In this document: in pieces, positions 1 to 55,585 of the stretch
Layout: the number at the start of each line of letters is the position of its first letter
How positions within the stretch are numbered: the stretch's first letter is position 1
Assembly (NCBI GenBank): GCA_964372775.1
Contig: CAYJRJ010000003.1
Span: 1-55,585 of the forward strand
Length of the DNA stretch: 55,585 nt
Origin: an uncultured Planctomycetales bacterium
GTDB lineage: Bacteria > Omnitrophota > Gorgyraeia > Aquiviventales > Aquiviventaceae
Reading direction: 5' to 3'
Notes under the pieces: generated by a model
Databases searched by the model: none
What the model was told of the DNA's origin: nothing
What the model saw: the letters and a program-made list of their open reading frames with translations, nothing else
Position numbers and translations under genes: made by a program

Positions 1-845
1 TAGCCCGCATGCTGGTAGGCGTAGAGGTTGTTGAAGATGTAGTACTCCAGCGTCGTCGTGGATCCATGCGGGCCGCCCTTCGTCAGGATGTAGGCGCCGA
101 GGAACCCGCCCTGAAAGCCGCCGATGATGCTCATCGTCAGCATGAAAAAGGTCGCCGGCGTGATCATGGGCCAGGTGACATTCCAGAACGTCCGCCAGGC
201 CCCCGCCCCGTCGATTTCCGCCGCCTCGTAGAGCTCGTGAGGAATGCTCTGCAGCGCGGCGAGGTAGTAGATCATGTTCATGCCGCCGACGAGCGTCCAG
301 AAGCCCATGAGCATCAGCGCGGGTTTGGCCCAGGCAGGATCGCTGAGCCACTGGGGCCCGACCAGCGGTATCCTGATGAGCTGGCCGAAGCTCTCGATGT
401 AGTCGTTGACCAGCCCGAACTCCGGGTTGTACAGCCAGCCCCACAGCAGCGCCACAGCCACGGCGGAGGAAATCGAGGGGAGAAAGACCAGCGTGCGAAA
501 CAGGACCAGACCCTTCATGCGCTGGTTGAGCATGATGGCGAGCAGCAGCGACCCGGCCATGTTGAACGGAATGGCGAACATCAGAAACAACGTGTTCCAC
601 GTGTACTTCCAGAACAAGGGGTCGTTCGCCGCCCACCGGCCGCCCTCCTGGTGCCACCCGAGCAGCTGGACATAGTTGTCCAGCCCGACGAACGTCGGCG
701 GCCAGCTGATGATGTCCCATTCAAAAAAGCTCAAGGCGAGCGAGGCGATGACCGGCAGGGCGGTAAAGGCGAGAAATCCGAGGATATTGGGAAGGAGGAA
801 GACGAGAGCGATCCACAACTCTTGCCGCGGGCGTTTGGATGACAC
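1..845 (-). CDS. Sugar ABC transporter permease (MalF/UgpA type); only the N-terminal part is in the window, the C-terminus lies beyond the left edge
   Basis: Not in the ORF track because there is no stop in the window. My reverse-strand translation reads (V)SSKRPRQELWIALVFLLPNILGFLAFTALPVIASL... and contains the permease EAA loop LYEAAEIDGAGAWRTFWNVTWPMITP. The start is ambiguous (GTG 845, TTG 860 or CTG 863) and follows directly after the TAA (864-866) of the upstream gene. Confidence 0.8.
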   Translation of the reverse strand, partial: MSSKRPRQELWIALVFLLPNILGFLAFTALPVIASLALSFFEWDIISWPPTFVGLDNYVQLLGWHQEGGRWAANDPLFWKYTWNTLFLMFAIPFNMAGSLLLAIMLNQRMKGLVLFRTLVFLPSISSAVAVALLWGWLYNPEFGLVNDYIESFGQLIRIPLVGPQWLSDPAWAKPALMLMGFWTLVGGMNMIYYLAALQSIPHELYEAAEIDGAGAWRTFWNVTWPMITPATFFMLTMSIIGGFQGGFLGAYILTKGGPHGSTTTLEYYIFNNLYAYQHAG

Positions 846-863
846 TCCTGCATTGTACAACAG

Positions 864-2843
864 TTATGGCGCGTTCGCGAGAGTTTCTGAGCCAAAGAAG
901 CGCTCTTCCTTGAGCAGCCACTCCGCGCGCCGCATGATCGGATCCGCGCGAAATCGCCGCTGAATCGCGCCGTTGTTGAGATGGTTATTGAGCGCAATGA
1001 GGCTCATGCCCTGGTCGAGCGCGAGGTACTTGTAGGCGACATCCCCCGTGGCGACATCCACCGAGTCATACAGGCCGTACGGCCCATACATGGGGTAGCG
1101 CGTCAGGAACTGGCGGATGTTCTCCTCGGCGGCCTCAGGCGCAAACGGCAGTGCCAGCATCGCGACGTGCGGCGTCACAATGGCCTCGTCCTTGTAGCCC
1201 TTGGCCCCGAGTGCTGCAACCCCGTACTCGGAGTAGCCGCCGTGGCGATCGTTCGGCGTTGCGCAGGGTGAGAGGCCCCACACCGGGAACTCCCGCTCCC
1301 GGAGGGCGTAGCGGATGTGCAGATCGACCGCCCGCTGATCGTTCAAGCCCAGGCCGTGGGGGGCGAGCCGCTGCTCATCGATGATCATCGTCGGCATCAG
1401 GAACTCAAAGAGACTGCCGCCCCAGCTGGGCACGATGGGAATCGGCTGCGAGTCGGCCGTGTAGGTGTAGTAGCCCTGGAACACGTCATAGCCACGGTAG
1501 GTCTGGAACTGCCCCTGGGGCGCTTGCCGCTGCCACGTCCACTCTTTGGGGAGGGTGCGGTAGATGCGAAACCAGTGCCGCTCAGGCACATCTCCCTTGC
1601 CGATCGCGATGACGCTGATGATGCGCGCTTCCGTGGCCAGCAGCCCGTAGTGGTAGGGCGCAAACTGCCCCTTCTCGGTGTCATAGCCCAGACGAATCTG
1701 CCCGACATCGGGATCGTAGAAGATTTCGAAGTCCATCGGATCCAGCAGCGCGTTCGCCAGGTGTGCGAGCTGCGGAAACGCCTGGCGGATCACGATGAGT
1801 GCTGCGGCCAGCCAGCCGTTGTCGACGCTGGAGATGTAGCGGTTGGTGATTTGGAGGTTGGTGGTGTTGTAGTAATTGTAGAAGAACGATTTCCACCTGG
1901 GGAGCTGCTGGAGCTGCTCAAGCGTCTGCTTGATGCGCTCCTGCGCCGAGGCGTGATCGATGAAGTCGAAATCGACGGCGCTGACCACGCTCATGAGGTA
2001 CATGGCGACATCGGTGGTCGACGCGTAGTCGCCGATGCGCCGCTGGGGGGCCAGCTGAATGTAGTTCAGCGGCAGGTGGTGACGCCGGTCGACGAGGTCG
2101 CGAAAATACCCCCAGGTGTCGCCGGCGATCGCCCGCAGCCGCTCCTTCGGCGGCAGCGACAACAGATGGCGCGGCTTGACCAGGACGGCGCGAGGGCTGC
2201 CAAGCAAGTTATCTTCGAGCGAGCGGGTGAAGAGCAGCGCAGGGCCGACAAACTCGATGTCATCAACGGCGAGCTCTCCTTTGACCGCCTCGCGCTGGGC
2301 GCCGATGCGCAGGATGAACCGGCCGAGCCGGTCGAAGTTGATGCCGGTAAACGTGCGGGCGGGAATCTCAATCGGCTTCCAGCGCCCCCCACCGGGAACC
2401 ACCACCTCGGCCTGGGCGCGCGCCCCCGCCCCGTCCACCAACTCGATGTGGAGCTTCTGCGGGGGCTGACCCGTCACCTTGAGCCACAACCGCACCGCGG
2501 TGGCGGCGCTGATGTCCAGATCATTGAGCCCGGTGCCCCAGCTGGCCGCTACACCGGCCGGCAGCTCGTACGTCATGCTCAGCGCCATGTCCCCTTCGGA
2601 TGGGGTGGGCATGCGAAGGATGGCGGGGCTCAGGCGCGCGGTGGAGGGGGTCTGGGTGAACGACTCGCCGCCGATGAGGTTGGGTTCGGCGCCGTCGTTG
2701 AAATCGTCGATGAGCTTCACGCGGCTGGCGGCCTGGAGCTTGAGCGCGGGGCGCGCCTTCCACCACAGGAAGGCTCCCATCCCGAGGCCGAGCAGACTGA
2801 CACCGAGGACAATGAGGAGCGCGCGCAGAACCGGTCGCCTCAT
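864..2843 (-). CDS. Secreted/anchored glucoamylase-family (DUF3131 / GH144-like, putative endo-beta-1,2-glucanase family) protein with an N-terminal carbohydrate-binding-like region
   Basis: ORF track, 659 aa. N-terminal hydrophobic anchor RALLIVLGVSLLGLGMGAFLWW. C-terminal (alpha/alpha)6-type motifs recognised from memory: NYYNTTNLQITNRYISSVDNGWLAAAL, VPSWGGSLFEFLMP, YGLYDSVDV...ALDQGMSLIALNN. Confidence 0.7.
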   Translation of the reverse strand: MRRPVLRALLIVLGVSLLGLGMGAFLWWKARPALKLQAASRVKLIDDFNDGAEPNLIGGESFTQTPSTARLSPAILRMPTPSEGDMALSMTYELPAGVAASWGTGLNDLDISAATAVRLWLKVTGQPPQKLHIELVDGAGARAQAEVVVPGGGRWKPIEIPARTFTGINFDRLGRFILRIGAQREAVKGELAVDDIEFVGPALLFTRSLEDNLLGSPRAVLVKPRHLLSLPPKERLRAIAGDTWGYFRDLVDRRHHLPLNYIQLAPQRRIGDYASTTDVAMYLMSVVSAVDFDFIDHASAQERIKQTLEQLQQLPRWKSFFYNYYNTTNLQITNRYISSVDNGWLAAALIVIRQAFPQLAHLANALLDPMDFEIFYDPDVGQIRLGYDTEKGQFAPYHYGLLATEARIISVIAIGKGDVPERHWFRIYRTLPKEWTWQRQAPQGQFQTYRGYDVFQGYYTYTADSQPIPIVPSWGGSLFEFLMPTMIIDEQRLAPHGLGLNDQRAVDLHIRYALREREFPVWGLSPCATPNDRHGGYSEYGVAALGAKGYKDEAIVTPHVAMLALPFAPEAAEENIRQFLTRYPMYGPYGLYDSVDVATGDVAYKYLALDQGMSLIALNNHLNNGAIQRRFRADPIMRRAEWLLKEERFFGSETLANAP

Positions 2844-2882
2844 AAGGCTAGTTCACACGCCACCTCATTGAGGCGATGACCC

Positions 2883-3467
2883 TCACCCCTCGAAGAGGAT
2901 CTCGTCGATGTAGATTGTGCCGACCTTCTTCGTCGATGTGATATCGTCAAACACGATGACGAACTCGGTCATGGAGTTCCACTCGGTGATTCCGGCGAAG
3001 TCCTTGAGCGGAATGCTCACCTTCTGCCACTCGTCGCTGATCCCCTTGAGGAGGTAGCGGCCGACTTCGCTGCCGTTCTTGATTTCCACCTTGATCTGCG
3101 GGGTGAAGCCGCGCGCCGCATCGCCCTTGATGTAGAAGCTGACCGTTTTGTAGGTCGTCAGGTTCGTGTTCTGGAGCTTCATCCAGAAGCCGTTGTAGGC
3201 CGGGTTCGGCGAGTCGACATCGTAGTCCAGACGCAGCGAGTAGCCGGCATTGCCGAAGGCGTTGGACTTGTCAAAGGCGATCGTGCAGCGCTGCGTGGGG
3301 TCTGAGGGATCCTTGTCCCACGAGCCGTAGTCCCCGCCCAGAGCGTTGGGCTTCTCGCCCCGGTCAAAGTCGTCCACCAAGAGCATCGCCGCCGCACTCG
3401 ATGGAGCTGACACGAACAGCGCTACGGCGCACCCCACCAACACGCCAAATCCAACCGTCCGTTTCAT
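2883..3467 (-). CDS. Secreted carbohydrate-binding-module-like protein (CBM11/CIA30-like beta-sandwich)
   Basis: ORF track, 194 aa. Signal peptide MKRTVGFGVLVGCAVALFVSAPSSAAA. LVDDFD...GG.YG.W start typical of CIA30/CBM11-like modules. RBS AGGAGG lies 6 nt before ATG 3467. Confidence 0.6.
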   Translation of the reverse strand: MKRTVGFGVLVGCAVALFVSAPSSAAAMLLVDDFDRGEKPNALGGDYGSWDKDPSDPTQRCTIAFDKSNAFGNAGYSLRLDYDVDSPNPAYNGFWMKLQNTNLTTYKTVSFYIKGDAARGFTPQIKVEIKNGSEVGRYLLKGISDEWQKVSIPLKDFAGITEWNSMTEFVIVFDDITSTKKVGTIYIDEILFEG

Positions 3468-3530
3468 GTGACACCTCCTGTTTGCATAGGGAAACAGCGT
3501 TTCTATTTTACCACATCTGAGGCGCCCTGG

Positions 3531-5987
3531 CTACTTGCCCAAGATGACGCGCACCTGGTGCGCCTGCCCGTCCCGCAGGTCCGGCAGCAGGGGGTTCTTC
3601 AGCAGTTTGCCATCCAGCCAGACGGCGCCCACCCCCCGGCAGACGTGCCGGGGATTCTCGACACTAATCTGGAAGGTCGTGCCGCGGAAGTAGCGGACCA
3701 TGCGAAAGCCGTTCCACGTGGCAGGGATGCAGGGGTCCACCAGCAAGCCCTTGCGGGTGGCCCGGATCCCCAGAATGTATTCGGTGGACACGCGAAACAG
3801 CCACGCGGCCGAGCCGGTGTACCACGTCCACCCCGCCCGGCCGAAGTACGGAGTCTCGGGGCCGTCGGTATTGCCAGGCATCACATACGGTTCGCCGGCG
3901 TAGAGATCAGGGTCCATGCCCCGCTTGGGCGGGCAGACCTTCGAGTACATCTCATAGGCCAGATCGCCCTTGCCCAGCAGACACTCGGCTAAGATCGCCC
4001 ACATCGCCGCGTGGGAGTAGACGCCGCCGTTTTCCCGCGTGCCCGGCGCGTAGCGCGTGATGTAGCCGATGCTGGAATCCGGTTTGGTATACGCCGGGGT
4101 GAGCAAGAGCGGCCCGTACTCTCGATTCAGCAACTGTTCCATCGAGGCCATGGCTTTCTTCGCGCGCTCGGGTGTGGCGGTGCCGCAGATGACCGACCAC
4201 GTCTGGGCATTGAGGAAGATCCGGCCCTCGGTGTTCTTCTTGCTGCCGATGATCTCCCCGTTGTCGCGCGTCGCGCGCCAGTACCACTGGCCGTCCCAAC
4301 CATAACGATTCACCGCGCGCTTCAACGCCTCGGACCGCGTGCGGTAGCGGCGGGCGTTGGCGGCGAGTGTCGTCTGGCTGAAGCCGGAGATCTTGATCTT
4401 GGACTGGCGGCTGAGCTCTTCGCACAGCGCCGCCCATCGCTGGAGCATCCCATAGAGGTAGTGGCCGAGCCAGATGCTCTCTCCCTTCCCCAAGGCCCCA
4501 ACGGCCGAGAGCCCATCGTTCCAGTCGCCGTGGCCAATCAGCGGAAGCCCCCGCTTGCTGAAGCGCTTGAGCGTCAGCTCAATCGAACGCGTGCAGTGGT
4601 CAAACAGCGGACGTGCCGGGCCGTCGAGATACGCCGCCGGCTCTTTCAGCGCGGCCAGATCGTCGGTCTCATCGAGGTAACTGAGCGCAAGATACACGAG
4701 CCACAGGTGGGGGTCGCTGAGGCCCGAACGGGGCCCGGCCTCGGTGAGCGGAAACCACCAGTGCAGCACGATACCGTCGAGGTGCTGGTGACGCGCATGC
4801 AGCAGGATCTGCTTCTTCGTCAGCTCGGGCGAGAGCGGCAGGAAGACATGGCTGTCCTGGAGCTGATCCCGGTAGCCGTAGGCCGCGCTCGACTGATAGA
4901 ATGCGGTGCGCGCCCACATGCGCCCGCAGATCGCCTGGTATTTGAGCCAGACGTTCGTCATGAGGTTGAAGGCGGGATCGGGCGTCTCGACGCGCAGCCG
5001 GTTCAAGAAGGGCTCCCACTGGCGCTTCACACCGTCGAGCGCCTTGCGCACGCCCTCGATGCTGCCCCAGGTGTGAATCATCGTCTCGGCCGCGTCGCGG
5101 CTCTCGTACTTGCCCAGAAGAAACACGGTCTCCTGCGTGTCGCCGGCAGCGATCTCCAGCTGCACGTGGAGGCTCGCTGCCGAGTCGCCCCACCGGCCGT
5201 GCGTGTTGCTCAGCTTCCCCGCCTGAACACCCTCCGGCTGGTGCAATCCTCGGACACGGCCGAGGAAATGCTCCTTGTCGCCTTCATGCGAGACAACCGG
5301 CCGGTTCACCGAGTGAAATCCTGAGAGCGGCCACTCGGACATCCCCGTGCTGATGTGGGCCGGCATCGCCAGCGGCCGCTTGACGCCGATGACCGCGCGC
5401 AGCGTCTCGTCATAGTTGGTTTCGATGAACGTCTTCTGGAACTCGCGGTGCCAGTCCGTGCCGTTGCCCAGGCACCATTCGAGGTACGAAAAGAGGCTCA
5501 GGCGGCGGGGCTTGGCATCGAGGTTCTTAACCTGCACGTGCCAGATCTCGAGCGCGTCGTTGGGCGGGACGACCAGCGTCCAGCGCGTCTCGATCTTGTT
5601 GACCCGCTGGATGAATGTCGTGGAGCCGATCGAGTGGCGCACTTCGTAGTGCTCATAGGCCGCGCGCACCGGAGTCCAGCTCGCCGACCAGAACTCGCCG
5701 GTCTCCTCATCGCGGATGTAGAGGAATTTGCCCGACTCGTCGCGGATGATGTCCTGCGTCCAGGAGGTCAGCCGCGCGAGGTTAGCGTTTTCCCACCAGC
5801 TGAACCCCCCGCCGGTCTGCGAGATGATCAGCCCGTAGCTGCCGTTGCACAGGATGTTGATCCAGGGCCGCGGCGCATCCGGGCGCGTGATGACATACGT
5901 CCGGCCGTCGTCCTGGAATTCGCCGTATTTCGTTTTAAACAGCGGCTGACCGGTGCGCACCTGTGACGTGGCTTGCGACGAACCCAT
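3531..5987 (-). CDS. GH94 glycoside phosphorylase (cellobiose/chitobiose/beta-glucan oligosaccharide phosphorylase family)
   Basis: ORF track, 818 aa. Family motifs: PRPWINILCNG, GGGFSWWENA, TRENGGVYSHAAMWAILAE, GEPYVMPGN, WTWYTGSAAWLFRV, LLVDPCIPATWNGF. Confidence 0.85.
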   Translation of the reverse strand: MGSSQATSQVRTGQPLFKTKYGEFQDDGRTYVITRPDAPRPWINILCNGSYGLIISQTGGGFSWWENANLARLTSWTQDIIRDESGKFLYIRDEETGEFWSASWTPVRAAYEHYEVRHSIGSTTFIQRVNKIETRWTLVVPPNDALEIWHVQVKNLDAKPRRLSLFSYLEWCLGNGTDWHREFQKTFIETNYDETLRAVIGVKRPLAMPAHISTGMSEWPLSGFHSVNRPVVSHEGDKEHFLGRVRGLHQPEGVQAGKLSNTHGRWGDSAASLHVQLEIAAGDTQETVFLLGKYESRDAAETMIHTWGSIEGVRKALDGVKRQWEPFLNRLRVETPDPAFNLMTNVWLKYQAICGRMWARTAFYQSSAAYGYRDQLQDSHVFLPLSPELTKKQILLHARHQHLDGIVLHWWFPLTEAGPRSGLSDPHLWLVYLALSYLDETDDLAALKEPAAYLDGPARPLFDHCTRSIELTLKRFSKRGLPLIGHGDWNDGLSAVGALGKGESIWLGHYLYGMLQRWAALCEELSRQSKIKISGFSQTTLAANARRYRTRSEALKRAVNRYGWDGQWYWRATRDNGEIIGSKKNTEGRIFLNAQTWSVICGTATPERAKKAMASMEQLLNREYGPLLLTPAYTKPDSSIGYITRYAPGTRENGGVYSHAAMWAILAECLLGKGDLAYEMYSKVCPPKRGMDPDLYAGEPYVMPGNTDGPETPYFGRAGWTWYTGSAAWLFRVSTEYILGIRATRKGLLVDPCIPATWNGFRMVRYFRGTTFQISVENPRHVCRGVGAVWLDGKLLKNPLLPDLRDGQAHQVRVILGK

Positions 5988-6015
5988 GCGTATGCAATCC
6001 TTCCTGTATCTCAGA

Positions 6016-6102
6016 TGACACAGATTTCAACAATTGATTACACAGATTGTTGCGAGCAGTTTGATCTGTGTAATCGAATTTCATCTTCTGTGACATCTGT
6101 GG
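6016..6102. promoter_or_regulatory. AT-richer intercistronic element with four CACAGAT heptads arranged direct-direct-inverted-inverted
   Basis: TGACACAGAT (6016-6025), TTACACAGATTG (6038-6049), TTGATCTGTGTAA (6061-6073), ACATCTGTGG (6093-6102). The inner pair forms a 10-bp inverted repeat, TTACACAGAT/ATCTGTGTAA, around a 16-nt loop. Confidence 0.35.
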
Positions 6103-7380
6103 TTACGGTTTCTGTTTAGCGAGTTCGGCGTTGACTTGCGAAACCGCCACGTCCATCGCCTCTTTCGCGCTCTTCTGTCCGTTAAACACCAGGTCGAGCT
6201 CAGGCCCGATGTAGCGGTCGAACAGCTCGCGCCACTCTGGGATGAACGGCTCGTACATGACGTGCTTCACCGCCTGGTTCAACATCTTCTTATTCAGCGG
6301 CGGCAGGGGGCTGCGGGCGAACGCCTCGCTCTCGGCCACCTGTTTGAGCGCCGGCTGTGTGAGGCCGGTGTCGGCGAGGCGCGCCTGCGACTCCGGTCCG
6401 GCGAGCGCCTTGAGCACCTCCCACGCAAGGTCAGGATGCGGGCTCGACTTCAAGATACCGTAGCCGGTGCCGCCAGTGCCAAAGGCACGCGCGCCACGCG
6501 GCCCCTTAGGAAACATCACGACATCCCAACCGAACTCCTTGATCTGCCGAAGAATCGGCACCTCCCAGTGGCCTGAAGAGAACATCGCGACCCGCTGCGT
6601 CATGAACAGCTGCTGCGCGCCCATCGCGAGGTTGCCCAGCGCAATCGGAGTCGGGGCGACATGGTGCAGATTCATGAGGTCGGCGAAGAACTGCAGCCCG
6701 TTGACGGCCGCCGGTTCGCTCAAGAGACAGCGGGTCGGTTTGTACAAATCGTCGACGAGCGTGCCTCCGTAGCTGTACACGAAGTTCTGCCACGCCCAGG
6801 CGTAGAAGCCGTATTGGCTGATCTTGCCATCGGGACCGGTCTTGGTCAGCTGCTGCGAGATCTCCAGTAGATCGTTGAGCGTCCACTCATCCGTCGGGTA
6901 CGAGAGCCCGGCTTCGTCAAAGAGCTGCTTGTTGTAGTAGATGCAGGCGAAGGGCGCGGTGTCGCGCGGGATGGCGTAGACCTGATCGTCGACGGTAAAC
7001 CGCTCGATCACCTGAGGGAAGAAGGAAGAGGAATGAAACTGCGGATCGCGCTCCATGAATTGATTCAGCGGGAGAAACACGCCCTTGGCCCAGAGCGTTG
7101 GAAACAGGTTGACTTCAACGGCCATGATGTCCGGCGCAACATTGCCGGCCATGCGGGTGAGGAGGCGGCTGGTGTAGGCGCTAAATGGGGTGTGCTCCAG
7201 GCGCACCTTCACGTCCGGATGCTGGCGCTGCCAATCGGTGACGAGCGACTGGATGATGGCGATTTCTTCCGGCCCGCCCCAATACGCGACTTTGATCGTC
7301 GTCGCGGCGGCGTGTCCCGGCGTCTTGCCGCAGCCGCACAGCAGCCCCATGACAACCAATACTCCTGCAAGGTGACGCAT
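6103..7380 (-). CDS. ABC transporter extracellular solute-binding lipoprotein (family 1, sugar-binding)
   Basis: ORF track, 425 aa. Lipobox-like N-terminus MRHLAGVLVVMGLLCGCG. Typical SBP_bac_1 features: KVAYWGGPEE, LVTDWQRQHPDVKV, PDIMAVE. Confidence 0.85.
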   Translation of the reverse strand: MRHLAGVLVVMGLLCGCGKTPGHAAATTIKVAYWGGPEEIAIIQSLVTDWQRQHPDVKVRLEHTPFSAYTSRLLTRMAGNVAPDIMAVEVNLFPTLWAKGVFLPLNQFMERDPQFHSSSFFPQVIERFTVDDQVYAIPRDTAPFACIYYNKQLFDEAGLSYPTDEWTLNDLLEISQQLTKTGPDGKISQYGFYAWAWQNFVYSYGGTLVDDLYKPTRCLLSEPAAVNGLQFFADLMNLHHVAPTPIALGNLAMGAQQLFMTQRVAMFSSGHWEVPILRQIKEFGWDVVMFPKGPRGARAFGTGGTGYGILKSSPHPDLAWEVLKALAGPESQARLADTGLTQPALKQVAESEAFARSPLPPLNKKMLNQAVKHVMYEPFIPEWRELFDRYIGPELDLVFNGQKSAKEAMDVAVSQVNAELAKQKP

Positions 7381-7413
7381 GATGGTGTCCTGGTGTTGGT
7401 GGTGCGTGATCAG

Positions 7414-7429
7414 ACGTCCGGCAGGACGT
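7414..7429 (-). terminator. Weak hairpin after the PilZ genes (ACGTCC-tgcc-GGACGT), with no U-tract
   Basis: 6-bp GC-rich stem read directly from the sequence, 8 nt after the TAA at 7437-7439. Confidence 0.2.
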
Positions 7430-7436
7430 GTGCGGA

Positions 7437-7904
7437 TTACCCGGTGCGGGGAATCGCGCTCAATGCGGTGAGATCTTCCATAAACTCCACGGCGACGCCG
7501 AAGCGCTTACGCTCGGCATCCTGTGTCGACAGCTCATGGACGCGCACGACGCGCCCTCGTCCCGACAAACGGGTGAACGGGAACGCGCGCGTCTGCGGCT
7601 CTGGAATGGCGATGGAGGCCAGGATGATATCGTTGGCGCTGAGGCGGTCGCCGTGCTCGGTCTCGAAGTAGAGGCCGGCCAGGCTGACGTCGCGGGTGGT
7701 GTGATCCTTGAGCACCTGCGGTTTCGACGGATCCAATCGCCGAATGACGACCGGCGCTTCGACAGTGGCCCGTCGGCTCCGGCGTCGTTCAAGGTGTCCC
7801 TGCCCCATGCGTGTGTGCTGCCGCTCCGGCGTGTCGCGGATCGCGATCACGCGAGTAGTGTAGTACAGCCCTTTCCTGTTCTCAAGAACAATTTCCCTAT
7901 TCAC
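7437..7904 (-). CDS. PilZ domain protein (putative c-di-GMP receptor)
   Basis: ORF track, 155 aa. ERRRSRRATVEAPV (RRxxxR) and DVSLAGLYFET (DxSxxG). The GTG start overlaps the stop of the upstream PilZ gene by 8 nt. An internal ATG (7808, MGQGHLERRR) is an alternative start. Confidence 0.75.
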   Translation of the reverse strand: MNREIVLENRKGLYYTTRVIAIRDTPERQHTRMGQGHLERRRSRRATVEAPVVIRRLDPSKPQVLKDHTTRDVSLAGLYFETEHGDRLSANDIILASIAIPEPQTRAFPFTRLSGRGRVVRVHELSTQDAERKRFGVAVEFMEDLTALSAIPRTG

Positions 7905-8292
7905 GAGACATGGCCGCCAGCGCGGTCACATCTTCGCCAAGTTCCAGCGCGACGCCTGCGAGCGCCTGTTGGCCCTCGTTGGCGCCGGCCAGCGGAATCA
8001 TGCGGACGACCCGGCCAAGGCCTTCGACCAGCGTAAACGGAAACTCCCCCGTCAGCTCCTTCGGAATGCTGGCGGAGACCACAAACATCCCGTCGGACGC
8101 ATACGACTCGGGGTGCTCGGTCTCGAAATACACACCGGCCAAATTGAGGTTCTTCGTCAGCTCGTGCGCCACCGATAGCGCCTGGCCTGACTCAACGCGC
8201 CGAACCGACAGCGGCACCTCCAGGTTGACGCGGCGTCCTCGACGACGCTCCGTCATAGCAACACCGCCATATTGGTGTTGGCCCTCCATCAC
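7897..8292 (-). CDS. PilZ domain protein (paralog of the downstream gene)
   Basis: ORF track, 131 aa. TERRRGRRVNLEVPL and NLNLAGVYFETEH. RBS AAGGAGGTGA lies just upstream; GTG 8292 and ATG 8289 are both possible starts. Confidence 0.8.
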   Translation of the reverse strand: MMEGQHQYGGVAMTERRRGRRVNLEVPLSVRRVESGQALSVAHELTKNLNLAGVYFETEHPESYASDGMFVVSASIPKELTGEFPFTLVEGLGRVVRMIPLAGANEGQQALAGVALELGEDVTALAAMSRE

Positions 8293-8295
8293 TTC

Positions 8296-9036
8296 TCACC
8301 TCCTTTTCCTCTCGTCTCTCCCGAAAGACACAAAAACGCCCGGCGGGCGCTGGGCACACACCACACCCCAGGCCACGTACCGGGTCCGTATGACATTGAC
8401 GATTGACGATTGACGATCGTCGAGTGACGATTGGTGGGGCGATGCGCGTGGAGGACCGCGTGACTGGAGCCACGACAACCACACACCATCCCAGACCCAT
8501 GAATTCGCCACCACCACGGTCGCCGTATGACGCAGGCCAATGAGCATGCGCCGACCAACCGCAGCAATTACCAACACCCTGCCCTGGGCAGCCAACTCGT
8601 CTAACAGAGTGTGGAATGGGGAATGCGGAATGCGGAATGGAAAGAGGTACGAAGAGGAAACTGCTGCTTCCCCGTGAGGCATGACGCGTGGCACTTGAGA
8701 TAGAAGCGCGATCGAGGACATGCTGCGGCGCAGCATCGCGTTGAGCATCGCAGCGATTCGGTCGCGCAGTCGCCGAGACCCACCGGCCTCTCGCGCACCA
8801 TGGGGGCGAACCGCATGCGAACGGAGGACTGGTGCGTCAACGTGTTGGACCGCGATTGCCGACGGATGCGTCAGCTCCATCGACAGTTGCTGCGAAATGA
8901 GGCTGCTGCTGGCCGTCGCCAGCGGCCGCAGATAGGAGTTGGATGAGGACGCTGACTCCTCAGTAGTACGCGCAGCCCACACCGGGCTCGCATGGCTGAA
9001 GAGCATGATGAAGAGTGCGAGCTGAATCCTGGTCAT
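8296..9036 (-). CDS. Hypothetical small signal-peptide protein; the 3' extent is doubtful
   Basis: ATG 9036 sits 1 nt after the TAA of the PEPCK-like gene (taagATG). It reads MTRIQLALFIMLFSHASPVWA.... The downstream two-thirds of the open frame is low complexity and runs through two heptamer repeat arrays and a terminator-like hairpin. Confidence 0.3.
   Translation of the reverse strand: MTRIQLALFIMLFSHASPVWAARTTEESASSSNSYLRPLATASSSLISQQLSMELTHPSAIAVQHVDAPVLRSHAVRPHGAREAGGSRRLRDRIAAMLNAMLRRSMSSIALLSQVPRVMPHGEAAVSSSYLFPFRIPHSPFHTLLDELAAQGRVLVIAAVGRRMLIGLRHTATVVVANSWVWDGVWLSWLQSRGPPRASPHQSSLDDRQSSIVNVIRTRYVAWGVVCAQRPPGVFVSFGRDERKRR
8332..8349 (-). terminator. Small terminator-like hairpin CGCCC-gcc-GGGCG followed by TTTTT
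   Basis: Read on the minus strand about 40 nt upstream of the PilZ RBS. It has only a 5-bp stem and a 3-nt loop, so it is weak. Confidence 0.3.
8396..8416. repeat. Tandem heptamer (TTGACGA)x3, with a degenerate fourth copy at 8425-8431
   Basis: Counted directly: 8396-8402, 8403-8409, 8410-8416. Confidence 0.9.
8613..8640. repeat. Tandem heptamer (GGAATGS)x4
   Basis: ggaatgg ggaatgc ggaatgc ggaatgg, counted directly. Confidence 0.9.
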
Positions 9037-9037
9037 C

Positions 9038-12000
9038 TTATCTCGAGCGGCGCGTCTCTCTCGCGCTCGCAACTTTCCCGTCGAGCTCCTGCGTCCGGCT
9101 CACGCCGCGTGTTGGTGCTGTGCTCGTGATCTCCAGGGCCGGGTCGAGCCGCCAGGTCGGCCCCGCGGCGTCGCCCGCGGCGGCCATCGTGATGTCGCCA
9201 CCGGCGCCACCTGATGCTGGGGTCGTTCGTTTCGGCAAGGGCAAACCGGAGGTGTAGAGCCCACTCTCAAAATCATCGATGGCGCGTGTCGCCGTTACCC
9301 CGCCAAGTGCCTCGACCTTCTTGTCGAGGACCCGCGTCACATCCTCTTTCGATGCAACGCCTAGCCAGAGCGCGGCCAGTGCGTCCTTCGCTTCCCCATC
9401 GCTCGTGTGGGCGTCAATCAGGTCTTGCACCGTTGGTCCATCCGTGATACGTGCGAGGCGATCATACGCACCCGCGACCAGTTGAGCCACCCCGGCCATG
9501 CCCAAAACCGTGCCTTCGCTGCCGGTCTTCCACACCGGCGAATCCGGCCCGCGGCTGACCGGACCCTGCGCGGCGGCCATCTTGATCTCGCCGCCCTTTC
9601 CAGGCGCAGGCTCAGGATCGCGCGGCACGGGCGCGGGCTCCCACGCCTCGGCATCGGGCAGCGGCGCATCGGGTGCGGAGCCGTCGAGCTGGAGACGAAT
9701 GAGGTTGGCGGTCAACTGCACCAAGTGCTCCCGATTGCCGTAGAGCATGCGCAGGCCGCGCCAGTGCGTGCTCGAAATCCGGATGCCGAATTCGCTCTCC
9801 ACGTTGGCTAGAAACAGATAGAGGCGCTTGGCGTCGTGCCGCAAGACCCCCGCCCCTATTTCAAACTCGTTATCGGCCGCCCATTGCGTCAGCAGGCGAT
9901 CCACCGCGGCACGCAGCGCCGCGTCCGAAAGTCCTGCGAGCCGGGCGCGCGCGGGCGCCAACGTCAACCGTCGGATTTGCTCCGAAAGCTCCGCCAGGAG
10001 CCCCCCGGACGGGGCCGGCTCTCCGCCGAGCCATAACCGCACCCGAGCAGCCGATTGCCGTGCCACGCCTGAGACCTCAAACGCCGTGAGGCCCCCATAC
10101 CCTCCGCGGTGGATGAGAATTCCACCCTTATATAAAGCGTCAGCTAGACGCTCAGCCGCAGTGGTCCTCATCTTCAGGGCGCGCGCCAGCGCGGCCACGT
10201 TGACCGGACCCCGCCGGCGCCGAAGGAACACCTCGAGTGCTTTTAAGAGCGGGCCAGTGCTGAGGCTCTCGCGACCTCCCGGCCTGGCCATGCCCCGCGG
10301 TTCATCCTCGGTCTTGCTCGTCAGCTCCAGGCGCGGATCCAGCCGCCACTGTGGAATCGCAGCCTCACCTGCGGCGGCCATCGTGATGTCGCCGGCCAGC
10401 AACGCTTGGTGCGCGGCGAGCTGGCGCGCATGGGCCTCACGGATGATGGACGGCAGCCGATCCGTGTGGAAGCCGGGTTGAGCCAGCCACTGCTCGCGAC
10501 GCTCGAACTCGCCGGTCCACTGTGCGGCATCATACGAGAGCGCTTGTTCCACGCGCTCACGGCTGACGCCGACTGACTCGAGCGCCTCGAGCTTCAACGA
10601 CTCGACCGTCGGGACGGCACCGATCGGTGTATTCACCGCAACGGCCGTGGGATCCTGCTTGACCCGCCGGATGATCCACTCGAGGACAGAAAAGTTTCGG
10701 CTGTAGCCTGGCAGGAGGAACTGGCCATCAGCATCCTTGCGGAACCAGTTCACGTGAAAGACCGTCGGCGGATGCGGCAAGGACGAGAGGACTCGGAATT
10801 GGTGGGCCGCATAGGAGGCTTCGTCATAGGAGAAGAAGGGCCGCTGCGCGAACGGATCCGGGCGGAACTCCGGCGCGCCCTCCTTGGCCGCCGTGGTGAA
10901 CGCCCCCATCAAGAGACCATCTGCCACTCCGCTCGCCAGGTCGGGCAGCTGCCGAACGAACGGTTCAAAGGTGTGACGGCCGCCAAAGAGCATGAAGCTA
11001 ATCGGCACGCCCTCGGGGTGATCCCAGTCAGCCGGGCGCTCGGCTTCAGGACGGCTGGCCACGTGGCCGATCCATGTCGGCGCGTTGGTAATCCTCGTCG
11101 TCACGCGGGAGTTCGGATGCGCCCAGGGCTTGTTGCGATCTTCCGGCGAGCGATCGCGAATGGGCGTGCCGGTCCAGTCGCGCCAGCCTTCCTCGGTCGT
11201 CATCTCGCCGCGGTCAAGGCGCGCACGCTCGGCGCCGGCCTCGGTGTAGGGCGCTTCATCCGTGCGCCCTTCCCACCACATCTGCTCAACGATCAACTCC
11301 CCCTGCGCGTCGCGCACAAATTTCGCCGCGACGTTAGTGAAGAGGGCGCCAGAGTTCTCCCCCATGGCGCGCATCGCGTTGGGGTTCGTGTTCGAGTTGG
11401 TCATCGGCACGACGCCGAAGAAGCCCCACTCGGGGTTGATCGCCCGCAGGCGGCCATCGGAGCCCGTATGCAGGTGGGCGAGATCATCGCTGACGATGAA
11501 CGTTTCGTACTCCTCCTTGAACTCATCGGGCACCTCGATCATGGCCAGGTTGGTCTTGCCGGAGGCGCTGGGAAACGCGCCGGTGCCGTAGATCGTCTCG
11601 CCGGTCTTCTTGTTGCGAATCCCGATGATCAGCATGTGCTCGGCGAGCCAGGAGCCTTCCTGCCTCGCGCGATACATTGACAGGCGCAGACTGCCGAATT
11701 TCTTCGGGCCGAGCGCGTTGCCCCCGTAGGCCGAACCGAACAAGTACGCGACCCCCTCATCAGGCACCGCGACGAAGTAGCGCTCGTCGTCAGCGCCGCC
11801 GCGCTTGATCGCATCGAGGTCGCCAGTGCTGTGAATGATGCGGTCGAACGTTTGGCCCTGAGCAACGCGCTCTTTCGCGGCCTCGAGCGCGACGCGGCCG
11901 ACTTTGTAGAGCTGGATGAGGTTGAGGGCCGCATACCGGTTGTCGGTGACTTGAATCCCGACCTGCCGGTTGGACGAGTCGACCGGCCCGGCGATATACG

Positions 12001-12661
12001 GGACGACGTAGAGCTTCTTGCCCTTCACGGTACCCGCCATCTTCACCTTGACCGCGGGGATCAGCTCATCGGTCGGCCGCCAGTTGTTGAAGAGGCCGCG
12101 GTCGCTTGCGTTGCGGGTGGCGACAAACGTGCGCTCTTCCGAGCGTGCGGTATCCTGCGGGTGCGAGCGCGCGTAGTAGTTGCCATCACGAGTGCGCCAG
12201 AGGACACCGGCGGCGACCTCCTCCTGCTGCAGGCGGGCTTCATCGGCCTCATCCACGAACTCAAGGCTCTCCGGATCCAGGAGCATGATCTGGTCGAGCA
12301 AGAACGCTTCGATCTGCGGCTCGCCGATGTTGAGCGCCTCGACCATCGTCTTGGCGCGTGAGAGACCCTCTGCGGTCACGCGATCAGGAAGCGGGGGAGT
12401 GGGCACAGGGGCAATCGGAACAGCGGGTGCAACCGGTACGCCGGCGGCGTTGGCGAGCTGGCGCAGCTCCTGCTCGATGCGTTCCTCGGCATCGTTGCTG
12501 GGGTTGGCGCGCGTGCCGCCCGCGCGCAAAGCCCACGCGGATGGCATGGAGGAGCACAGCATCGCAACAGCCAGCACCAGATGAACAAACGCTCGGCACC
12601 GTCCGAGGTGCCGGGCGTTCTTCGATCGAGCCTGCATGATGGCTGCGAGCACAGCGCGCAT
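9038..12661 (-). CDS. Signal-peptide-bearing GTP-type PEP carboxykinase-like protein fused to a ~450-aa C-terminal extension
   Basis: ORF track, 1207 aa. N-terminus FVHLVLAVAMLCSSMPSAWA. See the domain feature below. The tail contains a wHTH-like segment (LLKALEVFLRRRRGPVNVAALARALKMRTTAAERLADALYKGGILI) and three copies of a GDITMAAAG motif. Confidence 0.85.
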   Translation of the reverse strand: MRAVLAAIMQARSKNARHLGRCRAFVHLVLAVAMLCSSMPSAWALRAGGTRANPSNDAEERIEQELRQLANAAGVPVAPAVPIAPVPTPPLPDRVTAEGLSRAKTMVEALNIGEPQIEAFLLDQIMLLDPESLEFVDEADEARLQQEEVAAGVLWRTRDGNYYARSHPQDTARSEERTFVATRNASDRGLFNNWRPTDELIPAVKVKMAGTVKGKKLYVVPYIAGPVDSSNRQVGIQVTDNRYAALNLIQLYKVGRVALEAAKERVAQGQTFDRIIHSTGDLDAIKRGGADDERYFVAVPDEGVAYLFGSAYGGNALGPKKFGSLRLSMYRARQEGSWLAEHMLIIGIRNKKTGETIYGTGAFPSASGKTNLAMIEVPDEFKEEYETFIVSDDLAHLHTGSDGRLRAINPEWGFFGVVPMTNSNTNPNAMRAMGENSGALFTNVAAKFVRDAQGELIVEQMWWEGRTDEAPYTEAGAERARLDRGEMTTEEGWRDWTGTPIRDRSPEDRNKPWAHPNSRVTTRITNAPTWIGHVASRPEAERPADWDHPEGVPISFMLFGGRHTFEPFVRQLPDLASGVADGLLMGAFTTAAKEGAPEFRPDPFAQRPFFSYDEASYAAHQFRVLSSLPHPPTVFHVNWFRKDADGQFLLPGYSRNFSVLEWIIRRVKQDPTAVAVNTPIGAVPTVESLKLEALESVGVSRERVEQALSYDAAQWTGEFERREQWLAQPGFHTDRLPSIIREAHARQLAAHQALLAGDITMAAAGEAAIPQWRLDPRLELTSKTEDEPRGMARPGGRESLSTGPLLKALEVFLRRRRGPVNVAALARALKMRTTAAERLADALYKGGILIHRGGYGGLTAFEVSGVARQSAARVRLWLGGEPAPSGGLLAELSEQIRRLTLAPARARLAGLSDAALRAAVDRLLTQWAADNEFEIGAGVLRHDAKRLYLFLANVESEFGIRISSTHWRGLRMLYGNREHLVQLTANLIRLQLDGSAPDAPLPDAEAWEPAPVPRDPEPAPGKGGEIKMAAAQGPVSRGPDSPVWKTGSEGTVLGMAGVAQLVAGAYDRLARITDGPTVQDLIDAHTSDGEAKDALAALWLGVASKEDVTRVLDKKVEALGGVTATRAIDDFESGLYTSGLPLPKRTTPASGGAGGDITMAAAGDAAGPTWRLDPALEITSTAPTRGVSRTQELDGKVASARETRRSR
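10412..12379 (-). other. GTP-dependent PEPCK homology region (aa ~95-750)
   Basis: ARSHPQDTARSEERTFV, FPSASGKTNLAMI (P-loop; canonical FPSACGKTN from memory), IVSDDLAHL, NPEWGFFGVVPMT, FHVNWFRKDADGQFLLPGYSRNFSVLEWI. Confidence 0.8.
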
Positions 12662-12690
12662 CAGAGTCGCCTTCTTCAGGAGCGCGTGCG

Positions 12691-15600
12691 TTATACTCCG
12701 CTGGTGGCCGCTGCGATGGTCGTCTGGTAGCTGCGAACCTCGGCTTCCGTTTCAGGCTTGATGTCGAGGTTCTGCGGCACAACCAGATCGCCTTCTTGGA
12801 GGAGCTTCAGCTGGGCCGCCAGCTTCGGATTGAGCTTGCCGCCGGCCGCCGCAGCTTCTACACCGGCGACAATGGCCGGCGCGGCCGAAGCGATCTGGCC
12901 CGTTTCCTTCGCAGGTTCCACAGCAACAGCAGCAACTTCCTCTGGCTTTGGAGAGGCCTCCTTAATTGCCTGCGCCCAAGCCGACGGACCGATAACACTT
13001 CCCACGATGCTGCCGGCAACCCCGGCGCTCAAGAGCCCCAACAACTCACCGGGCTGCTGCTGCGCGGGAAGGACCAGATCAAACATCCCCAAGTCGAACT
13101 TCGCTGCTCCGTTCGATGCGGATGGTATCGCTTTGGCGAGCGCCTCGGCCTTCCGCTGCGCCTCATCGGGCGTTGACGCGCCATCGACGACCAGCGCGAA
13201 GTGAATCGCCTTCGACCCGTTACCGAGGACCTGGCGCAGTTGGCGCTGGATCAGCTCCTGCGCGATCGCCGCGTCAGGCCCCTGGGCATAGACCGAGGAG
13301 TGCACCACGATCCACCGAGGATTCGCTAGATCCGCAGCCTGCTCCGCGACCTCAGGCGAGATCGTGTAGTCGGTTGCATCGGGGAACTGCTCCACGAGTC
13401 GTCCCTGCTCCACCGCGGCGACCGTCGTATCGCTCACCGCCACGGCAAACGGGGAGTCCTTGGCGACGATCTTGTTGCGCGTCTTGCGAGCCGGATACGC
13501 CGCCTCGATGTCCCGGTCGATATTGGGCCCGTGCGGCGTGAAGCCGCCCTGCGAGTTGATCCACATTTCGTTGAACCGGACCACGCGCTCACGCGCCGCG
13601 TCAAATGCCGCGCCGGCATACATATCCTCGCCGACCGCCAAGCCCGTGGACGCATCCGCCTTCACCGTGCCATCCTGAGCGACCGCGTAGCGAATGGAGA
13701 TTTCGATGGGGTTGCTCCACTTCACGGCGACCGCGGTGTCGCGGCCTTCCGGCCGCATCGCCACGTAGTGCGATCCGCGGGCGTTGCCGATGTTGACCCG
13801 AACCGCCACTCTGGTGATGGCCCGATGCAGCGAGGCAAAGGGGTCAATCGCGATCATGACCGAATCATCCTTGCCCACGTACTCGCCACCCGTGACCGCG
13901 GCCAGCTTTTCCGTGGACACTGAGGCGATATAGTCTCCGCCGAGAAACTCGGCCACCTTGTACAGCTCCACGAGCCGTGGCCGGACCTGCTCGAGCACCG
14001 TGTCAAGCGGATCGTTCAGGATGGCGCGTTCCCACGGGTTGAGCAGCTCGGGGGAGCGGCCTTTCTTGTGGTCCGCCTGCCACGCGGCCACCTCTTCCTG
14101 CAAGTACGTTTTGCGCTGCTCATACTCGGGCCGTAGCGCCGACAGCTCGCCCTCCACGCGCGCATCAATCGCCGCGACCTCCTCCGGCGTCAGATCGCTG
14201 ATCCAGCCGGCGCGCTTCTTGGTCCAGATGCGCTTGATGTTGTGATCGTTCGCAGCGCTCAGCAAGGAAAGTAGCTGCGCGTCTTCGGTCTCCGCGTCGA
14301 TAAACGCCCGCGAATTGGGCAGCACGTCCCACGTTTCGAAGACGAGTCCATGTTGGATCATCTCTAGAAACCGTTCCAGTTCTCTCGTGTGTTGCAGATC
14401 GCTCCCGTGTTTAGACCACACTTCATCAACTAAGTCTCTGACGAACTTCTTCCGATTCTCTTCCGGGACATCGGGCATGCGCTTTGCAACCTCTTCATCG
14501 AGACTAGTGGAGAGTCCTGCGAGGTCAGGTATTCCCCCAGGAAACGCCTGTCGTAAGAGGAGGGAGAGGCGGGTGGCCCAGTAGGCCGGGTAATTGAACG
14601 CCCCGGCTGCGCCCTTGTCGTTGGCGATCACACTCCACCGCGGGAATCGTCCAAGCTCTCCTGCCGAGAGCGTCTTTTCGGCAAACCCGATGCCCATGCC
14701 CCGCACGTTGCCCGGCAGCAGGAGTTCGACGATCTTGCCGCTGGACTTGCCCTGCTTGAAGTTCTCGTACCCCCGACGGATTTCGCCCATGCGCGCCGCT
14801 TCTTCCGGCAGCGACTGGATCTCTTCTGCCAGCGCCTTGATGAAATCGTCGTTGAGGTTGGCGTAGACGTCCAGCTTGCCCGCCTTGATGAGCTCAACGA
14901 CCTTGGGGTCCACGAGATCTTGCATGAACCCGTACAGCTTGTACTTCAACCGCTGCGACACCCAGCCCGCCCGGAAGAACGTGGCCCAGGCCAGGCCGTG
15001 AATCTCGGCGTTGTCCACGCCGCGCTTGTGGAACAGGATGAAATGGTTATCATCGCCGGCCGCCGCCACATCGAAGCCGTCGATGAGCCCCTGCTTCACC
15101 GCAACTTTCAAGCTCGCGATGAAGGCTGCGCGATAGATCTTGTACGGCAGCTGGTGGCCGGTCGCCCCGATATCCGCCTTCAGGTCGCTTACCGTGACGA
15201 CCTGGCTCGCGTTCGACGCTTTCAGAATAGGATCGATCCTGACGATGGGCTTGCCGTCGGCTCCCACGACCGTCTTGCCTTCGGTGTCACGCTCGGTCAC
15301 GGCGGGAATCTCATGGTAGCGAGGCCCCATGGCTTCCACGGTGTGCTCCGCCCGCCGCGTCGCCTCCGGGGCGGTGACGGCCGGCTGGAACGAGCCCAAC
15401 AGCATCAGGCTGTCATGCACAAACCGCTCGTCCTCACGGGTCGTCTGCACATCGGTGCTGATAGCGACCTGGTCGTGCACTTCGCTGTGCGGAATCCGGC
15501 CGTTGTCATACGACTGGTACGTGTAGGAGACCATCTGCACGAGCCCGTCATCTGCGAAGGTGCCGGCGTCCGCCTCCTCGAGGGTCACGGGGATCACGCC

Positions 15601-17589
15601 GCGGTGCACAGTACCCTCCCGTGGACCCGAGGTGGTGAGGTAGAACTGCGTCGTCGCCGACACGAACTCGCCGATCGCCGGAGCACCCGACTGCTGCTTG
15701 GCGACGAAGATCGGGCTGAAGCTCTCGCCGTCTTGCGTTGCGTCGCCGACCTGATCCACCATGACGTTGAGCATCGGGTCCTGATCTTCAGGCGCCTTGG
15801 TCACGTCATAGAGCCGCGAGCCGGGCCGCGGCAGGACTTTGGTGATGACCCACTCGGTCTGGTCGTCCACCAGCGTATGGATGTAGGGCGCGCTGCGCGG
15901 AAAGACAAACCGGTAGGCGGTGCGGTCGGTCTTGCCCGCGAGAATGTCCGCGATGCGCTCGACGACGACAATGTAGCCTGGACCTTCTTGCTCCGCTTCA
16001 TAGGCGAGATTCGCCGCGTTGAACTCGAGGTCTTGCGCAAGCGCCTCGTCGCCCTGCTCTTTGGCCGTTCGGTATTTCTCGTACTCCGCGCGCAGCACCT
16101 TCAACTCATCCTCCCGGATCCCCTCGATCTTCAACTGGTTCTCGATCGCCTCATTGAGCAGGCGCATGATGACCCAGTTGAAGGCCGCCGGGCCGCCGCC
16201 GAGTGCTGCGCTGACGTAGATCGGCTCAGCGCCGCGCTCGTTGAACGCGAACTCGCCAGTGCGGATGCGCAGCGCCTTGGCTCGCTCAGCGTACGGACGT
16301 GGTGTCAGTTTGGTCCCGGGAGTTCGAAACCCATCGATGAACTCCGCTTCGCGAGTCCAGAGCTCTTCAAACGCTTTGGTGAGCCGCGGCCGCTCTCCGG
16401 ACGGGGTGAGATCCACCACCACATCGCTTACCAAATCCACAACGAGTCGATCTACCTCAGGGTTACGCTGGGGGCCGTTGGAGTGCACCTCGAGCAAGAC
16501 GTGAGAGCCAAAGCGCCTGACCAGCGCATCCTTAATCGTGCCTGCTTGGGCCGCCTGGGCAAGACGCGTCTCAATGTTCTTGACCACATACTCCGGCACA
16601 CGGCCGCCCTCAAAGAACCGCCCAAGGCTTATGAGGTATGGCACAAGCTGCACGCGCTTGGCGAGCTTCTCCGCGTTCTTGCGGGCCGCGGTCTTGCGCG
16701 CGGCGATCTGCTCGGCCCGATGCGCCTCGTTCGAGGCCGCCTGCGCTTGCTGGGCCGCTTGGGACTTTTCGAACACGCGCGCGATCGCGCCGTTGACCGC
16801 TTCCGCTACGGAGGAGGGCTCATCGAGATGGAAGCCGCGAATGGCATCGTTGACTTCATGCCGCAGGAGGAACACGAGGGCATCGTGGCCCGTCGGACCC
16901 TCTGCGATCAACCCTTCAATTTGTTCAAGGCTCAGGTACACGCTCTTGGGTCCGAGCACGTTGCGCACCTGTTGTCCCAATCCTGTCACCGCCTCCTGCC
17001 ATCCCTGGAATGCGTGCTGGCCTGAGTAGGCCACCAGCGCCTGGTGGGTGGGGGTGCCGCGGATGCCTTCGGTCACCAGCGCCGGTGTGCCGGGCTCATC
17101 GAGTACGAGAACGAATCGTCCAATTTCGCTGGCCTGGATACTCTCGACGCCGGGGAGATTGGGGGAAACCATGATGGCATTGACGACATGCGAGAGTTGT
17201 CCCTGCGCGCGCGCCAGTCGCTCCTTCAGCGCGCCCTTCTGCGCATCGGAGAGCGCGCGACCGGTGCGGGCTTCATGCCGGCGAGCGTAGTCGGCTACCA
17301 GATCATCGGTTGAGCGGGACCCGGGCCCAATCAGCGGGAACGCCCGGCCTTCGGCGAAGGCGGCGGAGACGATCTCCTTGCCCATGCGCACAAGGTTCGC
17401 TCTGCCAAGTTCGGTGAGGTTGGCGCCCGGAGCGCCCCAGACCCACGCTCCGTCCTCCCGAATCTTCTCGCCGGTGACCCCGCTTTGGCCTGCACCCTCC
17501 GGGCGCATGGCATACGCCGCGGGGGTCAGCTGCGAGAGTGACAGCGCCCAGGCGAGTACTACGGCCACCGGTCGTGTCCACTGGCTCAT
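12691..17589 (-). CDS. Signal-peptide-bearing 1632-aa protein embedding a class V fructose-1,6-bisphosphate aldolase/phosphatase-like domain
   Basis: The ORF track frame is 12691..17643. I place the start at ATG 17589 (MSQWTRPVAVVLAWALSLSQLTPAAYA) because AGGAGG lies 6 nt upstream, and only 19 nt separate it from the stop of the preceding gene. Confidence 0.85.
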   Translation of the reverse strand: MSQWTRPVAVVLAWALSLSQLTPAAYAMRPEGAGQSGVTGEKIREDGAWVWGAPGANLTELGRANLVRMGKEIVSAAFAEGRAFPLIGPGSRSTDDLVADYARRHEARTGRALSDAQKGALKERLARAQGQLSHVVNAIMVSPNLPGVESIQASEIGRFVLVLDEPGTPALVTEGIRGTPTHQALVAYSGQHAFQGWQEAVTGLGQQVRNVLGPKSVYLSLEQIEGLIAEGPTGHDALVFLLRHEVNDAIRGFHLDEPSSVAEAVNGAIARVFEKSQAAQQAQAASNEAHRAEQIAARKTAARKNAEKLAKRVQLVPYLISLGRFFEGGRVPEYVVKNIETRLAQAAQAGTIKDALVRRFGSHVLLEVHSNGPQRNPEVDRLVVDLVSDVVVDLTPSGERPRLTKAFEELWTREAEFIDGFRTPGTKLTPRPYAERAKALRIRTGEFAFNERGAEPIYVSAALGGGPAAFNWVIMRLLNEAIENQLKIEGIREDELKVLRAEYEKYRTAKEQGDEALAQDLEFNAANLAYEAEQEGPGYIVVVERIADILAGKTDRTAYRFVFPRSAPYIHTLVDDQTEWVITKVLPRPGSRLYDVTKAPEDQDPMLNVMVDQVGDATQDGESFSPIFVAKQQSGAPAIGEFVSATTQFYLTTSGPREGTVHRGVIPVTLEEADAGTFADDGLVQMVSYTYQSYDNGRIPHSEVHDQVAISTDVQTTREDERFVHDSLMLLGSFQPAVTAPEATRRAEHTVEAMGPRYHEIPAVTERDTEGKTVVGADGKPIVRIDPILKASNASQVVTVSDLKADIGATGHQLPYKIYRAAFIASLKVAVKQGLIDGFDVAAAGDDNHFILFHKRGVDNAEIHGLAWATFFRAGWVSQRLKYKLYGFMQDLVDPKVVELIKAGKLDVYANLNDDFIKALAEEIQSLPEEAARMGEIRRGYENFKQGKSSGKIVELLLPGNVRGMGIGFAEKTLSAGELGRFPRWSVIANDKGAAGAFNYPAYWATRLSLLLRQAFPGGIPDLAGLSTSLDEEVAKRMPDVPEENRKKFVRDLVDEVWSKHGSDLQHTRELERFLEMIQHGLVFETWDVLPNSRAFIDAETEDAQLLSLLSAANDHNIKRIWTKKRAGWISDLTPEEVAAIDARVEGELSALRPEYEQRKTYLQEEVAAWQADHKKGRSPELLNPWERAILNDPLDTVLEQVRPRLVELYKVAEFLGGDYIASVSTEKLAAVTGGEYVGKDDSVMIAIDPFASLHRAITRVAVRVNIGNARGSHYVAMRPEGRDTAVAVKWSNPIEISIRYAVAQDGTVKADASTGLAVGEDMYAGAAFDAARERVVRFNEMWINSQGGFTPHGPNIDRDIEAAYPARKTRNKIVAKDSPFAVAVSDTTVAAVEQGRLVEQFPDATDYTISPEVAEQAADLANPRWIVVHSSVYAQGPDAAIAQELIQRQLRQVLGNGSKAIHFALVVDGASTPDEAQRKAEALAKAIPSASNGAAKFDLGMFDLVLPAQQQPGELLGLLSAGVAGSIVGSVIGPSAWAQAIKEASPKPEEVAAVAVEPAKETGQIASAAPAIVAGVEAAAAGGKLNPKLAAQLKLLQEGDLVVPQNLDIKPETEAEVRSYQTTIAAATSGV
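13489..15201 (-). other. FBP aldolase/phosphatase (archaeal-type class V FBPase) homology region with two large insertions (track aa ~815-1385)
   Basis: Compared from memory with the Sulfolobus enzyme: VSDLKADIGATGH / VIKADIGSLAGHH; AAGDDNHFILFHKRG / HVGDDLQLIMTHTRG; LPGNVRGMGIGFAE / FSGNVRGLGPGVAE; VIANDKGAAGAFNYP / FMADKTEPGAYNLP; GGEYVGKDDSVMI / AGKYVGKDDPVMI; ARGSHYVAMRP / MRGSHYGPLMP. Confidence 0.65.
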
Positions 17590-17608
17590 CGAAAACCTCC
17601 TGTTGGTT

Positions 17609-19192
17609 TCATTGTTGATTGGCGATCGCCATGACCTCATCAAAGCTGCCGAGGCCGCTCTTGTATTTGACCACGGCGTGATAGAGTCGTTCGTCAGTCG
17701 GGGTGCTGATCTTCGGCGTCACGACGACCGCCCCGACTCCGCGATCCTTGAGCAGCTGGGTAATCCGGGGCCCATGAAAGCCGCCGGTGATGAGGACCGC
17801 GAGGGGCTCGCCGGTCTCCTGCAGTTTCTTCAGGGTGTTGTTCACGAGCGCCGCATCGCGCTGCTGCGCCACGTCATAGAAGCGCTGGACCGCGCGCAAG
17901 GCTGAGGCGAGTTCTGACAATCCTGTAAATGGCTTGGGGGATAGGCCGTGGTGGGCGAGCTGAGCCTGGAAGAACGTCTCCCAGCCGCTGATGGTCGAGG
18001 ACCAGTCGAGTGTGGCCTGCCGCTCGTACTCCGCAGGCGAGAGCTGGAAATCCAGCAGCTTCTCGACCAGATCAACGTCCTGCTGAATCCGCGTCAGCGC
18101 CTGGCTCTCCGATGTCACGCTCAGCGCGTCCCGCAACTGCGCTGAGGCGGCGTCGAGCTCATCGGCCAGGTCAGTCGCGACGATCGCGTCGCTGGCAGCG
18201 AGGTAGCGCGTGTACCGGCTCAGCGCGGGGTAGGCGGCGAGATCGATGCGGGAGGTTGCGGCCAGTTCTTCGAGCAGCGTGTAGAACTCCACCGGCTTTG
18301 CGGTGCCCTGCTTCATCGCAGCACTCGTGGCCACCAGCCGCTCTAGGTCCGCCTCGCCGGCCTGCTCACTGAGCTGACCAATGAGGCGCTGTTGCTGTGC
18401 GCGCGCTTCTTCCACATTGATCTCCGATTCGAGACGGTGGACCTCAAGAAACCGCTGCAGATGGGGATAGCGCTCCAACGCGCTGCCTGCGCGCTCGGCG
18501 AAGGCGGCGAGCGCCTGCGCATAGTCGGCCAAGTCCAGTTCGTGCGCCTCAAACGCCTTGGCCTTCGCAGCGAGCTCCACCGCCGCCGGGTTCATCAGCC
18601 GAGACTCGAGCTCCTGGCACGATGCCAGGATGCTCTCCAGTAGAGGGCGGGCCGAGGCTCTGATCGACTCGGTCTCGAGAAACACCTTGACGTTCGCATC
18701 GTACAAGGCGCGCTGCTCCACGCCCCAGAGGATGAGCGGGTCATCCGAGACGATGTCCAGATACTCTTCCGCGCTGATGATGCCGGCCTTCAGATATTTC
18801 TCGGCCACCTGCCGGCGATTCTCCGGCGGGCCGTATTTGCGCAGATAGGTCAAACTCGCGTCGCCTTCACTGCCTTCAACCAGGATCAGCTTGAGGCCGT
18901 GGTGCGCAATGAGCTCTTCGAGGATCGTGATGATGTGCTGCTGGCCTTCGTAATTGGTGTGGGCTTCCTGGATGTGGACGACGATCTGGGGGTGCGAGGC
19001 GGCAGCGGCGTTCGGTTCGTGGGTCTCAAGGATGTAGCCGGCTTCTGACGGGATTCGAATATCGGCGGCGCGGGAGACTTCTGAGGATCTCAGGGAAGAT
19101 GCGGGGGATTGCGCGTAAGAAAGCGCTACCTTGCCGGCGCAAATAAAAATGGCCGACCAGGCCAACATACGTAGACGAGCCCCTTTCCCCAT
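17609..19192 (-). CDS. Signal-anchored 527-aa hypothetical protein; possibly TraB/Tiki/ChaN-like (GxxH) fold
   Basis: The ORF track frame is 17609..19369. I place the start at ATG 19192 (MGKGARLRMLAWSAIFICAGKVALSYAQSP) with AGGAGG 9 nt upstream, because the track's upstream 59 codons lie in an AT-rich promoter region. Motifs IVVHIQEAH...LILVEGS and LAVLITGGFHGPRI resemble the TraB/Tiki family, a weak call. Confidence 0.75.
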   Translation of the reverse strand: MGKGARLRMLAWSAIFICAGKVALSYAQSPASSLRSSEVSRAADIRIPSEAGYILETHEPNAAAASHPQIVVHIQEAHTNYEGQQHIITILEELIAHHGLKLILVEGSEGDASLTYLRKYGPPENRRQVAEKYLKAGIISAEEYLDIVSDDPLILWGVEQRALYDANVKVFLETESIRASARPLLESILASCQELESRLMNPAAVELAAKAKAFEAHELDLADYAQALAAFAERAGSALERYPHLQRFLEVHRLESEINVEEARAQQQRLIGQLSEQAGEADLERLVATSAAMKQGTAKPVEFYTLLEELAATSRIDLAAYPALSRYTRYLAASDAIVATDLADELDAASAQLRDALSVTSESQALTRIQQDVDLVEKLLDFQLSPAEYERQATLDWSSTISGWETFFQAQLAHHGLSPKPFTGLSELASALRAVQRFYDVAQQRDAALVNNTLKKLQETGEPLAVLITGGFHGPRITQLLKDRGVGAVVVTPKISTPTDERLYHAVVKYKSGLGSFDEVMAIANQQ

Positions 19193-19253
19193 ACGCTGGA
19201 ACCTCCTACAGCTCAACGTGTCAACCGTTCCTTCGCGTTGGAACAGTGACCAT

Positions 19254-19282
19254 AATATAGATGATTTGAAAGACTTTGTCAA
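19254..19282 (-). promoter_or_regulatory. Sigma70-type promoter TTGACA-17-TATATT for the 19.2-9.0 kb operon
   Basis: On the minus strand the -35 TTGACA is at 19282-19277 and the -10 TATATT at 19259-19254, with a 17-nt spacer. It sits inside the only strongly AT-rich island of this region (19193-19325), about 60 nt upstream of ATG 19192. Confidence 0.6.
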
Positions 19283-19325
19283 GCAATTTACTATTACAGT
19301 TGTTACCATATTTACTCCTTTGATC

Positions 19326-22300
19326 TCAAATGCCTCGCTGGACAGCACGAACGGATTGCACGATCCCATTCAGTCGAGTGGAGTTAGGCATACTCGCTTC
19401 CTGGCGGCGCCACTCCATCCACTGCAGCACCAGGCTTGCCGCCGTCATGACGAGCGCAGCACCCCAACTCCAGACGCTCTGCGCCGCACCCAGCAGCGCG
19501 TCATTGAGCCACACCACAGCCGGCACCCGCAGCTGCATGACGGACACCACCGGTGTTGTGCGCATCCCCGAGAGCGCGTAGTTGCGCAGCGCAATCCCCA
19601 CACCGCCCAATACACTCGCGGCGCCCAGCAGCGCTGCCGCCGGCACGCTCCAGCCGCCGAGCGCGACAGGCGCGTGCCACGCGAGCGATGGCAGGCTCAC
19701 CCCGTAACCTGCCGCCGCGCCGATCGCCATCCATACGCCCACGCCCAGCAGCGCCGCAATCAGCGCCCAGAAGTGGACCAACCAGCTGCCTACCCTGGCA
19801 GGATAGCGGCCGTCCTGATGCTGCACGCGGTTGAGCGCCACCACATTCCAAGTCGTTAGCAACACCGCCAGCGTTGCCAATCCGGCGCCCAGCCAAGTCT
19901 CCAGATTCCACAGGGGCCATTCCATGCTGTGCAGCCAGATCGTCCCGACCAGACCCGCGAGCGCGGCTGCGATCTCCGCCGCGTGCCGCCGGCTGAGCTT
20001 GCCGGAGAGGGCATGACGCGCCGCAAAGTACAACGCCGCCAGCGGCACCTGCGCTCCCAGAATCGTAAAGGTCAGGGCCGGGTCAACGAAGCTCAGCGAC
20101 CACGCCACGAGCGGGCCGGCGAGGGCCATATTCATGGCCAGTATCCACTGGTCTCTCAGGCGCACGCGGGTGAGCATGGCCAGGGCGGTCTGCGTGAACC
20201 GGCGCGGCGAGTAGGCGCTCGAGGCCGTCCAGAACAGCGGCATGACCACGACATTCAGCGCCAGATAGAGCACGTGCGCCGGCGCCCACCCGAAGACCTC
20301 GACCAGCGGCTTCCAGATCACCGCTTCCACGGCGCCGATGGCCACGCGCGCCAGCGCCGCCGCCACACCCTGCCAATAGGTCGCCCGCGCGGGACGCGCC
20401 AACGGCGCTGCCACTCGGTCGTCCGTCATTTTCAGCTCAACCGTGCTGGATCGCTCGACGGTCAAGGGACGCGTCGGATCAAACGCGCCGAGCCGATCGT
20501 GCAGCCGGTGGCCGTCCACCCAGACCTCGAGTGCCCCCAGATCCCGGCCCTGAGCCATGGCGTGCGCGAGCTGATCGCCCAGCGAGAGAATCAGCGAGTC
20601 GTGGATGGCCTGCGCATGCGTGAGCCCCTGCACTACAATGCTGATGGCCCCGTCGGCCAGCGGCCGGCCATCGGTGCCAAGGCCGCGCGCGAGCGCCGGG
20701 TTCACGATGCCGTCCGAATCGATCTCAGCGAACCAGCCTCCCATGCGCTCCATGCGCAATCCCTCCCGGACATTACCCGAGGCGCTGGTCGTTGAGATGA
20801 AGACCAGGGGCCGCGCCGCGCCGGCCGGCGCGTGCCGAAGCTGAGCTTGGAGCCGGCTCACAAACGCCCGGCCGCGCCATGTCGGCAACAACTGCTCCAG
20901 CAGAAAGAGACGGCCCAGGAAGAGCCAACGCAGGGCCCGCTGCAGCCGCACCCATCGCGCGGCTCCTTTGGTCAGTTGCAGTGCGGCATTGATGAGCAGC
21001 AGCCCGTCCGGCTGGCTCGGCCCGCCGTTGGCCCAGTGGCGCAGTGCCAGCATTCCTCCGACGCTGCTGGCCACCATGATCACGCGGCCCGGGCGCTGCG
21101 CGCGCAGATGCGCGATCACATCCGCGACGCCGCGCTGCACCAGCGTCTCAACCGGCCGATGCAGGCCGCGCCGAATGTGGTGCAGATCCACAAGCTCCAC
21201 GCTGGCCACGCGCAGTCGGCTGGAGAGCTGGCGCGCGACACCCTGCATCCAGTAGACATCCACCTGGCGCCGCCCGAACGATGCCTGGAGCTTGCTCAGC
21301 AGAAACTGCTGCAGCTCCATCATGACCATGCCGGGCAGCATGACGACGGTGACATCCGGCACCTCGGGAGCATCGGGCCCACCGATGAAGATCTGCTGGC
21401 CGGCCGGCGTGACGTCCTCGAGGAGACGGCTGGACGGCGACTCGATGGAGAGATCCTCTCCTGCCACCACGCTCCAGAATTGGCGCCAGCTGCTTCCAGG
21501 GTCGCTGACCAGCCAGGCGAGCGCCATCGCTGAAATACCCAGCACCAGCAGCGGCCATCCAGTCGCGCCAGCAAGGCTCAAGCCGATGCCGGAGATGGCG
21601 ACGATCGCTCCCGTGATGATCATGAAACTCGGCCAGCGGGCCAGCGCTGCCCGCAGCGAGCGGAGCAGATTCGGGAGAAAGGTGATGAGCATCCCCACCG
21701 GCGCGGCGAGGGCCAGCTGGCTGAAGGCTGAAGGCTCAAGGCTGAAGGCTAACCCGGGGCCAAAAATGGTATCAGATACCATTTTTCCGGAGCCATCGCC
21801 GGCCAGCGCGGGGGCGGCCAAGACGAGGATCAACAGCAGGACAACGGGAAGAAGCCCGGCCACTCGGAGCGCCTTGCGCAACTGCCGGATCCGCTGCGGG
21901 CTGACGCCAAACATCTTGGCGTGCCGCGCCGATGTCCATGTCGGATGGTTCCGCATCTGATCCAGCAGGACGTCACGATCAACTTTTTGCGCTGGGCCCT
22001 TCGAGGAATACGGAATGCCATGGCGGAGCATCCACCGCCGCATAGTGGACTGGCTCACCTGATAGCTGTCCGCGAGCCGTTTCTGTGTCGCATCGGGATC
22101 AGCGTCAACACGAGCCCTGAGCTCCTCGCCGGACGGCCGCACGCGCGGCCGTCCAGAGAGCCACCGGGCGGCTGCGAGGACGATGAGCAGCGGCAGCGTG
22201 GGAGGCCCGCCGAAGCGATACCACGCCATGGCCCGCAGGAATCCCGCATGGAGGAGTCCGGTCATCAGGAGGAGAGGGTTGCCGGCGCCCCGCTCCGAGT

Positions 22301-25300
22301 CGGTGCGCAGTCCGAACCGCGCGTCCTTGATGACGGCCCGCACCTCCTGCAGGATGACGGAGGCCCCCATCCCGGCCTGCGCATAGGCCAGCGCATCCGC
22401 AATCACCGGCCGCTGGCGCACCGCAATTTCGCGCAGGCGCCCCGCTACCTGGCGCATCCGCGCGGGATGCATCCAAATGATTCGATCCTCCGCATCGTGG
22501 ATGCGCAGCAGAACGCCCTCGGGCGAGAGCCAGAGCCGATGGGCGTCATCCGCTTCCACCTCCTCGTCCCGCAGCAAGCGCTTCACCCGTACCGGCAGAA
22601 GCACGGAAAAATCCTCTCTGCGAGTGAGCCATAGCGTGCCAGCCTCCGCACGAACGCGCGCCGCGGCCTGCGCCCCGGGCCGGTAAGCCCGCCCGTCCCA
22701 TTCGATCCACTCGCCAGCCACCAGGACGTGGCGATCATCGAGCGGCTGATCGAGCGCGCGCCGCGCGGCGGATGGCGCCGGGTCGTCCACCAGACGCGAG
22801 ACCTGCGTAACCGCATGCCCCTTGGGCAAGCCGGGGGTCTTTTTCTGATACGGCAGCTGGTGCGCTTTAATCGTCAGCGCAACCGTGCCTTCGGTGCACC
22901 CCAACGCTTCGCCCAGCTGCTTTTGGGTCCATTCGGGATGCGCCGCGATCAGGCGCCGAAGCGCCTCAGGGTCAATGCGGCTGCGGCCGCGAAAATCCTG
23001 CCCGTCCCGTTTGGCCGCGCCGGGGCCTTCGCCGGTGCCCGGGCCTTTTTGCCCCACCGCGAGAAGGGCATCCGGCAACCGCGGGAACTCCAGGACCTCC
23101 GCGCGCGCTCGGGACCACCGCTGCTTGATGGCATGGCGGATCTTCCGGATGCGCGCGCGGCGCAGCGCGGCGAGCAGGGGCCCGAGCACGATCGCGCTTA
23201 CTGATGGCGCAACGGGCGCGCGCGACTGGGGCTCCCCCGGACGCTGCGGGGGCGCAGGCAGACGCTCCAACGCCCACGCCGCAGCCTGCAACCTGCGCCG
23301 CACCATATCGAAGACCATCTCCAGGGCGGCTACGCCCGGCTTCCAGGTGGTCAGGAACCGGATTCCCTCATCCAACTGCTCATGAATGCGTTCCGGCAGC
23401 TGCGGCCGCACCTCGCGCAGCCAGAAGAGCAGCGCATCGCGCTTTTCCACCTCCGTCATGGAGGCGTCGCGGAAAATTTCATCGATGTCGTCCGCGATTT
23501 TGCGCAGCACCCAAATCGGGGAGGCCTTGGCGTCATATGCCTGATGCTGCTCCCAGCCCTGCTCCGCGGGACCGGTTTCCCGCGCCGGAGCCTCGGGAGC
23601 AACTCCCAAGCTCAGCGCGCCGGTGAGCAACAGGGCCGCGAGGAACGAGCGGAACCAGCGGGTCCATTCGTGGACGAGGTAACGAATCGCACCCGGGATG
23701 CCTCCCAAGAGTCGCGCCGCGAAGGCTCCCGCATCCATGAGGACGACCAAGGGAGTGGTCAGGTGATACAGCACCCGACGCAGCAGGGGATGCTTTTGGA
23801 TCGCTTCGATCAGGGTGAGTCCTGGATGGGCGCGGACCCAGAAGACGAGCCCGGCCAGCGCAAGGGTGCCGCCGCCAAGGAGTCCGAGGCCGAGCTGCCA
23901 GTGACCGAGCTCGGCGGCGGCCATCGCGGCCAGGTACGGCAGGATGTGCAGCGCAACATTCCAGCCTTCAGAGGAAACGCCGGCCGCGTGGAGGCTTTCG
24001 TGCGGAAGGACCACGAGCCAGTGGACGAGCGGATGATACGCGCCAAGCCGTGGAGGCCCGCGGATCGTGCGCGTGGATGGATCATACATCGACAGCCATG
24101 TCACGAGCTCATCCGACACGATCCCCACCGGCACCTCGCGCTTGCGGCCATCACGCTGCAGCACCATCCCGCGTGCGTCGATCCATCGGCCCAGCCGCGT
24201 ATGCGACCAGCGAGTGAGCAGCCACTGATTCACTCGCGCGCCCTCCGTACTCGCGGCGCGGCCTACGACCATGGCAAGTTTCCGCTCATCCTTTGCCATC
24301 TGCGCCGCCACACTCAGCAGCCATACCTCGAGCGCGTATCCGCCGATCACCAGCCCGCCCAACACCAGCGCGCTATCCATCGGCGGCCGGCCCCAGAGCC
24401 ACAGCAGACCGAGCGCCCAGACGAACACGATGGCGCGCGCCCCCTGAATCGCCCCGGCCAGGCTCGCTACCACGCGGCTGGTGATGGGCTGCGGCTTGCC
24501 GGGGCCGTTCATGCGCACGCCCTCATACCACTCGAGCGCTACGGTGAGCTGGGTTCGCATCGCCTTGACCAGCTCCAGGGCACGCGTGCGACTCCCATCG
24601 GTGTCGCCGTGAAAGAGGTGAGCCCAGTTCAGACGTCCGTTGTGCTCAAGCGCCACGGTGAGGCGCTTGGTAGATTTCTGAACCGATCGGAGCACCGTGG
24701 CGGTCTTACCGGTCAGGCTGTTCTGCGTGTGGTTCGGCACAGACTCGACCAACGCTTGAAACCGCTCCGTCAAGCGCCGGAGCTCTCGGTTGGCCGTCTC
24801 CAGCGTCTCCCAGAAGAGCTCTTCGTCTTGATCCCCATCCTCCCGGGCGCTGCGAATCATCTCCTGGAGAATGGTGAGCCGGTTGCCCACCAAATCACCC
24901 CACGCCTTCTGGTGGAGCGCAAATCTCGCGTCGTGGCTTTCCTCGCCTTCCAGGATCCCATCATCCGTCGGCGCGCTGATGCTGTGGCCTGGCCCTCTCA
25001 CCAGGCCGCGTTGCCCGTTGCGGCCGTTGGCAGGAGCTGATTCGGCCGCGGCAGGCGCCGCGTCCTCGATGACGTCGGGCACATGCATGGTCGCACGCTG
25101 CGCATCGGTCAGGACCATCCCGCGCTCGCGCGCCAGACGCCCAACGGCCCGGCCGATCCGATCAAGCCGGCGGTAAATGGCCTGATGCGTAATCGGGGTG
25201 CGCTTGGCGAGCTGCGGCACGCTTTGGTCGGGATGCTGCAGCCAGAGCTCGGCGATCGCGTCATCCTCAATGGTCGGCGGCCGGTATGTCTTCGCCACGT

Positions 25301-28300
25301 TGCGCAACTCCTCAAGCGTCCAGGGCACACCGTCCGCGCGCAGCTGCTCATTGATGACCGGCTCAAGCCGGTTGAGCTGTTCCGCCACCCAGTCGAGTGA
25401 GACGCCCCACGTGTGGGCCAGCGCGGTCAGCTGAGGCGGCGCGGGGTTGCGGCCGCGGGCAAATGCGCGAGCCCCTCGGAGATAACTGTGAAGCAGCTGA
25501 GGATCTGTGACATGGGTTACGACTCCTTTTCTCTCATACTCAAGGCCGTGTGACGAAATGAACTCCGAGAGGTACGTGTGATTCACTTTGAAATGGTCCG
25601 CGATGTCTCGTTGGGTTTGCCCCGGGTGCTCGTCTATATAGACCTGCACCTTGCGAGGATCGAGCGGGCGTCGCTCGAGATCAGCATCCGTCACGCGCAG
25701 ACCGGCGGCTCGTCCGGTCAGGACAATGAGGCGGCGTAAGGAGGCGTCGTGCCTCACGCGGCGGCCGAGCTCGGTGTCATCGAGGCCCACCTGCCGGGCC
25801 ACGAACATCTTGCTCGGCGCGCGACCATGCTCCTGGTAATACGAAATCCAAGTTGAAGCCACCGTGGAGTTGTCAACTGTGCGATGCCGACCTTTCGGGT
25901 ACCTGTTGTGGTGACTCCAGTACACCATGAGGCGATTGACCTGTGCCCGGTTGCGCACGGCGACCGTGAGCACGCTCCTGATGACCCGCCACGTGTGCTG
26001 AAGTAGACGCAGTCCCTCCACGGCGCCGAACCGCGCATTCCAGTTGAGTTGCTGCGAGACCAGTTGAAGCGGATACGGCCGCGGCATGCTTTCCCTTGCA
26101 CCCTCGCGTCGTTCGCGCAGGCTTCTCAGCCGCACGCCCTCCTGCGCCGCCAGCGCCTTTACCTGCGCTTCCAGATGAGTCAGGTACGCGTGTGTGTCCG
26201 CGGCACTGCGGCTTCCCATCAGTTCCACCGTGATGCGCTGCGGCAGCCACGTTCGCAAGGTGACCAGTAGTTCGGAAAGCGTCCCTTCACGTCGCGCATG
26301 CGCGATGGCTTCCCGCAGACCGGTCAGAAGCTCTTCAAGCGGCATGGGACGCTCCAACGTGCGAATCATCCTGTGCGTCCCGGGAGGCGCCCCCATCGGC
26401 GGAACGATCGCGAGGGTGATCCCGCTCGCAAGCGCAGCCGGGTATCCCCACACGACCCACAGTGTCGCGAGCCCCACGGCTGCCAGGGAGAGCCCGGCGA
26501 GAAGCGCCCAAGCACTCGACCCGCGAACCCAGCGGCCGCCGCGGGTGCGCCCATCTGGTGATGGGGCCCAGAGCGCTGCCAGGTCGCGGCGGATATCTTC
26601 AAGATTGCGGCGAACGGCCGGCGCGATCGATCCGCCACGCTCCGCCACGCGCCGCTGCAGGTCTGCAATCGTCAACGCCAGGGTGGCTGGCGGGCGCCCG
26701 CCGGCTTCGTCATAGACCGCGTGCAGCAACGCGTCGCGGCCCTCGACATCCAATGCCTCTAGCACACGGATCGCATCGGTCAACCGCCCGATGATGATCT
26801 TGGCCAGCCGCCCGCGGATGCGCGTTTCGCGCTCCACATGCGCGATCATCAGGCGCATGGCAGCCACAGCCTCTTCTCGGCGGCGCGCGGCATGCCCGTT
26901 GATCGCCAGCGCCGCCTCCATGGCCGCCAGCTCCTCGCTGAACGCCTTCTGCAGCGTGCCGCGCCTGGCCAAGAAGGCACGCAGGCTTAGCACCATACGG
27001 CGCGCTCGCTCAAACCCGTGCGCGATGAGCTCGGTCCGAACCAGTGCTGCCTCCGGCTCGCGCGCAAGCCATGCGCGCGTGGCCTCAAGCCGTCGGCGCG
27101 CCGTCACCAGTGCCTCGGGTGCGGTCGTAAACGGCGTCTTGCGCAGCGCCGGCTCCAACGCGGCCAACCACTGATCCTGCGATTCGAGGTGTGACGGGAT
27201 GCGCCGGGTCAGTTGGCGCACGCGCTCGATCCACGCCTGCTCCTTGCGCTGCTGCCGCAGCAGGCTCACCGCCTGCCTGACGACCGCCTCGCGGATGCGC
27301 TGAATGTCCTCGATGCGCCCCTTTCGCAGCGCGTTCTTGGCGTGCTCGATCTGGGCCGCCGCCAGGTCGGTACCCCCCTGCGCGAGCGCGGTACTCGCCT
27401 GTTCAAGCTCAATGAGCGCATCGCGCTTGCCCTCGACGTGCCCGCGCTCGAGCCAGACGATGACGTCCGCCAGCTGCTCTCGCGCGCGCTGCACGCGCCG
27501 GTCGCTGGGGCTCTGGCGCAGCTGCAGCTGGATGACGCGCAGGTTGCGCAGCTGCTCGAGGATGCGCAGGAATTCGGCGTATTCGGTTTCGAGTTTGTGG
27601 TGCATGCCGCGCAGCGCCGCAGCCAGCGAACGGTACGTGACGGTGACTGACCGGCGCGCCTTCACTCGGCGGCCGCTGAGGATGTTCACCGTAAAGCGCG
27701 TTTCTGGAATGCGCAGGCGGCCATCGGGCGTTTCCTGGATCCCGTACCCGGAGAGCCCGAGGACCTCGAAGATCGCTCCGAACCAGGACGCGGCGGTGAA
27801 CGTGTCGCCGCGCGAGCCGGTCGCGTAGGCGCGCAGCTGCTCCATCGCCAGCTCCATCTGCCGCTGGCGCAAGCCATCGTGAGCGCTCAGCAGCGTGGCC
27901 AGCGCCGCCGGGATGTTGCCGCGCGCGAGATGCCGCTCGATCAACCCCGCCTGCATCGCGATGCGACGCAGCAACAGCTCCTGTGCGCGATGGTTGAGCG
28001 CGCCCAACGCCTCGCGATCGCCGGCCTGCTCGAGGCGGACAAACTCGGGCAGCAGCGCGAGGTACTTTTTCGCTAACGCTTGGCTGCGCTCACCGCTGAG
28101 CTCTTCAGCAGGCACCTCAGGCAGCGTGAGGATGCGCCGCAGGTCGGCGAACGTTTTCGCGGCATCCACGGGGACCGCGCGCTGCGTCGTGTAGGCCACG
28201 TGCAGCTCGCGATGCAGCCGCAGCAGACTCCGCGCCGCCTCCTCGGTGAGCAACTGCTGATCGGTCGGGGTGACGCGCCCAGATGTGGGACGCGGACCTG

Positions 28301-31300
28301 ACGGAGGACGCACCATGCGCGCGATGCGCTGCACCATACCGCTGATGCCGATCCCTGAACGCGGCTCGAGCCCGGCGTAGCGGTGGCCCCGCGCGGTGGA
28401 GTATCCGAACAACAAGTCATGGTGCCGTGCGCCGCGGCCACGCCTTGCGTTCGTAGGTGCCTTGGGCAGCGCGAGGCCGAACGCCCGAGCGGCCTTATAG
28501 AGGGCGCGATCCCCGTCCTCGGCGGCGGGTTTCCGCAGGGTGGCGGCGTTGTTCGCGAGGCCGGCGGTCTCGCGGCGGGCGAGCTCGGCCGTGACCGCGG
28601 CAGCATCGGGGTACGTGACGATTCGGCTACGCGGCCCACCCACCACGTCCCGCACCACTCCTTCGAGATGGTATGGAATCCTGCCTTGCTCGAGTTGGGT
28701 ACGCAAGAAGTCGCGCAGCTCACGTCCGTCGGCCTCCAACTGATAGAAGGCTAACTCTAGGCGCCGCGGCCAATCCGTCCCGGAAGGTCGAGCGAACTCC
28801 CTCAAGAGATTATCAACCGCCCGCACCAGTGCGGGTCCCGTGAGACGGCCTCCCACCATGCTTCCTGACCCAAAGCCCCGGCGCATCCTCGCGGCTCGCT
28901 GCGGCACGCCACCAAAGCCGATCCCTGAACGCGGCTCGAGCCCGGCGTAGCGGTGGCCCCGCGCGGTCCGATCAACCAGACGGCCGAGTGATAGCCTGTG
29001 GTAGTTCGCGGAGTGAGACGGACCTCCGCGTGTTGGATCAGCCTTCGCTCGCAACGCGGTGAGCCATGCCTCCGCCGCGCGCGCGAGACCGTTCGCCCGA
29101 TCAAGCAGATGGTGAATGGTGTGGGTCGCGCTTTCATCGGAAGGCGACGCGTTCTTTCTGAGACGTGGCAATCGCCGCGCAAGACGTCGGGCCACCTCCC
29201 CTGCGCCATGAGCCAGCTCTTCAACATTGCCCTGTAATGCGGCAAGCGCGTACGAGGATTCTGTTGATGAACGCACGTGTGCGGGCTGCTTCGGTTGGTG
29301 GAACAGATCGGCATACCGCCGTTGAGACCGCTGCAGGGTTTCTTCCGCCAGCTCAATCAGCTCCTGAACTTCTTCAAGAGTCTGAATGCGTTGATGCGCC
29401 GTAAGCTCTCGCTCACCCGCTTCATCTTCTGTCGACTCGTACGCTCCCCTGTAATACCACACGATCCGGTTAGCTGCGACGAGCTCGTCACTCGCCGTTC
29501 CCATCTCGCGAGCAAGCCCCCACAGCATGTTGGCGCTCGATCGCACGCTTGGCTGTGCGGGCTCGCCGGCGTGCTGGGGTGCGGCGGGCTCAAGGAGCGG
29601 TCGGCTGAGCCACCGGGCGATATTCACGAGTTGAGGTGCGGTCCAGTAGCGACGAGTGCGTGGGAGACTGCGGAGGTATACGGCCGCCATGCGCTCAGCT
29701 TTCTGTCGCACCGCGGCTTGACGATCGTCTGAGAGACTTCCGCGTTCGAGCGCATACGCGATCTCAATCAACACACGGCGCAGCACATCATCAGCCGCAC
29801 GAGCGTCAGTCTCCGCCATGCGGAATGTGGATTGCACCAGTCGTTTCGTCAACTGCGCCGTCACATGATGCTCGAGCCGACCGTAAGACGCCCCGGGTAC
29901 CAGCGGCCCGCCGCCAAAGCCCAGAAACTCAAGCTGCAGTTGCGTGGCGCCTGCCGGAGCCGGGAGACGGCGGAGGAGCCGAACCGGACCGAAGTCTCGA
30001 TGGCGCCACACCGATGGCGCTGGCGGATGCTGTACACGCCGCGCGTGACGTCCTGAACGGCTCTTCGACACCCCAAACCCGCGAACACCAGCCCGGCCGA
30101 GCAAACCATCAGATCCTCCCACGCCGAGACGTCCTGCGTACAGGTGGCCGCGGCCATCGAAGCGTCGAATTTGATTCAGTGAGGGATCGTGGTGACGGGC
30201 GAGACCTCTCGGTTCGCGTCCCGAACCGTGCAGCGGACGCCGGGCCAGCTCGCCCAAGGTGTCTGGAATGTCCAGCGCTTCCCACGCCTGCGGGAACTTG
30301 GCGCTTCCAACATCGATGGTGAACACCACATCGAGGCCGACGTCAGGATCCAGGACCCGCACCTGTCCAAAGCGGTCCGCGCGGCGGTCATAGCCCGTGA
30401 GAAACCGTGCGGCTCTGATGAACGCCCGGTAGAGTGCGCGGCTGATCCTGGCGTCGGATCGCTGACCAGCCCGCCCCTGCACCTCGCTCAGCGGAGGCTC
30501 GAAGAACAGCCATCGCCCATCCGGGGCGTACACGCCACGAACCTGGTGCTCATGTGCCGCCTGGCGGCGGCCGAACAGCTTGTCATGGGTGATGCCGCCG
30601 GCGTCGAACCAGGCGTGGTCGTCATGCTGCGAATCAGCGATGATGCCTATGGCCAGGCCCCAATCTTCATCATCCAGACGCCGATCTCGAGTGACGGCCC
30701 GATCTATCGCCGCTTTGGCCTGTGTCCGGTTCCGGTAATACCGACGCGGAAGTTCCTCGTGGGCCCAATGCGTGGAGGCGATGAGCAGCGGAGCCGCTGC
30801 GGCGATGCCAAGCGTTGCAAACGCCGCGTAGGCCAGCGATGAGGCGAACCACAGCACGAAACCATGGACGAGCTTGGAGCCCCACCCGCCCGTCCGCTTA
30901 GACGGCGTACCCCCTCGCGGCGGCAAGAGTCCGATCCCCACCGCCAGCGCTTCAAGAACCTGCTCAGCGTAGCGCGCGTCACCATCGAACTGTTCCAACA
31001 GCGCCGCGCGTTCCGCGGAGTCCGTGGAGAACAACATCTCGATGTGCCGGATAACCTCTCCGGCAGCCACCCAACGCATGACCTGCGCCTGCTCGATTGG
31101 GCTTAGGTAGGACCAGACGAACAGCCGTTGAATCGCCGGCCACGCTCCGCTGGACGCCAACGTGCCGTCCGTCACGCCGGTTTCATCTTCGTATTCGACA
31201 GACACGTTCACCCGGTCATCATCGGACCACACCTGGGCGTCCTCGACCCACAAGAGGCGGGTCGGCTGATCCGACAGCTGCTGGAGCACCTGCCAGCGCT

Positions 31301-34300
31301 CACTCAGGAACCTCAACAGCACCGCGGCGGTATCGGGCAGGGCGAACTGCAGCACAGGCGCTTCAAAGGCATCGCGAGCCGCGTCATAGGCCTGATCGAA
31401 TTGACCCGCCGCCCTCGAAGCCTCTTCCCATTGCCCTTGCTTGAGCGCCTGGAGCATCCGACCCAGGTGCTGCACGAGCTTCTCGTAGGGCAGCGCATCC
31501 GGCAGATCCAGGTGCACAAGCTCCAGTTGGCTCTGGATGGTCGTCGCAAGCCCGAGGAACGCGCTGCCGACGCTGCGACCATACGTCACCTGCCAATTCT
31601 GCGGCGGGATACCCGGTTCTTCCGCGACAGACTCGTCCGGCTCCGCAGCAACCGGCTCCGCTGGTGCGGACGGCATCTGAGACGCCCGGCGCAGTAGCGC
31701 ATCGTAGCGGTCTCCCACCGCCCGCTCCGCATCGGCTTCCGAATCAAACACACCGCCGGCGAGCTGCTCCACGATCTGTTGCGTAATGTGCTCAGGCGTA
31801 TCGCGCGGCAGCAACTTGCGGACCGTGGCCTCATCCAGCTCGATCAGTTTGCGGATACCAGGTAACGACTCGATCAGCGGCAGATGGCTTCCGCCGATCA
31901 CCACCAGCACCTGGGACCTGCTTGGAAACTTCCCAAGCGTGGCGCGCAGCGACTCAAGACTCTTGCGATTGACGACCCTGGCGACCGTCTCCATCGTTGC
32001 GAGCCGCAGTCTCCCGTAGGCCGCCGGGTCCTCCTGACTCAGACGATGGACGCGCCGCATCGCGCCCCGGACCGCGCGCCACGGCAGATGTGGGGCGACC
32101 TGCGTGATCGCTTCGCGGGCCGCGTCGTCGTCAGCCAACCGCCAGTCAAGATCCCCTTGCCCCCGCAGCCGCCCCATGTCTTCAGCCAAGCAATAGCTCC
32201 AGGTGCCAACCGTCTCAATCGGCGTCATGCCTGCGAAGCCTTGCTCGCTCAGCCGCCCAGCCGCTTCCTCATAGATCGATGGGTCATCACCCTCGTACAC
32301 ACTCGCCGTGCCCACCGGAATCGCCAGCCGCTGCGCAATGGCGACCGCGTAGCGCACCTCGGGCGGAGCCAGCGTCAGGTTGTCCTTGATGGGCGAGTAG
32401 CTCTCGATGGCCACCACCCAATCATCCGGCGCGTCAACCATCTCGGGTGCCATCACCTGCCGGATCCGCTCTGTCCCCTCGATGGAGAAGTAGTCCCCAT
32501 GCAACACGTGGATCACTTTGTCCCCGTAGCGATACACGTCAAGCTGTTGACGTTGAACGGGCGGGACGATCGTCCGCACGCCCAGCTCCCGCTCGAAGAG
32601 CGGCCCCTGGATCTCGCTCAGCAGCCGCTGCGCTCGCGGATCCCGCGCCGCCGCGCCGAGGCTGCGGGGCGGCTCGCGGGTGGCGCGCAGCAGACCCACA
32701 GTCCCATAGCCGTGGTGATCGCCCTCGGTGATCTGCTGCACGCTGAATCCGGTATCCTCCAGCCGCTCTCGTGACGCCCGCCACGCCAGCTCCTGTTCCC
32801 CGTGGAGAGTGGCGCCGGCCATGCGATCGAGCGCCGTCGCCCCTGCCTTGCGCGCCACCGCCTCGTCCATCCACTCCAACAACTTCTTGGCAGGCGCCGC
32901 CCCAGACGTTGGGCCGGCTGATGTTGGACCACTCTTCTTGGCGACATACCCCTGCTGGTCAATGGCCAACGTGAAGTCTGGTAGCTCGACGGCCGCCACG
33001 ATCTCCTCCTCGGAACGGTGCGTGCGCGTCTCCGTCATGTACTCGTCCACGAGGGCGCTGACATGCTTGGGCCCATCGGCGACGCGTTGCGTGAGGTCGG
33101 CGGCGAGCTCGCGCAGCACGGAGGGGCTCATCCAGATGGTGCCGTTGTCCGGCTCCTGCTGAATCCGAGTCACGCGCACCACGTCCGGGGACTTACCGCT
33201 GAACCAGATCCGGTAGGACGTCTTTCGCTCCTCCCCGGTTATCACTAATTCGTGGAACGGGGTGCGGATGGAGGAGCGTTCCGGCAGCTCACCCTTGACT
33301 TTCTCGATCAGTTCGTAGTGGTCCTCCGTCCAGCGGAGCCATCCCTCCTGCTCAAGTGGATGGTTGGCGCCTAAGCGCCGATGGAGCACCACTCCCCGCG
33401 GGAGGCCAGACCACCTCGGTCCACGCTTCGGCCTCTCCGAGCTGCGCCGAGTTGGCATCGCCGTCGGGGACTCCACCGTGAAGGATGAGATGGCGAGCTG
33501 CGAGCTGATACCGGGCTGCTGCGCGGCGAGCTCAGCCAGCTGCTTCTGGTGGCCCTGCGCCGGCGCTTGCCGGCTTCGTTCCCAGCCCTGCACCCCACCT
33601 ATGCCGATCTCGAAGAGGCGTCCGAACTGCTTCTGCGTGAGCCCAATCGCCTCGCGCAGCAGACGCACCCGACGATGATACTCCGGCTCCTCGCGCAGCA
33701 ACACCGCCAGCGATCGGCCGTGGAGGATGTGGGTGACCTCAAGGCTCGGCCCAAGGTGCTCATTCCCAAGGTGCTCACTCACGAGATCCACCAGTGCGCG
33801 CAGCGCCGGCAGCCGGAAGGAATAATCCGTAACCCATCCGCCGCCTTCCTGTTTGATCAACCCCTCCGGAAGGGGCACTTCCGGACCCAAGGCTTCCACA
33901 ATGGCATCGAGCCGCTGATGAACGGCTGATGGGTCATCGCCAACGATCTCCTCGAGCCTCCTGATGAGCGCCGGCGCCAGCATCCCAACGGCGGCATCAA
34001 CCAATCGACGCCGCTCGAGCCATCCAGTCCGTCCTTCTGGTTGCGGCGTCCACGTGGGCGGGGGCTCGTAATACGCAGGGTCGGCGAGCCACGAGAGCAT
34101 CCACGCGTCGAGTCGCTCCGGTGAGACGTCGCCCTTCAGTTCAGCGACGCCGATCCGAGCGAGCATGGCTTGCTCCCGCTGAGTCAGCAGCGGACCGCGG
34201 GATGCGAGCGTCACACGCCACCGCTCATCCAGCGTGCCGTCCGGCTGGGTGAAGTGCGCGAACACCGCATAGGCCTCGCGCAGCGCCGGGTGGTGCGAGG

Positions 34301-37300
34301 CGATGTCCAGCAGATAGGACCTGAGGTCCGCCGCGCCCTGCGCCTTCGCCAGGTGCTGCGTGTAGCGCCATTGGAGCGCATAGGCCTCCATCTCATTGTG
34401 GATGCGCATGGCGACACTCTTCTTGAACTCGTGGCGGCGATGCGACTCCAGCTCCTGCGGCGGGATGCCCTCAGGGACACTCGGCAGCGCGCGCAGGATC
34501 GACATCGACGCGTCATCGCGTCTGACCTGAGCGCGACTGAGGTGGCTTAGCTCATGCACCAGGTGCGCCTCCACCTCCGCCTGCGGCAGGCCCTCGAAGT
34601 TCGCCAGGTTCACGTAGAGGGATCGGCTCTCGAGTTCCATCGCCAGGAAGGATTTCGAGATGAGCCTGGCGTCGAACGACAGCCGGGGACGCCGGACAAA
34701 TACGCGCAGCAGCTCGAGCAGCTCGTCCGTCTGTGGTGAGCGCGGCAGCCAGCCCTGCTCGATGTTGGCGATCGCGCGCGTCGCTGCGTCGAGCAGGTTC
34801 GCGCGGGCCGTCTGCTCCCGGTCCTCAGCCGCCGTGGGAGGCGATGCGCCCAGCCGTCGAATGATCCACCACCCACTCGCCGCCACCACGAGGGCGCCTG
34901 CGCCAAGACCGACCCACTTCAGGGCTTGCCGGCGCGTCAGACCCGGCGCGCCCGTTGCGGCGGCGCGCTCTCGTCGGCGTCGCTGGGCCCGCGTGTCCTT
35001 CGCTGCCCCGCGGCTCTTCGAGGGCCCGCCCCGCCGGACCCCGCCAAACCCAACTCCCGAACTCGGGTTCACCGCCTGCGCATACGGATGACCCCGGCGG
35101 CCGAGGACGCGCTTCGCTGAATCGTAGTACTGCGCGCCGCCACTCGGGCCGCGGCCGCCCAACCTCCCTCGAATTCCCGGCGTCCCTGAGCCGACGACGG
35201 GACTCAAGAGGATGTCGACAACCTGATCGACCTTCAGGTCCGTGTCCACTCCCTCCAGCTCTCCCACATCGACGCCACCAACGAGCACTCGGACGCCTGC
35301 TCGAAGCCGTTCATGGCCGGGCAGCCCTGTCACCAATTGGTCGCGCAGACCTGGCGCGTACCGATCCAAGCGCTCCAAGAGCTGGCGAAGCGTGCCCGCC
35401 GTAAGGTGCAGGACCCGCGCGCCATTTACCCACCCAGCCAGCGCGGCGGACAGATGCACCTCGATCGATGGTCGTCGGGCGAGCACATCCAACAGCCGGT
35501 ACTGCCGCCACAGCAGGCTGTTCGTCCCCCAGTGCTCTTCGACCGATGCGTTCGCGCGCGCCGCCATCGCCGCGGCTTCCTGGGGCTTGTCCAGAATCTC
35601 GTTGATCGCGCGGGCCGTGTCCTCAATCGATCGCGGCCGATCAAACTGCCCGGTCTGGGCATCGATGCCGACGACGTAGCCGGTGCCATGCTGCGGGTCT
35701 TGCCGAACGTCAATCACCTGCGAAGCCAGAGCGCCCACCCCACTGACGATGACCGGCTTGCCATGCCACATCGCCCCAAGTGCTGCAAGCCCCGAGCCTT
35801 CATTGAGCGATTTCAGGACGATCGCCGACGCCGCACTCTGGAACGCGTTCACCTCCAAGTCGTGCAACTCTCCGACGGTGAGTTCGTCGTAGCCCATCGC
35901 TTGCGCAGCGTCCGCCTGGGCCGCTGAGGGATTCGTCAGCCGGCCGGGATTGATCTGCAAGCGCAAGAGCTCCGCGTGCAGACGCACCCACGCCCACAGC
36001 AGCGCCCGCCGGGGCGAGGCTGGCAACAGCGGCACGACGAGGATGTTCTTCGTGAGCGAAGCCGGCACATGGGCCGCTTGGAGCCCGTCCTCGATATACG
36101 CGCGCAGCTGGCGCAGGGTCCTAAAGGCGTGCGCGTCATCGGGTGCGAGCGGCAACGTGAAGACCAGCCGCGGGAAGGCGTGCGGCTGCTTCCCTGGATC
36201 AAAACGGGCGAGGCGACTGGCCATCACCTGCAGGTAGGCATCGACCACGCCGAAGGGATCCCGCAGCACATCTGGGCGCGCGTGCTGGAGGATCAGCGGC
36301 CGATCAAGCGGCACCTCGTACTTGTCGAGCGTCGCTTCAATGAAGGCGTGGTCCAGCGGCATGTTGCGCGTCCCGTTCAAGTCGATCCCGGGCGAGACGT
36401 CCCAGTGCGAAGCCATGGCGTCCGGCGGGAGGAACTCGGGGCGGTAGACGGTCACGGCATCATACTGGTTGATGAAGGGTCGCAGGATACTCCAGGCGGA
36501 ACGGCTAGGATGCAGCGGCTCATCGCTGATTGCCGTGGCCACATTGCCCTGCCAGATGAACTGCGTCTCAGGAAACACGACGCGGAGCAGCTCGATCATC
36601 CCGGCCGGCTGGTGATCATGGATGACGATGACATCGGGAGCCGGCAGCTGCCGCCGTTCCTTCACGTCGAGGAGCGCTAAGACGTTGGCCACTTGCATCC
36701 GGCGCCAGAGATGGAAGTCACCGTCCGAAAAGCCGTCGGGCAGGCCCTGCAGGGCACGAGTCATCCGGCCCGTGACGTCATGGAAGCGCTGGTGGCGATC
36801 GGCTCCCATCACGAACCACCGCATCCGCAGCCGACGCTGCGGACGCATCTGGCTGAGCGCGTTGTTGAGCGCAATCAGCGGTTCGAGTTGATCCGCGACG
36901 CTGCCGCCGGCCCCTGAGGAGTTGAGGTGCCAGACCTCGACGTGCGGCTTGCCCCGGCCGAGCAGTGGAGTCACGCTGCGCGCGCGCAGCGCCAATCGGA
37001 CCATGCGCCCTACCCCGACCAGCCGACGCCATATGGCGAGATCCGCGTACGTCACACGACGTTCCTCGATGGGTTCAAGCTCCAAGTCCTCCGAGGGTTC
37101 GACGAACACGCCCGGGCGCGCCCGCAGCTCGACCAAGCGCCGCTCGGTGGCCAGCTGGCGCAAGGCGAGCTCCACGTCCACAGGATCCATCCGACGATGG
37201 AGCCGCTCGCTCAACTGTTGCGCCACGACATGAGGGGTGTAGGCGACCAGCGGCCGAGTGGTCAGGAGGGAGAGAATCTCGTCACGTAACTGTCCACTCG

Positions 37301-40300
37301 GCAGCTCTTCTTCGGGCACGACATCAGTGTCTGGACTGAGGAACTGGAGCGATCGCAAGAGGAGGTAGACCTTGCGCAGGCGGTCTTCTGGGGTGGGCGG
37401 GGAGTCCTCAGTGAGTGGGCGGGGGGATCGCAACATCTCCGCCACGGGACGCAGGAGATCCTCCAGCGCCTGGAGGACCTGTGGGGCGTCCGCGGCGCCA
37501 TGCAACCAGTCGTGCACGATTGGCGGCGCGCGCTGCTGGAGCTGGGCGCGGCTGAGCCCCTCGACCTCCGCGAGAATCGCTTCGAGCTCCACGCGGTCGG
37601 TGCTCAACACATCGACGAGCAACGTCTGGGTGTCGCGCGCCTCGCCCAAGAGCCTGCGCACGGCGGGATGCGACAGCAGCGTCTGAATGGTCTGCGCACG
37701 CCGGCCCACAATCCGCAGCATCGCGGGATGACCGCCGGCCGACGGCACCTCCACCACTCCTTCTGCCAGGGTGAGCGTATCGGGATGGAGCAGGGCGGCG
37801 GCAAATTGGTCCACGCGCTCCGGCGCAACACTGCTGGCGATTGCGAGGGGAGCCGCGCGTCCTTGGGTGTGGCGCGCGAGCATGAGACTCAACCTCATGA
37901 ACGCCGAGTCCGCCCCAGGATGCGGCGGTGACCAGGTGTAGAGCGCGTGCCACAGCGCCTCGGCGGAGGGATCCATCGTGACCTGCCCTTCGCGCAGTTG
38001 CCGAATGAGGCCGTCGAGGAGGTGGCGTGTCGGTGGCGTCCACCACCGCACCCACTGCGCTTTGGTTGCGGTTAAGAGATCCAGGAAGACCGACCGTTCC
38101 TTCAACGCGAGTCGTCGCCCCATCCACCACTGTCCGAGTCGCTGCGTGAAGGAAATCGGCGGGCGATGCAGCGATGGCACCTGTCCGGCGTTCTCAAAGA
38201 ACGCGTCCACCAGGTGATTGACCGTCCGCGGCGCGGTCCAGAACACGCCATGCCCCGCCCTCGGTACTTGAACAAGACGAATGCGATCCCCAGGATTCGC
38301 CTTCGGCGCGCGCTGTTTCAGCGCCTCGATGAGCGCGCCATGCCACGCGATGATGGCGGGATTGCCGACCAGCGTATCCTCGTCACCGAGGAGGATGAGG
38401 AGATTGCTGGTCTCGCCGATCGTCGCCGCGAGCTGCTCGGGCGCCCACTCGGCGCCGGCGGCCAGCATCGCCTCATACGCCTCGACCACGATGTGTGGCT
38501 GGACCCGCTCAAAGATCGGCCGCAGGTGTCGCTCGTAGACCGTGGGGTCGCCGGCGTGCAAGAACCGCCCGTACACCCATCGCGCGATCCATGCCTGCGC
38601 GATGATCACCCGCCGCCACACCACCTCAAAGAGCCCGAACCGATGCAACGCCAGCACCAGGGGCCTGATCGCTTTCGTGAGCCGCCGTACCGTTCGTTGA
38701 CCCAGGATCATATCGCCTGCCAGCGCAGGCGTGGAGAGCACCGCCGATGAGATCCGATCCGGCACCAACTCCCACAAGGCCAGCGCCGCCATCGCACCCA
38801 TGCTGCTGGCCATTACGCGCACCGTCGCACCGGCCGCCACTTCCTTCACCATGACCGACTGCGCATCGCCGGCCACCCGCTGGAAATAGTCGGCGCGCGT
38901 CGCCTGACCCAAGCTCGAATGACCATGGCCCCGCAGATCCACGGTGATGACCCGCCAGCCCTTCATGACGAAGTGCTGGACCTGGTGGTACCACACCGTC
39001 TGATCCATGAGATAGCCGTGGAGCAAGAGAAGCGTGGGCTGGTCGCGATCCTCCGGGCCGAAGACGGTATAGTGGATGGCAGCCCCGTCCGGGGCCAGCA
39101 GCACTTCCCTGCGGCTGGCGACAAACAGCTCGTGGCCAAGCTCAGCCGCCGAGCCGAATCGCACCAACTGCTGGAGGGCCACGCGCACCGCTTCGAGGGG
39201 CTCGTGCAAGGCATGCGCGATGGCCTCAGCGCTGAACACCTCATCGCGATGGCCCGCGAGGAACGCGTGCACCTGCTCGACCGGGGGTGCGACCGCCAGC
39301 GCGGCCTCCTGGGCCAGAAATGCGGCGTGCTCCTCTTGGGTGATGTCGCCCCCGCTGACCACAATGACGAGCCGCTCGCTCTTCGCCAGCTGCTTCTCGT
39401 GCACCGGATCCAGCAGCGCGGCTAGCGCAAGCGCGCCGCGCGGGGGAATGCGCACGCCGGCCTCTCGCCACAACAGCTCCACGGCCTGGCGCACGGACTC
39501 TTTGGAGACGGTGATGATCGGCGCGCCGTGCGCCTGGGCAAGTGCCGTGGTCCACGGGTCGCGCTGAGGGTTGCCTGCCAGCTCCACTCCAATGAGCTGC
39601 CGACGCTGCCCTTCCAGCGCCACGGCGATCCCTGCAAGGTTAGCGCCGGTCTCGACCGGTATGACGAGCGTGTCGAACGTCGGGACCTCTTGTTCAATCT
39701 CCAGGGCGAGTGTGCCTCCCCCCATGATCCGCTGCTGATCGTCGGGATCGAGGAACACACTGTTTGCGGTCGTGAAGGCCGCCTCAACGGCGCGCTCGCG
39801 GGCCTGCCCATAGGAAAGGAGCGGTGCGTCCTGCACATGGGTGATGAGCGTGGCTTCAAGTTTCTGCACGCGCTGGGCCACTCGATCATCGAGGACTGCG
39901 GCGGCATAGATCCGAAGCCGAGCGTGGAGCTGGCGCGCCGCCTGGGCCAGCGCCACCGCCTCGTCGCCATCACGGGCCACTGCGACAACCGTCGTCCGAT
40001 TCCAGGTCACCGCCTCGACGCCGCGTCCCAATTCGATGAGGCGCGCGAGCGCTCCCCGCATCGCAATGGAGCCGGTCGGCAACTGGTCCTCCCGCTTGAG
40101 CCACACCTCCCGACCCAGAAGCGCGCTGAGCTTCTCCGAGCGAACGATCGGGCTCGGCGTTGCCAGATAATGGCCAAGCTGGTCCCTTGCGCCTTCCAAT
40201 GTGGCTCGAGTGATCGCAGTGCCAGCGACGGAGTTGCCACCCTGGACCACCGGCGGTACCATCGCAAGCGAGAGCCAGGCCGCGGTAGCCGACGCCCCGA

Positions 40301-43300
40301 GCGCCCAGTGGAGCACCCAGAGGAGTCCGATCGCCAACGTGATCACGGCTGCGACACCAGCCTGCAGCCGCTCCTCGCGAATCTGGTCGGTGAACGTCCG
40401 CCGCATCTCGCGCCACCAGGAGCGATCCAGCGCTCGACGTGGCGAAGTCGCCAGCGCGATCAGCGTCGCGAACGCATACGCCCCGATCAGTTCCGTCACG
40501 CGTCGGGCCTGTCGCAGCATTGCGCGTATCTCATCCAGCGCACGCGCCTCGACCTGGCTCTGATACGGCGCATCGAGGATCTGACTGAGCTCGCGCTGTG
40601 AGATGGTCGGTACGTAGGTGCCCTGCGGCTGGTCCTTCTTCCCTGCGACGGACGCACCGAGGGCCTCGAGCCGGTAGATGACCCATTCGTGAGCATCCAG
40701 TATGTCATCGGGTTCGGCATCCCCCGTCATCCTCACCAGTTGATAGCCGAGTGCTTCCACCTCACGCAATGCCGTCTCCGTGCGCAATCGCTCTCCTGAA
40801 TCTCCGTCATCGTACCAACCCACAATCAAGTAGCCTCCGGGCACCAGCGTCCTGACGACCTCGTGCACGATGGCCTTCTTTTCGTCGCCCGTAATGGACG
40901 GGGCGGAGAGGACGCTCATCATGACCACCGCGCTCAGCGAGTGGTCCGGCAGCCCGCTGCGCTGGAACGCCGCATGCGCTGGCGACGCTTGACGGCCCTG
41001 CGCGCCTGTGGTATCGTCGACGATACGGAGGACGTGATCCGATGCCAAAGAGCGCGGTGAAGTTATCGACGAGGCAGGCCCAACGGTTGCTGGAGCAGCT
41101 CCCACCGGTCGTGAAGATTCATCTGGTGCGGCGCTGGGAACAGCAGACGTGGCCTGTGCGGTTACGCCAGCTCTTGGCGCGGATCGATCGACGCCTCGCA
41201 ACGTCTCCTGGACTTGCCCGAACGGCGCGGAAGAGTGTGGGCCCGGCTCGTCGGGCATTCCATGCTGCGCGCCGTCATCGACACTAACGTTCTCTTGAGC
41301 GGCTTGTTGGGTGGCCGCACGCGTCCTCTCCTCGGTGCGTTGATCGCCCGTCGGTTCCACCCGGTGGTCTCCCCCCTGCTCCTCGAAGAGTTGCTCGATG
41401 TCGTGAGTCGGCCCGCGTGGCGTCGTCTGCTCACTCACGCTGATCTTGGCGACTTGCTGACGATCCTCCATAGCGCGACTGCGCTCGTCATCCCCACCGA
41501 ACATCTCACGGTCTGCCGCGACCCCGAGGACAACGTCCTGCTTGAGTGCGCCCTCGCCGGTCGTGCCGACTTCCTCGTCACCGGAGACAACGACTTGTTG
41601 GTCCTCGATCCCTTTCGCGGCATCCGTATCCTGCGTCCGCGCGAGTTCCTCACGCTCCTGTCCTGACTTCGCGGCGGGCGCTGGCGCCGGCTCGTGGGCC
41701 GGGGCTGGCCCCGTCTCGGGAGTCGCGTCAAACGGGGCTGGCGGCGGCTCTGATCCAGAGCTGGAGCGCGTCGGCGGTTCGCTCTGACGAGCTTTGGGGA
41801 AGCCGCTGACGGTGATCAGCGTGCCTGTGGTGACTCCACTCGACGTATGTTCGCTCGGTTGCGGCTCGAGCTCGCCAGCTCTCCGGTCGCTGGCGCGGTA
41901 CACCACCCGTTGCCCCAGGGACTCTACCGAGAAGTCCAACCCATTCGCGTTGGCGGCCTGGCGCGCCAGCGGCAGCCCAAGCCCATGCAACACTGAGGGC
42001 CCGCGGGTTGAGGTCGTGGTCCCAACCGGCATGCTTCGCGCAATGTCAGCGATCCCTGGCCCTAAATCCCGCGCGAGAAGCTCGAAACCGCGTCGCCCGC
42101 CCTCTTGCTGCTCACGGATGAGGATGAGACCTGGCCCGCGCGCATGCGTGAAGTTCTTCGCGAGCTCGCCCGCTACGAAGCCTGGCGCATCCCCGCTGAG
42201 CCCCAGGCTCTGCGCAAAAAGATCCACAGCCGCCAAAATTTCCATCGCCCGCTGATCTGAGCCGTCAGCGGGATAGACGCGATAGCCGAACTCCTGTTCG
42301 AGGCGCGCCCTAGCAGCGGCGACCTCCTCAGATGTAGCCACCGGGGGCAGCAGCGTATCCATCAGCGCACGCGCCTCGATCTGGCGCTGATTCGCGGCGC
42401 GTGAGGAAGCGCTACCCTCAGAGGCCAACAAAAATGCGGCGAGCGCCTCATCGAGCCGTGTGATCGCATCGGTGACGGCGCGCCGCTGGGCGTCGGCGTC
42501 ATCGCGCGGCGCGCTGAGGAGCTGCTGGAGCACCTCGAGGAAGCGATCGCGCATCGCGTCACTGACCGAGGCATCCTCACCCCACCGCTCGCGCAAGGTG
42601 GCGGCGAGATCCTCCACCCCCACACGCCAGACATGCGGCGGCTTGTCGGTCATCAGCTCATACAGCATGTGAGCTAATCCGTAGGCCCAGCTGGGCGACC
42701 GATCGGTGTTAGCTACGTAGTCAATGAATCTCATGGTTGGCGAAGCGGCTTCCCCGGCGACGAGCACATTTTCGATCTTCGGGCTGAAATGATGAATGCC
42801 AGCTGATGCCACTTCGCTCATGCCAAGGGCCAGCTCTCGCGCCAGGCGCATCCGATCCGCCCAGGAGGGCTGTGTGTGCGCGATCCATTGGTCCATGGGC
42901 TCGCCGTCCACCCACGACCAGCGCAGCAGCGTCCAGGGGCGGCGTTCTTCTTCCATATCCTCATGGCGCCTGAGCGCGTCACCGGTGTAGTTCTGCGCCA
43001 CCAGCATCGTGTGGCCCGCTTTCCGATCGTCGGCGCGCACATCGAGCGGTTCGGTCGCCTCCAATACCACAAGGCGAGCCGGTGGCGGCGTCAAACGCCG
43101 GCGCACATCCGCGACGCGCTCGGCGCTGAGGTCTTCGTGCGGCACCTTGGGAATTTTGCCGAACCACTGACGGCCCTGCGCATCCAGCAGGACCACTTGC
43201 ACGCTGTTCATCCGCGCCCCGAGGACGTCGAGCAGATGGTAGCCCGCCCGCTCAAGCGGCGCGCGCAGCACGGCCTGCCACGCCGCACGCTGCAGCGGCA

Positions 43301-46300
43301 TCGGCGGCAGAGCCATCGCGCTGACCGGCGTCCCGGACGCCTCGCGCAAGGCGCGCCAGGCGCGCAACTCGATGAGCGCTTGCCCCATCGCCGCGCGCTG
43401 CTCGATCACCGCGTCAGGCGGCAGCGCCATCAGCTCCCACAGCAGCTGCGCGAGCGCTGCGCGTTCGGCATCCGTAACGGTCGGATCAGCGCCCCACCGC
43501 TCGCGCAAGGTGGCGGCGACATCCTCCTCACCCACGCGCCAGACATGGGGCGCGCTGTCGGTGAAGAGCTGGTAGAGCATGCGCGCCAGGCCTGAGGTCC
43601 AATGAGGGCGCGTGTCGTCGTGGCCGATATAGTCAATCTGCAGAAGCGACATGCGCCCGTGCTGTTCGCTGACGAGCACGTTTTCCATGACGGGGTCATT
43701 GCGGCGAATCCCGCGGCCAGCTAGGGCAGCGGTGGATGCGACGAGCTGTTCGGCAAGCTCCAGGCGCTGCATCCACGAGGGCTCGCTCGCCGTGAGCCAT
43801 GCATCGAGCCGCTGGCCGTCCACCCACGACCAGCGCTGCACGGTCCATGGCCTGCTTTCGTCGTCCATCCGCTCCTGGCGCCTGAGCGATTCCCCAGAAT
43901 AGTTGTGCGCAAGAAGATGCGCGTGACCCGCTCGTCGATCGTCGGCGCGCACATCAAGCGGCTCCACCGTCTCCGCCGGCACGATGTGTGCGGGGACGGG
44001 CGTCAACCGTCGCCGCACCTCTTCTACACGCACCGCCGAGAGATCCTCGCGCACACCAATCGGAACCTTCCCGGCCCACACGGTGCCGGCCGCATCGCGC
44101 ATCCGCACGACCACGCTATCCACCCGCACGTCCGCCACCCATTCAAGGTCATAGCCCGCGCGGCGCAGCGGCTCGCGCAGCACCAGCAACCAGGCCGCTT
44201 GACGGAACTCTTTCGGCGGATTGCGGCCGCTCGGCGGCAGGCCGCCGAGACCAAGCGCTAGAGCCGGAACCAGACTCAGCCATGAGACGTCCGTCGCTGA
44301 TTCCTGAGCGATAGCAGATATCGTCTGTGAGGGAACGATATCTGATATCGAGGGGAGGGCGGCTGCCGCCGAGGCCAGAGCGAGCGAGCCGGCCAGCGCC
44401 GCCGGGGCGAAGAGCGCGAAGACGCCGGCCCGCGTGCCACGACCACGGCCCCGGCGATCGGACGCGCCTGGTGAGGAGCCACTTCGGCCGGTCGGACCGC
44501 CTGGCATGGGGGCCGCCCAGCGCTCCTCGGCGTAGTCTTCAATCATGCGGGCGACGCGCTGCGGCCGCTCTAACACGAGCACGTGCCCGTTGAGCATCCG
44601 GCCCGGATTCGTGAAATACTCCCAGGGAGAGTTGATCTCATCGGCGATGGCCTGCGCCTGATCGTCCGGGATCAGCGCATCACCTTCGACAAGCACCGTG
44701 ACGACGCGGCGGCCCGCGGAGTCGTTGTTGAACTTACGCATCAGCGGACGGGCCCCGAGGAACCGTTCCCACAGCTTGGCCTTCAACCAGATGTAGACCG
44801 CCGCATCGATCTCCTGGCCAATATGCCACGGACGGAACGTGCCGCCTGATGCTACCACCCGCCTCTGCGCGATCTTGAGCAACGGCTTTGAAATCAGGCC
44901 AGCGGAGGCCAGAGGCGCCAACATGCCCAGCCACCAGGTGTCCGGGAAGCGTGCTTTGGTTTGCTCGCGGACCGTATCCGCCAGCGCGAGCCACCCTCGC
45001 ACCACCAGCCCAGGCACGCGGCTCTGGATCGCCAGCCACGCGAGGGGATAGGGTTTTGCCAGCAGGACAAGTGACTGAAGCGGCGCTTTCAAGAGCCGCT
45101 CGAGGAGTGCCGGCCCAGGCACCGGCAGCGCGTCAACACCAAGTTTGACGACGCTGTGAAAATCGCTGATCGACATCGACGGATCAAATGGCGTGATCCG
45201 CATCACCCCGCGCACCAGGTGGAGCACTCGATCCTTGGGGGCAGCCGCGTCATCCTGGAGCACGACTTCCTGCCAGATCGTGTCGGCGATCGAGTGCGTC
45301 ACCCAGAGGATGCCGTCCTCCTGACCGAACCGCTTGATGATGGCCCGGCGCTCCTGGGCGTAGCGCTCCATCAGGTGCAGCCGGGATTCCTCGATCGTGT
45401 CATAGGGGGAGCTGCGTCGAGGGGCGATGACGGTGTAGTCATCCTTCAGGAGCTCCATCACCAGATCCCACGAGAGCTGGCCGGCCGCCCCGTGATCAAG
45501 TCCGATGACCGGCTTCCCTGGTTTGCCCTTTCGAAAGTCCACGATGACTTGGCCGACAATCGCGCCATGGTCGTCCAGGACGTCCACGGGCTCGGTTTCC
45601 CAGGTCCGCGACTCCTCATCGAGGTAGAGCCGTACCTTGTCGCGGCCGAGTTTCTCGCCCAGCTCGTGGATGATGCGCCCGGGCGTCTCTTCCACCGAGC
45701 CCTCGGGAGCGAGCACGCGTCCTGCTGCCATGCGCTTGTGCTTGATCAGCCCGCCTGTCACCACCATGATCGCCTTGCGGGTCCTCAGGAGCCGCCGTCG
45801 CGAGGCGGTCACGCGCACGGTGCCCGACTCATCGACCATCACGCCGTACGGCGGCACGTCGCGCCCCCTGCGCAGCAACGGATCCCGCGGGTGCAGGCTG
45901 GCGGTCTCCCCTCCCTCGCCCAGGGCGAGGAGTGTGAGATCCATACGGCGCCACCCGACCTCTTCGCTGTAGCGCTGCGCTTCCTCCTTGGCGTGGCGCA
46001 TTGCCGCACGCTGGGTCTTGAACGACCCCCTTAAGATGCGATGGACCTGCGGCGCCACAGGGAGCTTGGACAGGAAGGTCTCATGAAACACGCGGTAGTG
46101 GCTTCCCGCGTGCGAATCCGGCACCATGCGCTCATCGGTAAAGTAGATCTCCCACTTCGACCAGTCGGCGTCACGGGTCGCGAGCAACGCATAGATCGGC
46201 GCAAACGTTCGGCCGCTGGCGATTTGGAGGCGGAACACGCCGCGCGCGCGAATCGCCTCGTCGGCCGCTGTGGTGATGTCATCCACCACATCCCTGGCGA

Positions 46301-49300
46301 CCTCCCGCCCGTGGAGACGTTCCTGCACGCCAAACGGCAGTTCGTACCCGCCATTGCCGTTCGAAGCCTCAGGCGCCGGCGACTGGAGTCGCGGGCTGTC
46401 GGAGCGGGAAATCCCCAGCGGGAGATGGAAGCGCTCCTGGATGATGTAGAGCGCGCGGACCAGATCGGGAAGACCCACCGCGTTAGGCGCGCGGGGTTGG
46501 ACGACGTACTGCAGCAGCCTGAACAGGTGCAGGACCGCCATCGCCATCGGCCCAGCCACAGAGTAGGCCACGATCATTGCGCTGAGGTACTGGCCCTGCT
46601 GGACAAGGTCGATTGGTGCGCGCCAGGCGTGGCCGAGCAGTAGCAGACCCGTCAGCCCAATCCACGCCAGCGGTGCGCTGGCGGCCACGAGGAAGGTCAA
46701 CCACGAAGTCGGATGCTCCGCGATCCAGCGGCTCTGGACATAGGAGCCGGTTGACGACACAAGACTGCGCTCCACCGGCACGCCGAGGGCGACTGCGACC
46801 ATCTCATGCAGGGCCTCCTCGATCCAACTGAAAGGCAGGAGGAGCGCCATGGTGGTGGGGCTGTGCATGTCGGTTGACGGACCGAGCGAGGGCGCCTGGT
46901 AGTCGCGCGGGCGAAACGCCGGCTCTTCCATGACGCGTTTGAGTTCCCGTTTGACGATGACGGATTCACGACGGGTCAACGGGCGGCCGCCACGTGTCAG
47001 GTACAAGGAGTTGTCCGCCAGCCCGCCGCGCCACCAGTCATGCCGCGTGATAGGGATGATGTCTTCCACATTGAGCCCAAACGAACGCAACACATGGAAG
47101 ATGCGCACGAGCAGGCCCGGGTAATCACCGGTCTCCATGTCCAGGCGCGTCCAGCCGTCGTTCCGGCGCATCCGGATGCGCGTGGATGCCAGGCCCTCGG
47201 GACGCGTCATCACCCGCGGCAGCACGTCCTCGATGGAGCGCGCGCCGTTGAGCAATTCCTGCAACTGGGCTTCCAGGTCCTCGACGCGGCCCACACCCTC
47301 CGCGCCCACCCGCGCGGTTTCCACGGCGAAGCGGATCAAGACCAGCGGTTCGGCTCCCCGCGGCGGCCGCTGCTCGATGTGCGGATGCATGTCATGCACG
47401 GTCAATCCCCACCTGTACAGCAGGGCGATGACGGCGTCACCTAGGCCGGGCCTGTCACCCCGCAGCACCACCACGAGCTCCGAGATGCCTCTCGGATCCG
47501 CCGACGGACGAACCGCGAGCACCGCAGAGAGACCGCCGGTAAGCAGCCGATGGACGAGGCGAACCTCCTCCACATCCTGGCCGCGCCGGCGCAGCGAGCC
47601 GGGATCGTTGGCCACGAGATTCGCGTAGCGGCGCGCGGCCTCCGGTGAGACATCAGGCGCGACGTCGTGGAGCACGGCAACCATCTCCCGCATCCGTTCG
47701 CTCCTGCGCGGCACCCAGGAATCCGGATCCGCGACGGCGGACGCATCGATGCGGTAGAGTGCTTGCAGCTCCTCGTAGATCGGCACCGCAGCCACCCGTC
47801 CACGCTGGCCGTCCACCGCGGCGATGGCCAAGAGCAGCATCGTCCGGTCGAGGTTGCGCCGCATGACGGCGTTCAGGAAACGCACGACCGCCGCCGGGGT
47901 GGCGGTGTTGACTTCGCGGCTCCAGGACTCCAGCAGCAGGAAGTGCTCCACCGCCCAGCGCACATCCGCCCCCCGGCCCCGGTCGGACGCCAGCCCGTAG
48001 CGGGCCAGCAGGTCTCGCAGAAACGCGCGGCGGACCTTCGGATGACGCGCCGCCGTCACGGTGAAGAACAACACCGCCAGCCGCAGCGGCACCCAGAGCC
48101 GTGCTCCCGCCGCGCGGATGCGACGGAAGACCGGCGCAGTGCCGAGTTTCATGGCCCGCTCATCTGCCCGCAGCTCTCGGGTGTGGAACCACAGCATCCG
48201 CTCCAGCAGGCGGACGTCCGAGAAGATCTGGGCCCCAACGGTCGCTCGCCGCTGCCGGTCAAATGTCGGCATGTACTGGACGGCATCAAACCCTGGAATA
48301 AACTCATCCAGGATGCCGATGACTTGCATCCGCCGCAGCGTGTAATACAGCGACTCGCGAGCCGAGACCAATTGCACAAATTGCCGGTAGCGGGCCGCCG
48401 CGAAGTTCGCATCATGTCGCATGGTCTCCTTGAAGGAGCCCGCATGCTCCTGCAGCGCATCAAGCAGATCGGGTGCGAGCCGCAGGTTGTCGTGGGTGGG
48501 GTCGGCGGTCAAGAGCAACAGCTGCAGATAGAGCTCAGGATGCTGGGCCAGCGCCGCCGGATCGGCACCACGGTCCAGCGCCACTTCGTAGCGCTCCTGG
48601 TAGCTAAACCCGTCTTCGAGCGTAAACAGCCAGCCGGTGCGCTTGATCAACACGAATCCCTCTGGCATACCCTCACGCGTGACCTCCTCCACCGCGGACG
48701 GCGAGGCCTGCTCGACCGATCGGCGGATCACCTTGTAGGTCACCAGGAAGAGGGCCTCGGCATGCCGGTAGTAGTCCTCCATCAGCGCCGCCGCCGCATC
48801 CTGATCCCGGACCCGCTGATACGCCGGCAGCGCCTGCGCCACGCGCACCTGCAGTTCCCTTGTCAGCGTCGTGCCGAAGCCGCCCACCGCTTCCATGGCG
48901 CCGCGCACCTCTTGCAGGAAGTTGAGGGCGCGCTCCGCCTGATCAATCTCCTCCTGCCGCAGCAGACCGCGCTCCACCAGCCCCATGAGCACCGGCTCGT
49001 GAATGCCCTGCAGCTTGGCGAACCAGCGGATATAGTCGTATTCCCGCAATCCGCCGGGGCCTGACTTCACATCCGGCTCGTGCGCGAAGAGCTTCCACAT
49101 GCCACGCTGTCCGCTCGCATCCGGCCCTTGGTATCGCTCGCTCCATTCCTTGGACAGCAGCTCGATGACGCGCCCGCGCATGGTGGCCCCAGCCAATCCG
49201 CTCACCTGAGGCTGGCTTAGGAACTCCTGCCACTGTTGCCGTCGAGCGTTGATGAGCTCCCGATCACCGGCCACGTAGCGCATGTCCTGCAGGTGGTTGA

Positions 49301-52166: not shown

Positions 52167-52238
52167 CGCCGCCGGCGCGGGAGTGGTGGAAGCCGTCAGC
52201 GGTGTCTTGGCTTCGCCTTCAAGCCTCCGGGCGAGCGC

Positions 52239-52267
52239 TTGACGCGCAGAGTCCTCTACGGTATCCT
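52239..52267 (+). promoter_or_regulatory. Cassette 1 promoter TTGACG-17-TATCCT
   Basis: Counted directly. AGGAGG at 52275-52280 follows. Confidence 0.5.
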
Positions 52268-52292
52268 TGACCACAGGAGGTTGTGTGCCACC

Positions 52293-52556
52293 GTGCGACG
52301 TGTTCAGATCTGGTGGGATGACGAGACGGCGGAGCACCTTGCCAGGCACGGGGTGGCGCCAGAAGAAGCGGAAGAGATCTGCCGGGTGCGCCCCTACATC
52401 TTGCGTACGCGGCGGGGCCGTTACCTGGTCCTTGGATACACTGGAGCGGGGCGATATCTGACTGTCATCTTGGAGCCAGTGGGAGGCGGCCGGATGAAAA
52501 TCATTACGGCGCGAGCGATGACGCCGCCTGAACGCCGACGGTATCTGGAGCGTTAA
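52293..52556 (+). CDS. brnT: BrnT-like (DUF497) type II toxin
   Basis: VRRVQIWWDDETAEHLARHGVAPEEAEEI...GRYLVLGYTGAGRYLTVIL...KIITARAMTPPERRRY. Taken with a GTG start; an in-frame TTG at 52281 is an alternative. The ORF track frame is 52131..52556. Confidence 0.7.
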   Translation: MRRVQIWWDDETAEHLARHGVAPEEAEEICRVRPYILRTRRGRYLVLGYTGAGRYLTVILEPVGGGRMKIITARAMTPPERRRYLER

Positions 52557-52559
52557 CCC

Positions 52560-52793
52560 ATGAAAAGTCATATTCCAACGTTCAAATCCTTGGACGAGGA
52601 GCGCCGATTTTGGCAGACGCACGACGTCACGGAATTCTGGTCTGAACTGACCCCGGTGACTCTGAAGTTTGGAACGTCCAAGCGTGCGCGGTCGATTCAG
52701 TTGACCGTCGTTGAGTTGCGCGCCCTCCAAAGCCTCTTGAGGAAGCTTGTGACCGCTGAACGACCGCCTGCCGAATCCCACCGGAAACTGTAA
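52560..52793 (+). CDS. brnA: BrnA-like antitoxin
   Basis: MKSHIPTFKSLDEERRFWQTHDVTEFW.... It starts 3 nt after the brnT stop, in the toxin-first order typical of brnTA. Confidence 0.7.
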   Translation: MKSHIPTFKSLDEERRFWQTHDVTEFWSELTPVTLKFGTSKRARSIQLTVVELRALQSLLRKLVTAERPPAESHRKL

Positions 52794-52799
52794 TCCGAA

Positions 52800-53060
52800 C
52801 TGCCGCACCTCCCGCCAGATCGCGCGCCAGTCGGTCGAGCCATCCGGCGTGAGCCACTGCCGCCCGAAGAGCCGGCCGATCCCCGCAATGAGGTGGAGGC
52901 CGCTGTGGGCGAACTTCGTGTCGTCATCCGCCCATATTTTTTCCAATGTCCCGCGCAGCCAGGTCCACGCCTGCCGCGCCCAGGCGAGCAACTGCGGCAC
53001 TGATGGCACGCCGCCGTAGACGTCGCCAGTCGGAGCAGCCGACCCCGGCGTTGGCTGGTC
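52800..53060 (-). repeat. Conserved 5' coding fragment, copy C (261 bp)
   Basis: 259/261 identical to copy B. Encodes ...QPTPGSAAPTGDVYGGVPSVPQLLAWARQAWTWLRGTLEKIWADDDTKFAHSGLHLIAGIGRLFGRQWLTPDGSTDWRAIWREVRQ. Confidence 0.95.
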
Positions 53061-53079
53061 CGCCGTCGGCGCGGCGCTG

Positions 53080-53109
53080 TTGACACGAGTCGTCGACGTG
53101 GCGTATACT
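53080..53109 (+). promoter_or_regulatory. Cassette 2 promoter TTGACA-18-TATACT (CGTCGACG palindrome in the spacer)
   Basis: Counted directly. The predicted TSS is only a few nt before ATG 53120, so the mRNA is leaderless or nearly so. Confidence 0.5.
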
Positions 53110-53119
53110 TTTGGACGTG

Positions 53120-53374
53120 ATGATTGCGCGAACGAGATTGTTTCCGAAACTTCTCCAACGCGACTACGACTGGGCGTTTTCCCGCTATCCACAGCTCGCG
53201 AGACGCTACCCGAACCAGTGGGTCGCGTTCGCGAATCGCCGAGTCCTGGCTGCGGGACCCCGTCTCTCTCGCGTGCTGGCCAAAGCTCACGAGGAAGTTG
53301 ATTGGCCGCATATCCCCCACCTGTTTGTCGAGTCGGGAATCCACGTGTATCCGGTGAATGCGCATCGCGCTTGA
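53120..53374 (+). CDS. DUF5678-like small protein
   Basis: MIARTRLFPKLLQRDYDWAFSRYPQLARRYPNQWVAFANRRVLAAGPRLSRVLAKAHEE.... The ORF track frame starts at TTG 53111. Confidence 0.6.
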   Translation: MIARTRLFPKLLQRDYDWAFSRYPQLARRYPNQWVAFANRRVLAAGPRLSRVLAKAHEEVDWPHIPHLFVESGIHVYPVNAHRA

Positions 53375-53798
53375 AATCGATCGCGTCCCGGATCCCCAAC
53401 GATTGCGTGCTCGTCGACGAACCTTCCTCTACCGGCTCTGGGCGCGCATCCGATTTCGCCAGCCTCATGGATGGAGTGATTACCACCTGGCGATCCTCGA
53501 TACGGGTGCCCCCTACTCGGTGGTCCCCCTCTCGTTGTGGCCGAGTCTGGATCGTCAGGAATTTGACACGCTGCCTCTGCGTGGGCTGGTGCCTGGCGCG
53601 AGCGTGCAACTCGACGCGACGCTGGCCAGGCTCTCCGCTCAACTGCTGGATGCCGCGCACACCTCTCCTCGCCTGCCGCTCTGGGCCATGCTGGTCCACA
53701 CGGACAGCGTGCCGTTGATCCTTGGCTGGGCTGGCTGTCTGGACCGAGCCAAGCTGACCCTCGACGGACCCCGTCATCGATCCTGGCTTGAGTTCTGA
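53358..53798 (+). CDS. Retropepsin-like (clan AA) aspartic protease
   Basis: HLAILDTGAPYSVVP (DTGA signature)...PLILGWAGCLD. It overlaps the upstream gene by 17 nt. Confidence 0.65.
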   Translation: MRIALEIDRVPDPQRLRARRRTFLYRLWARIRFRQPHGWSDYHLAILDTGAPYSVVPLSLWPSLDRQEFDTLPLRGLVPGASVQLDATLARLSAQLLDAAHTSPRLPLWAMLVHTDSVPLILGWAGCLDRAKLTLDGPRHRSWLEF

Positions 53799-53816
53799 GG
53801 CCCGCACCCCTAACGC

Positions 53817-54077
53817 CTGCCGCACCTCCCGCCAGATCGCGCGCCAGTCGGTCGAGCCATCCGGCGTGAGCCACTGCCGCCCGAAGAGCCGGCCGATCCC
53901 CGCAATGAGGTGGAGGCCGCTGTGGGCGAACTTCGTGTCGTCATCCGCCCATATTTTTTCCAATGTCCCGCGCAGCCAGGTCCACGCCTGCCGCGCCCAG
54001 GCGAGCAACTGCGGCACTGATGGCACGCCGCCGTAGACGTCGCCAGTCGGAGCAGCCGATCCCGACGTTGGCTGGTC
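53817..54077 (-). repeat. Conserved 5' coding fragment, copy B (261 bp)
   Basis: Exactly 1017 bp (339 codons) from copy C. Confidence 0.95.
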
Positions 54078-54102
54078 GGGTATCGCGTCCTCCTGGGGTG
54101 GC

Positions 54103-54131
54103 TTGACACTCCCCTCGACGGATGCTACACT
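54103..54131 (+). promoter_or_regulatory. Cassette 3 promoter TTGACA-17-TACACT
   Basis: Counted directly. GAGGGAGG at 54147-54154 precedes ATG 54161. Confidence 0.5.
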
Positions 54132-54160
54132 TCCCGCTGTGGGAACGAGGGAGGAACTCA

Positions 54161-54409
54161 ATGGACGATCTCCTCGAGAAGTACGTAAGCGTTGATCCGC
54201 AAATCCACCATGGGAAGCCGTGCTTTCGAGAGACCCGGATTCCGGTGTATCTCGTCCTTGAGCTGCTTGAGGGCGGCGTTCCCCCGGAAGCAATCGTCGG
54301 AAAAGATTACTATCCTGAATTAAGCCTCGATCATGTGCGGGCAGCGCTTCATTTTGCCGCCCAATACGCGAAGAATCAGGAGTATATATCCTTCGAGCGA
54401 CCTGCTTGA
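54161..54409 (+). CDS. DUF433 antitoxin-like protein
   Basis: MDDLLEKYVSVDPQIHHGKPCFRETRIPVYLVLELLEGGVPPEAIV...YPELSLDHVRAALHFA. The ORF track frame starts at 54122. Confidence 0.75.
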   Translation: MDDLLEKYVSVDPQIHHGKPCFRETRIPVYLVLELLEGGVPPEAIVGKDYYPELSLDHVRAALHFAAQYAKNQEYISFERPA

Positions 54410-54417
54410 AGGCGCCG

Positions 54418-54756
54418 ATGAGGTTTCTTGCCGACGAAGATGTTCCTTGTAAGCTCCTCGTCGCGCTGCGAGCTGCCGGCCACGATGCGGTGAGAGTTGA
54501 CCAAGCCGGCTCCGACCAAGCAATCGCCCACCGCGCCAAAGCAGAACGAAGGATTATCGTCACCCTGGATAAGGATTTCACCAACAGGGCGCTGTACCCA
54601 CCCAGTGAGTTCACCATTATCCATATACGAATCCACCCCCCGTACGCCAGGGACCTCATCGAAGCCTTCATGCGACTCTTAGATGTGTTGCCCTCGGAGA
54701 AATTCCACGGGCTGATTGTCCTCCAAAAACTTGGCTCGATCCAAGTTTCGGAATAG
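54418..54756 (+). CDS. DUF5615 (PIN-like) toxin-like protein
   Basis: MRFLADEDVPCKLLVALRAAGHDAVRV...IIVTLDKDF.... It is visibly lower in GC than its surroundings. Confidence 0.75.
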   Translation: MRFLADEDVPCKLLVALRAAGHDAVRVDQAGSDQAIAHRAKAERRIIVTLDKDFTNRALYPPSEFTIIHIRIHPPYARDLIEAFMRLLDVLPSEKFHGLIVLQKLGSIQVSE

Positions 54757-54830
54757 GCCCACGCGCGCCGCAGCCCATCCCACAGCTGTTCGGTCGACGA
54801 CCCGCCGCCGTAGGCGTGGCCAGTCGGAGC
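54757..54830 (-). repeat. Conserved 5' coding fragment, truncated diverged copy A' (upstream part only)
   Basis: Encodes APTGHAYGGGSSTEQLWDGLRRAW, versus APTGDVYGGVPSVPQLLAWARQAW in copies B and C. It shares gccgccgtagRcgtSgccagtcggagc. Confidence 0.7.
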
Positions 54831-54840
54831 GGGGGGTGTC

Positions 54841-54869
54841 TTGACAGCGTCGAGGACCCGTGTTACGCT
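54841..54869 (+). promoter_or_regulatory. Cassette 4 promoter TTGACA-17-TACGCT
   Basis: Counted directly. The predicted TSS coincides with GTG 54876 / ATG 54879, so the mRNA is leaderless. Confidence 0.5.
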
Positions 54870-54875
54870 TGAGCC

Positions 54876-55163
54876 GTGATGAGACGAGCGAACGGCCGCG
54901 TCAAGAATGGCACTCTGCGTGGGCGCATCTCGACCAACCCCAAGATCTGCGGGGGACGGCCCTGCATCCGCGGGCACCGCATCCCCGTAGAAGTCGTGCT
55001 CGACTTCCTGGCCTCGGGCGTGGCTCCCGAGGAGCTCTGTGGTCCCCGCTATTTCCCCACCATCACGCGCAAGGACGTGCTGGCCTGTCTTGCCTACGCG
55101 GCCCAGCGCGTCCACCGCGAAGTCGTCCTCAGGACGGAGGGACCCTCGGCCGCCAGGCGCTGA
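54876..55163 (+). CDS. DUF433 antitoxin-like protein (second copy)
   Basis: ISTNPKICGGRPCIRGHRIPVEVVLDFLASGVAPEEL...ITRKDVLACLAYA. Confidence 0.75.
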   Translation: MMRRANGRVKNGTLRGRISTNPKICGGRPCIRGHRIPVEVVLDFLASGVAPEELCGPRYFPTITRKDVLACLAYAAQRVHREVVLRTEGPSAARR

Positions 55164-55526
55164 ATGCGCTTTCTGGCGGACGAGTCGCTCACCGGTCAAA
55201 CTCCGACGTTCCTGCGCGCGCTCGGGCACGACGTCCTGACGCTCCACGCGCTCGGGCGCGTGGGCGCCACCAACGGCGAGGTTCTCGCGTTGGCCCGTGC
55301 GAACCAGGCGATCCTCATCGCCGAGGATCGAGGATTTCTCAGTCTCCCCACCTACCCGCTGGGTACTCACATCGGCATCATTGTGCTCAAGATCCGAGGT
55401 GCTGGTGAGATCGACCCGGTCCACCGCCATCTTGCCCGCGCCTTGGTCCGTTGGTCGGCCGCCGATCTGCGTGGCAACCTGTTGATCATCGACCGCCGGA
55501 AGGCCCGTCTGCGCCGAGGCGCCTAG
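55164..55526 (+). CDS. DUF5615 (PIN-like) toxin-like protein (second copy)
   Basis: MRFLADESLTGQTPTFLRALGHDVLTL...ILIAEDRGF.... Its ATG overlaps the TGA of the upstream gene (TGAATG). Confidence 0.75.
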   Translation: MRFLADESLTGQTPTFLRALGHDVLTLHALGRVGATNGEVLALARANQAILIAEDRGFLSLPTYPLGTHIGIIVLKIRGAGEIDPVHRHLARALVRWSAADLRGNLLIIDRRKARLRRGA

Positions 55527-55530
55527 CCTT

Positions 55531-55585
55531 CGCACATCCCCCCAGATCGCACGCCAGTCGGTGGAACCGTCGCGCGTGAGCCACT
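55531..55585 (-). repeat. Conserved 5' coding fragment, copy A (runs off the right edge)
   Basis: Encodes ...WLTRDGSTDWRAIWGDVR. Compared with copy B, 5 codons differ in 44 nt, 4 of them synonymous. Confidence 0.85.

What the first reader, a model, noticed from the sequence alone, without database searches (positions are those of the whole stretch)
9038..12661. Signal-peptide GTP-PEPCK-like protein with a 450-aa C-terminal extension, adjacent to the FBPase-like gene
The PEPCK core is well conserved: substrate loop ARSHPQDTARSEERTFV, P-loop FPSASGKTN, SDDLAHL, NPEWGFFGV, and guanine pocket FHVNWFRKD..FLLPGY. The protein nonetheless starts with a Sec-like signal (LVLAVAMLCSSMPSAWA) and a Pro-rich spacer. 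After the enzyme it continues into a wHTH-like segment and further unknown sequence.

The P-loop Cys of canonical enzymes (from memory) is Ser here.

Two gluconeogenic enzyme folds sit in consecutive signal-bearing giant proteins, immediately downstream of a giant gene that carries 6PGL-like and TreT-like modules. This suggests a functionally linked set, either a membrane-tethered metabolic assembly or enzyme folds re-used as ligand sensors, rather than ordinary metabolism.
Basis: partly seen in the sequence, partly recalled or inferred. Interest (0 to 1): 0.7.

Follow-up and report, generated by a model that had tools for sequence, protein, structure and literature searches.

The report
Exported PEPCK module beside giant gene
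A real 1,207-residue gene encodes a gluconeogenic enzyme (GTP-PEPCK) that carries an export signal, contains no cysteine and has an orphan tail; it belongs to a conserved gene cluster, next to a giant gene, whose proteins together hold nearly a whole sugar-building pathway that looks built to work outside the cytoplasm.

Summary
Window 9038-12661 (minus strand) is one uninterrupted, codon-consistent ORF. It has a Sec-type signal peptide (AWA|L), a Pro-rich spacer, a complete GTP-PEPCK domain (aa 103-747; model pLDDT 89, TM 0.85-0.89 to solved PEPCKs) and a 460-aa tail with no homolog among 1.84 billion representative proteins.

All catalytic, metal and guanine-pocket motifs are kept. Only 99 of 125 near-invariant PEPCK positions survive, against at least 112 in ordinary PEPCKs.

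The new evidence is context and composition:
- The upstream ChaN/Tiki-like and FBP-aldolase/phosphatase-like genes recur together in at least three other metagenomic loci.
- In those loci this gene's slot holds 2.3-6.8 kaa signal-peptide polyproteins with malate synthase, isocitrate lyase, PEPCK, enolase, PGAM, PGK, GAPDH and TIM modules.
- The query's leader aligns with the N-terminus of one of them.
- These proteins and the giant protein are almost cysteine-free. Mature PEPCK protein: 0 Cys, 9.4 expected. Neighbouring ordinary genes: about 0.2-1.2% here, 1.1-3.9% in related loci.

Best reading: the smallest version of an exported gluconeogenic enzyme-module protein of Omnitrophota-type giant-gene loci. 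The phenomenon was noted by West-Roberts 2023. The PEPCK module, the conserved accessory operon and the Cys exclusion are not in the two papers I read. Activity and location remain inferred.

The parts
12530..12661 (-). Sec-type signal peptide, aa 1-44. The n-region has 6 Arg/Lys, the h-region is AFVHLVLAVAMLCSSM and the c-region is PSAWA|L. It holds the protein's only two Cys (C22, C36).
   Evidence: A GAAGG SD-like sequence lies 8 nt upstream of the ATG and the gap to the upstream stop is 29 nt. aa 21-73 align to the N-terminus of the L178 6839-aa protein (42% identity).
12356..12529 (-). Mature N-terminal spacer, aa 45-102. It starts with LRAGGTR, the conserved '[LM]R' post-signal motif, followed by ERIEQELRQLA and the Pro-rich linker VPVAPAVPIAPVPTPPLP.
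   Evidence: Codon statistics show it is coding.
10421..12355 (-). GTP-dependent PEPCK domain, aa 103-747. R-loop TARSEERT, YGGN/KK, LAEH, P-loop FPSASGKTN, SDDLAH, NPEWGFFGV, HPNSR, FGGR, guanine pocket NWF..GQF..PGY..N.
   Evidence: AlphaFold model pLDDT 89.4. Foldseek TM 0.85-0.89 to solved GTP-PEPCKs. Residue roles from PMC4370629.
9038..10420 (-). Orphan C-terminal extension, aa 748-1207 plus stop. Small helical blocks (about aa 803-992 and 1055-1138) are separated by disordered Pro/Gly-rich linkers. It ends in a basic tail.
   Evidence: No homolog in 1.84e9 representative proteins. No Pfam domain. Single-sequence AF2 model pLDDT 47. No significant fold match. Coding in frame.
10316..10393 (-). 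Junction motif copy 1, GDITMAAAGEAAIPQWRLDPRLELTS (aa 757-782), about ten residues after the end of the PEPCK domain match (aa 747).
9566..9592 (-). Junction motif copy 2 (short form), GEIKMAAAQ (aa 1024-1032), inside the Pro-rich linker.
9122..9199 (-). Junction motif copy 3, GDITMAAAGDAAGPTWRLDPALEITS (aa 1155-1180), 27 residues before the C-terminus.
   Evidence: 78% DNA identity to copy 1 over 79 nt.
10109..10246 (-). Weak winged-helix-like segment (aa 806-851). Not significant.
   Evidence: MarR E = 0.028, below the gathering score. Only low-probability GntR/FadR-type fold hits.
12691..17589 (-). Upstream partner gene: a 1632-aa signal-peptide protein with 0 Cys and a split FBP aldolase/phosphatase (FBPase_3) domain. 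The start is M19 of the ORF, with an AGGAGG Shine-Dalgarno.
   Evidence: Full-length homologs at 51-64% identity.
17609..19192 (-). First gene of the putative operon: a 527-aa signal-peptide protein, weakly ChaN/Tiki-superfamily-like. It is conserved (55% identity) in L179 and L181 in the same position.
19326..55583 (-). Giant ORF of at least 12,085 codons, open to the contig end. It has many TM segments and GlnD_UR_UTase, 6PGL/GlcN6P-isomerase, PALP, alpha/beta-hydrolase, TreT_GT1 and GT1 modules, and only 2 Cys.

Best explanation
This is a genuine gene for a Sec-exported, cysteine-free protein. It has a cleavable signal peptide and Pro-rich spacer, a complete and well-folded but fast-evolving GTP-PEPCK domain that keeps every catalytic, metal-binding and guanine-binding motif, and a 460-aa lineage-specific tail. 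The tail consists of small helical modules joined by disordered linkers that carry a repeated peptide motif.

It is the third gene of an operon-like unit directly downstream of a multi-TM giant gene of at least 12 kaa: ChaN/Tiki-like protein, then a 1.6-kaa FBP-aldolase/phosphatase-like protein, then this gene. In related genomes the first two genes recur together. The slot of this gene is filled by 2.3-6.8 kaa signal-peptide polyproteins with malate synthase, isocitrate lyase, PEPCK, enolase, PGAM, PGK, GAPDH and TIM modules. The window's protein is therefore the smallest version of an exported gluconeogenic enzyme-module protein of Omnitrophota-type giant-gene loci.

Shown here: gene integrity, domain identity and fold, motif retention, the leader and its conservation, synteny, and Cys exclusion.

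Inferred: after Sec export the protein works outside the cytoplasm, in the periplasm, on the cell surface or at a predator-prey interface. There it would interconvert oxaloacetate + GTP and PEP + GDP + CO2 together with the other exported modules, on metabolites and nucleotides that only a lysed or penetrated prey cell could supply. The repeated linker motifs may be processing or recognition sites.
For: - Gene integrity: one ORF, with frame-0 codon likelihood best in all windows. The identical product is on a second assembly record.
- Domain: Pfam and NCBIfam matches. PDB phmmer E = 1e-93. AF2 pLDDT 89.4, pTM 0.87. Foldseek TM 0.85-0.89.
- Motifs: all catalytic motifs are kept. Guanine pocket is F/F/Y/N versus Mtb F502/F510/F515/N518.
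- Export: a single N-terminal hydrophobic segment with a positive n-region and an AWA site. The leader is homologous to the L178 polyprotein N-terminus. PEPCK modules in P0010 and the L084 3561-aa ORF also follow signal peptides, with no strong hydrophobic segment between signal peptide and PEPCK module.
- Cys exclusion: mature protein 0 Cys against 9.4 expected (P = 8e-5). FBP-like protein 0 against 13. Giant 2 against 98. L083 6532 aa, L084 3561 aa, P0004 2019 aa and the L002 3057-aa ORF all have 0. Neighbouring ordinary genes have 1.1-3.9% Cys and canonical PEPCKs a median of 1.9%. Cys exclusion is a known property of exported proteins in bacteria without oxidative folding (PMC2823432).
- Synteny.
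- Precedent: glycolytic and gluconeogenic domains 'predicted extracellular' in Omnitrophota giants. A multi-enzyme metabolic class of giants is described, and SBP and glycosyl hydrolase genes lie downstream of giant genes as they do here.
Against: - No GTP, GDP or reducing cofactors are expected outside a cell, so extracytoplasmic catalysis needs a special setting.
- 26 of 125 near-invariant PEPCK positions are changed, including GDDIAW to SDDLAH (unique among 120 homologs) and FLWPG to FLLPG. This is below every ordinary PEPCK (minimum 112), so constraint may be relaxed or altered.
- The NCBIfam equivalog cutoff is missed by 0.9 bit.
- No signal-peptide predictor could be run, so cleavage is inferred from the n/h/c layout and the -3/-1 rule.
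- The tail has no homolog and no confident structure.
- Taxonomy is inferred only from labelled nearest relatives: Omnitrophota MAGs, and one MAG labelled Planctomycetales.
- The rest of the genome is not available, so the presence of a canonical PEPCK cannot be checked.
Confidence: 0.55

Rival explanations
1. Exported but non-catalytic. The PEPCK fold, like the other enzyme modules, would be re-used as a binding, adhesion or scaffolding module on the cell surface or in a giant-protein assembly, in the way surface-displayed glycolytic enzymes moonlight as adhesins.
For: There are 26 substitutions at near-invariant positions, the lowest retention in the set together with P0010. The SDDLAH motif is unique. 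Nucleotides are absent outside cells (general knowledge). The neighbouring FBPase_3 domain is heavily split and scores far below its equivalog cutoff (153.9 against 520).
Against: Every residue class known to bind metal, phosphoryl groups, OAA/PEP and guanine is retained. The model is confidently PEPCK-like, including the mobile loops. Retention of the P-loop Lys/Thr, the DD pair and the His has no obvious reason in a pure scaffold. Related loci hold a coherent pathway set rather than random folds.
Confidence: 0.2
2. An ordinary cytoplasmic PEPCK. Either translation starts at M106, or the N-terminal hydrophobic segment only tethers a cytoplasm-facing enzyme to the membrane.
For: M106 lies just before the start of the PEPCK homology (NCBIfam model position 9 aligns at aa 103). 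The same clade contains normal-length PEPCKs without leaders (P0006-9, L086). Nielsen & Lui read the TM-only giants as facing the cytoplasm.
Against: aa 1-100 show coding codon statistics in frame. No SD-like sequence precedes M106, but one precedes M1, and the gap to the upstream stop is only 29 nt. The leader is conserved in L178. The positive-inside rule places the body outside. Total Cys exclusion contrasts with 0-5 Cys in leaderless clade members and 7-16 in the other ordinary PEPCKs compared.
Confidence: 0.1
3. A decaying remnant. The gene is what is left of a longer multi-enzyme polyprotein like those in L178, L179 and L181. The tail would be degenerated former modules, and the PEPCK domain would be drifting under relaxed selection.
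For: Positional counterparts are 2-6 times longer. The tail is an orphan. Invariant positions show elevated substitution.
Against: There are 1207 codons without a stop at 65% GC. My estimate of the chance of 460 stop-free codons is about 1e-5, from base composition. Codon usage is normal throughout. The active-site residues are intact. The tail shows no trace of TIM, enolase or other modules even at Pfam E up to 10. The repeated motif is conserved within the tail.
Confidence: 0.1
4. An assembly or sequencing artefact that fuses a PEPCK gene with a separate downstream gene.
For: The tail begins with a motif that contains an ATG (ITMAAAG). A 79-nt direct repeat (78% identity) brackets most of the tail.
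Against: The same 1207-aa product is called on a second assembly record. There is no frame change in the codon statistics. There is no stop in frame. The analogous junction motif in a related giant ORF (L083) is conserved at peptide level, not DNA level.
Confidence: 0.03

Closest known systems
GTP-dependent phosphoenolpyruvate carboxykinase (PckG; e.g. M. tuberculosis Pck PDB 4WIE/4R43, rat cPEPCK 2QEW, C. glutamicum 2ZCI)
   Same: Both Pfam domains are present over their full length. 32-33% identity in structure-based alignment to solved structures and TM 0.85-0.89. R-loop, YGGN/KK, His, P-loop Lys/Thr, DD, NSR, GGR and the aromatic guanine pocket are all present.
   Different: It has a signal peptide, a spacer and a 460-aa orphan tail. 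It has zero Cys, against a 1.9% median. Only 99 of 125 near-invariant positions are kept. SDDLAH replaces GDDIAW. It carries insertions of about 20 and 12 aa relative to Mtb Pck. It sits in a giant-gene locus rather than a metabolic operon.
Omnitrophota giant proteins with metabolic-enzyme modules ('Archaeovorins', West-Roberts et al. 2023, bioRxiv 10.1101/2023.11.21.568195; 'multi-enzyme metabolic clusters', Nielsen & Lui 2026, bioRxiv 10.64898/2026.06.07.730766)
   Same: Central-carbon enzyme folds lie in signal-peptide or TM-bearing proteins. The papers list TIM, GPI, FBPase, PGM, FBA and PPDK. The domains are highly divergent. SBP and glycosyl hydrolase genes lie downstream of the giant gene. 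The nearest labelled relatives are Omnitrophota MAGs.
   Different: This protein is 1.2 kaa, not 10-30 kaa or more, and is signal-peptide-only with a simple topology. PEPCK is not among the modules those papers list. The conserved ChaN-like + FBPA/P-like accessory operon, the Cys exclusion and the junction motifs are not mentioned in either paper. No SecA_DEAD or C39 domain was found in the part of the giant held in the window.
PEPCK modules embedded in other long ORFs (L083 at least 6532 aa; L084 3561 aa; P0004 2019 aa; P0010 1388 aa; L178 6839 aa)
   Same: They fall in the same PEPCK clade, at 40-49% identity. They are Cys-free. They have a signal peptide where the N-terminus is known. Lineage-specific short motifs sit at module borders.
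   Different: They carry other partner modules: ADK, methyltransferase, ROK, TIM, HAD, ECH and others. Their tails are unrelated to this one. The query and P0010 have the longest branches.
Surface-displayed 'moonlighting' glycolytic enzymes of bacteria (enolase, GAPDH and others; general knowledge, not tested here)
   Same: Central-metabolism enzymes are found outside the cytoplasm.
   Different: Those are the cell's ordinary leaderless enzymes. Here dedicated, leader-bearing, Cys-free paralogous modules are encoded in a special locus.

Membership tests
GTP-dependent PEPCK (EC 4.1.1.32) | PEPCK_N (PF17297) and PEPCK_GTP (PF00821) matches above the gathering score, over their full length | tested here: met
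   156 and 309.9 bits against a cutoff of 23.8; profile coverage 2-218/218 and 1-354/357.
GTP-dependent PEPCK (EC 4.1.1.32) | NCBIfam equivalog NF003253 score at or above the curated cutoff | tested here: not met
   503.1 bits against a cutoff of 504, missed by 0.9 bit.
GTP-dependent PEPCK (EC 4.1.1.32) | Catalytic and metal-binding residues: R-loop Arg, Tyr of YGGN, Lys-Lys, His, P-loop Lys/Thr, Asp-Asp, Asn-x-Arg | tested here: met
   TARSEERT, AYGGN, PKKF, LAEH, SGKTN, SDD and HPNSR align with Mtb Pck. Residue roles from PMC4370629, and from my memory of rat cPEPCK numbering.
GTP-dependent PEPCK (EC 4.1.1.32) | Guanine pocket (Mtb F502, F510, F515, N518) | tested here: met
   F, F, Y, N. 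Tyr at the third position occurs in 26 of 119 homologs.
GTP-dependent PEPCK (EC 4.1.1.32) | Family-wide near-invariant positions retained at the level of ordinary members | tested here: not met
   99 of 125, against minimum 112 and median 124 in 60 normal-length PEPCKs.
GTP-dependent PEPCK (EC 4.1.1.32) | PEPCK three-dimensional fold | tested here: met
   AF2 pLDDT 89.4. Foldseek E about 1e-56 and TM 0.85-0.89 to rat, Mtb and Polaromonas PEPCK.
GTP-dependent PEPCK (EC 4.1.1.32) | Enzymatic activity OAA + GTP <-> PEP + GDP + CO2 | not testable with these tools
   Needs a recombinant enzyme assay.
Sec-exported protein | N-terminal signal peptide: positive n-region, h-region of 10-20 aa, small residues at -3/-1, no further TM segment | tested here: met
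   Manual reading plus a Kyte-Doolittle scan. The only hydrophobic peak is at aa 19-42, followed by AWA|L. No SignalP or DeepTMHMM was available.
Sec-exported protein | Compositional signature of exported proteins (Cys exclusion, or paired Cys) | tested here: met
   0 Cys in 1163 mature residues against 9.4 expected, P = 8e-5; both Cys lie in the leader. Principle from PMC2823432.
Omnitrophota giant-protein systems (Archaeovorin / multi-enzyme metabolic class) | Protein length at least 10 kaa (Nielsen & Lui catalogue) or at least 30 kaa (West-Roberts) | tested here: not met
   This protein is 1207 aa. The adjacent ORF is at least 12,085 codons and is truncated by the contig end.
Omnitrophota giant-protein systems (Archaeovorin / multi-enzyme metabolic class) | Metabolic-enzyme modules in signal-peptide or TM-bearing polypeptides | tested here: met
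Omnitrophota giant-protein systems (Archaeovorin / multi-enzyme metabolic class) | Solute-binding protein, transporter and glycosyl hydrolase genes downstream of the giant gene; T2SS/T4P genes upstream | tested here: inconclusive
   SBP_bac_1, GH94, CBM11 and a GH144-like gene lie downstream. The upstream side is beyond the contig end.
Omnitrophota giant-protein systems (Archaeovorin / multi-enzyme metabolic class) | Origin in phylum Omnitrophota | tested here: inconclusive
   The nearest labelled relatives of the PEPCK (46% identity) and GH94 (63%) are Omnitrophota MAGs, but the best GH94 match (69%) is labelled Planctomycetales. There is no marker gene in the window.
Winged-helix (MarR/GntR-like) domain in the tail | Significant profile or fold match | tested here: not met
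   MarR E = 0.028, 14.8 bits against a cutoff of 24.6. Foldseek best E = 0.57, and GntR/FadR hits have probability at most 0.21 on a pLDDT-47 model.

The most novel reading that the evidence does not exclude
These loci may encode an essentially complete gluconeogenic and glyoxylate route as cysteine-free, signal-peptide-bearing modular proteins. The modules seen are isocitrate lyase, malate synthase, PEPCK, enolase, PGAM, PGK, GAPDH, TIM and FBP aldolase/phosphatase. The giant ORF adds 6PGL/GlcN6P-isomerase-like and trehalose-synthase-like modules. The proteins would be exported and act at or inside a prey cell, where nucleotides and cofactors exist. There they would convert the prey's C2-C4 metabolites into sugars, which the predator would take up through the adjacent solute-binding protein and GH94 system. 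The short lineage-specific motifs at module borders would be processing sites that release individual enzymes.
Probability: 0.2. Interest if true: 0.9.

Novelty: new variant of a known kind. Interest (0 to 1): 0.6.

Why it matters
West-Roberts et al. noted glycolytic and gluconeogenic domains 'predicted extracellular' in Omnitrophota giants, but warned that an overlooked TM helix could make the localisation wrong. Nielsen & Lui also leave the biochemistry open.

This 1.2-kaa protein is the simplest case of that problem. It has one signal peptide, no other hydrophobic segment, one recognisable enzyme, and an independent compositional signal (no Cys) pointing the same way.

It is small enough to express, assay and test with export reporters. 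That makes the question of whether central-metabolism modules of giant-gene loci are active enzymes outside the cytoplasm directly testable.

The conserved accessory operon and the pathway-like module set suggest a coordinated function rather than random domain accretion.

Tried and rejected
- Homologs of the tail. An exhaustive HMMER search of aa 748-1207 found only the query itself. BLAST against all window proteins and the other long PEPCK proteins found nothing. Pfam at E up to 10 gave only sub-threshold MarR and baeRF hits. The single-sequence AF2 model was poor (pLDDT 47) and its fold search gave nothing significant.
- Internal translation starts at the three ITMAAA motifs. The shared GGCGAC..ATG sequence is not a convincing Shine-Dalgarno compared with the AGGAGG of the neighbouring genes. 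The analogous motif in L083 is conserved at peptide level with varied synonymous codons. I rejected internal starts in favour of a peptide-level motif.
- The giant ORF's 'MAVDRVDLTS' as its start. The frame is open to the contig end and continues a repeat, so this sequence is internal.
- Fetching the full L178 6839-aa protein to compare its PEPCK module and what follows it. The homolog search timed out once. A second search returned only ECH proteins. An exact-DNA scan of genome contigs found nothing.
- Finding the window's own genome in genome contigs to look for a canonical pck gene. It is not present.
- The tail as a degenerate TIM or enolase module, or as a relative of the L179 downstream ORFs. 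No similarity was found.
- p586 against PDB with a 3-sequence profile. No hit.
- The junction motif of the query in syntenic relatives. Absent.

Full report
**1. What is at the coordinates**

Window 9038-12661 (minus strand) is a single 1207-codon ORF.

Pfam finds PEPCK_N (aa 120-333) and PEPCK_GTP (aa 338-747), each over the whole profile. NCBIfam's GTP-PEPCK equivalog aligns aa 103-747 and scores 503.1 bits against a cutoff of 504.

A codon-usage likelihood trained on the neighbouring genes prefers the annotated frame in every 100-codon window. This includes the first 100 codons and the whole tail. GC by codon position agrees.

The first ATG has a GAAGG sequence 8 nt upstream and lies 29 nt after the stop of the upstream gene. 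M106, the alternative that would give an ordinary PEPCK, has nothing comparable.

The identical 1207-aa product is called on a second assembly record, Logan ERR4904391. The gene is real as annotated.

**2. The enzyme domain**

phmmer against PDB gives E = 1e-93 to M. tuberculosis Pck. An AlphaFold model of aa 44-790, built with a 70-sequence alignment, has pLDDT 89.4 and pTM 0.87. It superposes on rat, Mtb and Polaromonas GTP-PEPCKs with TM 0.85-0.89.

The following motifs are retained (residue roles from PMC4370629, and from my memory of rat cPEPCK):
- R-loop TARSEERT
- AYGGN..KK
- LAEH
- P-loop FPSASGKTN
- the DD pair
- NPEWGFFGV
- HPNSR
- FGGR
- the guanine pocket, F/F/Y/N against Mtb F502/F510/F515/N518

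The P-loop Cys is indeed Ser. Among 120 homologs, 106 have Cys and 9 have Ser. The Ser is shared by the whole clade, including the leaderless normal-length members P0006-P0009. A scan with patterns that included PSASGKT returned mostly Actinomycetota PEPCKs, though I did not check which pattern each one matched. It is therefore not special to this protein.

What is special is the rate of change. Of 125 columns that are at least 95% conserved in 60 ordinary PEPCKs, the query keeps 99. The ordinary range is 112-125. Unique changes include GDDIAW to SDDLAH and FLWPG to FLLPG. The domain looks catalytically equipped but is evolving under altered constraint.

**3. Leader and tail**

The only hydrophobic peak in the protein is at aa 19-42. 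It is preceded by six Arg/Lys and followed by AWA|L, which is a classical Sec/SPI layout read by hand. No predictor was available.

The tail (aa 748-1207) has no homolog among 1.84 billion representative proteins and no Pfam domain (MarR E = 0.028). Its single-sequence model is low-confidence: two helical blocks separated by disordered Pro/Gly-rich linkers. The fold search gave nothing significant. The 'wHTH' is therefore a weak hint only.

The linkers carry a repeated motif. G[DE]I[TK]MAAA occurs three times, at aa 757, 1024 and 1155. Two of these copies extend to ..P.WRLDP.LE[LI]TS. None are expected by chance.

**4. Relatives of the PEPCK module**

The closest relatives are PEPCK modules inside long or giant ORFs:
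- P0004, 2019 aa, labelled Omnitrophica
- P0005, an Omnitrophota MAG with 65% GC
- P0010, 1388 aa
- L084, 3561 aa, with ARMT1, NAGPA, HAD, PEPCK and TIM modules
- L083, at least 6532 aa, with ADK, methyltransferase, PEPCK, PIG-L and ROK modules

Together with a few normal-length PEPCKs they form one clade.

Where the N-terminus is known (P0010, L084) there is a signal peptide. No strong hydrophobic segment lies between it and the PEPCK module.

Each lineage has its own short motif at module borders, and one copy lies directly next to the PEPCK module:
- [AG]ASLG, 9 copies in L083
- DSAM[LM], 3 copies in L084
- RSELR, about 8 copies in P0004

These counts are far above shuffled expectation. In L083 the motif is encoded with varied synonymous codons, including both Ser codon families. 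It is therefore a peptide-level signal and not a DNA repeat or a ribosome-binding site. Processing or recognition sites are a reasonable but untested reading.

**5. The locus**

Upstream on the same strand lie:
- a giant ORF of at least 12,085 codons, with many TM segments and GlnD-UTase, 6PGL/GlcN6P-isomerase, PALP, hydrolase, TreT_GT1 and GT1 modules
- a 527-aa signal-peptide protein, weakly ChaN/Tiki-like
- a 1632-aa signal-peptide protein with a split FBP aldolase/phosphatase domain

The gaps between the last three genes are 19 and 29 nt. A strong sigma-70-like site (11 of 12 positions) lies between the giant ORF and the 527-aa gene.

Downstream are SBP_bac_1, GH94, CBM11 and a GH144-like gene. 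They are syntenic with MAGs labelled Omnitrophota and Planctomycetales. This matches the neighbourhood described for Omnitrophota giant genes.

The FBP-like protein has full-length homologs at 51-64% identity. Their loci show the same order.
- In L181 the order is: giant (15,048 aa), a 158-aa gene, a 533-aa gene (55% identical to the 527-aa gene here), an FBP-like gene (1865 aa), then a 5059-aa protein with PGAM, malate synthase, isocitrate lyase, PGK and enolase.
- In L179 the slot after the FBP-like gene holds a 2265-aa protein with malate synthase, TIM and a weak PEPCK_ATP-like piece.
- In L178 it holds a 6839-aa protein with ECH, GAPDH, PEPCK_GTP, TIM, enolase and His_Phos_1.

Every one of these proteins has a signal peptide followed within 1-8 residues by [LM]R. 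The query's aa 21-73 align with the N-terminus of the L178 protein at 42% identity.

The giants themselves are not conserved in sequence. The window's gene is therefore the smallest occupant of a conserved slot for an exported multi-enzyme protein.

**6. Cysteine exclusion**

- The mature query has no Cys. Its two Cys are in the leader.
- The FBP-like protein has none, and the giant ORF has 2 in 12,069 residues.
- The adjacent GH94 has 10 (1.2%). Canonical PEPCKs have a median of 1.9%.
- With the window's other genes as background, the expected counts are 9.4, 13 and 98. The probabilities of the observed counts are 8e-5, 2e-6 and 1e-39.
- The pattern holds in relatives. The L083 (6532 aa), L084 (3561 aa), P0004 (2019 aa) and L002 (3057 aa) ORFs all have 0 Cys. 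P0010 has 2, both in its leader. The syntenic proteins have 0-2 outside their leaders. Their ordinary neighbours have 1.1-3.9%.

Cys exclusion is a documented trait of exported proteins in bacteria that lack oxidative folding (PMC2823432). Neither Omnitrophota giant-gene paper mentions it. It is independent support for an extracytoplasmic location.

**7. Interpretation**

- Shown: gene integrity, PEPCK identity and fold, retained active-site motifs, the leader and its conservation, the conserved locus, and Cys exclusion.
- Inferred: Sec export, function outside the cytoplasm, and catalysis there.

The main difficulty is the supply of GTP/GDP and other cofactors outside a cell. A predator-prey interface or prey cytoplasm would solve it, and Omnitrophota such as V. 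archaeovorus are described as predatory epibionts. Nothing here tests that idea.

The rivals are a non-catalytic module, a cytoplasmic enzyme, a decaying remnant and an artefact. They are weighed in the dedicated fields.

**8. Comparison with what is known**

The general phenomenon is on record. West-Roberts et al. 2023 list TIM, GPI, FBPase, PGM, FBA and PPDK domains 'predicted extracellular' in Archaeovorins, with an explicit caveat about topology. Nielsen & Lui 2026 define a 'multi-enzyme metabolic' class and conclude that such content faces the periplasm or outside in signal-peptide-bearing giants.

The following are not in the text of those two papers as I searched and read it: PEPCK as a module, mid-size signal-peptide-only proteins in a conserved accessory operon, a pathway-like module set, Cys exclusion, and border motifs.

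I classify the finding as a new variant of a known kind, of moderate to good interest. The main reason is that it turns an open localisation and activity question into an experiment on a protein of tractable size.

Noticed in passing
window 52400-55583 (5' part of the giant ORF, minus strand): The giant ORF is open to the contig end. The last codons are a fourth, truncated copy of a repeat of about 90 aa (..ADDDTKFAHSGLHLIAGIGRLFGRQWLTPDGSTDWRAIW..) that is also present three times further in. The gene is therefore 5'-truncated, and the contig probably broke in the repeat. In the first 1050 codons or so, many windows score better in other frames or antisense, and the sequence between repeats is oddly R/Q/H-rich. 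This part may not be ordinary coding sequence.
   Followed up: partly
window 12691-17589, 19326-55583; loci L083, L084, L002, L178, L179, L181: There is near-total cysteine exclusion in the giant ORF, in the FBP-like protein and in every related long multi-enzyme ORF examined. The neighbouring ordinary genes in the related loci have 1.1-3.9% Cys. Where Cys occurs in these proteins it is mostly in the signal peptide.
   Followed up: yes
L083 17-19615; L084 3005-13690; P0004: Lineage-specific short peptide motifs recur at module borders of related giant ORFs: [AG]ASLG 9 times, DSAM[LM] 3 times, RSELR about 8 times. One copy lies directly next to each PEPCK module. In L083 the motif uses varied synonymous codons, so it is selected at peptide level. 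These may be processing sites.
   Followed up: partly
window 12500-12530 and 17490-17510; N-termini of the L178, L179 and L181 proteins: All FBP-like and multi-enzyme proteins of this locus type carry '[LM]R' followed by small residues, 1-8 aa after the predicted AXA cleavage site (AWA|LRAGG, AYA|MRPEG, AYAHRTLRPE, AFASSYSSLRAG and others). This may be a shared secondary sorting or processing signal.
   Followed up: partly
window 17609-19192 (minus strand): A 527-aa signal-peptide protein is conserved at 55% identity in the same position in L179 and L181. It has invariant HIQEAH.NYE.QQH and ITGGFH motifs. All three members hit the ChaN/Tiki-superfamily Pfam model weakly (best E = 0.002, below threshold), and there is no PDB sequence match. 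The Tiki superfamily includes proteases, so this could be a maturation factor; that is untested.
   Followed up: partly
window 19254-19282 (minus strand) and 8335-8351 (minus strand): A sigma-70-like site, TTGACA-17-TATATT (11 of 12), lies between the giant ORF's stop and the 527-aa gene. A terminator-like hairpin lies near the end of the small ORF after the PEPCK gene. Together they would delimit a four-gene transcription unit. These are consensus matches only.
   Followed up: no
window 8296-9036 (minus strand): A small ORF starts one base after the PEPCK stop (TGAnATG) and has its own signal-like N-terminus (MTRIQLALFIMLFSHASPVWA). Its codon-position GC pattern is flat. A 33-aa stretch (..WLSWLQSRGPP) matches the C-terminus of an ORF upstream of the sugar cassette in L164 (42% identity, pairwise E = 1e-5). 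It may be a real, poorly conserved small gene.
   Followed up: partly
window 864-7380 (minus strand); L163, L164: A sugar-uptake and degradation cassette (SBP_bac_1, GH94 phosphorylase, CBM11 protein, GH144-like/DUF3131 protein) is syntenic, at 55-77% identity in translated comparison, with MAGs labelled Omnitrophota (OFTM210) and Planctomycetales. Unlike the giant-locus proteins, the GH94 has a normal Cys content.
   Followed up: partly
window 12691-13200 (C-terminal ~125 aa of the FBP-like protein); L179 17043-17453: The C-terminal module of the FBP-like protein, which includes its only internal hydrophobic segment, occurs as a separate 136-aa ORF in L179 (42% identity). The N-terminal ~400 aa of the FBP-like protein is paralogous to the N-terminus of the L179 2265-aa and L181 5059-aa proteins. 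Modules are being fused, split and shuffled between genes of this locus.
   Followed up: no
L002 19664-23104: The contig that carries the exported PEPCK fusion P0010 also encodes a 1146-aa PPi-type PEPCK (PF26300) with 14 Cys. That organism therefore has a separate, ordinary-looking PEP/OAA enzyme alongside the exported GTP-PEPCK module.
   Followed up: no

What the first reader, a model, noticed from the sequence alone, without database searches (positions are those of the whole stretch)
12691..17589. FBP aldolase/phosphatase fold with apparently intact catalytic motifs buried in a 1632-aa signal-peptide protein
Track aa ~815-1385 align by eye to the archaeal-type class V FBP aldolase/phosphatase. 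The aligned motifs include KADIG, GDD, NVRG, NDK and RGSHY. They also include the YVGKDD segment, which from memory carries the Schiff-base lysine.

The domain carries two large insertions, of roughly 60 and 130 extra residues, the latter visibly lower in GC around 14.3-14.5 kb. It is preceded by ~800 aa of unknown sequence and by a Sec-type signal peptide (VAVVLAWALSLSQLTPAAYA).

A gluconeogenic enzyme that needs cytosolic FBP or triose phosphates is not expected behind a signal peptide or inside a protein four times its normal size.
Basis: partly seen in the sequence, partly recalled or inferred. Interest (0 to 1): 0.75.

Follow-up and report, generated by a model that had tools for sequence, protein, structure and literature searches.

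The report
Exported tandem FBP aldolase/phosphatase protein
A bacterial gene encodes a 1632-residue, cysteine-free protein with a secretion signal that holds one dead and one apparently live copy of the sugar-making enzyme FBP aldolase/phosphatase. It sits in an operon of giant proteins that together carry a sugar-synthesis pathway seemingly destined for outside the cytoplasm.

Summary
Window 12691-17589 (- strand) is one real gene. Residues ~797-1380 match the FBP aldolase/phosphatase family (Pfam PF01950, E 7.5e-47). A confident AlphaFold model (pLDDT 88) matches all seven solved FBPA/P structures (TM 0.75-0.83), and every family-invariant residue is kept, including Y1237 and K1240-D1241-D1242.

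- There are three insertions (~63, ~71 and ~88 aa), not two.
- The "unknown" N-terminal part contains a second, catalytically dead FBPA/P-fold domain (aa ~311-770).

The dead-plus-live tandem behind a Sec-type signal peptide recurs in about 60 diverse long relatives. These are fused to TIM, PGK, GAPDH, PEPCK, PGI, PGM, transaldolase or a sugar nucleotidyltransferase.

In five loci the gene lies between a giant multi-enzyme ORF with a ~530-aa Tiki/ChaN-like gene and a large protein carrying PEPCK, ICL, malate synthase or enolase.

The proteins almost lack cysteine (0 of 1632 here). Identifiable exceptions are the catalytic Cys of GAPDH and ICL. This argues for active enzymes adapted to export.

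Two preprints mention enzyme domains in Omnitrophota giant proteins, but I found no description of this family. Where it acts, and how nucleotide-dependent partners could work there, is unresolved.

The parts
12691..17589 (-). Complete CDS, 1632 aa plus stop: signal peptide, N-module, dead FBPA/P domain, live FBPA/P domain, C-terminal domain
   Evidence: ORF list. Seven full-length homologues at 47-64% identity share the architecture. An identical protein was recovered from an independent assembly.
17596..17601 (-). Shine-Dalgarno AGGAGG, 6 nt upstream of the ATG
   Evidence: Sequence read directly.
17509..17589 (-). Sec-type signal peptide, aa 1-27, predicted cleavage AYA|MRP
   Evidence: n-h-c layout with A-x-A, conserved in P0001-P0008 and in most of the 54 long relatives that have an SP-like N-terminus. 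Judged by inspection and hydropathy only, not by SignalP.
16660..17508 (-). N-terminal module, aa 28-310, function unknown; ends in a long helix
   Evidence: No Pfam hit. Conserved in a subset of the long family (jackhmmer). The AF2 model shows an alpha/beta region and helix 232-283 of the model.
15280..16659 (-). Domain A, aa ~311-770: degenerate FBPA/P-fold domain with all catalytic motifs lost (GDD>GSH, DK>LG, RGS>REG; no GKDD)
   Evidence: An HMM built only from canonical enzymes gives collinear weak hits. jackhmmer started from aa 28-797 recruits canonical FBPA/Ps. An AF2 model built without canonical sequences hits all seven FBPA/P PDB entries, E 2e-18 to 2e-16, TM 0.66-0.74.
13450..15201 (-). 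Domain B, aa ~797-1380: FBPA/P domain with all family-invariant residues intact
   Evidence: Pfam and NCBIfam. Alignments with canonical enzymes. AF2 pLDDT 88 and Foldseek TM 0.75-0.83 to 3t2c/3r1m/1umg.
14716..14904 (-). Insertion 1, aa 896-958: helical, between QD (Q95 equivalent) and GNVRG, inside the catalytic loop region
   Evidence: E-INS-i alignment, translation, helices with high pLDDT in the AF2 model.
14356..14568 (-). Insertion 2, aa 1008-1078: helical, after GAFNYPxY; lies in the low-GC stretch
13945..14208 (-). Insertion 3, aa 1128-1215: long helices, before STEKL...YVGKDD
13864..13881 (-). YVGKDD, aa 1237-1242: equivalents of Tyr229, Lys232 (the Schiff-base lysine, from memory of the 2011 structure papers) and Asp233/Asp234
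   Evidence: Translation. Residue numbering derived from the 3t2b/3t2g alignments. 3t2g is titled 'Y229F variant'.
12694..13449 (-). C-terminal domain, aa 1381-1632: Rossmann-like alpha/beta fold, function unknown
   Evidence: Found in ~25 relatives, in most full-length ones at the extreme C-terminus. AF2 pLDDT above 90. Only weak generic Foldseek hits.
9038..12661 (-). Downstream operon partner: 1207-aa GTP-PEPCK with signal peptide and a ~450-aa C-terminal extension
   Evidence: Pfam and NCBIfam, PDB search, 29-nt intergenic gap, Cys only inside the signal peptide.
17609..19192 (-). Upstream operon partner: ~527-aa signal-peptide protein, ChaN/Tiki-like
   Evidence: Conserved directly upstream of the FBPA/P gene in the window, L002, L010 and L011. 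The Pfam ChaN hit is weak, E 0.007.
19326..55535 (-). Upstream giant ORF, 12,069 aa, multi-enzyme, with ~20 or more hydrophobic segments

Best explanation
**Shown.**
- The gene encodes a modular protein made of a cleavable-looking Sec signal peptide, an unknown N-module, a catalytically dead FBPA/P-fold domain, an FBPA/P domain and a Rossmann-like C-terminal domain.
- The second FBPA/P domain keeps every invariant catalytic and metal-binding residue and carries three helical insertions.

**Inferred, fairly strongly.**
- The second domain is a working FBP aldolase/phosphatase. It condenses DHAP and GAP through the K1240 Schiff base and then hydrolyses FBP to F6P with Mg2+.
- The dead copy probably serves as a built-in partner (pseudo-dimer) in place of a second identical subunit.

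**Inferred.**
- The protein is one step of an operon-encoded set of signal-peptide or membrane-anchored multi-enzyme proteins. In this window these are PEPCK and a 12-kaa giant with 6PGL, TreT and GT1 domains. In relatives they also include ICL, malate synthase, enolase, PGM, PGK, GAPDH and TIM, and then PGI, PGM/PMM and an NDP-sugar transferase.
- Together these would convert C2-C4 acids to hexose phosphates and sugars.

**Inferred, least certain.**
- The set is exported across the cytoplasmic membrane and acts in an extracytoplasmic space: periplasm or compartment, cell surface, or another cell.
- The final site, and the source of ATP, GTP and NADH there, remain unknown.
For: **Family and fold.** Pfam E 7.5e-47. 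Foldseek top seven hits are all FBPA/P, TM 0.75-0.83.

**Catalytic residues.** K804, D806, H812, D846, D847, Q890, D891, D991, K992, K1240, D1241, D1242, G1272 and S1273 are invariant in a 22-sequence alignment that includes 10 canonical enzymes. Y1237, R1271 and N961 are invariant in the 46-sequence alignment.

**Mobile loops.** The low-pLDDT segments of the model fall on GNVRG, on the loop before YVGKDD and on the C-terminal loop. From memory, these are the mobile catalytic loops of the solved enzymes.

**Internal control.** The adjacent paralogous domain A has lost all the motifs. This shows what relaxed constraint looks like in the same protein.

**Pathway partners.** Relatives fuse this tandem to neighbouring pathway enzymes: TIM-PGK-GAPDH, PEPCK plus adenylate kinase, TAL-PGI-PGM, and an NTP-transferase. 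Gene order is conserved in five loci.

**Export.**
- The start codon is backed by a Shine-Dalgarno site.
- The A-x-A signal peptide is conserved, and long relatives with an intact Met start mostly carry an SP-like N-terminus (54 by a crude hydropathy scan).
- There is no other TM-like segment apart from one Gly/Ser-rich stretch in the C-terminal domain.
- Cysteine is excluded. This protein has 0 of 1632. The mature PEPCK has 0. The giant has 2 of 10,899. A cytosolic GH94 in the same window has 1.22%.
- The long family has a median of 0.04% Cys against 0.82% in canonical enzymes.
- P0058 has 1 Cys in 6393 aa against 0.64% in its chromosomal neighbours, P about 5e-17.
- Among the Cys that remain in relatives, the identifiable ones are the catalytic Cys of GAPDH (SCTT) and ICL (KKCGH).
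Against: - The score is below NCBIfam's equivalog cut-off (154 against 520 bits). By that rule it is not a standard FBPA/P.
- Insertion 1 lies within the catalytic loop region and could alter or abolish one of the two activities.
- No activity, localisation or cleavage data exist. No SignalP or DeepTMHMM run was possible.
- PEPCK, PGK, GAPDH and NTP-transferases need nucleotides that a classical periplasm lacks.
- Cysteine depletion is uniform along the giant ORF even though its ~20 hydrophobic segments should put some domains on the cytoplasmic side. Depletion may therefore reflect something other than location.
- No secretion system is visible in the window.
- The pseudo-dimer idea was not modelled.
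Confidence: 0.5

Rival explanations
1. Membrane-tethered cytoplasmic metabolon. The N-terminal hydrophobic segment is an uncleaved anchor, or is not used for translocation. The enzyme domains stay on the cytoplasmic face next to the giant polytopic protein and channel gluconeogenic intermediates into NDP-sugars for glycan, trehalose or coat synthesis.
For: - Nucleotide-dependent partners (PEPCK, PGK, GAPDH, NTP-transferase, and adenylate kinase in P0061) make biochemical sense only where ATP, GTP and NADH exist.
- The adjacent giant ORF has many TM-like segments and GT1/TreT domains.
- The 2026 Omnitrophota preprint first proposed, then withdrew, an intracellular reading for such proteins.
- Uniform Cys depletion on both putative sides of the giant weakens the argument from location.
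Against: - The h-region is short (~13 aa). A helix-breaking Pro and A-x-A follow it, conserved across homologues. This is typical of cleaved signal peptides rather than anchors.
- The charge distribution does not favour an N-out, C-in orientation.
- Extreme cysteine exclusion with retention of only the catalytic Cys is hard to explain for cytoplasmic proteins.
Confidence: 0.2
2. Effector set delivered into another cell. After Sec export, and possibly further secretion, the enzymes act in the cytoplasm of a prey or host cell. There they divert its C2-C4 metabolites and nucleotides into sugars that the producer then imports.
For: - Similar giant multi-enzyme proteins occur in predatory or epibiotic Omnitrophota. 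One was reported to be more abundant in cells attached to prey (papers read).
- Delivery into another cell would solve the nucleotide problem.
- Sugar-binding ABC and GH94 phosphorylase genes lie beside the cluster.
- A Cys-free sequence suits transit through an oxidising space.
Against: - No injection or secretion machinery is visible in the window or the related loci examined.
- The lifestyle of this 65%-GC lineage is unknown. The only label available for a relative is 'Planctomycetales'.
- Moving proteins of 1.6 to 12 kaa into another cell is unprecedented.
Confidence: 0.15
3. Non-catalytic use of the fold. The FBPA/P domains serve as structural, adhesive or sugar-phosphate-binding modules, like surface-displayed 'moonlighting' glycolytic enzymes, and the pathway-like domain content is incidental.
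For: - One of the two FBPA/P domains is clearly dead.
- The large insertions and the sub-equivalog score indicate divergence.
- From general knowledge, glycolytic enzymes are often reported on bacterial surfaces.
Against: - All catalytic residues of domain B are invariant across a family only 25-60% identical, while domain A lost them.
- The catalytic Cys of GAPDH and ICL are kept in otherwise Cys-purged relatives.
- The fusion partners are consecutive pathway steps, not random enzymes.
Confidence: 0.1
4. Artefact: a chimeric assembly or a run-through of separate genes.
For: The source is a metagenome-type contig. The neighbouring giant ORF contains two identical 87-aa repeats that could reflect an assembly problem.
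Against: - The same architecture occurs in at least seven independent samples.
- An identical protein is present in a separate assembly.
- The frame is continuous and well conserved across all domain junctions.
Confidence: 0.01

Closest known systems
Canonical FBP aldolase/phosphatase (class V FBPase; Pfam PF01950; e.g. Thermoproteus neutrophilus 3T2B-3T2G, Sulfolobus tokodaii 1UMG/3R1M)
   Same: Same fold (Foldseek TM 0.75-0.83). Same invariant residues, including the YxGKDD Schiff-base segment, the GDD, KxDxG..GH, QD and DK motifs, and RGS. Presumably the same two-step chemistry.
   Different: - Canonical enzymes are ~360-390 aa, single-domain and have no signal peptide. From memory they are homo-octameric and cytosolic.
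- This protein has two copies of the fold, one dead and one live.
- It has three helical insertions totalling ~220 aa, extra N- and C-terminal domains and a Sec signal peptide, and it contains no cysteine.
- It scores 154 bits against NCBIfam's 520-bit equivalog cut-off.
'Archaeovorin' and 'multi-enzyme metabolic' giant proteins of Omnitrophota (West-Roberts et al. 2023, bioRxiv 10.1101/2023.11.21.568195; 2026 preprint 10.64898/2026.06.07.730766)
   Same: - Very long proteins with signal peptides and/or many TM helices that carry sugar-metabolism enzyme domains.
- The 2023 preprint explicitly lists TIM, GPI, fructose-1,6-bisphosphatase, PGM/PMM and FBP aldolase domains 'predicted to be extracellular'.
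- The giant ORF next to this gene fits that description.
   Different: - Those papers deal with proteins of at least 10-30 kaa in Omnitrophota and do not describe this family.
- Here the FBPA/P unit is a stand-alone 1.6-kaa protein.
- No SecA_DEAD, C39 or NUDIX domains were detected in the window's giant at E<=1e-3.
- Relatives carry ICL and malate synthase, which were reported absent from all 176 complete Omnitrophota genomes.
- The lineage has 65% GC, and the only organism label for a relative is 'Planctomycetales'.
Eukaryotic glycosomes and glyoxysomes (compartmentalised glycolysis/gluconeogenesis and glyoxylate cycle)
   Same: A whole block of central carbon enzymes (ICL, malate synthase, PEPCK, the lower glycolytic enzymes and FBPase) carries a common targeting signal. 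This suggests relocation of a pathway rather than of one enzyme.
   Different: The resemblance is only an analogy. Targeting here uses Sec-type signal peptides in a bacterium, the enzymes are fused into giant chains, and no compartment has been shown.
Surface-displayed 'moonlighting' glycolytic enzymes of bacteria (enolase, GAPDH, FBA and others)
   Same: Central carbon enzymes found outside the cytoplasm.
   Different: Moonlighting enzymes are the ordinary cytosolic proteins and have no signal peptide. Here there are dedicated, signal-peptide-bearing, Cys-purged, fused paralogues with conserved active sites.

Membership tests
FBP aldolase/phosphatase (Pfam PF01950 FBPase_3) | Significant match to the family HMM above the gathering threshold | tested here: met
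   160.7 bits against a cut-off of 25, E 7.5e-47, in 3 stretches.
FBP aldolase/phosphatase (NCBIfam NF041126, equivalog) | Full-length score above the equivalog cut-off (520 bits) | tested here: not met
   154 bits. The match is broken up by three insertions.
FBP aldolase/phosphatase | Family fold | tested here: met
   AF2 pLDDT 88. Foldseek top seven hits are all FBPA/P structures, E 6e-18 to 1e-16, TM normalised to target 0.75-0.83.
FBP aldolase/phosphatase | Catalytic and metal residues (T. neutrophilus D11, H18, D52, D53, Q95, D132, K133, Y229, K232, D233, D234; roles from memory) | tested here: met
   The equivalents are D806, H812, D846, D847, Q890, D991, K992, Y1237, K1240, D1241 and D1242. 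Numbering comes from the alignment. Invariance was checked.
FBP aldolase/phosphatase | Single-domain, ~360-400-aa protein without a signal peptide | tested here: not met
   The protein has 1632 aa, a signal peptide, two copies of the fold and extra domains.
FBP aldolase/phosphatase | FBPase and aldolase activities; homo-octamer | not testable with these tools
   Needs a recombinant protein.
Multi-enzyme metabolic giant proteins / Archaeovorins (Omnitrophota preprints) | Length at least 10 kaa (2026 catalogue) or at least 30 kaa (2023 definition) | tested here: not met
   This protein has 1632 aa. The adjacent ORF has 12,069 aa, which passes the 10-kaa bar only.
Multi-enzyme metabolic giant proteins / Archaeovorins | Signal peptide and/or TM helices together with several distinct metabolic enzyme domains in one chain | tested here: inconclusive
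   This protein has a signal peptide but only FBPase_3, present twice. The criterion is met by the neighbouring ORF and by relatives P0099, P0012, P0075 and P0061.
Multi-enzyme metabolic giant proteins / Archaeovorins | SecA_DEAD, C39/S8 peptidase, NUDIX and methyltransferase domains typical of Archaeovorins | tested here: not met
   None was found in the window's giant ORF at E<=1e-3. GT1/TreT is present.
Multi-enzyme metabolic giant proteins / Archaeovorins | Omnitrophota origin | tested here: inconclusive
   The only organism title obtained for a relative is 'uncultured Planctomycetales bacterium'. One partial relative is labelled Methylomirabilales. The window's own taxon was not recovered.
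Sec (SPase I) secreted proteins | N-terminal n-h-c signal peptide with A-x-A at a genuine start codon | tested here: met
   Judged by inspection and hydropathy only. The start is supported by the Shine-Dalgarno site. SignalP was not available.
Sec (SPase I) secreted proteins | Actual translocation and cleavage | not testable with these tools
   The only indirect support is cysteine exclusion.

The most novel reading that the evidence does not exclude
A lineage of PVC-type bacteria runs a near-complete glyoxylate, gluconeogenesis and sugar-nucleotide pathway outside the cytoplasm. The site could be an enlarged periplasm or organelle-like compartment, the cell surface, or a target cell. The pathway would be built from Sec-targeted, cysteine-purged enzyme fusions, and the dead-plus-live FBPA/P tandem is one obligatory, irreversible step. 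That would be a bacterial counterpart of glycosomes and glyoxysomes, and it would imply a supply of ATP, GTP and NADH beyond the cytoplasmic membrane.
Probability: 0.3. Interest if true: 0.9.

Novelty: new variant of a known kind. Interest (0 to 1): 0.72.

Why it matters
- **A new form of a supposedly minimal enzyme.** FBPA/P is regarded as an ancient, minimal gluconeogenic enzyme of archaea and deep-branching bacteria. Here it appears as a dead-plus-live tandem with large insertions, behind a signal peptide, in roughly 60 sequence clusters at 50% identity.
- **A whole pathway, not one odd protein.** Its fusion partners and gene neighbours show that a whole pathway has been rebuilt this way.
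- **A testable handle.** Almost all cysteines have been removed. Those that can be identified among the remainder are catalytic. This suggests the enzymes work and that they face an oxidising or exported environment.
- **A tractable entry point.** The 'multi-enzyme giant proteins' are currently only catalogued in preprints. A 1.6-kaa soluble member can be expressed and assayed, unlike the 10-150-kaa giants.
- **Consequences for annotation.** Metabolic reconstructions of these lineages may wrongly count such exported copies as cytosolic pathway steps.

Tried and rejected
- **hhalign, N-terminal region against the FBPA/P region.** It gave no signal (probability below 1%). The profiles had only 7 sequences. 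The duplication was later shown by a canonical-only HMM, jackhmmer and structure, so that negative result was a sensitivity failure.
- **BLASTP among the window's cluster proteins.** No shared modules were found.
- **Third database search, with the N-terminal profile.** It returned a single hit, apparently because the word filter saturated.
- **hmmalign-based table of conserved columns.** It was unreliable because the insertions break the alignment. I used the MAFFT alignments instead.
- **An 'HxY..LxP' junction motif shared by the giant ORF and the FBPA/P N-termini.** It did not generalise.
- **'LR' shortly after the signal peptide.** It is enriched (26 of 54 against 15% expected) but not universal.
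- **Taxonomy of the window.** Cluster and contig look-ups gave nothing usable.
- **Literature searches.** Searches for the catalytic-residue papers and for this architecture found nothing specific. Residue roles therefore rest on memory, on PDB titles and on alignments.
- **Function of the C-terminal domain.** Foldseek gave only weak Rossmann-type hits.
Full report
**1. The observation.**
- The minus-strand ORF 12691..17589 is open for 1632 codons from its ATG.
- That ATG is preceded by AGGAGG at a 6-nt spacing and lies 19 nt after the stop of the upstream gene. Seven full-length homologues begin at the same Met. The hydrophobic N-terminus is therefore the true N-terminus.
- Pfam FBPase_3 matches with E 7.5e-47. 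NCBIfam's FBP_aldo_phos model matches with E 6.6e-45, but at 154 bits, far below its 520-bit equivalog cut-off.
- phmmer finds the solved T. neutrophilus and S. tokodaii enzymes.
- GC dips to 0.54-0.56 at nt 14200-14650.

**2. Anatomy of the catalytic domain.**
- An E-INS-i alignment with ten canonical ~360-390-aa enzymes places the domain at aa ~797-1380.
- It has three insertions (aa ~896-958, ~1008-1078, ~1128-1215) and one short deletion.
- The numbering of 3t2b can be read from the alignment. This maps D11, H18, D52, D53, Q95, Y229, K232, D233 and D234 onto D806, H812, D846, D847, Q890, Y1237, K1240, D1241 and D1242. The entry 3t2g, titled 'Y229F variant', shows F at that position.
- D806, H812, D846, D847, Q890, K1240, D1241 and D1242, plus D991 and K992, are invariant in a 22-sequence alignment spanning canonical and long forms. 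Y1237, R1271 and N961 are nearly invariant there and invariant in a 46-sequence alignment with 35 canonical enzymes.
- An AF2 model of aa 790-1632 has mean pLDDT 88. Its top seven Foldseek PDB hits are all FBPA/P entries, with E 6e-18 to 1e-16 and TM 0.75-0.83 normalised to the target.
- The insertions are confidently helical.
- The few low-confidence segments fall on GNVRG, on the loop before YVGKDD and on the C-terminal loop. From memory of the 2011 structure papers, these are the loops that move between the aldolase and phosphatase states.

**3. The 'unknown' 800 residues.**
- An HMM built only from canonical enzymes gives a second, collinear series of weak hits at aa 331-386, 446-483 and 548-737. 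The same pattern appears in every homologue.
- jackhmmer started from aa 28-797 recruits canonical FBPA/Ps.
- An AF2 model of aa 28-800 was built from an alignment that contained no canonical enzymes (pLDDT 74.6). It again hits the seven FBPA/P structures first, with E 2e-18 to 2e-16 and TM 0.66-0.74.
- In this copy GDD is GSH, DK is LG, RGS is REG and GKDD is gone. It is a dead paralogue.
- An early hhalign test missed this.
- Residues 28-310 and 1381-1632 remain unassigned. The C-terminal part is a Rossmann-like domain found in about 25 relatives, in most full-length ones at the extreme C-terminus.

**4. The family.**
- An exhaustive phmmer search of 1.84 billion representatives found 157 proteins at E<=1e-3.
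- About 60 of them are 800-6393 aa long, and many of these score better than any canonical enzyme.
- About 40 of them show the dead-plus-live tandem. In most of the rest domain A is detected only in part or not at all.
- Of those starting with Met, 54 have an SP-like N-terminus by a crude hydropathy scan, many with an A-x-A-type site.
- Partner domains are neighbouring pathway steps:
  - TIM-PGK-GAPDH-FBPA/P (P0099).
  - NTP-transferase-TAL-PGM/PMM-FBPA/P (P0012).
  - FBPA/P-TAL-PGI-PGM (P0075).
  - Adenylate kinase-PEPCK-FBPA/P (P0061).
  - FBPA/P-GAPDH (P0008).
  - Malate synthase inserted into P0006.

**5. Genomic context.**
- The window's genes are co-directional and tightly spaced. The order is: a 12,069-aa ORF, a ~527-aa signal-peptide protein, this gene, and a 1207-aa GTP-PEPCK with its own signal peptide.
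- The 12,069-aa ORF carries 6PGL, GlnD-type NTase, PALP, TreT/GT1 and hydrolase domains and about 20 hydrophobic segments.
- The order giant / ~530-aa protein / FBPA/P protein / large enzyme-fusion protein recurs in independent metagenomes, complete in L002, L010 and L011 and partial in L004. The last gene carries:
  - Malate synthase, ICL, PGK and enolase in L002.
  - Enoyl-CoA hydratase, GAPDH, PEPCK, TIM, enolase and PGM in L004.
  - Malate synthase, TIM and PEPCK in L011.
- The ~530-aa partner has ChaN/Tiki-like motifs.
- The left flank of the window holds ordinary sugar-uptake and phosphorylase genes.

**6. Cysteine exclusion.**
- This protein has no Cys in 1632 residues.
- The PEPCK protein has two, both inside its signal peptide.
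- The giant ORF has two in 10,899 residues.
- The cytosolic GH94 enzyme 7 kb away has 10 in 818.
- Across the long family the median is 0.04% Cys, against 0.82% in canonical FBPA/Ps.
- P0058 has 1 Cys in 6393 aa, while its twelve chromosomal neighbours have 0.64%, P about 5e-17.
- Several of the few Cys left in relatives' large proteins sit in the GAPDH active-site motif (…SCTT…) and in the ICL KKCGH motif. Motif identities are from memory of the PROSITE signatures.
- I read this as two independent signals. Selection keeps the catalysis, and selection removes every dispensable Cys.
- From memory of work by Dutton, Daniels and Beckwith, removal of dispensable Cys is typical of proteins exported to an oxidising space.
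- One caveat: depletion is uniform along the giant ORF, although some of its domains should be cytoplasmic if its hydrophobic segments are real TM helices.

**7. Mechanism.**
- Shown: the architecture, the fold, the intact site, the conserved signal peptide, the operon and the Cys pattern.
- Inferred: domain B performs aldol condensation through the K1240 Schiff base and Mg-dependent dephosphorylation. Domain A is an in-cis structural partner. The protein is exported and forms the irreversible triose-phosphate to F6P step of a relocated pathway running from C2-C4 acids to sugars.
- Unresolved: the final location, and the supply of nucleotides for PEPCK, PGK, GAPDH and the NTP-transferases.
- Rivals are a cytoplasm-facing membrane metabolon, delivery into another cell, and a non-catalytic role. 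An artefact is excluded by independent assemblies.

**8. Relation to what is known.**
- Two preprints catalogue enzyme domains in giant Omnitrophota proteins. The 2023 preprint mentions 'fructose 1,6-bisphosphatase' and aldolase domains predicted to be extracellular. The 2026 preprint defines a 'multi-enzyme metabolic' class, and 94% of its 916 catalogued long proteins carry a signal peptide or TM helices.
- Neither preprint describes the FBPA/P tandem, the stand-alone 1.6-kaa form, the conserved operon or the Cys pattern.
- ICL and malate synthase, present in this system's relatives, were reported absent from all 176 complete Omnitrophota genomes.
- I therefore file it as a new variant of a known kind: a strongly remodelled FBPA/P that belongs to the little-understood class of exported multi-enzyme proteins.

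Noticed in passing
window 9038-12661 (-): GTP-PEPCK embedded in a 1207-aa protein with a Sec-type signal peptide (…SSMPSAWA|LR). It has a ~450-aa C-terminal extension with two copies of a 26-aa motif, GDITMAAAG.A..P.WRLDP.LE.TS (nt 10316-10393 and 9122-9199). The mature chain has no Cys. The P-loop reads FPSASGKT, whereas from memory canonical GTP-PEPCKs have FPSACGKT.
   Followed up: partly
window 19326-55535 (-): A 12,069-aa ORF with ~20 or more hydrophobic segments. It has Pfam hits to 6-phosphogluconolactonase, GlnD-type nucleotidyltransferase, a PLP enzyme, TreT/GT1, alpha/beta hydrolases and HTH domains. Only 2 Cys occur in 10,899 aa.
   Followed up: partly
window 52800-54077 (-), aa 487-573 and 826-912 of the giant ORF: Two identical 87-aa copies, plus a third diverged copy at aa 1123-1163, of a Trp-rich repeat (…ADDDTKFAHSGLHLIAGIGRLFGRQWLTPDGSTDW…). 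They are separated by Arg/Ser/Pro-rich sequence. This is either a recent duplication or an assembly collapse. The true start of the giant gene is uncertain.
   Followed up: no
window 42453-44219 (-), aa 3773-4361 of the giant ORF: A tandem duplicate of a ~285-aa module (ungapped BLOSUM score 752) with no Pfam assignment at E<=1e-3.
   Followed up: no
window 34923-35072, 28839-28967 and 28269-28397 (-): A junction motif RGH(R/P)YA(G)L(E)P.SG.GFGGV recurs three times inside the giant ORF, each time followed by an Arg-rich stretch. The first copy is followed by a Tat-like TRRQALKWVGLGAGALVVAAS. It loosely resembles the 'AH(R/Q)YLRP..SG' sequence right after the signal peptide of several FBPA/P-family members. 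It may mark module boundaries.
   Followed up: partly
window 17609-19192 (-): A ~527-aa signal-peptide protein conserved immediately upstream of the FBPA/P gene in four loci. Its invariant motifs HIQEAHxNYExQ, LILVEGGxGD and AVLITGGFHxP resemble the ChaN/Tiki/TraB superfamily (Pfam E 0.007 only). It is a possible processing enzyme for the cluster's proteins.
   Followed up: partly
N-termini of the window proteins and of P0003-P0105: A short 'LR[PQ]' (or MRP/FRP) motif lies 3-20 aa after the predicted signal-peptide cleavage site. It occurs in 26 of 54 long family members against 15% expected. It is also present in the non-homologous neighbours (PEPCK: A|LRAGG; L002 5059-aa protein: SSLRAG; L004 6839-aa protein: DTLRTWG).
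   Followed up: partly
L006 2098-8991 (protein P0008): In this distant relative (dead-plus-live FBPA/P, GAPDH, PP-binding) the motif RSE[AV]R occurs right after the signal peptide and again at five or six inter-domain junctions. This suggests recurring linker or cleavage sites.
   Followed up: no
window 19000-19450: The sharpest GC dip of the region examined (nt 10000-20000), 0.51-0.53 against ~0.64. It lies between the stop of the giant ORF and the likely start of the 527-aa gene, and could hold an internal promoter or regulatory region.
   Followed up: no
window 1-8000: Ordinary bacterial carbohydrate genes lie next to the cluster. They are a GH94-type glycan phosphorylase-like protein (3531-5987), an ABC sugar-binding lipoprotein (6103-7380), a 659-aa membrane-anchored glycosidase-like protein (864-2843) and a 194-aa secreted protein (2883-3467). 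These identifications come from reading the sequences, not from searches.
   Followed up: no
window 8296-9072 (-): A 258-aa ORF overlaps the 3' end of the PEPCK gene and has no Pfam hit. It is unclear whether it is a gene.
   Followed up: no

Follow-up and report, generated by a model that had tools for sequence, protein, structure and literature searches.

A stop-free bacterial gene of more than 36 kb encoding a cysteine-poor mosaic of diverged enzyme-like modules

Published giant proteins and the present locus

Multi-enzyme giant membrane proteins of the Omnitrophota have been catalogued by the thousand. Nielsen & Lui 2026 (bioRxiv 10.64898/2026.06.07.730766) grouped the Omnitrophota 'multi-enzyme metabolic cluster' giant proteins as class 1, in which GT1, PF08241 methyltransferase (MTase), HATPase_c, GNAT, and HD domains occur. 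In the same study (bioRxiv 10.64898/2026.06.07.730766), Omnitrophota giants of at least 10 kaa have a mean of 22 transmembrane (TM) helices with about 2% of their residues in TM segments, 94% of the Omnitrophota giants carry a TM segment or signal peptide (SP), most are sequence-unique singletons, and the long tail of giants is concentrated in the class Gorgyraeia; their flanks encode secretion or pilus machinery, glycoside hydrolases, and carbohydrate import. West-Roberts et al. 2023 (bioRxiv 10.1101/2023.11.21.568195) described archaeovorin-type giants, the type protein of which comes from Velamenicoccus archaeovorus, with a focus on proteins of >30,000 aa, and raised peptidase-mediated cleavage for Omnitrophota giants.

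The DNA analyzed here is a window of 55,585 nucleotides, in which a giant open reading frame (ORF) occupies 19326..55585 of the minus strand and is open to the window edge, its 5' end missing. Judged by its sequence, this ORF is a further example of this known but poorly understood kind. As in class 1, a single ORF of >10,000 aa is tiled by many enzyme Pfams, none of which dominates. Shared features are GT1, PF08241, HATPase_c, GNAT, HD-type regulators, and sugar-metabolism enzymes; about 24 hydrophobic segments, counted by hydropathy scan, compare with the published mean of 22 TM helices. In the 19 kb of flank within the window, on the downstream side, glycoside hydrolase and sugar-binding protein genes may correspond to the published flanks with glycoside hydrolases and carbohydrate import, and no type II secretion system (T2SS), pilus, or mobile-element genes were found there. 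The text of Nielsen & Lui makes no mention of GlnD-like, 6-phosphogluconolactonase (6PGL), PLP fold-II, or TreT modules or of their catalytic losses, nor of Cys avoidance, and the words 'cysteine' and 'pseudoenzyme' are absent from it. What the present example adds to the published giants is four concrete, testable features: the loss of catalytic residues from some embedded enzymes but not from others; the near-absence of Cys, shared with adjacent proteins that have signal-like N-termini; module exchange with neighboring genes across organisms; and the occurrence of such a giant in a 65%-GC PVC lineage. An N-terminal repeat without codon bias is a further new observation.

With the archaeovorin-type proteins the ORF has in common its giant size, numerous TM regions, an N-terminal region without identifiable domains, glycosyltransferase (GT) and MTase domains highly divergent from free-standing homologues, and carbohydrate import genes nearby. 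It is, however, much shorter than the >30,000-aa proteins, and although GT and MTase-like modules are present, Pfam scans of the available 12,069 aa found no C39 or S8 peptidases, NUDIX, dockerin, or glycosyl hydrolase domains, or beta-helix repeats. The same scans of the 12,069 aa found neither SecA_DEAD nor the SecA preprotein-binding domain. Of these domains, SecA_DEAD, the C39 and S8 peptidases, NUDIX, and dockerin are markers of many Omnitrophota giants published so far; the archaeovorin type is characterized by its SecA domains and by a recurrent set of GT, MTase, glycosyl hydrolase, peptidase, and NUDIX domains.

Two other kinds of very long bacterial ORF were considered and rejected, in agreement with the preliminary description of this DNA. 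No condensation, adenylation, carrier, KS, AT, or ACP domains were found in the giant ORF by Pfam scans, which sets it apart from NRPS/PKS megasynthases. Giant repeat adhesins are typically Cys-poor; those of the RTX or Bap type and the 36,805-aa protein of Chlorobium differ from this ORF, which has no tandem Ig-like or RTX repeats. Tandem Repeats Finder (TRF) reported one 32-nt heptamer array only, and self-BLAST three small repeat families that make up <8% of its length.

The reading frame and its N-terminal repeats

The preliminary description had reported more than 10,900 codons without a stop, a run beyond chance, and this proved to be an understatement. In the ORF listing, the giant ORF is called at 19326..55535 with a GTG start at 55535 and 12,069 aa, and past this GTG the frame stays open for 17 codons more, to the window edge at 55585. 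The only stop in these 12,086 codons is the terminator itself (TGA at 19326-19328). Base composition would predict about 300 (ln P(no stop) about -303), and the five other frames of the same DNA contain 121-345 stops each, with longest open runs of 235-612 codons. The frame at 19326-55585 is a genuine bacterial gene of >36 kb and >12,086 codons. The genes adjoining it end in TAA, TAG, and TGA, so the standard code is in use. The genome here has 65% GC, and GC1/GC2/GC3 of the giant ORF overall are 0.72/0.49/0.77. When the ordinary genes in the window were used to train a codon-usage log-odds score, it supported the giant frame from about aa 1186 onward through its end; the ~1,200 N-terminal codons and several internal stretches give no such signal. 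Over window positions 8107-18604, in the flank outside the giant ORF, the sequence is 100% identical to that of an independent Logan assembly (ERR4904391_643). No ortholog of the giant architecture, whose distribution the preliminary description had proposed to check, was found in the protein, contig, and metagenome databases searched.

The frame begins with an N-terminal array (aa 1-1220 plus the edge; 51876..55585, minus strand) of at least five copies of a W-rich core of ~87 aa, irregularly spaced at 254-570 aa, with spacers rich in R, S, G, P, and T. The core reads ...PTGDVYGG...DDDTKFAHSGLHLIAGIGRLFGRQWLT.DGSTDWRAIW. A further copy (WLT.DGSTDWRAIW) lies in the last codons before the window edge, so the giant gene truly starts beyond the window, and some of the archaeovorin-marker domains could be encoded in the 5' part that is missing here. 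The array is stop-free, yet it shows a codon-usage signal in no frame, and it has no Pfam match and no relative in JGI metagenomes. Copies of the core differ by 7 synonymous versus 4 non-synonymous codons out of 38, and by this measure the repeat is conserved at the protein level. Two 261-nt segments of the array are 99% identical, so the N-terminal copy number could be mis-assembled.

Modules of the encoded protein

The frame had been read as a non-repetitive mosaic of enzyme-like, sensor-like, and helix-turn-helix (HTH) modules with TM segments between them, and most of the modules listed were found, in the order stated. At least ten distinct families were detected; duplication is confined to two kinase-like units, the alpha/beta-hydrolases, and the HTH units. 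All features described below lie on the minus strand.

The first proposed module, an HD domain at 51156..51668, is present as a sequence motif (H...H...LLHDFD), but HMM support for a separate HD domain is absent. The GNAT-like module (aa 1690-1745; 50301..50468) is a borderline profile match (E 8e-4; 20.1 bits against a Pfam cutoff of 20.7 bits) in which the acetyl-CoA loop Q-x-x-G-x-A is present as Q-G-R-G-V-A. The GlnD-like NTase and ACT assignment was confirmed as a near-complete unit (aa 2082-2824; 47064..49292) that spans positions 119-808 of 850 of TIGR01693, from the NTase region through the HD/ACT region (E 2e-32; PF08335, 4e-16). It scores 112 bits against a cutoff of 519, and its NTase motif, judged by eye, reads SQEINHL in place of SDIDLL, with the Asp pair altered. 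In the 6PGL-like module (aa 3077-3290; 45666..46307; Pfam 3e-33; 103 bits against a pgl family cutoff of 124), the catalytic His of DGHTAS is replaced by Glu (GGETAS).

The two tandem kinase-like units (aa 3804-4057 and 4108-4361; 42453..44126) are copies of a duplicated 254-aa unit, found by self-BLAST to be 51% identical, and an exhaustive search matched them to a Pkinase protein at E 2e-5. The kinase motifs of both units are degenerate, with Arg for the VAIK Lys, no Gly-rich loop, a deletion of the activation segment, RNDPVMEN or HFSPKIEN as the catalytic loop, and DYI or DYV for DFG. The predicted GHKL ATPase is an RsbW/SpoIIAB-type module (aa 4431-4539; 41919..42245) that HATPase_c_2 proteins match at 2e-15 pairwise, with the N-box (ELAKN), G1 box (DLGPG), and G2 box (GLGL) intact. 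What had been called an MTase remnant matches Methyltransf_11 (aa 4817-4960; 40656..41087; E 9e-8), a family also represented in further large proteins of mosaic build (P0003, P0004, P0005, and P0020).

The PLP fold-type II module (PALP, serine racemase or threonine dehydratase-like; aa 5126-5395; 39351..40160) was recovered at 4e-35, with 80 bits against an ilvA-type cutoff of 379. Its Schiff-base Lys is replaced by Ala (TGSFKIRG reads TGSIAMRG), RDGDEA stands in place of SSGNHG, and ETGA in place of the GGGG phosphate loop; with these replacements the module is catalytically dead. Of three proposed alpha/beta-hydrolases, the epoxide-hydrolase/S33-like module (aa 5480-5775; 38211..39098) has HMM support (6e-15) and, by eye, retains the triad Ser (ASSMG), Asp (GDEDT), and His (AGHG). 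The other two stand as motifs only, one at 44556..45548 (DHG..., THSIA, GD..D, NGH) and one at 20556..21353 (nucleophile elbow VMVASSVGG). The TreT/GT4-like glycosyltransferase (aa 6200-6680; 35496..36938) was likewise borne out (PDB match 2e-29; 97 bits against a TreT cutoff of 775). It carries an extra insertion of ~70 aa between its halves, and the second Glu of its EX7E motif is Gly, so that EGFGLTVTEAMW reads EGSGLAALGAMW. The beta-grasp unit that the preliminary description lists next is a putative assignment based on motifs. The profile and PDB matches support fold-level homology of the respective modules to stand-alone GlnD, 6PGL, serine racemase/threonine dehydratase, and TreT. The stand-alone enzymes are free proteins, whereas the copies in the giant lie between TM segments in one chain, score 4-10 times below the NCBIfam equivalog cutoffs, and have key catalytic residues replaced.

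DNA-binding-like units follow. The XRE-type HTH (33528..33674) was recovered weakly (HTH_31, E 0.002; HTH_3, E 0.006-0.011). The further HTH segments, put at six or more, form a series of at least six units of one type (aa 9960-11230; 21846..25658) with the pattern ...HPE.TQK.LA..GVS..T....H.IPY..K. One unit reaches the Pfam gathering score, with 26.3 bits for HTH_23 (cutoff 24.6) and 25.6 bits for Sigma70_r4 (cutoff 24.1). Interspersed with these units are TM clusters, at aa 10355-10650 and at aa 11225-11340. A simple Kyte-Doolittle hydropathy scan, which is not a topology predictor, found ~24 hydrophobic 19-mers interspersed between the modules, about one per 500 aa and ~3.8% of the residues, as the earlier reading of TM segments between modules had implied. 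The same hydropathy evidence shows a C-terminal multi-TM block (aa ~11723-12040; 19416..20369) where an EamA-like domain had been assigned; Pfam scans matched it neither to EamA nor to any other family, leaving that assignment unconfirmed.

Cysteine avoidance, neighboring genes and interpretation

The giant protein contains 2 Cys in 12,069 residues (P = 1.6e-49 under a 1% expectation). Cys makes up ~1% of the GH94, sugar-binding (SBP), and carbohydrate-binding module (CBM) proteins encoded in the same window, and TGY codons are abundant in the non-giant frames of the same DNA. The ORFs downstream of the giant, which have signal-like N-termini, are likewise Cys-poor, and relatives keep this scarcity (L083, 0 Cys in 1,313 aa; P0001, 1 Cys, inside the signal peptide). 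The extreme avoidance of Cys, together with the synonymous excess in the repeat core, points to selection on the protein itself.

After the stop of the giant, an AT-rich spacer (19196..19325, minus strand; 44% GC) carries a sigma-70-like promoter (TTGACA-17-TATATT at 19282-19254), and AGGAGG-N9-ATG starts the downstream gene at about 19192; a promoter and ribosome-binding site (RBS) of this strength suggest that the downstream genes are independent of read-through transcription. Three minus-strand ORFs with signal-like N-termini follow. The first is a Tiki/ChaN-like gene (17609..19192) homologous to aa 102-517 of P0001. The second, of 1,650 aa (12691..17643), is Cys-free; insertions interrupt its FBP aldolase/phosphatase (PF01950) module, in which the catalytic motifs are kept. 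The third, of 1,207 aa (9038..12661), contains a GTP-PEPCK at aa 120-747, intact and with the P-loop PSASGKTN; the tail of 460 aa has an HTH-like segment and a twice-repeated motif. Beyond it are genes for a sugar-binding protein, a GH94 phosphorylase, a CBM (CBM11) protein, and a glucoamylase.

The protein P0001, from Logan run ERR3697022, is a complete 2,240-aa chain with a signal-like N-terminus. Its TreT-like module is 32% identical to that of the giant, with the same Glu-to-Gly change in EX7E and the same insertion, and its Tiki/ChaN-like domain is 28% identical over 442 aa to the neighbor gene of the giant. It is also R-rich, K-poor, and Cys-free outside the signal peptide. P0001 differs from the giant in being five times shorter and in sharing only two modules, fused in another arrangement, the rest being unrelated. 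Since P0001 fuses an orf586-like domain with the TreT-like module of the giant, the giant and its neighboring gene are linked, by homology, through fusion or fission in another organism. Module exchange of this kind across organisms illustrates how such genes grow.

We think it probable that this genuine protein-coding gene gives rise to one membrane-threaded 'multi-enzyme giant protein' of the Omnitrophota type, which would remain a single, unprocessed polypeptide. In it, cytosolic folds that normally occur as free-standing proteins would follow one another as diverged copies, with one or two TM helices and compositionally odd, probably disordered linkers in between. Catalytic residues are lost from the PLP enzyme, the 6PGL, and both kinase-like units, probably also from the GlnD NTase, and the TreT-like module lacks one donor-binding Glu; modules with such losses are probably ligand-binding, regulatory, or structural units. 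The GHKL ATPase, alpha/beta-hydrolase, and GNAT modules keep their motifs and may be active. That some embedded enzymes have lost catalytic residues and others have kept them argues for a scaffold or sensor over a metabolic assembly line.

Near-total Cys avoidance in the giant, the adjacent proteins, and the relatives speaks for an extracytoplasmic location or export of folds that are normally cytosolic. In combination with the TM segments and the signal-like downstream N-termini, it suggests a place in or beyond the cytoplasmic membrane for much of the system. The HTH units and the GHKL anti-sigma-type kinase are easier to picture in the cytoplasm, which would make the topology alternating or largely cytoplasmic. 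From the downstream Tiki-, FBPase-, and PEPCK-like genes and the sugar-binding, GH94, CBM, and glucoamylase genes, the system appears tied to envelope sugar and central-carbon handling; contact with other cells may be involved, as has been suggested for giants of the Omnitrophota. Should Cys avoidance and pseudoenzymes prove general in the published catalogues, the range of functional hypotheses would become considerably narrower.

The same chain might instead be a polyprotein from which ordinary, module-sized proteins are released, whether the cutting is done by HExxH or Tiki-like segments within the chain, by a host protease, or by signal peptidase acting at internal signal-like TM segments; we consider this rather unlikely. 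The ORF has two HExxH motifs, HELSH at 34542..34556, ~100 aa after a TM segment, and HESLH at aa 10512, among TM segments. It also has a Tiki/TraB/ChaN-like motif pair (VLHGDY... and GGSHLPL; 31836..32588), and the adjoining gene is Tiki/ChaN-like; this gene and the segment in the giant have no significant similarity. Both elements had been listed as modules beforehand, and what stands is their motifs: no protease family was detected in the giant ORF by any HMM scan, the AlphaFold (AF2) models, single-sequence and of low quality, reach a pLDDT of 43 for the HELSH region and 52 for the Tiki/TraB-like segment and are too poor to confirm a metalloprotease fold, and Foldseek was uninformative for the latter segment. 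A recurrent junction motif between modules was looked for in the giant ORF and not found. Cleavage would accord with the suggestion of West-Roberts et al. (bioRxiv 10.1101/2023.11.21.568195) and with P0001, whose fused modules are separate genes here and so can work as separate chains. The polyprotein reading is compatible with that of a membrane-threaded giant and does not exclude it.

A bolder proposal, which we regard as quite improbable, would make the giant and the three genes after it one exported, Cys-free apparatus for carbon metabolism outside the cytoplasm, in a PVC bacterium that lives as an episymbiont or a predator. The giant, with its dead PLP enzyme, dead 6PGL, pseudokinases, and altered TreT, would serve as a membrane-threaded scaffold whose binding modules derive from enzymes; it would organize the intact, signal-peptide-bearing PEPCK and FBP aldolase/phosphatase or deliver them to the cell surface or a partner cell, tapping or rewiring the central carbon metabolism of the partner.

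Several catalytically dead modules, enzyme modules that all score far under the equivalog cutoffs, long stretches without codon bias, and orphan status in the databases could also be read as a decaying mega-ORF of fused dead gene copies and non-coding DNA, held open to sustain translation and avoid Rho-dependent termination or toxic truncated products. Against this, most of the ORF has a clear in-frame coding signal, the GHKL, hydrolase, and GNAT modules retain intact motifs, Cys avoidance and the synonymous excess in the repeat core persist, and the downstream genes are served by their own promoter and RBS; holding 36 kb open without protein function is implausible, and we find the idea very improbable. 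An artefact (a chimeric contig, collapsed or expanded repeats, or several genes merged through a non-standard code) is scarcely credible despite the near-identical N-terminal segments and the absence of the giant ORF from the protein and contig collections searched, given that random joins break frame two-thirds of the time and none of the ~300 expected stops is present, that a code change cannot explain a frame lacking every stop type next to genes ending in TAA, TAG, and TGA, that 10.5 kb of flank is exactly reproduced by an independent assembly, and that relatives too have oversize, stop-free, enzyme-containing ORFs.

No marker genes or rRNA were found in the window, and the taxonomic pointers come from three non-marker genes (PEPCK, FBPase, and GH94). 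The PEPCK is 46% identical to that of a 'Candidatus Omnitrophota' metagenome-assembled genome (MAG) of 64% GC, which also has an extended ORF; the nearest relative of the FBPase-like protein (46% identity) is in a MAG labelled 'Planctomycetales'; and GH94 is 63% identical to an 'Omnitrophota' MAG and 69% to a 'Planctomycetales' MAG. Synteny of PilZ, SBP, GH94, CBM, and glucoamylase is conserved in the GH94-related MAGs. By these affinities the host would be an uncultivated high-GC bacterium of the PVC superphylum, extending the giant-protein phenomenon to a 65%-GC PVC lineage. The related MAGs are labelled either Omnitrophota or Planctomycetales by their submitters.

The open frame and its N-terminal array

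In the window (55,585 bp, ~65% GC), the giant ORF was listed on the minus strand at 19326..55535 with 12,069 codons, and amino acid positions below follow its numbering. From the called GTG out to the window edge, another 17 codons are likewise open and encode a further copy of the N-terminal repeat (WLTRDGSTDWRAIW), so the gene extends past the window edge and its true 5' end lies outside. The preliminary description had reported a stop-free frame at 19326-52166; the frame itself held, on the minus strand, and those coordinates proved to be a lower bound, as the frame is open to 55585. Across 12,086 codons it contains a single stop, its terminator. Stops number 302 and 290 in the two remaining sense frames and 121, 270, and 345 in the antisense frames, and none of these five frames stays open for more than 612 codons. 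Base composition predicts ~300 stops (ln P = -303). GC bias was rejected as the cause of the open frame because the other frames hit a stop every 35-100 codons. A change of genetic code was also rejected, since TAA, TAG, and TGA all terminate neighbouring genes and none of them occurs inside the ORF. GC content at codon positions 1/2/3 of the giant is 0.72/0.49/0.77, and a codon-usage log-odds score trained on the ordinary genes of the window preferred its frame nearly throughout from aa ~1186 to the end, with dips at aa 3736-3885, 4486-4935, 6736-6885, 8386-8985, and 9586-10035. The antisense frame with 121 stops, which holds the 612-codon run, accounts for numerous spurious plus-strand ORFs 150-550 aa long; such mirroring is common opposite high-GC3 genes and is no evidence for overlapping genes.

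The N-terminal repeat array (aa 1-1220, window 51876-55585, minus strand) repeats a tryptophan-rich core of ~87 aa at least five times, with R/S/G/P/T-rich spacers of 170-480 aa in between. Two copies are 99% identical in DNA, one is degenerate at aa ~236, and one is truncated by the window edge. The array had no codon-usage signal in any frame and no Pfam match, and a search of JGI metagenomes with aa 1-1300 returned no relatives. Over a 38-codon core, diverged copies are separated by 7 synonymous and 4 non-synonymous codon changes; the edge copy carries 5 synonymous and 7 non-synonymous changes in 22 codons, the non-synonymous ones mostly beyond the core. This synonymous excess in the core indicates that the core is kept at the protein level in the giant's frame and that the array stretch is translated. 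The possibility that the N-terminal 1,200 codons are an untranslated leader or belong to another gene's frame was rejected on the same excess, and because no other frame is open or scores better. Internal repetition in the giant is minor, in line with the earlier view that it is not repeat-built. The sole tandem repeat in the gene is GGCTGAA x 4.6 (window 21719-21750), whose 7-nt unit is not a multiple of three, so that gain or loss of copies would put the gene out of frame close to its C-terminal membrane block. An Rfam scan of the window identified no RNA families.

Module order and catalytic state

The order of modules was drawn from Pfam, NCBIfam, and PDB sequence searches and one exhaustive HMMER search, and transmembrane (TM) segments were called by hydropathy alone. 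All modules are encoded on the minus strand. Downstream of the array are an HD-like motif (aa ~1290-1345, motif only), a TM pair (aa 1599-1640), a borderline GNAT match in which the acetyl-CoA loop is present (aa 1690-1745), a GlnD-like unit (aa 2082-2824) matching positions 119-808 of 850 of TIGR01693 (E 2e-32), a second TM pair (aa 2949-3002), and a 6PGL module (aa 3077-3290, E 3e-33). These are followed by the first alpha/beta-hydrolase-like segment (aa ~3330-3660, motif only), a TM segment at aa 3703, two kinase-like units with a mutual identity of 51% (aa 3804-4057 and 4108-4361), a GHKL module of the RsbW/SpoIIAB type (aa 4431-4539), a Methyltransf_11-like module (aa 4817-4960), and a TM segment at aa 5057. 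The central part contains a PLP fold-type II module (aa 5126-5395, E 4e-35), an alpha/beta-hydrolase (aa 5480-5775, E 6e-15), a TreT/GT4 module identified by a PDB sequence match (aa 6200-6680, E 2e-29), a TM segment at aa 6874, a HELSH motif at aa 6994, and a weakly matching XRE-type HTH (aa 7288-7336). Beyond these lie a Tiki/TraB-like motif pair (aa ~7655-7890, motif only), TM segments at aa 8226 and 9677, a series of six or more HTH units that share one type and are interspersed with TM clusters (aa 9960-11230; one unit reached the Pfam gathering score), a third alpha/beta-hydrolase-like segment (aa ~11395-11660), and a terminal multi-TM block (aa 11723-12040). Over ~80% of its length the giant received no family assignment, and its last 3,469 aa had no PDB match by sequence.

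This order reproduces most of the preliminary description, including the TM segments interspersed as pairs, singles, and clusters and the six or more further HTH segments. GNAT, GlnD-like, 6PGL, the kinase pair, GHKL, methyltransferase, PLP fold-type II, TreT/GT4, and XRE were all matched by sequence in the order proposed, the GNAT match being borderline and the XRE match weak. Of the three alpha/beta-hydrolases suggested, the central one was matched, and the first and third were seen as motifs. Pfam scans of the available 12,069 aa detected no EamA, NRPS/PKS, SecA, peptidase, NUDIX, or dockerin family. The stated lack of NRPS/PKS module logic thus stands, the terminal multi-TM block shows no EamA or other family match, and the HD, HExxH, and Tiki/TraB-like features are present as motifs, with no peptidase family alongside. 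AlphaFold2 single-sequence models had a pLDDT of 43 for the HExxH region and 52 for the Tiki-like region, low values attributable to a lack of homologues, and a Foldseek search of the PDB had no match with E below 0.2. As these models are too poor, the HExxH-protease and Tiki calls stay at the motif level.

Residue-level alignment of the PLP module placed alanine at the Schiff-base lysine (TGSFKIRG of serine racemase aligned to TGSIAMRG), RDGDEA at the SSGNHG loop, and ETGA at the GGGG that binds the PLP phosphate. The 6PGL module reads GGETAS at the invariant DGHTAS motif, with Glu replacing the His. The kinase-like pair has neither a Gly-rich loop nor an activation segment; its VAIK lysine is Arg, its HxDxKxxN loop is altered, and its DFG reads DYI/DYV. 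The TreT-like module carries an extra insertion and has Gly in place of the second EX7E Glu; both features recur in the only related large protein, P0001 (Logan run ERR3697022). The GlnD NTase motif looks altered by eye, and every enzyme module scores far below the NCBIfam equivalog cutoffs. Judged by sequence, several modules resemble enzymes without being their functional equivalents. The GHKL module keeps its N, G1, and G2 boxes, and by eye the central alpha/beta-hydrolase keeps a Ser/Asp/His arrangement and the GNAT a Q-x-x-G-x-A loop.

Downstream genes and cysteine avoidance

All genes from 864 to 55585 are on the minus strand, and transcription runs from the giant through genes for Tiki/ChaN-like, FBPase-like (1,650 aa), and PEPCK-like (1,207 aa) proteins, orf258 (signal-like), PilZ, a sugar-binding protein, a GH94 phosphorylase, a CBM11 protein, and a glucoamylase. 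The spacer after the giant's stop is 44% GC and contains a near-consensus sigma-70-like promoter (19282-19254) and AGGAGG-N9-ATG, so the Tiki-like gene has its own signals and a start at ~19192 rather than 19369. The 586-aa Tiki-like ORF (17609-19369, minus) is therefore probably over-called, with the start at Met60 followed by a signal-like peptide. Its product is homologous to the N-terminal part of P0001 (E 1e-40), and its similarity to the internal Tiki-like segment of the giant was not significant. The FBPase-like ORF (12691-17643, minus) contains an FBP aldolase/phosphatase module (PF01950) that is broken by large insertions and keeps the KADIG..GH, GNVRGMG, YVGKDD, and RGSH motifs; a 46%-identical relative (contig L083, 1-3941) spans aa 316-1645. 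The PEPCK-like ORF (9038-12661, minus) begins with a signal-peptide-like N-terminus (…HLVLAVAMLCSSMPSAWA|L), followed by a GTP-PEPCK at aa 120-747 with its catalytic motifs kept. The conserved Cys of its P-loop is Ser (PSASGKTN), and its 460-aa tail contains an HTH-like segment and, twice, the motif GDITMAAAG[ED]AA.P.WRLDP.LE[LI]TS. The nearest relative (46% identity, 'Omnitrophota' MAG NC_groundwater_1349) is likewise embedded in a long ORF (at least 1,285 aa) and has the PSASGKTN P-loop as well.

The block encoding PilZ, sugar-binding protein, GH94, CBM, and glucoamylase (window 864-7904, minus) is syntenic in two MAGs, 'Candidatus Omnitrophota' OFTM210 (45% GC) and a 'Planctomycetales' MAG from study ERP125453 (58% GC), so the lineage covers a wide GC range. 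With these Omnitrophota and Planctomycetales labels on non-marker genes, the phylum as read from the window genes is ambiguous. An independent Logan assembly of ERR4904391 matched window 8107-18604, the flank beside the giant, exactly. Between PilZ and PEPCK, orf258 (8296-9072, minus) has a signal-like N-terminus and no family match. At the left edge, a plus-strand ORF of 277 aa (9-842) is R-rich, lacks Cys and Trp, has no family match, and may be spurious.

Only 2 of the 12,069 residues of the giant are Cys (0.02%; P = 1.6e-49 at a 1% expectation), with 666 and 328 TGY codons in the two remaining sense frames. In the same window, Cys makes up 0.9-1.2% of the products of ordinary genes (GH94, SBP, CBM). 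The three genes after the giant all have signal-peptide-like starts and are similarly poor in Cys, with few in the Tiki-like product after start correction, 0/1,650 in the FBPase-containing ORF, and 2/1,207 in the PEPCK-containing ORF, both within the signal-like peptide. The FBPase relative on L083 is open over its whole 3.9-kb contig with 0/1,313 Cys, and the single Cys of P0001 is within its signal peptide; in these sequences, Cys avoidance is conserved in relatives. We consider it probable that the giant is one membrane-threaded chain, a scaffold made from enzyme-derived modules in which the dead modules would bind ligands or partners and a few may be active. The partners of such a scaffold would be the neighbouring Cys-poor Tiki-, FBPase-, and PEPCK-like proteins, with their signal-like N-termini, together with a cluster serving sugar uptake and phosphorolysis at the cell envelope. 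Cleavage of the giant as a polyprotein would be compatible with a scaffold and is unlikely, as no protease was detected in it and a recurrent linker or cleavage motif, looked for at module junctions, was not found. A functionless open frame is very improbable, since the Cys avoidance, the synonymous excess in the N-terminal repeat core, and an independent downstream promoter all speak against it. The frame statistics and the similar ORFs in relatives make an artefact scarcely credible.

Published Omnitrophota giants and relatives

According to West-Roberts et al. 2023 (bioRxiv 10.1101/2023.11.21.568195) and Nielsen & Lui 2026 (bioRxiv 10.64898/2026.06.07.730766), thousands of Omnitrophota proteins reach 10 kaa or more. 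Most are sequence singletons, their recurring domains include GT1, PF08241 methyltransferase, HATPase_c, GNAT, and HD, and genes for glycoside hydrolases and carbohydrate import abound in their flanks. Nielsen & Lui describe a 'multi-enzyme metabolic cluster' class whose chain is tiled by many distinct Pfams. The giant agrees with this description at every testable point, the phylum being ambiguous from the window genes and the 19 kb of available flank carrying sugar-related genes and no T2SS or pilus genes. It therefore adds a member to a kind that is already known, and defined descriptively, and does not establish another. The hallmarks of the narrower Archaeovorin type of West-Roberts et al., SecA_DEAD, C39/S8 peptidases, NUDIX, and GH, were not found in the available 12,069 aa. 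The available text of the two preprints contains no report of cysteine avoidance or catalytic-site loss.

Searches with segments of the giant gave no matches for aa 3301-4900 among 5.8 billion clusters, P0001 alone for aa 5450-7850, via the TreT-like module, and for aa 6190-6720 a single normal-sized TreT-type protein with 27% identity. The exhaustive HMMER search with aa 3751-4950 gave 33 weak matches, and aa 5100-6700 had no close related loci in GTDB. By these searches the giant is an orphan apart from its module links to P0001. This complete 2,240-aa protein from another sample combines in one chain a Tiki domain like that of the gene next to the giant and the giant's TreT-like module (E 3e-42), domains encoded here by separate genes, which shows that modules of a shared set undergo fusion and fission. 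The Methyltransf_11-like module belongs to a sub-family with …VVSVGPG…VYEP…ARFEKS…VVVMMSVLSD…GG.LIIGWY… that recurs near the C-terminus of four large mosaics (P0003, P0004, P0005, and P0020; 1,000-3,400 aa) from low-GC organisms; P0005 combines kinase-like, GNAT-like, and repeated MTase units in one protein.

Follow-up and report, generated by a model that had tools for sequence, protein, structure and literature searches.

A recurring peptide motif in linkers of a giant multi-module Omnitrophota protein, a candidate recognition element

Giant transmembrane proteins of the 'Archaeovorin' type in Omnitrophota have been proposed to be cleaved post-translationally into several products, the authors describing the cleavage points as unknown, and a recurring linker motif has not been reported for the family (bioRxiv 10.1101/2023.11.21.568195). 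The open reading frame (ORF) considered here shares with the giants of West-Roberts et al. its great length, its numerous transmembrane segments and the strong divergence of its embedded domains. It differs from them in that no SecA_DEAD, C39 or S8 domains were detected, the DNA is 65% GC, the domains resemble metabolic enzymes (GlnD, 6PGL, PALP, TreT), and the ORF is partly a shadow of genes on the opposite strand. In MARTX toxins, flexible linkers between effectors are processed by a cysteine protease domain (CPD), whose short target sites are cut after Leu. The present ORF is likewise a giant multi-module protein with flexible inter-module linkers, but it contains only two Cys (aa 7782 and 10880) and no CPD match, and its 40-residue motif marks few boundaries.

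Junction motifs of polymorphic toxins, such as VENN in CdiA and PxxxxDPxGL in Rhs/YD proteins, occur as a single copy ahead of a C-terminal toxin whose immunity gene lies next to it, and their coding DNA serves as a homology patch. Our locus resembles them in having a short conserved peptide at module boundaries and, in two copies (c and d), nucleotide identity with diverged flanks; it differs in that the motif occurs four times internally, a toxin-immunity pair is lacking, and copies a, b and c share no nucleotide homology. The Bradyrhizobium cytochrome b/c1 polyprotein FbcH is cut by signal peptidase after an internal signal, with no upstream recognition motif. A signal-peptide-like segment mid-ORF also follows copy a (TRRQALK plus a hydrophobic region), whereas copies b, c and d are not trailed by a hydrophobic segment. 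Beta-grasp precursors of the SAMP/MoaD/ThiS/CysO type are trimmed after a C-terminal Gly-Gly by JAMM peptidases; the segment before copy a is weakly similar to SAMP1 and ThiS, but its matches lie far below the family cut-offs, it ends in GSG rather than GG, and the other three copies follow helical modules. Rickettsia palindromic elements (RPEs) are selfish repeats inserted in-frame into genes. The insert-like stretch of ~40 residues recurring here in coding sequence, at insertion-tolerant places, recalls them, but it has no palindromic or folding signal, is conserved at the peptide level, and is confined to a single gene and frame.

The minus-strand ORF (19326-55535; 12,069 aa) lies in a window of 55,585 nucleotides, the whole stretch of DNA analysed, and is over-called, because real plus-strand genes run antisense within it. 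Such genes, among them the toxin-antitoxin genes PIN_3 (41214-41666) and DUF433/DUF5615 and BrnT (52131-55526), occupy the strand opposite aa 1 to about 1130 and about 4540-4840. The giant protein of the sequence-only reading is over-called to this extent. All four motif copies are inside the consistently coding part of the ORF, which contains PALP, alpha/beta-hydrolase, TreT/GT1 and HTH domains together with many transmembrane segments (Table 1).

Table 1. Positions of the motif copies and associated features within the window
Feature	Residues of ORF	Nucleotides	Strand	Remarks
Motif copy a	aa 6796-6835	35031..35150	(-)	GPSGGAQYYDSAKRVLGRRGHPYAQAVNPSSGVGFGGVRR; leave-one-out iE 1e-3
Motif copy b	aa 8441-8495	30051..30215	(-)	leave-one-out iE 0.014
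Motif copy c	aa 8839-8880	28896..29021	(-)	leave-one-out 4e-12
Motif copy d	aa 9031-9070	28326..28445	(-)	leave-one-out 1e-8
51-nt core of copy c		28917..28967	(-)	encodes TARGHRYAGLEPRSGIG; identical to copy d core
51-nt core of copy d		28347..28397	(-)	0 mismatches vs copy c core
Diverged tandem unit ending in copy c	aa 8793-8899	28839..29159	(-)	blastp vs copy d unit
Diverged tandem unit ending in copy d	aa 8988-9089	28269..28574	(-)	blastp vs copy c unit
Possible beta-grasp (SAMP/MoaD/ThiS-like) immediately before copy a	aa 6692-6783	35187..35462	(-)	ends ...PVVGSG; sub-threshold matches only
Internal Tat-like twin-arginine motif (TRRQALK) and 19-residue hydrophobic segment		34851..34937	(-)	33 aa after copy a
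Consistently coding part of the long ORF	about aa 4870-12069	19326..40900	(-)	only 2 Cys; holds all four copies
In-frame island of low third-position GC		28980..30180	(-)	0.54-0.72 vs about 0.8 in the rest of the ORF; copies b and c on either side

The motif, [HY][HY][DH]-x-RGHxYA[GQ]-x-G[IV]G[FI][GS]G, is present in exactly four copies, all in one gene, on one strand and in one frame. Its RGHxYA element was seen four times against 0.006 expected, and no more than one occurrence was found in any of 3000 shuffles. The omitted copy was the top remaining match in every leave-one-out profile, and a profile built from all four revealed no fifth copy in the six frames of the window, the next match scoring below 1 bit. 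These counts, and the motif model and scan that the sequence-only reading had proposed, bear out its four copies. The motif is bipartite, with nine invariant positions in about 40 residues. Among its invariant residues are R, G, H, Y and A and the pair G...G, and it starts with His/Tyr/Asp, where the first tripeptide varies (YYD, HHD, YHR, HHD). Copy b is the most diverged, with a Gly-rich insert of 9-13 residues separating RGHLYAG from GFGV, and it is the weakest member, since its leave-one-out value is the highest of the four. As two of the four copies are recent paralogues, the set amounts effectively to three independent observations.

Comparison of copies a, b and c demonstrates purifying selection on the motif peptide, because their RGHxYA codons vary almost solely at third positions: three to five of the six third positions differ, no first position does, and the one second-position change falls at the variable x residue. 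RGHxYA is intact even though the flanks of these copies can no longer be aligned and synonymous sites have reached saturation. The motif is translated in the frame of the long ORF. Antisense translations of the element in a, b and c are unrelated (RIRMTP, CVQVAA, GVAVAP), and on the plus strand the core is interrupted by stops in two of the three frames; ORFs run between the copies in the codon-aligned plus-strand frame, and no plus-strand ORF in the motif region matched Pfam. RNA structure was not in excess at the motif (z-scores +0.85 to +1.6), and neither an Rfam match for the region nor a mobile-element signature was found.

Copies c and d have a different history. Their 51-nt cores agree at 17/17 codons, as the sequence-only reading had noted, and the tract has sharp borders within saturated flanks. 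Codon bias was ruled out as the source of this identity: under the codon usage of the gene, the probability of identical codons given identical amino acids is 2.7e-8. Since codon bias cannot yield it, the identity points to a gene conversion tract or recent copying, and c and d have been recently homogenised over at least 51 nt. Their surroundings, previously described as unrelated, proved not to be so. The c and d units are 43% identical over 107 aa (E 6.5e-11, blastp), so the two copies are the ends of diverged tandem units, and outside the core the ORF frame gives 32% identity between the units, the antisense frame 14%. The motif has spread together with neighbouring sequence by intragenic duplication. 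Gene conversion and selection on the motif, offered earlier as alternatives, are both seen, in different copy pairs.

The copies sit in hydrophobic-poor, Gly/Ser/Pro-rich segments within Arg/Gly-rich linkers. The basic, Gly/Ser-rich character attributed to the sequence after each copy was confirmed, with net charges of +7, +7, +4 and +1 over the following 30 aa. The placement of the motif at module boundaries held in part: the copies do lie in linkers, but only about 4 of the ~13 linker-like segments of the ORF are marked, the enzyme-rich upstream half has none, and no boundary between recognisable enzyme domains carries a copy. In AlphaFold2 models, which were run on single sequences and are of low overall confidence (mean pLDDT 53 for the c/d model), copies c and d are predicted as coil (pLDDT 25-41) between helical modules with pLDDT above 80, and the copy c region has pLDDT 28-49 over model residues 131-180; this predicted position is compatible with a linker. 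The beta-grasp domain assigned upstream of copy a finds some similarity, though below threshold, in NCBIfam SAMP1 (E 0.0023, covering 2-88 of 91) and Pfam ThiS (E 0.039), and the structure model of the region was uninformative. The Tat-like RR and transmembrane segment after copy a was recovered as described, about 6,870 codons into the ORF. No hydrophobic segment follows copies b, c or d, and the helical modules that precede them are unrelated to the beta-grasp candidate.

Beyond this gene, a search of 1.84 billion representative proteins turned up no copy of the motif. Neither this search nor a word-indexed one returned the long ORF itself, and the sets searched may lack very long proteins. 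Scanning relatives, as had been suggested, yielded no copy: none of the 37 loci fetched, of which 35 are related, carries the motif, every related giant-gene locus among them included. The viral contigs searched also lack it, and it matched no known domain. On these searches the motif appears private to this gene and lineage-specific, and its function has no comparative support beyond the gene, because it was found in none of the proteins, loci and viral contigs searched. In the related loci the flanking genes are 50-55% identical, and the giants are mosaics with only scattered modules in common (aa 7187-7369 with L019, aa 11376-11697 with L020).

Several explanations of the motif were weighed. 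Cleavage of a polyprotein at each motif or close to it, by a dedicated protease or one of the host, freeing the modules as separate proteins, is unlikely, though the strongest of the alternatives. It accords with the location of the copies in linkers, with further signal-peptide-like segments at aa 3703 and 11225, and with the cleavage proposed for other Omnitrophota giants (cited above). The Tat-like signal is a further point for it: with no in-frame ATG, GTG or TTG between aa 6823 and 6880, the signal is out of reach for internal initiation and could be N-terminal only after an upstream cut. A Tiki/ChaN-superfamily-like gene (weak matches, E 0.002-0.007), a candidate protease gene conserved in relatives directly downstream of the giant gene, also counts in its favour, yet the related giants all lack the motif. 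The sparse marking of linkers, with no enzyme-domain boundary included, also argues against cleavage, as do some 40 conserved residues, far above the usual length of a protease site. The neighbouring modules match no peptidase or self-cleaving family, and no protease or autoproteolytic fold was found. The HExxH modules named as candidate proteases dissolve into two strings in the ORF, consistent with chance (0.6 expected) and matching no peptidase family, and the cassette-encoded aspartic protease is reduced to an ORF weakly matching RVP (E 0.011), which lies some 18 kb upstream of copy a and on the other strand. Rather less probable is that the motif DNA provides short homology patches for in-frame duplication, deletion or exchange of modules, the peptide being incidental. 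The sharply bordered c/d identity, the island of low third-position GC between b and c, the mosaic related giants and the near-identical blocks that flank cassettes at the 5' end of the ORF are in its favour, and the c/d spacing of 570 nt (190 codons) means that unequal exchange would preserve the frame. However, almost all synonymous sites differ among a, b and c while the amino acids are kept, leaving no usable nucleotide homology, and the downstream sequence holds no exchangeable cassette pair, of the toxin-immunity kind or any other.

A small structural or metal-binding element, in which the His/Tyr/Asp and Gly-rich halves act without a partner as a hairpin, hinge or membrane-interacting glycine patch, has a marginally lower probability again. 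The invariant residues and the initial His/Tyr/Asp are typical of ligands or turns, and a simple binding site would be expected to be shorter, but the first tripeptide is unconserved, the region is predicted as low-confidence coil, and no known domain matches. We consider it improbable, slightly more so, that the motif is a functionless linker copied along with modules, its conservation an appearance created by recent copying or conversion. Copies c and d do lie within duplicated units, the ORF has other internal duplications (e.g., aa 3773-4050 vs 4077-4354), and the motif is private to the gene; the pattern in a, b and c, with an intact RGHxYA free of first-position changes amid saturated synonymous sites, is nevertheless unlike neutral decay. 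A shadow translation of opposite-strand cassettes, or of an in-frame mobile repeat (RPE-like or attC-like), is scarcely credible. The antisense plus-strand genes, the codon-aligned plus-strand ORFs between the copies and the low third-position GC between b and c had made it worth considering, but it is effectively refuted by the codon-position pattern and the frame comparison of the c and d units; the unrelated antisense peptides, the stops in the core, the plus-strand ORFs lacking Pfam matches, the confinement to a single gene, strand and frame, and the lack of excess RNA or DNA secondary structure add to this.

The reading we prefer, tentatively and with somewhat less than even confidence, is that the four copies represent one lineage-specific short peptide motif in the linkers of a multi-module protein, acting as a recognition element. 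The setting would be a very large, nearly cysteine-free, membrane-associated protein with the copies in its C-terminal half, and this bipartite motif, set in probably disordered sequence, most likely serves as such an element. No partner, protease or binding domain for the motif was identified in these analyses; a common partner protein would bind the motif, which would probably fold on binding. We rate a general site of polyprotein maturation as less likely, because the motif is missing at most module boundaries and from every related giant. We therefore lean towards docking or local regulated processing of one sub-region as the candidate role of the recognition element; for copy a, either event, binding or cutting, could uncover the Tat-like signal downstream of it.

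The window, the entire 55,585-nt contig (GC 62–68%), carries a single minus-strand ORF of 12,069 codons running from 55535 to 19326, and each of the four stretches named in the sequence-only reading contains the hexapeptide RGHxYA in the frame of that ORF (aa 6814, 8462, 8859, and 9049). Nine positions are invariant when the four copies (a–d) are aligned, and the consensus reads [HY][HY][DH]-x(8-12)-RGHxYA[GQ]-x(4-13)-G[IV]-G[FI][GS]G. Composition alone predicts 0.006 occurrences of RGHxYA, which appeared never more than once per shuffle over 3000 shuffles. In leave-one-out profiles the left-out copy was the top remaining match every time (4e-12 for c, 1e-8 for d, 1e-3 for a, and 0.014 for b), and a four-copy profile searched against all six frames of the contig found no fifth copy. 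Of the four, c and d resemble each other closely and the relation of a is clear; copy b is marginal by profile alone, yet it has the exact pieces RGHLYAG and GFGV. The leave-one-out, profile, and shuffle results together establish that the motif family is real, and, given the corrections described below, the four-copy observation is both real and statistically secure.

The ORF that contains the motif cannot be taken as one protein throughout its length. Toxin-antitoxin-type genes predicted on the plus strand, antisense within the 12,069-codon ORF (see the table), are judged to be real. The majority of them lie in the codon-aligned antisense frame, in which each minus-strand stop is read as TTA, CTA, or TCA, all rare codons, so that chance can keep the long frame open. 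The stretches aa 1–~1130 and ~4540–4840, where codon-position GC is patchy, are therefore shadow translation and not credible protein. The long ORF is either two large genes whose separating stop has been lost or one gene that continues across the antisense strand of a toxin cassette; the 'giant' is shorter than called or two genes without an intervening stop. In the part that bears the motif (~aa 4870–12069), the coding signal is consistent and Pfam domains lie in frame. A second subfamily, represented by three N-terminal copies of APTG[DH]xYGG, was considered and rejected, as these copies are interleaved with plus-strand genes and their translation is doubtful. Near-identical blocks (261 nt at 99% and 118 nt at 90%; spacing 762–1017 nt) bracket the toxin-antitoxin cassettes. 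In the minus-strand frame they read ...APTGDVYGG...DDDTKFAHSGLHLIAG..., similar to the beginning of the credible coding part, and they give the impression of 5′ ends that were duplicated as cassettes were inserted one after another.

Coordinates of the motif copies and of other features in the window
Feature	Position	Strand	E value
Motif copy a	35031-35150	-	
Motif copy b	30051-30215	-	
Motif copy c	28896-29021	-	
Motif copy d	28326-28445	-	
51-nt core, copy c	28917-28967		
51-nt core, copy d	28347-28397		
DUF433	54122-54409	+	6e-19
DUF5615	54406-54756	+	2e-20
Second DUF433/DUF5615 pair	54876-55526	+	
BrnT	52131-52556	+	3e-9
Retropepsin-like (RVP) ORF, weak	53358-53798	+	0.011
PIN_3	41214-41666	+	6e-24
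Near-identical block	52053-52170		
Near-identical block	52800-53060		
Near-identical block	53817-54077		
Near-identical block	54796-54830		
Signal-peptide-like internal segment (aa 3703)	44433-44609		
Signal-peptide-like internal segment (aa 6867)	34851-34937		
Signal-peptide-like internal segment (aa 11225)	~21800-21900		
Tandem duplication (aa 3773-4050 vs 4077-4354)	42435-44216		
In-frame island of low third-position GC	28980-30180		
Tiki-like gene	17609-19369	-	

Because parts of the long ORF shadow opposite-strand genes, the frame of the motif was tested directly. Over the six RGHxYA codons, third positions differ five times between a and b, five times between a and c, and three times between b and c; these three copies have no first-position differences and one second-position difference, which falls at x, the variable residue. 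Read codon-aligned on the antisense strand, a, b, and c give unrelated peptides (RIRMTP, CVQVAA, and GVAVAP), and the c and d units, minus their identical core, share 32% of residues in the ORF frame versus 14% antisense. Judged from its codons, the motif is translated, and purifying selection acts on the peptide. The codon-position pattern, together with Pfam scans that gave no match for plus-strand ORFs in the motif region, rules out a gene on the opposite strand, and a mobile element has the same pattern against it and the same empty scans. A neutral relic is at odds with the third-position pattern. An RNA element is excluded: the motif region has no Rfam match, and on either strand its RNA folds no better than shuffled sequence (z +0.85 to +1.6). 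A role purely as a DNA-level junction would fit c and d, where nucleotide identity does meet diverged flanks, but not a and b, whose synonymous sites are saturated. A template/variable repeat pair of a diversity-generating (DGR) kind was likewise rejected, the c/d mismatches not being adenine-specific.

Copies c and d have an additional, nucleotide-level history. The 51-nt core previously reported as identical between them was confirmed: ACCGCGCGGGGCCACCGCTACGCCGGGCTCGAGCCGCGTTCAGGGATCGGC is present in both copies and at no other site, even with three mismatches allowed. Given the gene's own codon usage, the probability of identical codons for the same 17 residues twice is 2.7e-8, and synonymous c/d differences start directly outside the block. 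This combination means that the core was either converted over a short tract or copied recently, for which peptide selection alone would be insufficient. The earlier alternative of gene conversion or selection on the motif thus applies in both its parts, selection to the peptide of a, b, and c and conversion or recent copying to the c/d core. The accompanying statement that the flanks of c and d are unrelated was wrong. The segments aa 8793–8899 and 8988–9089 are 43% identical (E 6.5e-11), an identity that makes c and d the ends of two old tandem units. The cores are spaced 570 nt, or 190 codons, from start to start, so exchange between them would gain or lose one module in frame. A 1.2-kb in-frame island of low third-position GC (0.54–0.72 versus about 0.8) extends exactly from b to c and may be a later in-frame acquisition.

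An AlphaFold2 model of aa 8701–9200, made from a single sequence and with a mean pLDDT of only 53, places confident helices at aa 8701–8835 (pLDDT 80–88) and gives pLDDT values of 28–49 across copy c and 25–41 across copy d. Copies a, b, and d sit in hydrophobic-poor, Gly/Ser/Pro-rich segments, and the basic tail that had been described after the motif is present in all four copies. 'Linker motif' is accordingly a description that fits. The further proposal that the motif delimits modules does not hold for the protein in general: the motif occupies only about 4 of the roughly 13 linker-like segments of the coding part, all four copies are confined to aa 6796–9070, and no copy lies between recognizable enzyme-like domains (GNAT, GlnD, 6PGL, PALP, alpha/beta hydrolase, and TreT/GT1).

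The sequence-only reading placed a beta-grasp domain before copy a and a Tat-like segment after it. The segment before copy a ends in PVVGSG and resembles SAMP1 and ThiS below threshold (18.4 bits, with the cut-off at 60, and 15 bits, with the cut-off at 22.5, respectively); its C-terminal end is GSG, where Gly-Gly is expected of a ubiquitin-like beta-grasp, and an AlphaFold2 model of aa 6680–6910 (mean pLDDT 44.8) was too poor to use. The segment is a possible beta-grasp domain of weak similarity. Tat signal peptides carry S/T-R-R-x-F-L-K followed by a moderately hydrophobic region and stand at the N-terminus of the exported protein. The Tat-like RR and hydrophobic segment is indeed present after copy a, as TRRQALK plus a 19-residue hydrophobic stretch, but it lies ~6,870 codons into the ORF. 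An internal translation start ahead of it was rejected, since there is no in-frame start codon between aa 6823 and 6880. Signal-peptide-like internal segments occur at three places in the long ORF, each combining a basic n-region and hydrophobic core with an AxA-like terminus (e.g., ...APALA|GD), and ~20 further hydrophobic segments are found along its length; these features suggest a membrane-threaded topology for the predicted protein. Just past the segment at aa 3703 lies a tandemly duplicated module of ~280 residues (47–57% identity).

Searches for the motif elsewhere were negative to the extent that each could detect it. The four-copy profile gave no matches at E ≤ 1e-3 among 1.84 billion representative proteins, a negative that excludes only c- or d-like copies because a- or b-like copies score just 4–8 bits when the profile is built from the remaining three. 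Word-indexed searches with aa 6686–9122 and aa 5000–6790 returned no homologues; they also missed the PALP domain (Pfam E 4e-35) and the window's own ORF, so the method is insensitive here and its negatives are weak. Neither the profile search nor the word-indexed searches returned the window's long ORF, and very long proteins may be absent from the libraries concerned. A genome scan with the segment from the GT domain to motif a recovered only ~30% identical GT domains in unrelated MAGs, a metagenome scan with the b-to-d region found no relatives, and a degenerate back-translation of the c/d core had no matches in viral contigs.

Related loci were obtained through neighboring genes: eight via homologues of the FBPase-domain protein (47–64% identity; listed as L003–L008 and L039) and thirty, from metagenome contigs, via the Tiki-like gene just downstream of the giant ORF (L009–L038). 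Profile and regular-expression scans of 36 of these loci (L003–L038), covering up to 3,300 residues of the C-terminal part of each giant, contained no copy, the best score being 2.8 bits, and as far as can be seen from these sequences the motif appears private to this gene. Where contigs are long enough the layout of the locus is kept, with a very long Cys-poor ORF, the Tiki-like homologue, and then one or more large Cys-poor enzyme-domain proteins. The giant genes called in these loci reach 14,741 and 15,048 aa and are hardly alignable with one another, though neighboring genes are 50–55% identical; only scattered modules of the window's long ORF match (aa 7187–7369 with L019 and aa 11376–11697 with L020). 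Short recurring stretches were seen in other large proteins. The partial giant of L008 has a 47-residue His/Pro/Gly-rich stretch at aa 155–200 and 600–646 that ends SGFGFEV or SSGLGVDI after a His-rich run and faintly resembles the window motif; L017 has an exact 15-mer at aa 93–107 and 807–821; and the window's PEPCK protein has 'GDITMAAAGEAAIPQWRLDP' at aa ~760 and ~1150. The sequences of these stretches are unrelated and their contexts otherwise dissimilar.

The large proteins of this locus family (window 8296–55535; L003–L039) carry gluconeogenic/glycolytic domains, among them FBPase_3, PEPCK, enolase, PGK, TIM, GAPDH, malate synthase, and isocitrate lyase. In the window, N-terminal signal-peptide-like segments are present in the FBPase and PEPCK proteins. 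A contig from run ERR4904391 encodes an FBPase-domain protein identical to the window's, and the run probably includes the same organism. Cysteine is extremely depleted. There are two in the 12,069-codon ORF; of the large proteins at 9038–17643, the FBPase protein has none and the PEPCK protein two, neither of them beyond residue 46 and each inside the signal-like segment or shortly ahead of it. Related large proteins (L003–L038) have 0–8 per 1,000–3,300 residues, and an ordinary neighbor, GH94, has 10. The family comes from metagenome assemblies, at least one from groundwater. No description of it was found in the literature, and it is apparently undescribed.

Whether the motif is a site of proteolysis was examined from the side of possible enzymes. 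No peptidase family was detected in the long ORF, and the two HExxH strings that had been taken for protease modules are at chance level (0.6 expected) with no family match; the proposed aspartic protease is the RVP-like ORF, a weak match (E 0.011). The Tiki-like gene encodes a ~540-aa protein kept in 30 related loci at 20–56% identity. Weak Tiki/ChaN-superfamily matches (E 0.002–0.007) were obtained with all three homologues used, and H132, E135, and H137 (HIQEAH), E165, E218, R504-D505, and ITGGFH (527–532) are invariant. Its profile had no credible PDB sequence match (best E 0.0016, myosin light chain), and a plasmid search with the protein gave no match. The product may act with the giants as a metalloprotease-like partner. 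As candidate enzymes for cleavage, the Tiki/ChaN-like neighbor and the HExxH strings are weakly supported. As to self-cleaving modules (SEA, GPS/GAIN, intein/HINT, or the FrpC-type Asp-Pro module), no Pfam or NCBIfam match occurs at or beside any copy, and the motif is predicted as coil (pLDDT 25–41); Asp-Pro is found in copy b only, no copy contains Cys, and in copy b the Ser preceding G[IV]G falls out of alignment. The domain boundaries of GlnD, 6PGL, PALP, the hydrolase, and GT, most or all of which polyprotein sites would mark, lack the motif, and its confinement to a single sub-region speaks against a signal for maturation in general. The processing or docking reading is plausible, and these results lend it no support. 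Cleavage, mainly at copy a, is a possible explanation for an otherwise unusable Tat-like signal.

The nearest analogues are Omnitrophota giant proteins, MARTX linkers, VENN/Rhs junctions, FbcH internal signals, beta-grasp precursors, and RPE-type repeats, and for each, when tested, at least one defining feature was lacking or unclear here. VENN/Rhs DPxGL motifs stand ahead of a C-terminal toxin that varies and is paired with its cognate immunity gene, whereas the present copies are internal, 3,000–5,270 residues from the C-terminus, and no toxin/immunity family was found downstream of them. RPE- and attC-like repeats are conserved at the nucleotide level, form palindromes, and have copies in several genes, strands, or frames. 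In contrast, the motif is conserved only as peptide (a/b/c), shows no excess folding, occurs in one frame of one ORF, and is absent from 38 loci. Known polyprotein sites recur at most or all boundaries, as opposed to ~4 of ~13 linker-like segments. In Omnitrophota giants cleavage has been proposed, and according to the authors no cleavage point is known (bioRxiv 10.1101/2023.11.21.568195). Overall, the motif is best regarded as a new linker motif that is specific to its lineage and belongs to a known general kind.

At the level of sequence, the motif is a recurring peptide that is translated, is under selection, and sits in linkers that are probably flexible; it spread by duplication, and one pair was homogenized by conversion. 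Most likely it serves as a recognition element, predicted to bind a partner common to the copies, since a bipartite motif of ~40 residues in disordered sequence is likelier to act in docking or binding-induced folding than as a bare protease site. We think it improbable that it is the cut site of a membrane-threaded polyprotein of enzyme-like modules, or a dock for a partner controlling the cutting, with the Tiki/ChaN-like protein as candidate enzyme. Under that scheme, the enzyme would be the protein conserved next to the giants, and cutting at copy a would free a module whose Tat signal is now N-terminal.

The motif, private to one contig and present in four copies, is of moderate interest, and that of the surrounding locus family is higher. 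The wider context, a huge Cys-depleted protein with a Tiki/ChaN-like gene and large signal-bearing gluconeogenic/glycolytic proteins, may matter more than the motif itself. For the question whether bacterial giants act as one chain or as cut pieces, a short, selected, recurring motif beside an internal Tat-like signal offers a concrete, mutable target in one protein. Should the cutting or docking scheme prove true, the motif would be the first processing site to have been defined in any giant protein from bacteria.

Follow-up and report, generated by a model that had tools for sequence, protein, structure and literature searches.

Within the minus-strand open reading frame (ORF) of a giant gene from an Omnitrophota bacterium lies a plus-strand cassette that looks like a complete, working type II, VapBC-like toxin-antitoxin operon, with toxin and antitoxin roles predicted from sequence. 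The giant frame stays open through the entire cassette, and a methyltransferase (MTase)-like module of the giant frame is cut short directly at the promoter end. In our judgement, these features probably reflect a VapBC-like addiction module that lies antisense within a giant, translated multi-enzyme gene, has been purged of antisense stop codons and truncates the MTase module. The coordinates of all features are listed in Table 1 and refer to the window, i.e., the whole analyzed stretch of 55,585 nucleotides.

Table 1 Features of the internal cassette and of the surrounding giant frame.
Feature	Position	Strand	Remarks
Giant ORF	19326..55583	-	At least 12085 codons, runs to the window edge; giant protein of the 'multi-enzyme' kind
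C-terminal half of a divergent class-I methyltransferase-fold module	40659..40982	-	N-terminal half with motif I absent
Giant-frame stretch antisense through the cassette, ~227 codons	40987..41666	-	0 stops; acidic, hydrophobic-poor
Sigma-70-like promoter TTGACG-17-TATCGT, TG-extended	40989..41017	+	Left end of the conserved cassette
Perfect 14-bp palindrome TATCGTCGACGATA	41012..41025	.	Overlaps the -10 hexamer
GGAGG ribosome-binding site	41027..41031	+	10 nt ahead of the ATG at 41042; read from the sequence
81-aa antitoxin-like gene	41042..41287	+	Overlaps the PIN start by 26 nt, different frame
PIN_3 / TIGR00305 toxin gene, 134 aa	41262..41666	+	Pfam, NCBIfam, homologues
Pro/Ala-rich low-complexity linker, giant frame	41667..41792	-	Just past the PIN stop codon; 2% hydrophobic residues
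Weak GHKL/HATPase_c-like stretch	41922..42152	-	HATPase_c E=0.11, below cut-off; no PDB sequence match
Paralogous repeat, copy B of a kinase-like segment	42453..42812	-	47% identity to copy A, E=1e-30, dN/dS 0.28

The giant ORF was called at 19326..55535 on the minus strand (12069 aa) and is stop-free on to the window edge at 55583. Over 19329-55585 its frame contains no stop codon, while the other two minus frames contain 290 and 302. This ORF, unbroken over more than 10,000 codons, carries many distinct enzyme domains according to Pfam (GlnD_UR_UTase, Glucosamine_iso, PALP, Hydrolase_4, TreT_GT1 and Glycos_transf_1), and its GC3 is 0.75-0.9 along most of its length. The GC content of the window is 65%, which seems atypical for the phylum Omnitrophota. 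The giant frame is coding on both flanks of the cassette, as indicated by the match of the MTase-like module on one side and by the kinase-like repeat on the other; the low dN/dS of repeat copy B argues for genuine coding in this frame upstream of the cassette. The segment in between, formerly described as a GHKL module, yields only the weak HATPase_c match given in Table 1. The Pro/Ala-rich linker holds three 17-nt repeats at spacings of 24 and 33 nt. Plus-strand ORFs in a zone of altered composition at 28.5-30.7 kb gave no Pfam match. The ORFs downstream of the giant one, at 8.3-19.4 kb, are over-long as well, with overlaps of 35-44 nt.

The cassette proper spans ~40987-41666 and lies wholly inside the stop-free giant ORF. 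The preliminary description had placed it at 40656-41789, an interval which does contain the cassette and also takes in the MTase fragment and the Pro/Ala-rich linker; the order of elements it proposed, promoter-like site, ribosome-binding site, 81-aa ORF and PIN gene, nested antisense in the giant ORF, was confirmed. Two promoter-like sites of this type were found, compared to 0.2 expected in shuffled sequences, and the element GCTTGACGG...TG(C/T)GGTAT is kept in the related loci L002 and L133. The palindrome over the -10 hexamer is a candidate operator, judged by its sequence and position, and yields promoter-like hexamers on both strands. At the other end of the cassette, a consensus scan found no terminator after the PIN gene, and the hairpin fold there was no better than in shuffles (z = -1.6).

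The predicted RNase toxin encoded by the PIN gene exceeds both family thresholds, with 85.5 bits against Pfam PIN_3 (PF13470; 6e-24, cut-off 27) and 87.1 bits against NCBIfam TIGR00305 (1e-24, cut-off 29.15). Whether the gene is conserved had been put forward as a check, and this check holds: 462 homologues were found, the best at 69% identity, and the gene is under purifying selection (dN/dS 0.17-0.5 at dS of at least 0.8). Residues D7, E43, D87, D90 and D109, which we take to belong to the PIN catalytic site, are invariant together with others in a 32-sequence alignment, which includes the window's protein, so that the invariant columns are present there by definition. An exact protein look-up did not retrieve the window's PIN protein as a called gene. 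Directly upstream and in the same operon, as in VapBC-like modules, lies the small antitoxin-like gene. Its product is 55-62% identical to ORFs in the same position in L001, L002 and L134 and shows weak similarity to VapB15 (1.3e-3, 18.9 bits, below the cut-off of 80) and DUF2267 (3.3e-5, 24.6 bits, below the cut-off of 29.8). L001 has an antitoxin-like gene of the same length class with an identical 26-nt overlap with the PIN start, and the same pair with this overlap occurs in L002.

Next to the promoter end of the cassette, the MTase-like module is incomplete. A custom HMM of the homologous module matches the window at positions 109-218 of 223 only (E=1e-34, at 40659-40982), and Methyltransf_11 aligns with its positions 47-95 of 95 only, below threshold (E=0.003). 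The segment corresponds to residues 86-144 of TTHA0223, and the C-terminal Rossmann strands, from motif II onward, are recognizable. The combination that marks a class I MTase, motif I (the GxGxG-type SAM-binding loop) with a post-I acidic residue, is not present in the window. In an exhaustive HMMER search, the ~105-aa module stretch was found within 20 proteins, many of them 1.2-6.9 kaa long. All 16 homologues that extend upstream, mostly very long proteins, contain the complete ~200-aa Rossmann module with a conserved N-terminal half ('VVSVGPG...IPWE...VxVYEP'). In these intact homologues, the N-terminal half is MTase-like by Pfam and they reach the Methyltransf_11 cut-off; by analogy, the half with motif I would bind SAM. 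The intact N-terminal half in 16/16 homologous modules argues that the truncation in the window is a derived state. The reconstruction of the pre-insertion state draws on paralogous and homologous modules in other proteins: a 1100-aa segment spanning the cassette had no match in an index of 5.8 billion proteins, which leaves no orthologous giant gene free of the cassette for comparison, and none in genome contigs or metagenome contigs. In a homologous 3378-aa gene (L003), inspection of the antisense ORFs did not suggest any antisense cassette.

That the module lacks motif I had been noted before and was borne out by these matches; the suggestion that the cassette splits the module was not. Searched with an HMM of the N-terminal half, the six frames of the whole window give no match, neither upstream, where a complete MTase domain had been considered, nor on the far side of the cassette. 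The absence of this half beyond the cassette points to a replacement, or an insertion with deletion, instead of a split. The match to the remaining half begins at 40982, within ~5 nt of the left end of the cassette. None of the usual signatures of an insertion was found. No direct or inverted repeats, including a target duplication, flank the cassette, and no transposase is encoded in the cassette interval, so that neither the terminal inverted repeats and target-site duplication nor the transposase that mark transposons and insertion sequences are seen. A comparison of six cassette loci revealed neither a shared att-like motif at the cassette ends nor homology past the PIN stop codon. Among the ORFs scanned in the window, a non-exhaustive set, no integrase domain was found. 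We infer that the cassette is mobile, and we likewise infer the direction and mechanism of the insertion event.

Over 40987-41666 the giant frame contains no stop codon, compared to 8 and 3 in the other two minus frames, and the PIN gene sits in its codon-aligned antisense phase, both as originally described. The frame is preserved here in the same manner as in the array at the 5' end of the giant ORF, a similarity pointed out before: there, four toxin-antitoxin cassettes alternate with a conserved repeat unit, the units are in frame, their spacings are all multiples of 3, and the minus frames contain 0, 28 and 35 stops. The repeat unit of the array is absent near the internal cassette. It is this absence of stops which suggests that the giant frame is translated, including through the cassette.

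The stop-free antisense frame is shared by relatives of the cassette. The close-clade set comprises the window and L001, L002, L132, L133 and L134, the latter on five independently assembled contigs from three samples. In all six cassettes the PIN-aligned antisense frame has no stop within the reach of the contig. It stays open as far as the contig runs in all but L001; there it closes at 1057, after 822 codons at 54% GC that span four plus-strand genes in three phases. The flanks are unrelated among these cassettes; one of them encodes a TPR domain in that very frame. The stop-free antisense frame characterizes the entire cassette clade across unrelated surroundings; the replicate contigs are mostly short (1.1-3.5 kb) and may share one broad lineage, so that a property of the cassette and one of the lineage are not separated. 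This recurrence strengthens the claim that the cassette preserves the frame well beyond a single window, and the giant frame through the cassette appears to be kept open by selection.

The two strands differ in what is conserved. In contrast to the purifying selection on the PIN gene, dN/dS in the antisense, giant frame is 0.9-1.8, about 1. On the antisense strand, stop-freeness alone is maintained and not the amino-acid sequence. The antisense translation over the PIN gene contains 17% hydrophobic residues, compared to 32% in the body of the ORF, and has a net charge of -18 and a GRAVY of -1.1. This acidic, hydrophobic-poor composition makes the antisense stretch of the cassette linker-like, and the ~227 residues encoded there probably form a disordered inter-module linker. 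The giant-frame reading across 40987-41666 and its junctions includes '...GIEDQQVVVSGDEEVGTTGEGALK...'.

A different arrangement would be that the minus strand holds at least two separate genes, the part from the MTase relic onward having an internal start of its own, and that the single open frame was kept for another reason or is a historical leftover instead of encoding one polypeptide. We regard this as unlikely, albeit deserving more weight than the alternatives below. The module adjoining the cassette is a half and looks non-functional, the GC3 signature of the giant frame disappears from 40950 to 41850, a leftward promoter-like site lies on the minus strand at 41048-41020, and the over-long, overlapping ORFs downstream indicate unusual gene boundaries in the locus. 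However, the minus-strand promoter-like hexamer is not kept in L002, and the upstream part would have to run for thousands of codons without a stop. Moreover, a frame with 0 stops next to two with 290 and 302 needs selection on the giant frame, and the same stop-free continuity recurs in five other loci with unrelated flanks.

An open shadow frame might also have arisen by chance, since DNA of 65% GC often leaves the codon-aligned antisense frame open and the phase would be fortuitous, with no selection involved. For this cassette alone, chance is not negligible: antisense stops in this phase need the rare codons TTA, CTA or TCA, which make up 0.9% of giant-frame codons, and synonymous reshuffling leaves the antisense frame stop-free with P=0.196 for the PIN gene and P=0.185 for the antitoxin gene, i.e., ~0.04 for both genes, times 1/3 for the phase. 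A control locus at 63% GC, L045, even contains a 986-codon composite shadow ORF that arose by chance. What makes chance improbable is the wider comparison. All six close-clade cassettes are stop-free, whereas among distant PIN_3 genes only 10/124 are stop-free within the gene (8/51 at a GC content of at least 0.60), the background rate being 1-3 stops per gene. The long open frame of L001 crosses its four genes at only 54% GC, the spacings of the 5' array keep to multiples of 3, and the product of the reshuffling probabilities over the ten plus-strand toxin-antitoxin genes in the window is 1.6e-7. Two further candidate explanations were rejected. A lineage-wide avoidance of TTA, CTA and TCA, taken as the whole explanation, leaves the non-aligned phases and the intergenic parts unexplained, and a general lack of stop codons does not apply, as the other two minus frames carry stops at random expectation.

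An assembly or binning artefact, in which the cassette was mis-joined into the giant gene and the truncation marks a chimeric junction, is very improbable: the truncation is indeed abrupt, but a chimeric join would need luck to be in frame and stop-free, there is no junction repeat to seed it, and the five independently assembled contigs from three samples have the nested arrangement in common. It is hardly credible that the open frame is a third cassette gene, encoding an overlapping antisense protein and not part of the host ORF, as the sense constraint alone yields the 30-42% identity seen between antisense translations of loci that are all stop-free, dN/dS is that of an unconstrained strand, and the frame continues past the cassette into flanks that are unrelated, and so has no boundaries of its own.

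For the nested addiction module which we favor, the following course of events can be proposed. Recombination would have brought the cassette in, removing or replacing the N-terminal half of the MTase-fold module and leaving the C-terminal half as a relic at the promoter end. Purging of stop codons from the PIN-aligned antisense frame would then let the giant frame pass through the cassette, stop-freeness being a heritable trait of this cassette clade, and antisense read-through would add the ~227 acidic, hydrophobic-poor residues between modules. The cassette itself would be an autonomous addiction module that probably shields the surrounding long gene from deletion, and its transcription would run head-on against the giant mRNA. 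The more general proposal, for and against which we see equal weight, is that a class of toxin-antitoxin cassettes is adapted to antisense life in giant genes, with an antisense strand cleared of stops that the host polypeptide crosses as a disordered linker, or that giant ORFs grow as they engulf neighbors in either orientation, with selection for frame continuity and not for the function of each module; the MTase truncation would be a scar of this process.

Compared to known VapBC type II modules (PIN_3/TIGR00305), the cassette shares a PIN toxin with conserved acidic residues, an overlapping small antitoxin-like gene upstream, a separate promoter whose -10 hexamer is overlapped by a palindrome and many free-standing homologues. 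It differs in that its antitoxin-like protein matches no recognized DNA-binding family above threshold, showing only the similarities mentioned above, and in that the whole operon is antisense inside a protein-coding frame that stays open. To our knowledge, antisense nesting in an open coding frame is no described feature of VapBC loci, and nothing relevant came up when the literature was searched for toxin-antitoxin genes that are nested or antisense in giant genes.

The host frame resembles the giant 'multi-enzyme metabolic cluster' proteins of Omnitrophota described in two preprints (10.1101/2023.11.21.568195 and 10.64898/2026.06.07.730766). Like these, it is one continuous ORF longer than 10 kaa in which many different enzyme-type Pfam domains are strung together, and it shares with them the PF08241, PF02518, PF00583 and PF00534 content described in 10.64898/2026.06.07.730766, sugar-metabolism enzymes and scattered transmembrane segments; the recurrence of the MTase-like module in other proteins of 1.2-6.9 kaa fits this comparison. 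A term search found neither 'antisense' nor 'opposite strand' in the two preprints, one of which names toxin-antitoxin genes as flanking or cargo genes only.

Three further systems offer partial parallels. Toxin-antitoxin cassettes in chromosomal integron arrays, such as the Vibrio superintegron, stabilize these arrays against deletion. The locus is similar in that toxin-antitoxin cassettes with promoters of their own are scattered through a long array prone to recombination, where protection from deletion is their likely role; unlike in integrons, no integrase was seen among the ORFs scanned, a non-exhaustive set, and no attC-like site was noticed, with no sequence conserved after the PIN stop codon in six loci. 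Moreover, an open reading frame encloses both the array and the internal cassette, and the repeat units keep to this frame. Long antisense 'shadow' ORFs and overlapping genes have been described in GC-rich bacteria, e.g., Pseudomonas (PMC8850804; for a sceptical view see 10.1101/724807). As in those cases, an annotated gene in GC-rich DNA is overlapped antisense, in codon-aligned phase, over hundreds of codons; here, in contrast, the small genes are nested in the long frame as their host, the overlap recurs across the cassette clade including the 54% GC locus, and the antisense side shows stop avoidance with no amino-acid constraint. Inteins and self-splicing introns are a functional analogy only, as selfish elements in essential or long genes that spare the host product. 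Unlike these, the cassette is not spliced but simply read through antisense, and it has no homing endonuclease.

Long conserved sense-antisense coding overlaps are rare and contested in prokaryotes. The overlap described here recurs in every sampled member of the clade, with one strand keeping its protein sequence and the other keeping its frame open. If the giant frame is translated, selfish addiction modules can colonize very long genes without killing them, which would bear on how giant 'multi-enzyme' genes, described only recently, are assembled and maintained. When a gene caller accepts the giant ORF, it suppresses the toxin-antitoxin genes nested there, and antisense shadows may account for stretches of giant proteins that have no domain. 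If toxin-antitoxin cassettes are indeed adapted to antisense life in giant genes, or if giant ORFs engulf their neighbors, part of the annotated giant protein sequence would be the antisense shadow of live selfish genes.

The giant ORF, a minus-strand frame that extends without a stop to the window edge at 55583 (12085 codons), contains no stop between 19329 and 55585, whereas the other two minus frames hold 290 and 302, the density expected at 65% GC. Its third-codon-position GC is 0.75-0.9 along most of its length, and Pfam places the enzyme domains GlnD_UR_UTase, 6-phosphogluconolactonase, PALP, alpha/beta-hydrolase and TreT/GT1 in this frame. The ORF is genuinely coding, belongs to the 'multi-enzyme' giant-protein kind and matches the class from the 2023-2026 preprints (10.1101/2023.11.21.568195 and 10.64898/2026.06.07.730766), whose 'multi-enzyme' members contain PF08241, PF02518, PF00583 and PF00534 (10.64898/2026.06.07.730766). 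A search with the cassette-spanning segment of the protein index, genome contigs and metagenome contigs returned no giant-gene orthologue. Between 28500 and 30750 the giant frame's codon-position GC signal breaks down (position 1 above position 3), resembling the collapse over toxin-antitoxin cassettes; plus-strand ORFs there have no Pfam match, and the giant-frame translation shows recurring 'RGH.YAG...GIGFGGV' motifs. Four further minus-strand ORFs of 258, 1207, 1650 and 586 aa follow the giant ORF at 8296-19369, joined mostly by 35-44 nt overlaps in different frames, with one 29-nt gap. In the 1207-aa ORF, PEPCK is confined to aa 120-747, and in the 1650-aa ORF FBPase_3 begins at aa 816; these ORFs could be one longer frame split by frameshifts, or over-long fused genes.

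Antisense inside this ORF lies the cassette, whose elements are listed in the table. The promoter scan returned two sigma-70-like sites against 0.2 expected. DNA homology with the related metagenome contig L002 runs from GCTTGACGG (~40987) up to the PIN stop, and a second relative, L133, carries the same promoter element; the conserved unit is therefore promoter to stop codon, ~680 bp. Transposon-like ends, a target duplication or a terminal motif common to the six loci were not found at the cassette ends, and neither a consensus scan nor hairpin folding against shuffles gave a recognisable terminator. The palindrome at the -10 hexamer also makes a minus-strand promoter-like site (TTGGCA-17-TATCGT, 41020-41048) pointing left into the downstream giant ORF; its -35-like hexamer is not kept in L002, and the site may be fortuitous.

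Elements of the cassette and the enclosing giant ORF
Feature	Position	Strand	Basis or remark
Cassette	40987-41666	+	elements between promoter and PIN stop
Sigma-70-like site TTGACG-17-TATCGT, TG upstream	40989-41017	+	promoter scan
Perfect palindrome TATCGTCGACGATA	41012-41025		covers -10 hexamer
GGAGG	41027-41031	+	read in sequence
81-aa ORF	41042-41287	+	
PIN gene, 134 aa	41262-41666	+	26-nt overlap with 81-aa ORF
Giant ORF	19326..55535	minus	ORF listing, 12069 aa

The cassette adds a new member to the PIN_3/TIGR00305 toxin-antitoxin family. Its toxin matches PIN_3 (6e-24, Pfam) and TIGR00305 (1e-24), and nearly all of its 462 homologues (best 69% identity) are free-standing proteins of ~135 aa; the invariant columns among 32 aligned PIN sequences include D7, E43, D87, D90 and D109. 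The 81-aa protein resembles VapB15 and DUF2267 at sub-threshold level only. Relatives with 55-62% identity occupy the same position in contigs L001, L002 and L134, and in L001 the 26-nt overlap with PIN is also present.

Left of the cassette, in the giant frame, Pfam detects the C-terminal methyltransferase part only (Methyltransf_11, profile positions 47-95 of 95, E=0.003). An exhaustive HMMER search with 40161-40985 returned 20 proteins, many very long (1.2-6.9 kaa), sharing a ~105-aa stretch at 32-42% identity. Ahead of this stretch, all 16 homologues with upstream sequence carry a conserved half of ~100 aa, reading '...VVSVGPG...IPWE.L...GA.V.VYEP...W...', and the full module weakly resembles a class-I methyltransferase fold (Methyltransf_11 up to 1e-5; Methyltransf_23 spans the motif-I region). 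The full-module HMM matches the window at model positions 109-218 of 223 only (E=1e-34, DNA 40659-40982), so that the match begins ~5 nt or less from the left end of the cassette. Run against the entire window in all six reading frames, the N-terminal-half HMM finds no match. The earlier reading of a methyltransferase-like module lacking motif I is thus borne out and much more strongly backed. This module has, however, been truncated or replaced; the cassette does not split it. An intact methyltransferase-like module sits inside another long gene, on contig L003 (10001-20137; GCA_964352425.1, CAYGRZ010000009.1), in a 3378-aa protein with kinase-type Pfam matches; a Y1 transposase and a Gp49/HTH toxin-antitoxin pair follow on the same strand.

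Right of the cassette, at 42453-43724, the giant frame holds two tandem paralogous kinase-like segments upstream of it. They are ~47% identical with a dN/dS of 0.28, which indicates an internal module duplication. The 'GHKL' label earlier given to this flank is weak: Pfam gives a sub-threshold HATPase_c match (E=0.11), and a search of PDB sequences gave none. With the methyltransferase relic on the left and the paralogous segments on the right, the giant frame is genuinely coding on either side of the cassette.

When synonymous codons are reshuffled using the giant ORF's own codon usage, PIN stays free of giant-frame stops with a probability of 0.196 and the antitoxin gene with one of 0.185; phase brings in an extra factor of 1/3. 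The case against chance from this cassette alone is only moderate. At its 5' end (52040-55585) the giant ORF forms an array of in-frame repeat units alternating with four plus-strand toxin-antitoxin-like pairs: BrnT/BrnA, an 87-aa ORF with a retropepsin-like 146-aa ORF, and two DUF433-like/DUF5615 pairs (toxins named by Pfam, partner ORFs and labels read off translations). The 261-nt unit is 99% identical between 52800-53060 and 53817-54077, with further copies at 52053, 54796 and 55531, and the array runs past the window edge. Spacings of 762, 1017, 777 and 1710 nt are all multiples of three. The giant ORF runs antisense through the four pairs in three different phases, and the minus frames over the array hold 0, 28 and 35 stops, the zero being the giant frame; the likeness in frame preservation between cassette and array noted earlier stands. 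Over the ten plus-strand toxin-antitoxin genes of the window, the product of reshuffle probabilities is 1.6e-7.

The closest cassette relatives lie on five contigs from three JGI samples (L001, L002, L132, L133 and L134; 53-67% PIN identity). None of the five has a stop in the PIN-aligned antisense frame over the length that can be traced; the frame reaches both contig ends in every contig except L001, and the remaining two minus frames hold 9-60 stops. The flanks share no similarity with one another or with the window, and one of them encodes a bona fide TPR domain in the PIN-aligned antisense frame (TPR_19, 1.6e-7). In L001 this frame runs for 822 codons, at only 54% GC and over two different toxin-antitoxin pairs, before it stops at 1057. 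This region (1057-3524; JGI 3300009444, Ga0114945_10020524) carries AF2212-like/PemK and 81-aa/PIN pairs and is interspersed with a 19-nt GC-rich repeat, CCCGCGCTTCGGAGCGG, at spacings of 105, 630, 747 and 93 nt, all multiples of 3; the open frame ends within a called 307-aa gene. Even inside the PIN gene, an antisense stop is lacking in only 10 of 124 more distant PIN_3 loci (35-55% identity; 8 of 51 at GC >=0.60). One such control, L045, contains a chance composite shadow ORF of 986 codons at 63% GC, and single cases are therefore treated with caution. Taken together, the 5' array, the five relatives and the distant controls make chance untenable as the cause of the open frame, and the absence of antisense stops is a trait of the cassette clade as a whole.

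In pairwise comparisons of the six PIN genes, the PIN frame has a dN/dS of 0.17-0.5, at dS values of 0.8-1.8 that leave synonymous sites essentially randomised, versus 0.9-1.8 in the codon-aligned antisense frame. Thus, the toxin protein sequence is conserved, and the antisense translation drifts freely except that it never gains a stop. Over the PIN gene, this translation is 17% hydrophobic versus 32% in the ORF body, with a net charge of -18 and a GRAVY of -1.1, as expected because a Leu/Val-rich gene is read backwards; such a composition would fit a tolerated disordered linker.

The cassette is most likely a VapBC-like addiction module that lies antisense within a giant, translated gene; from stop avoidance only, we infer that translation of the giant frame continues through it. 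It would have entered by recombination that removed the motif-I half of a methyltransferase-fold module, an event that could have survived because its antisense frame was stop-free and the join in phase. Either the cassette lineage has adapted to life inside long ORFs, or giant ORFs of the host lineage engulf such cassettes and purge stops later. Transcription of the cassette would run head-on into that of the giant mRNA. The toxin-antitoxin family and the giant-ORF class are already known. A term search of both giant-protein preprints and literature searches found no nested, antisense, frame-preserving arrangement recurring across a cassette clade. Judged by the analogy of chromosomal-integron toxin-antitoxin cassettes, it probably guards the surrounding DNA against deletion, and there is a substantial chance that the nested arrangement represents a general, undescribed mode of coexistence of selfish cassettes and giant genes.
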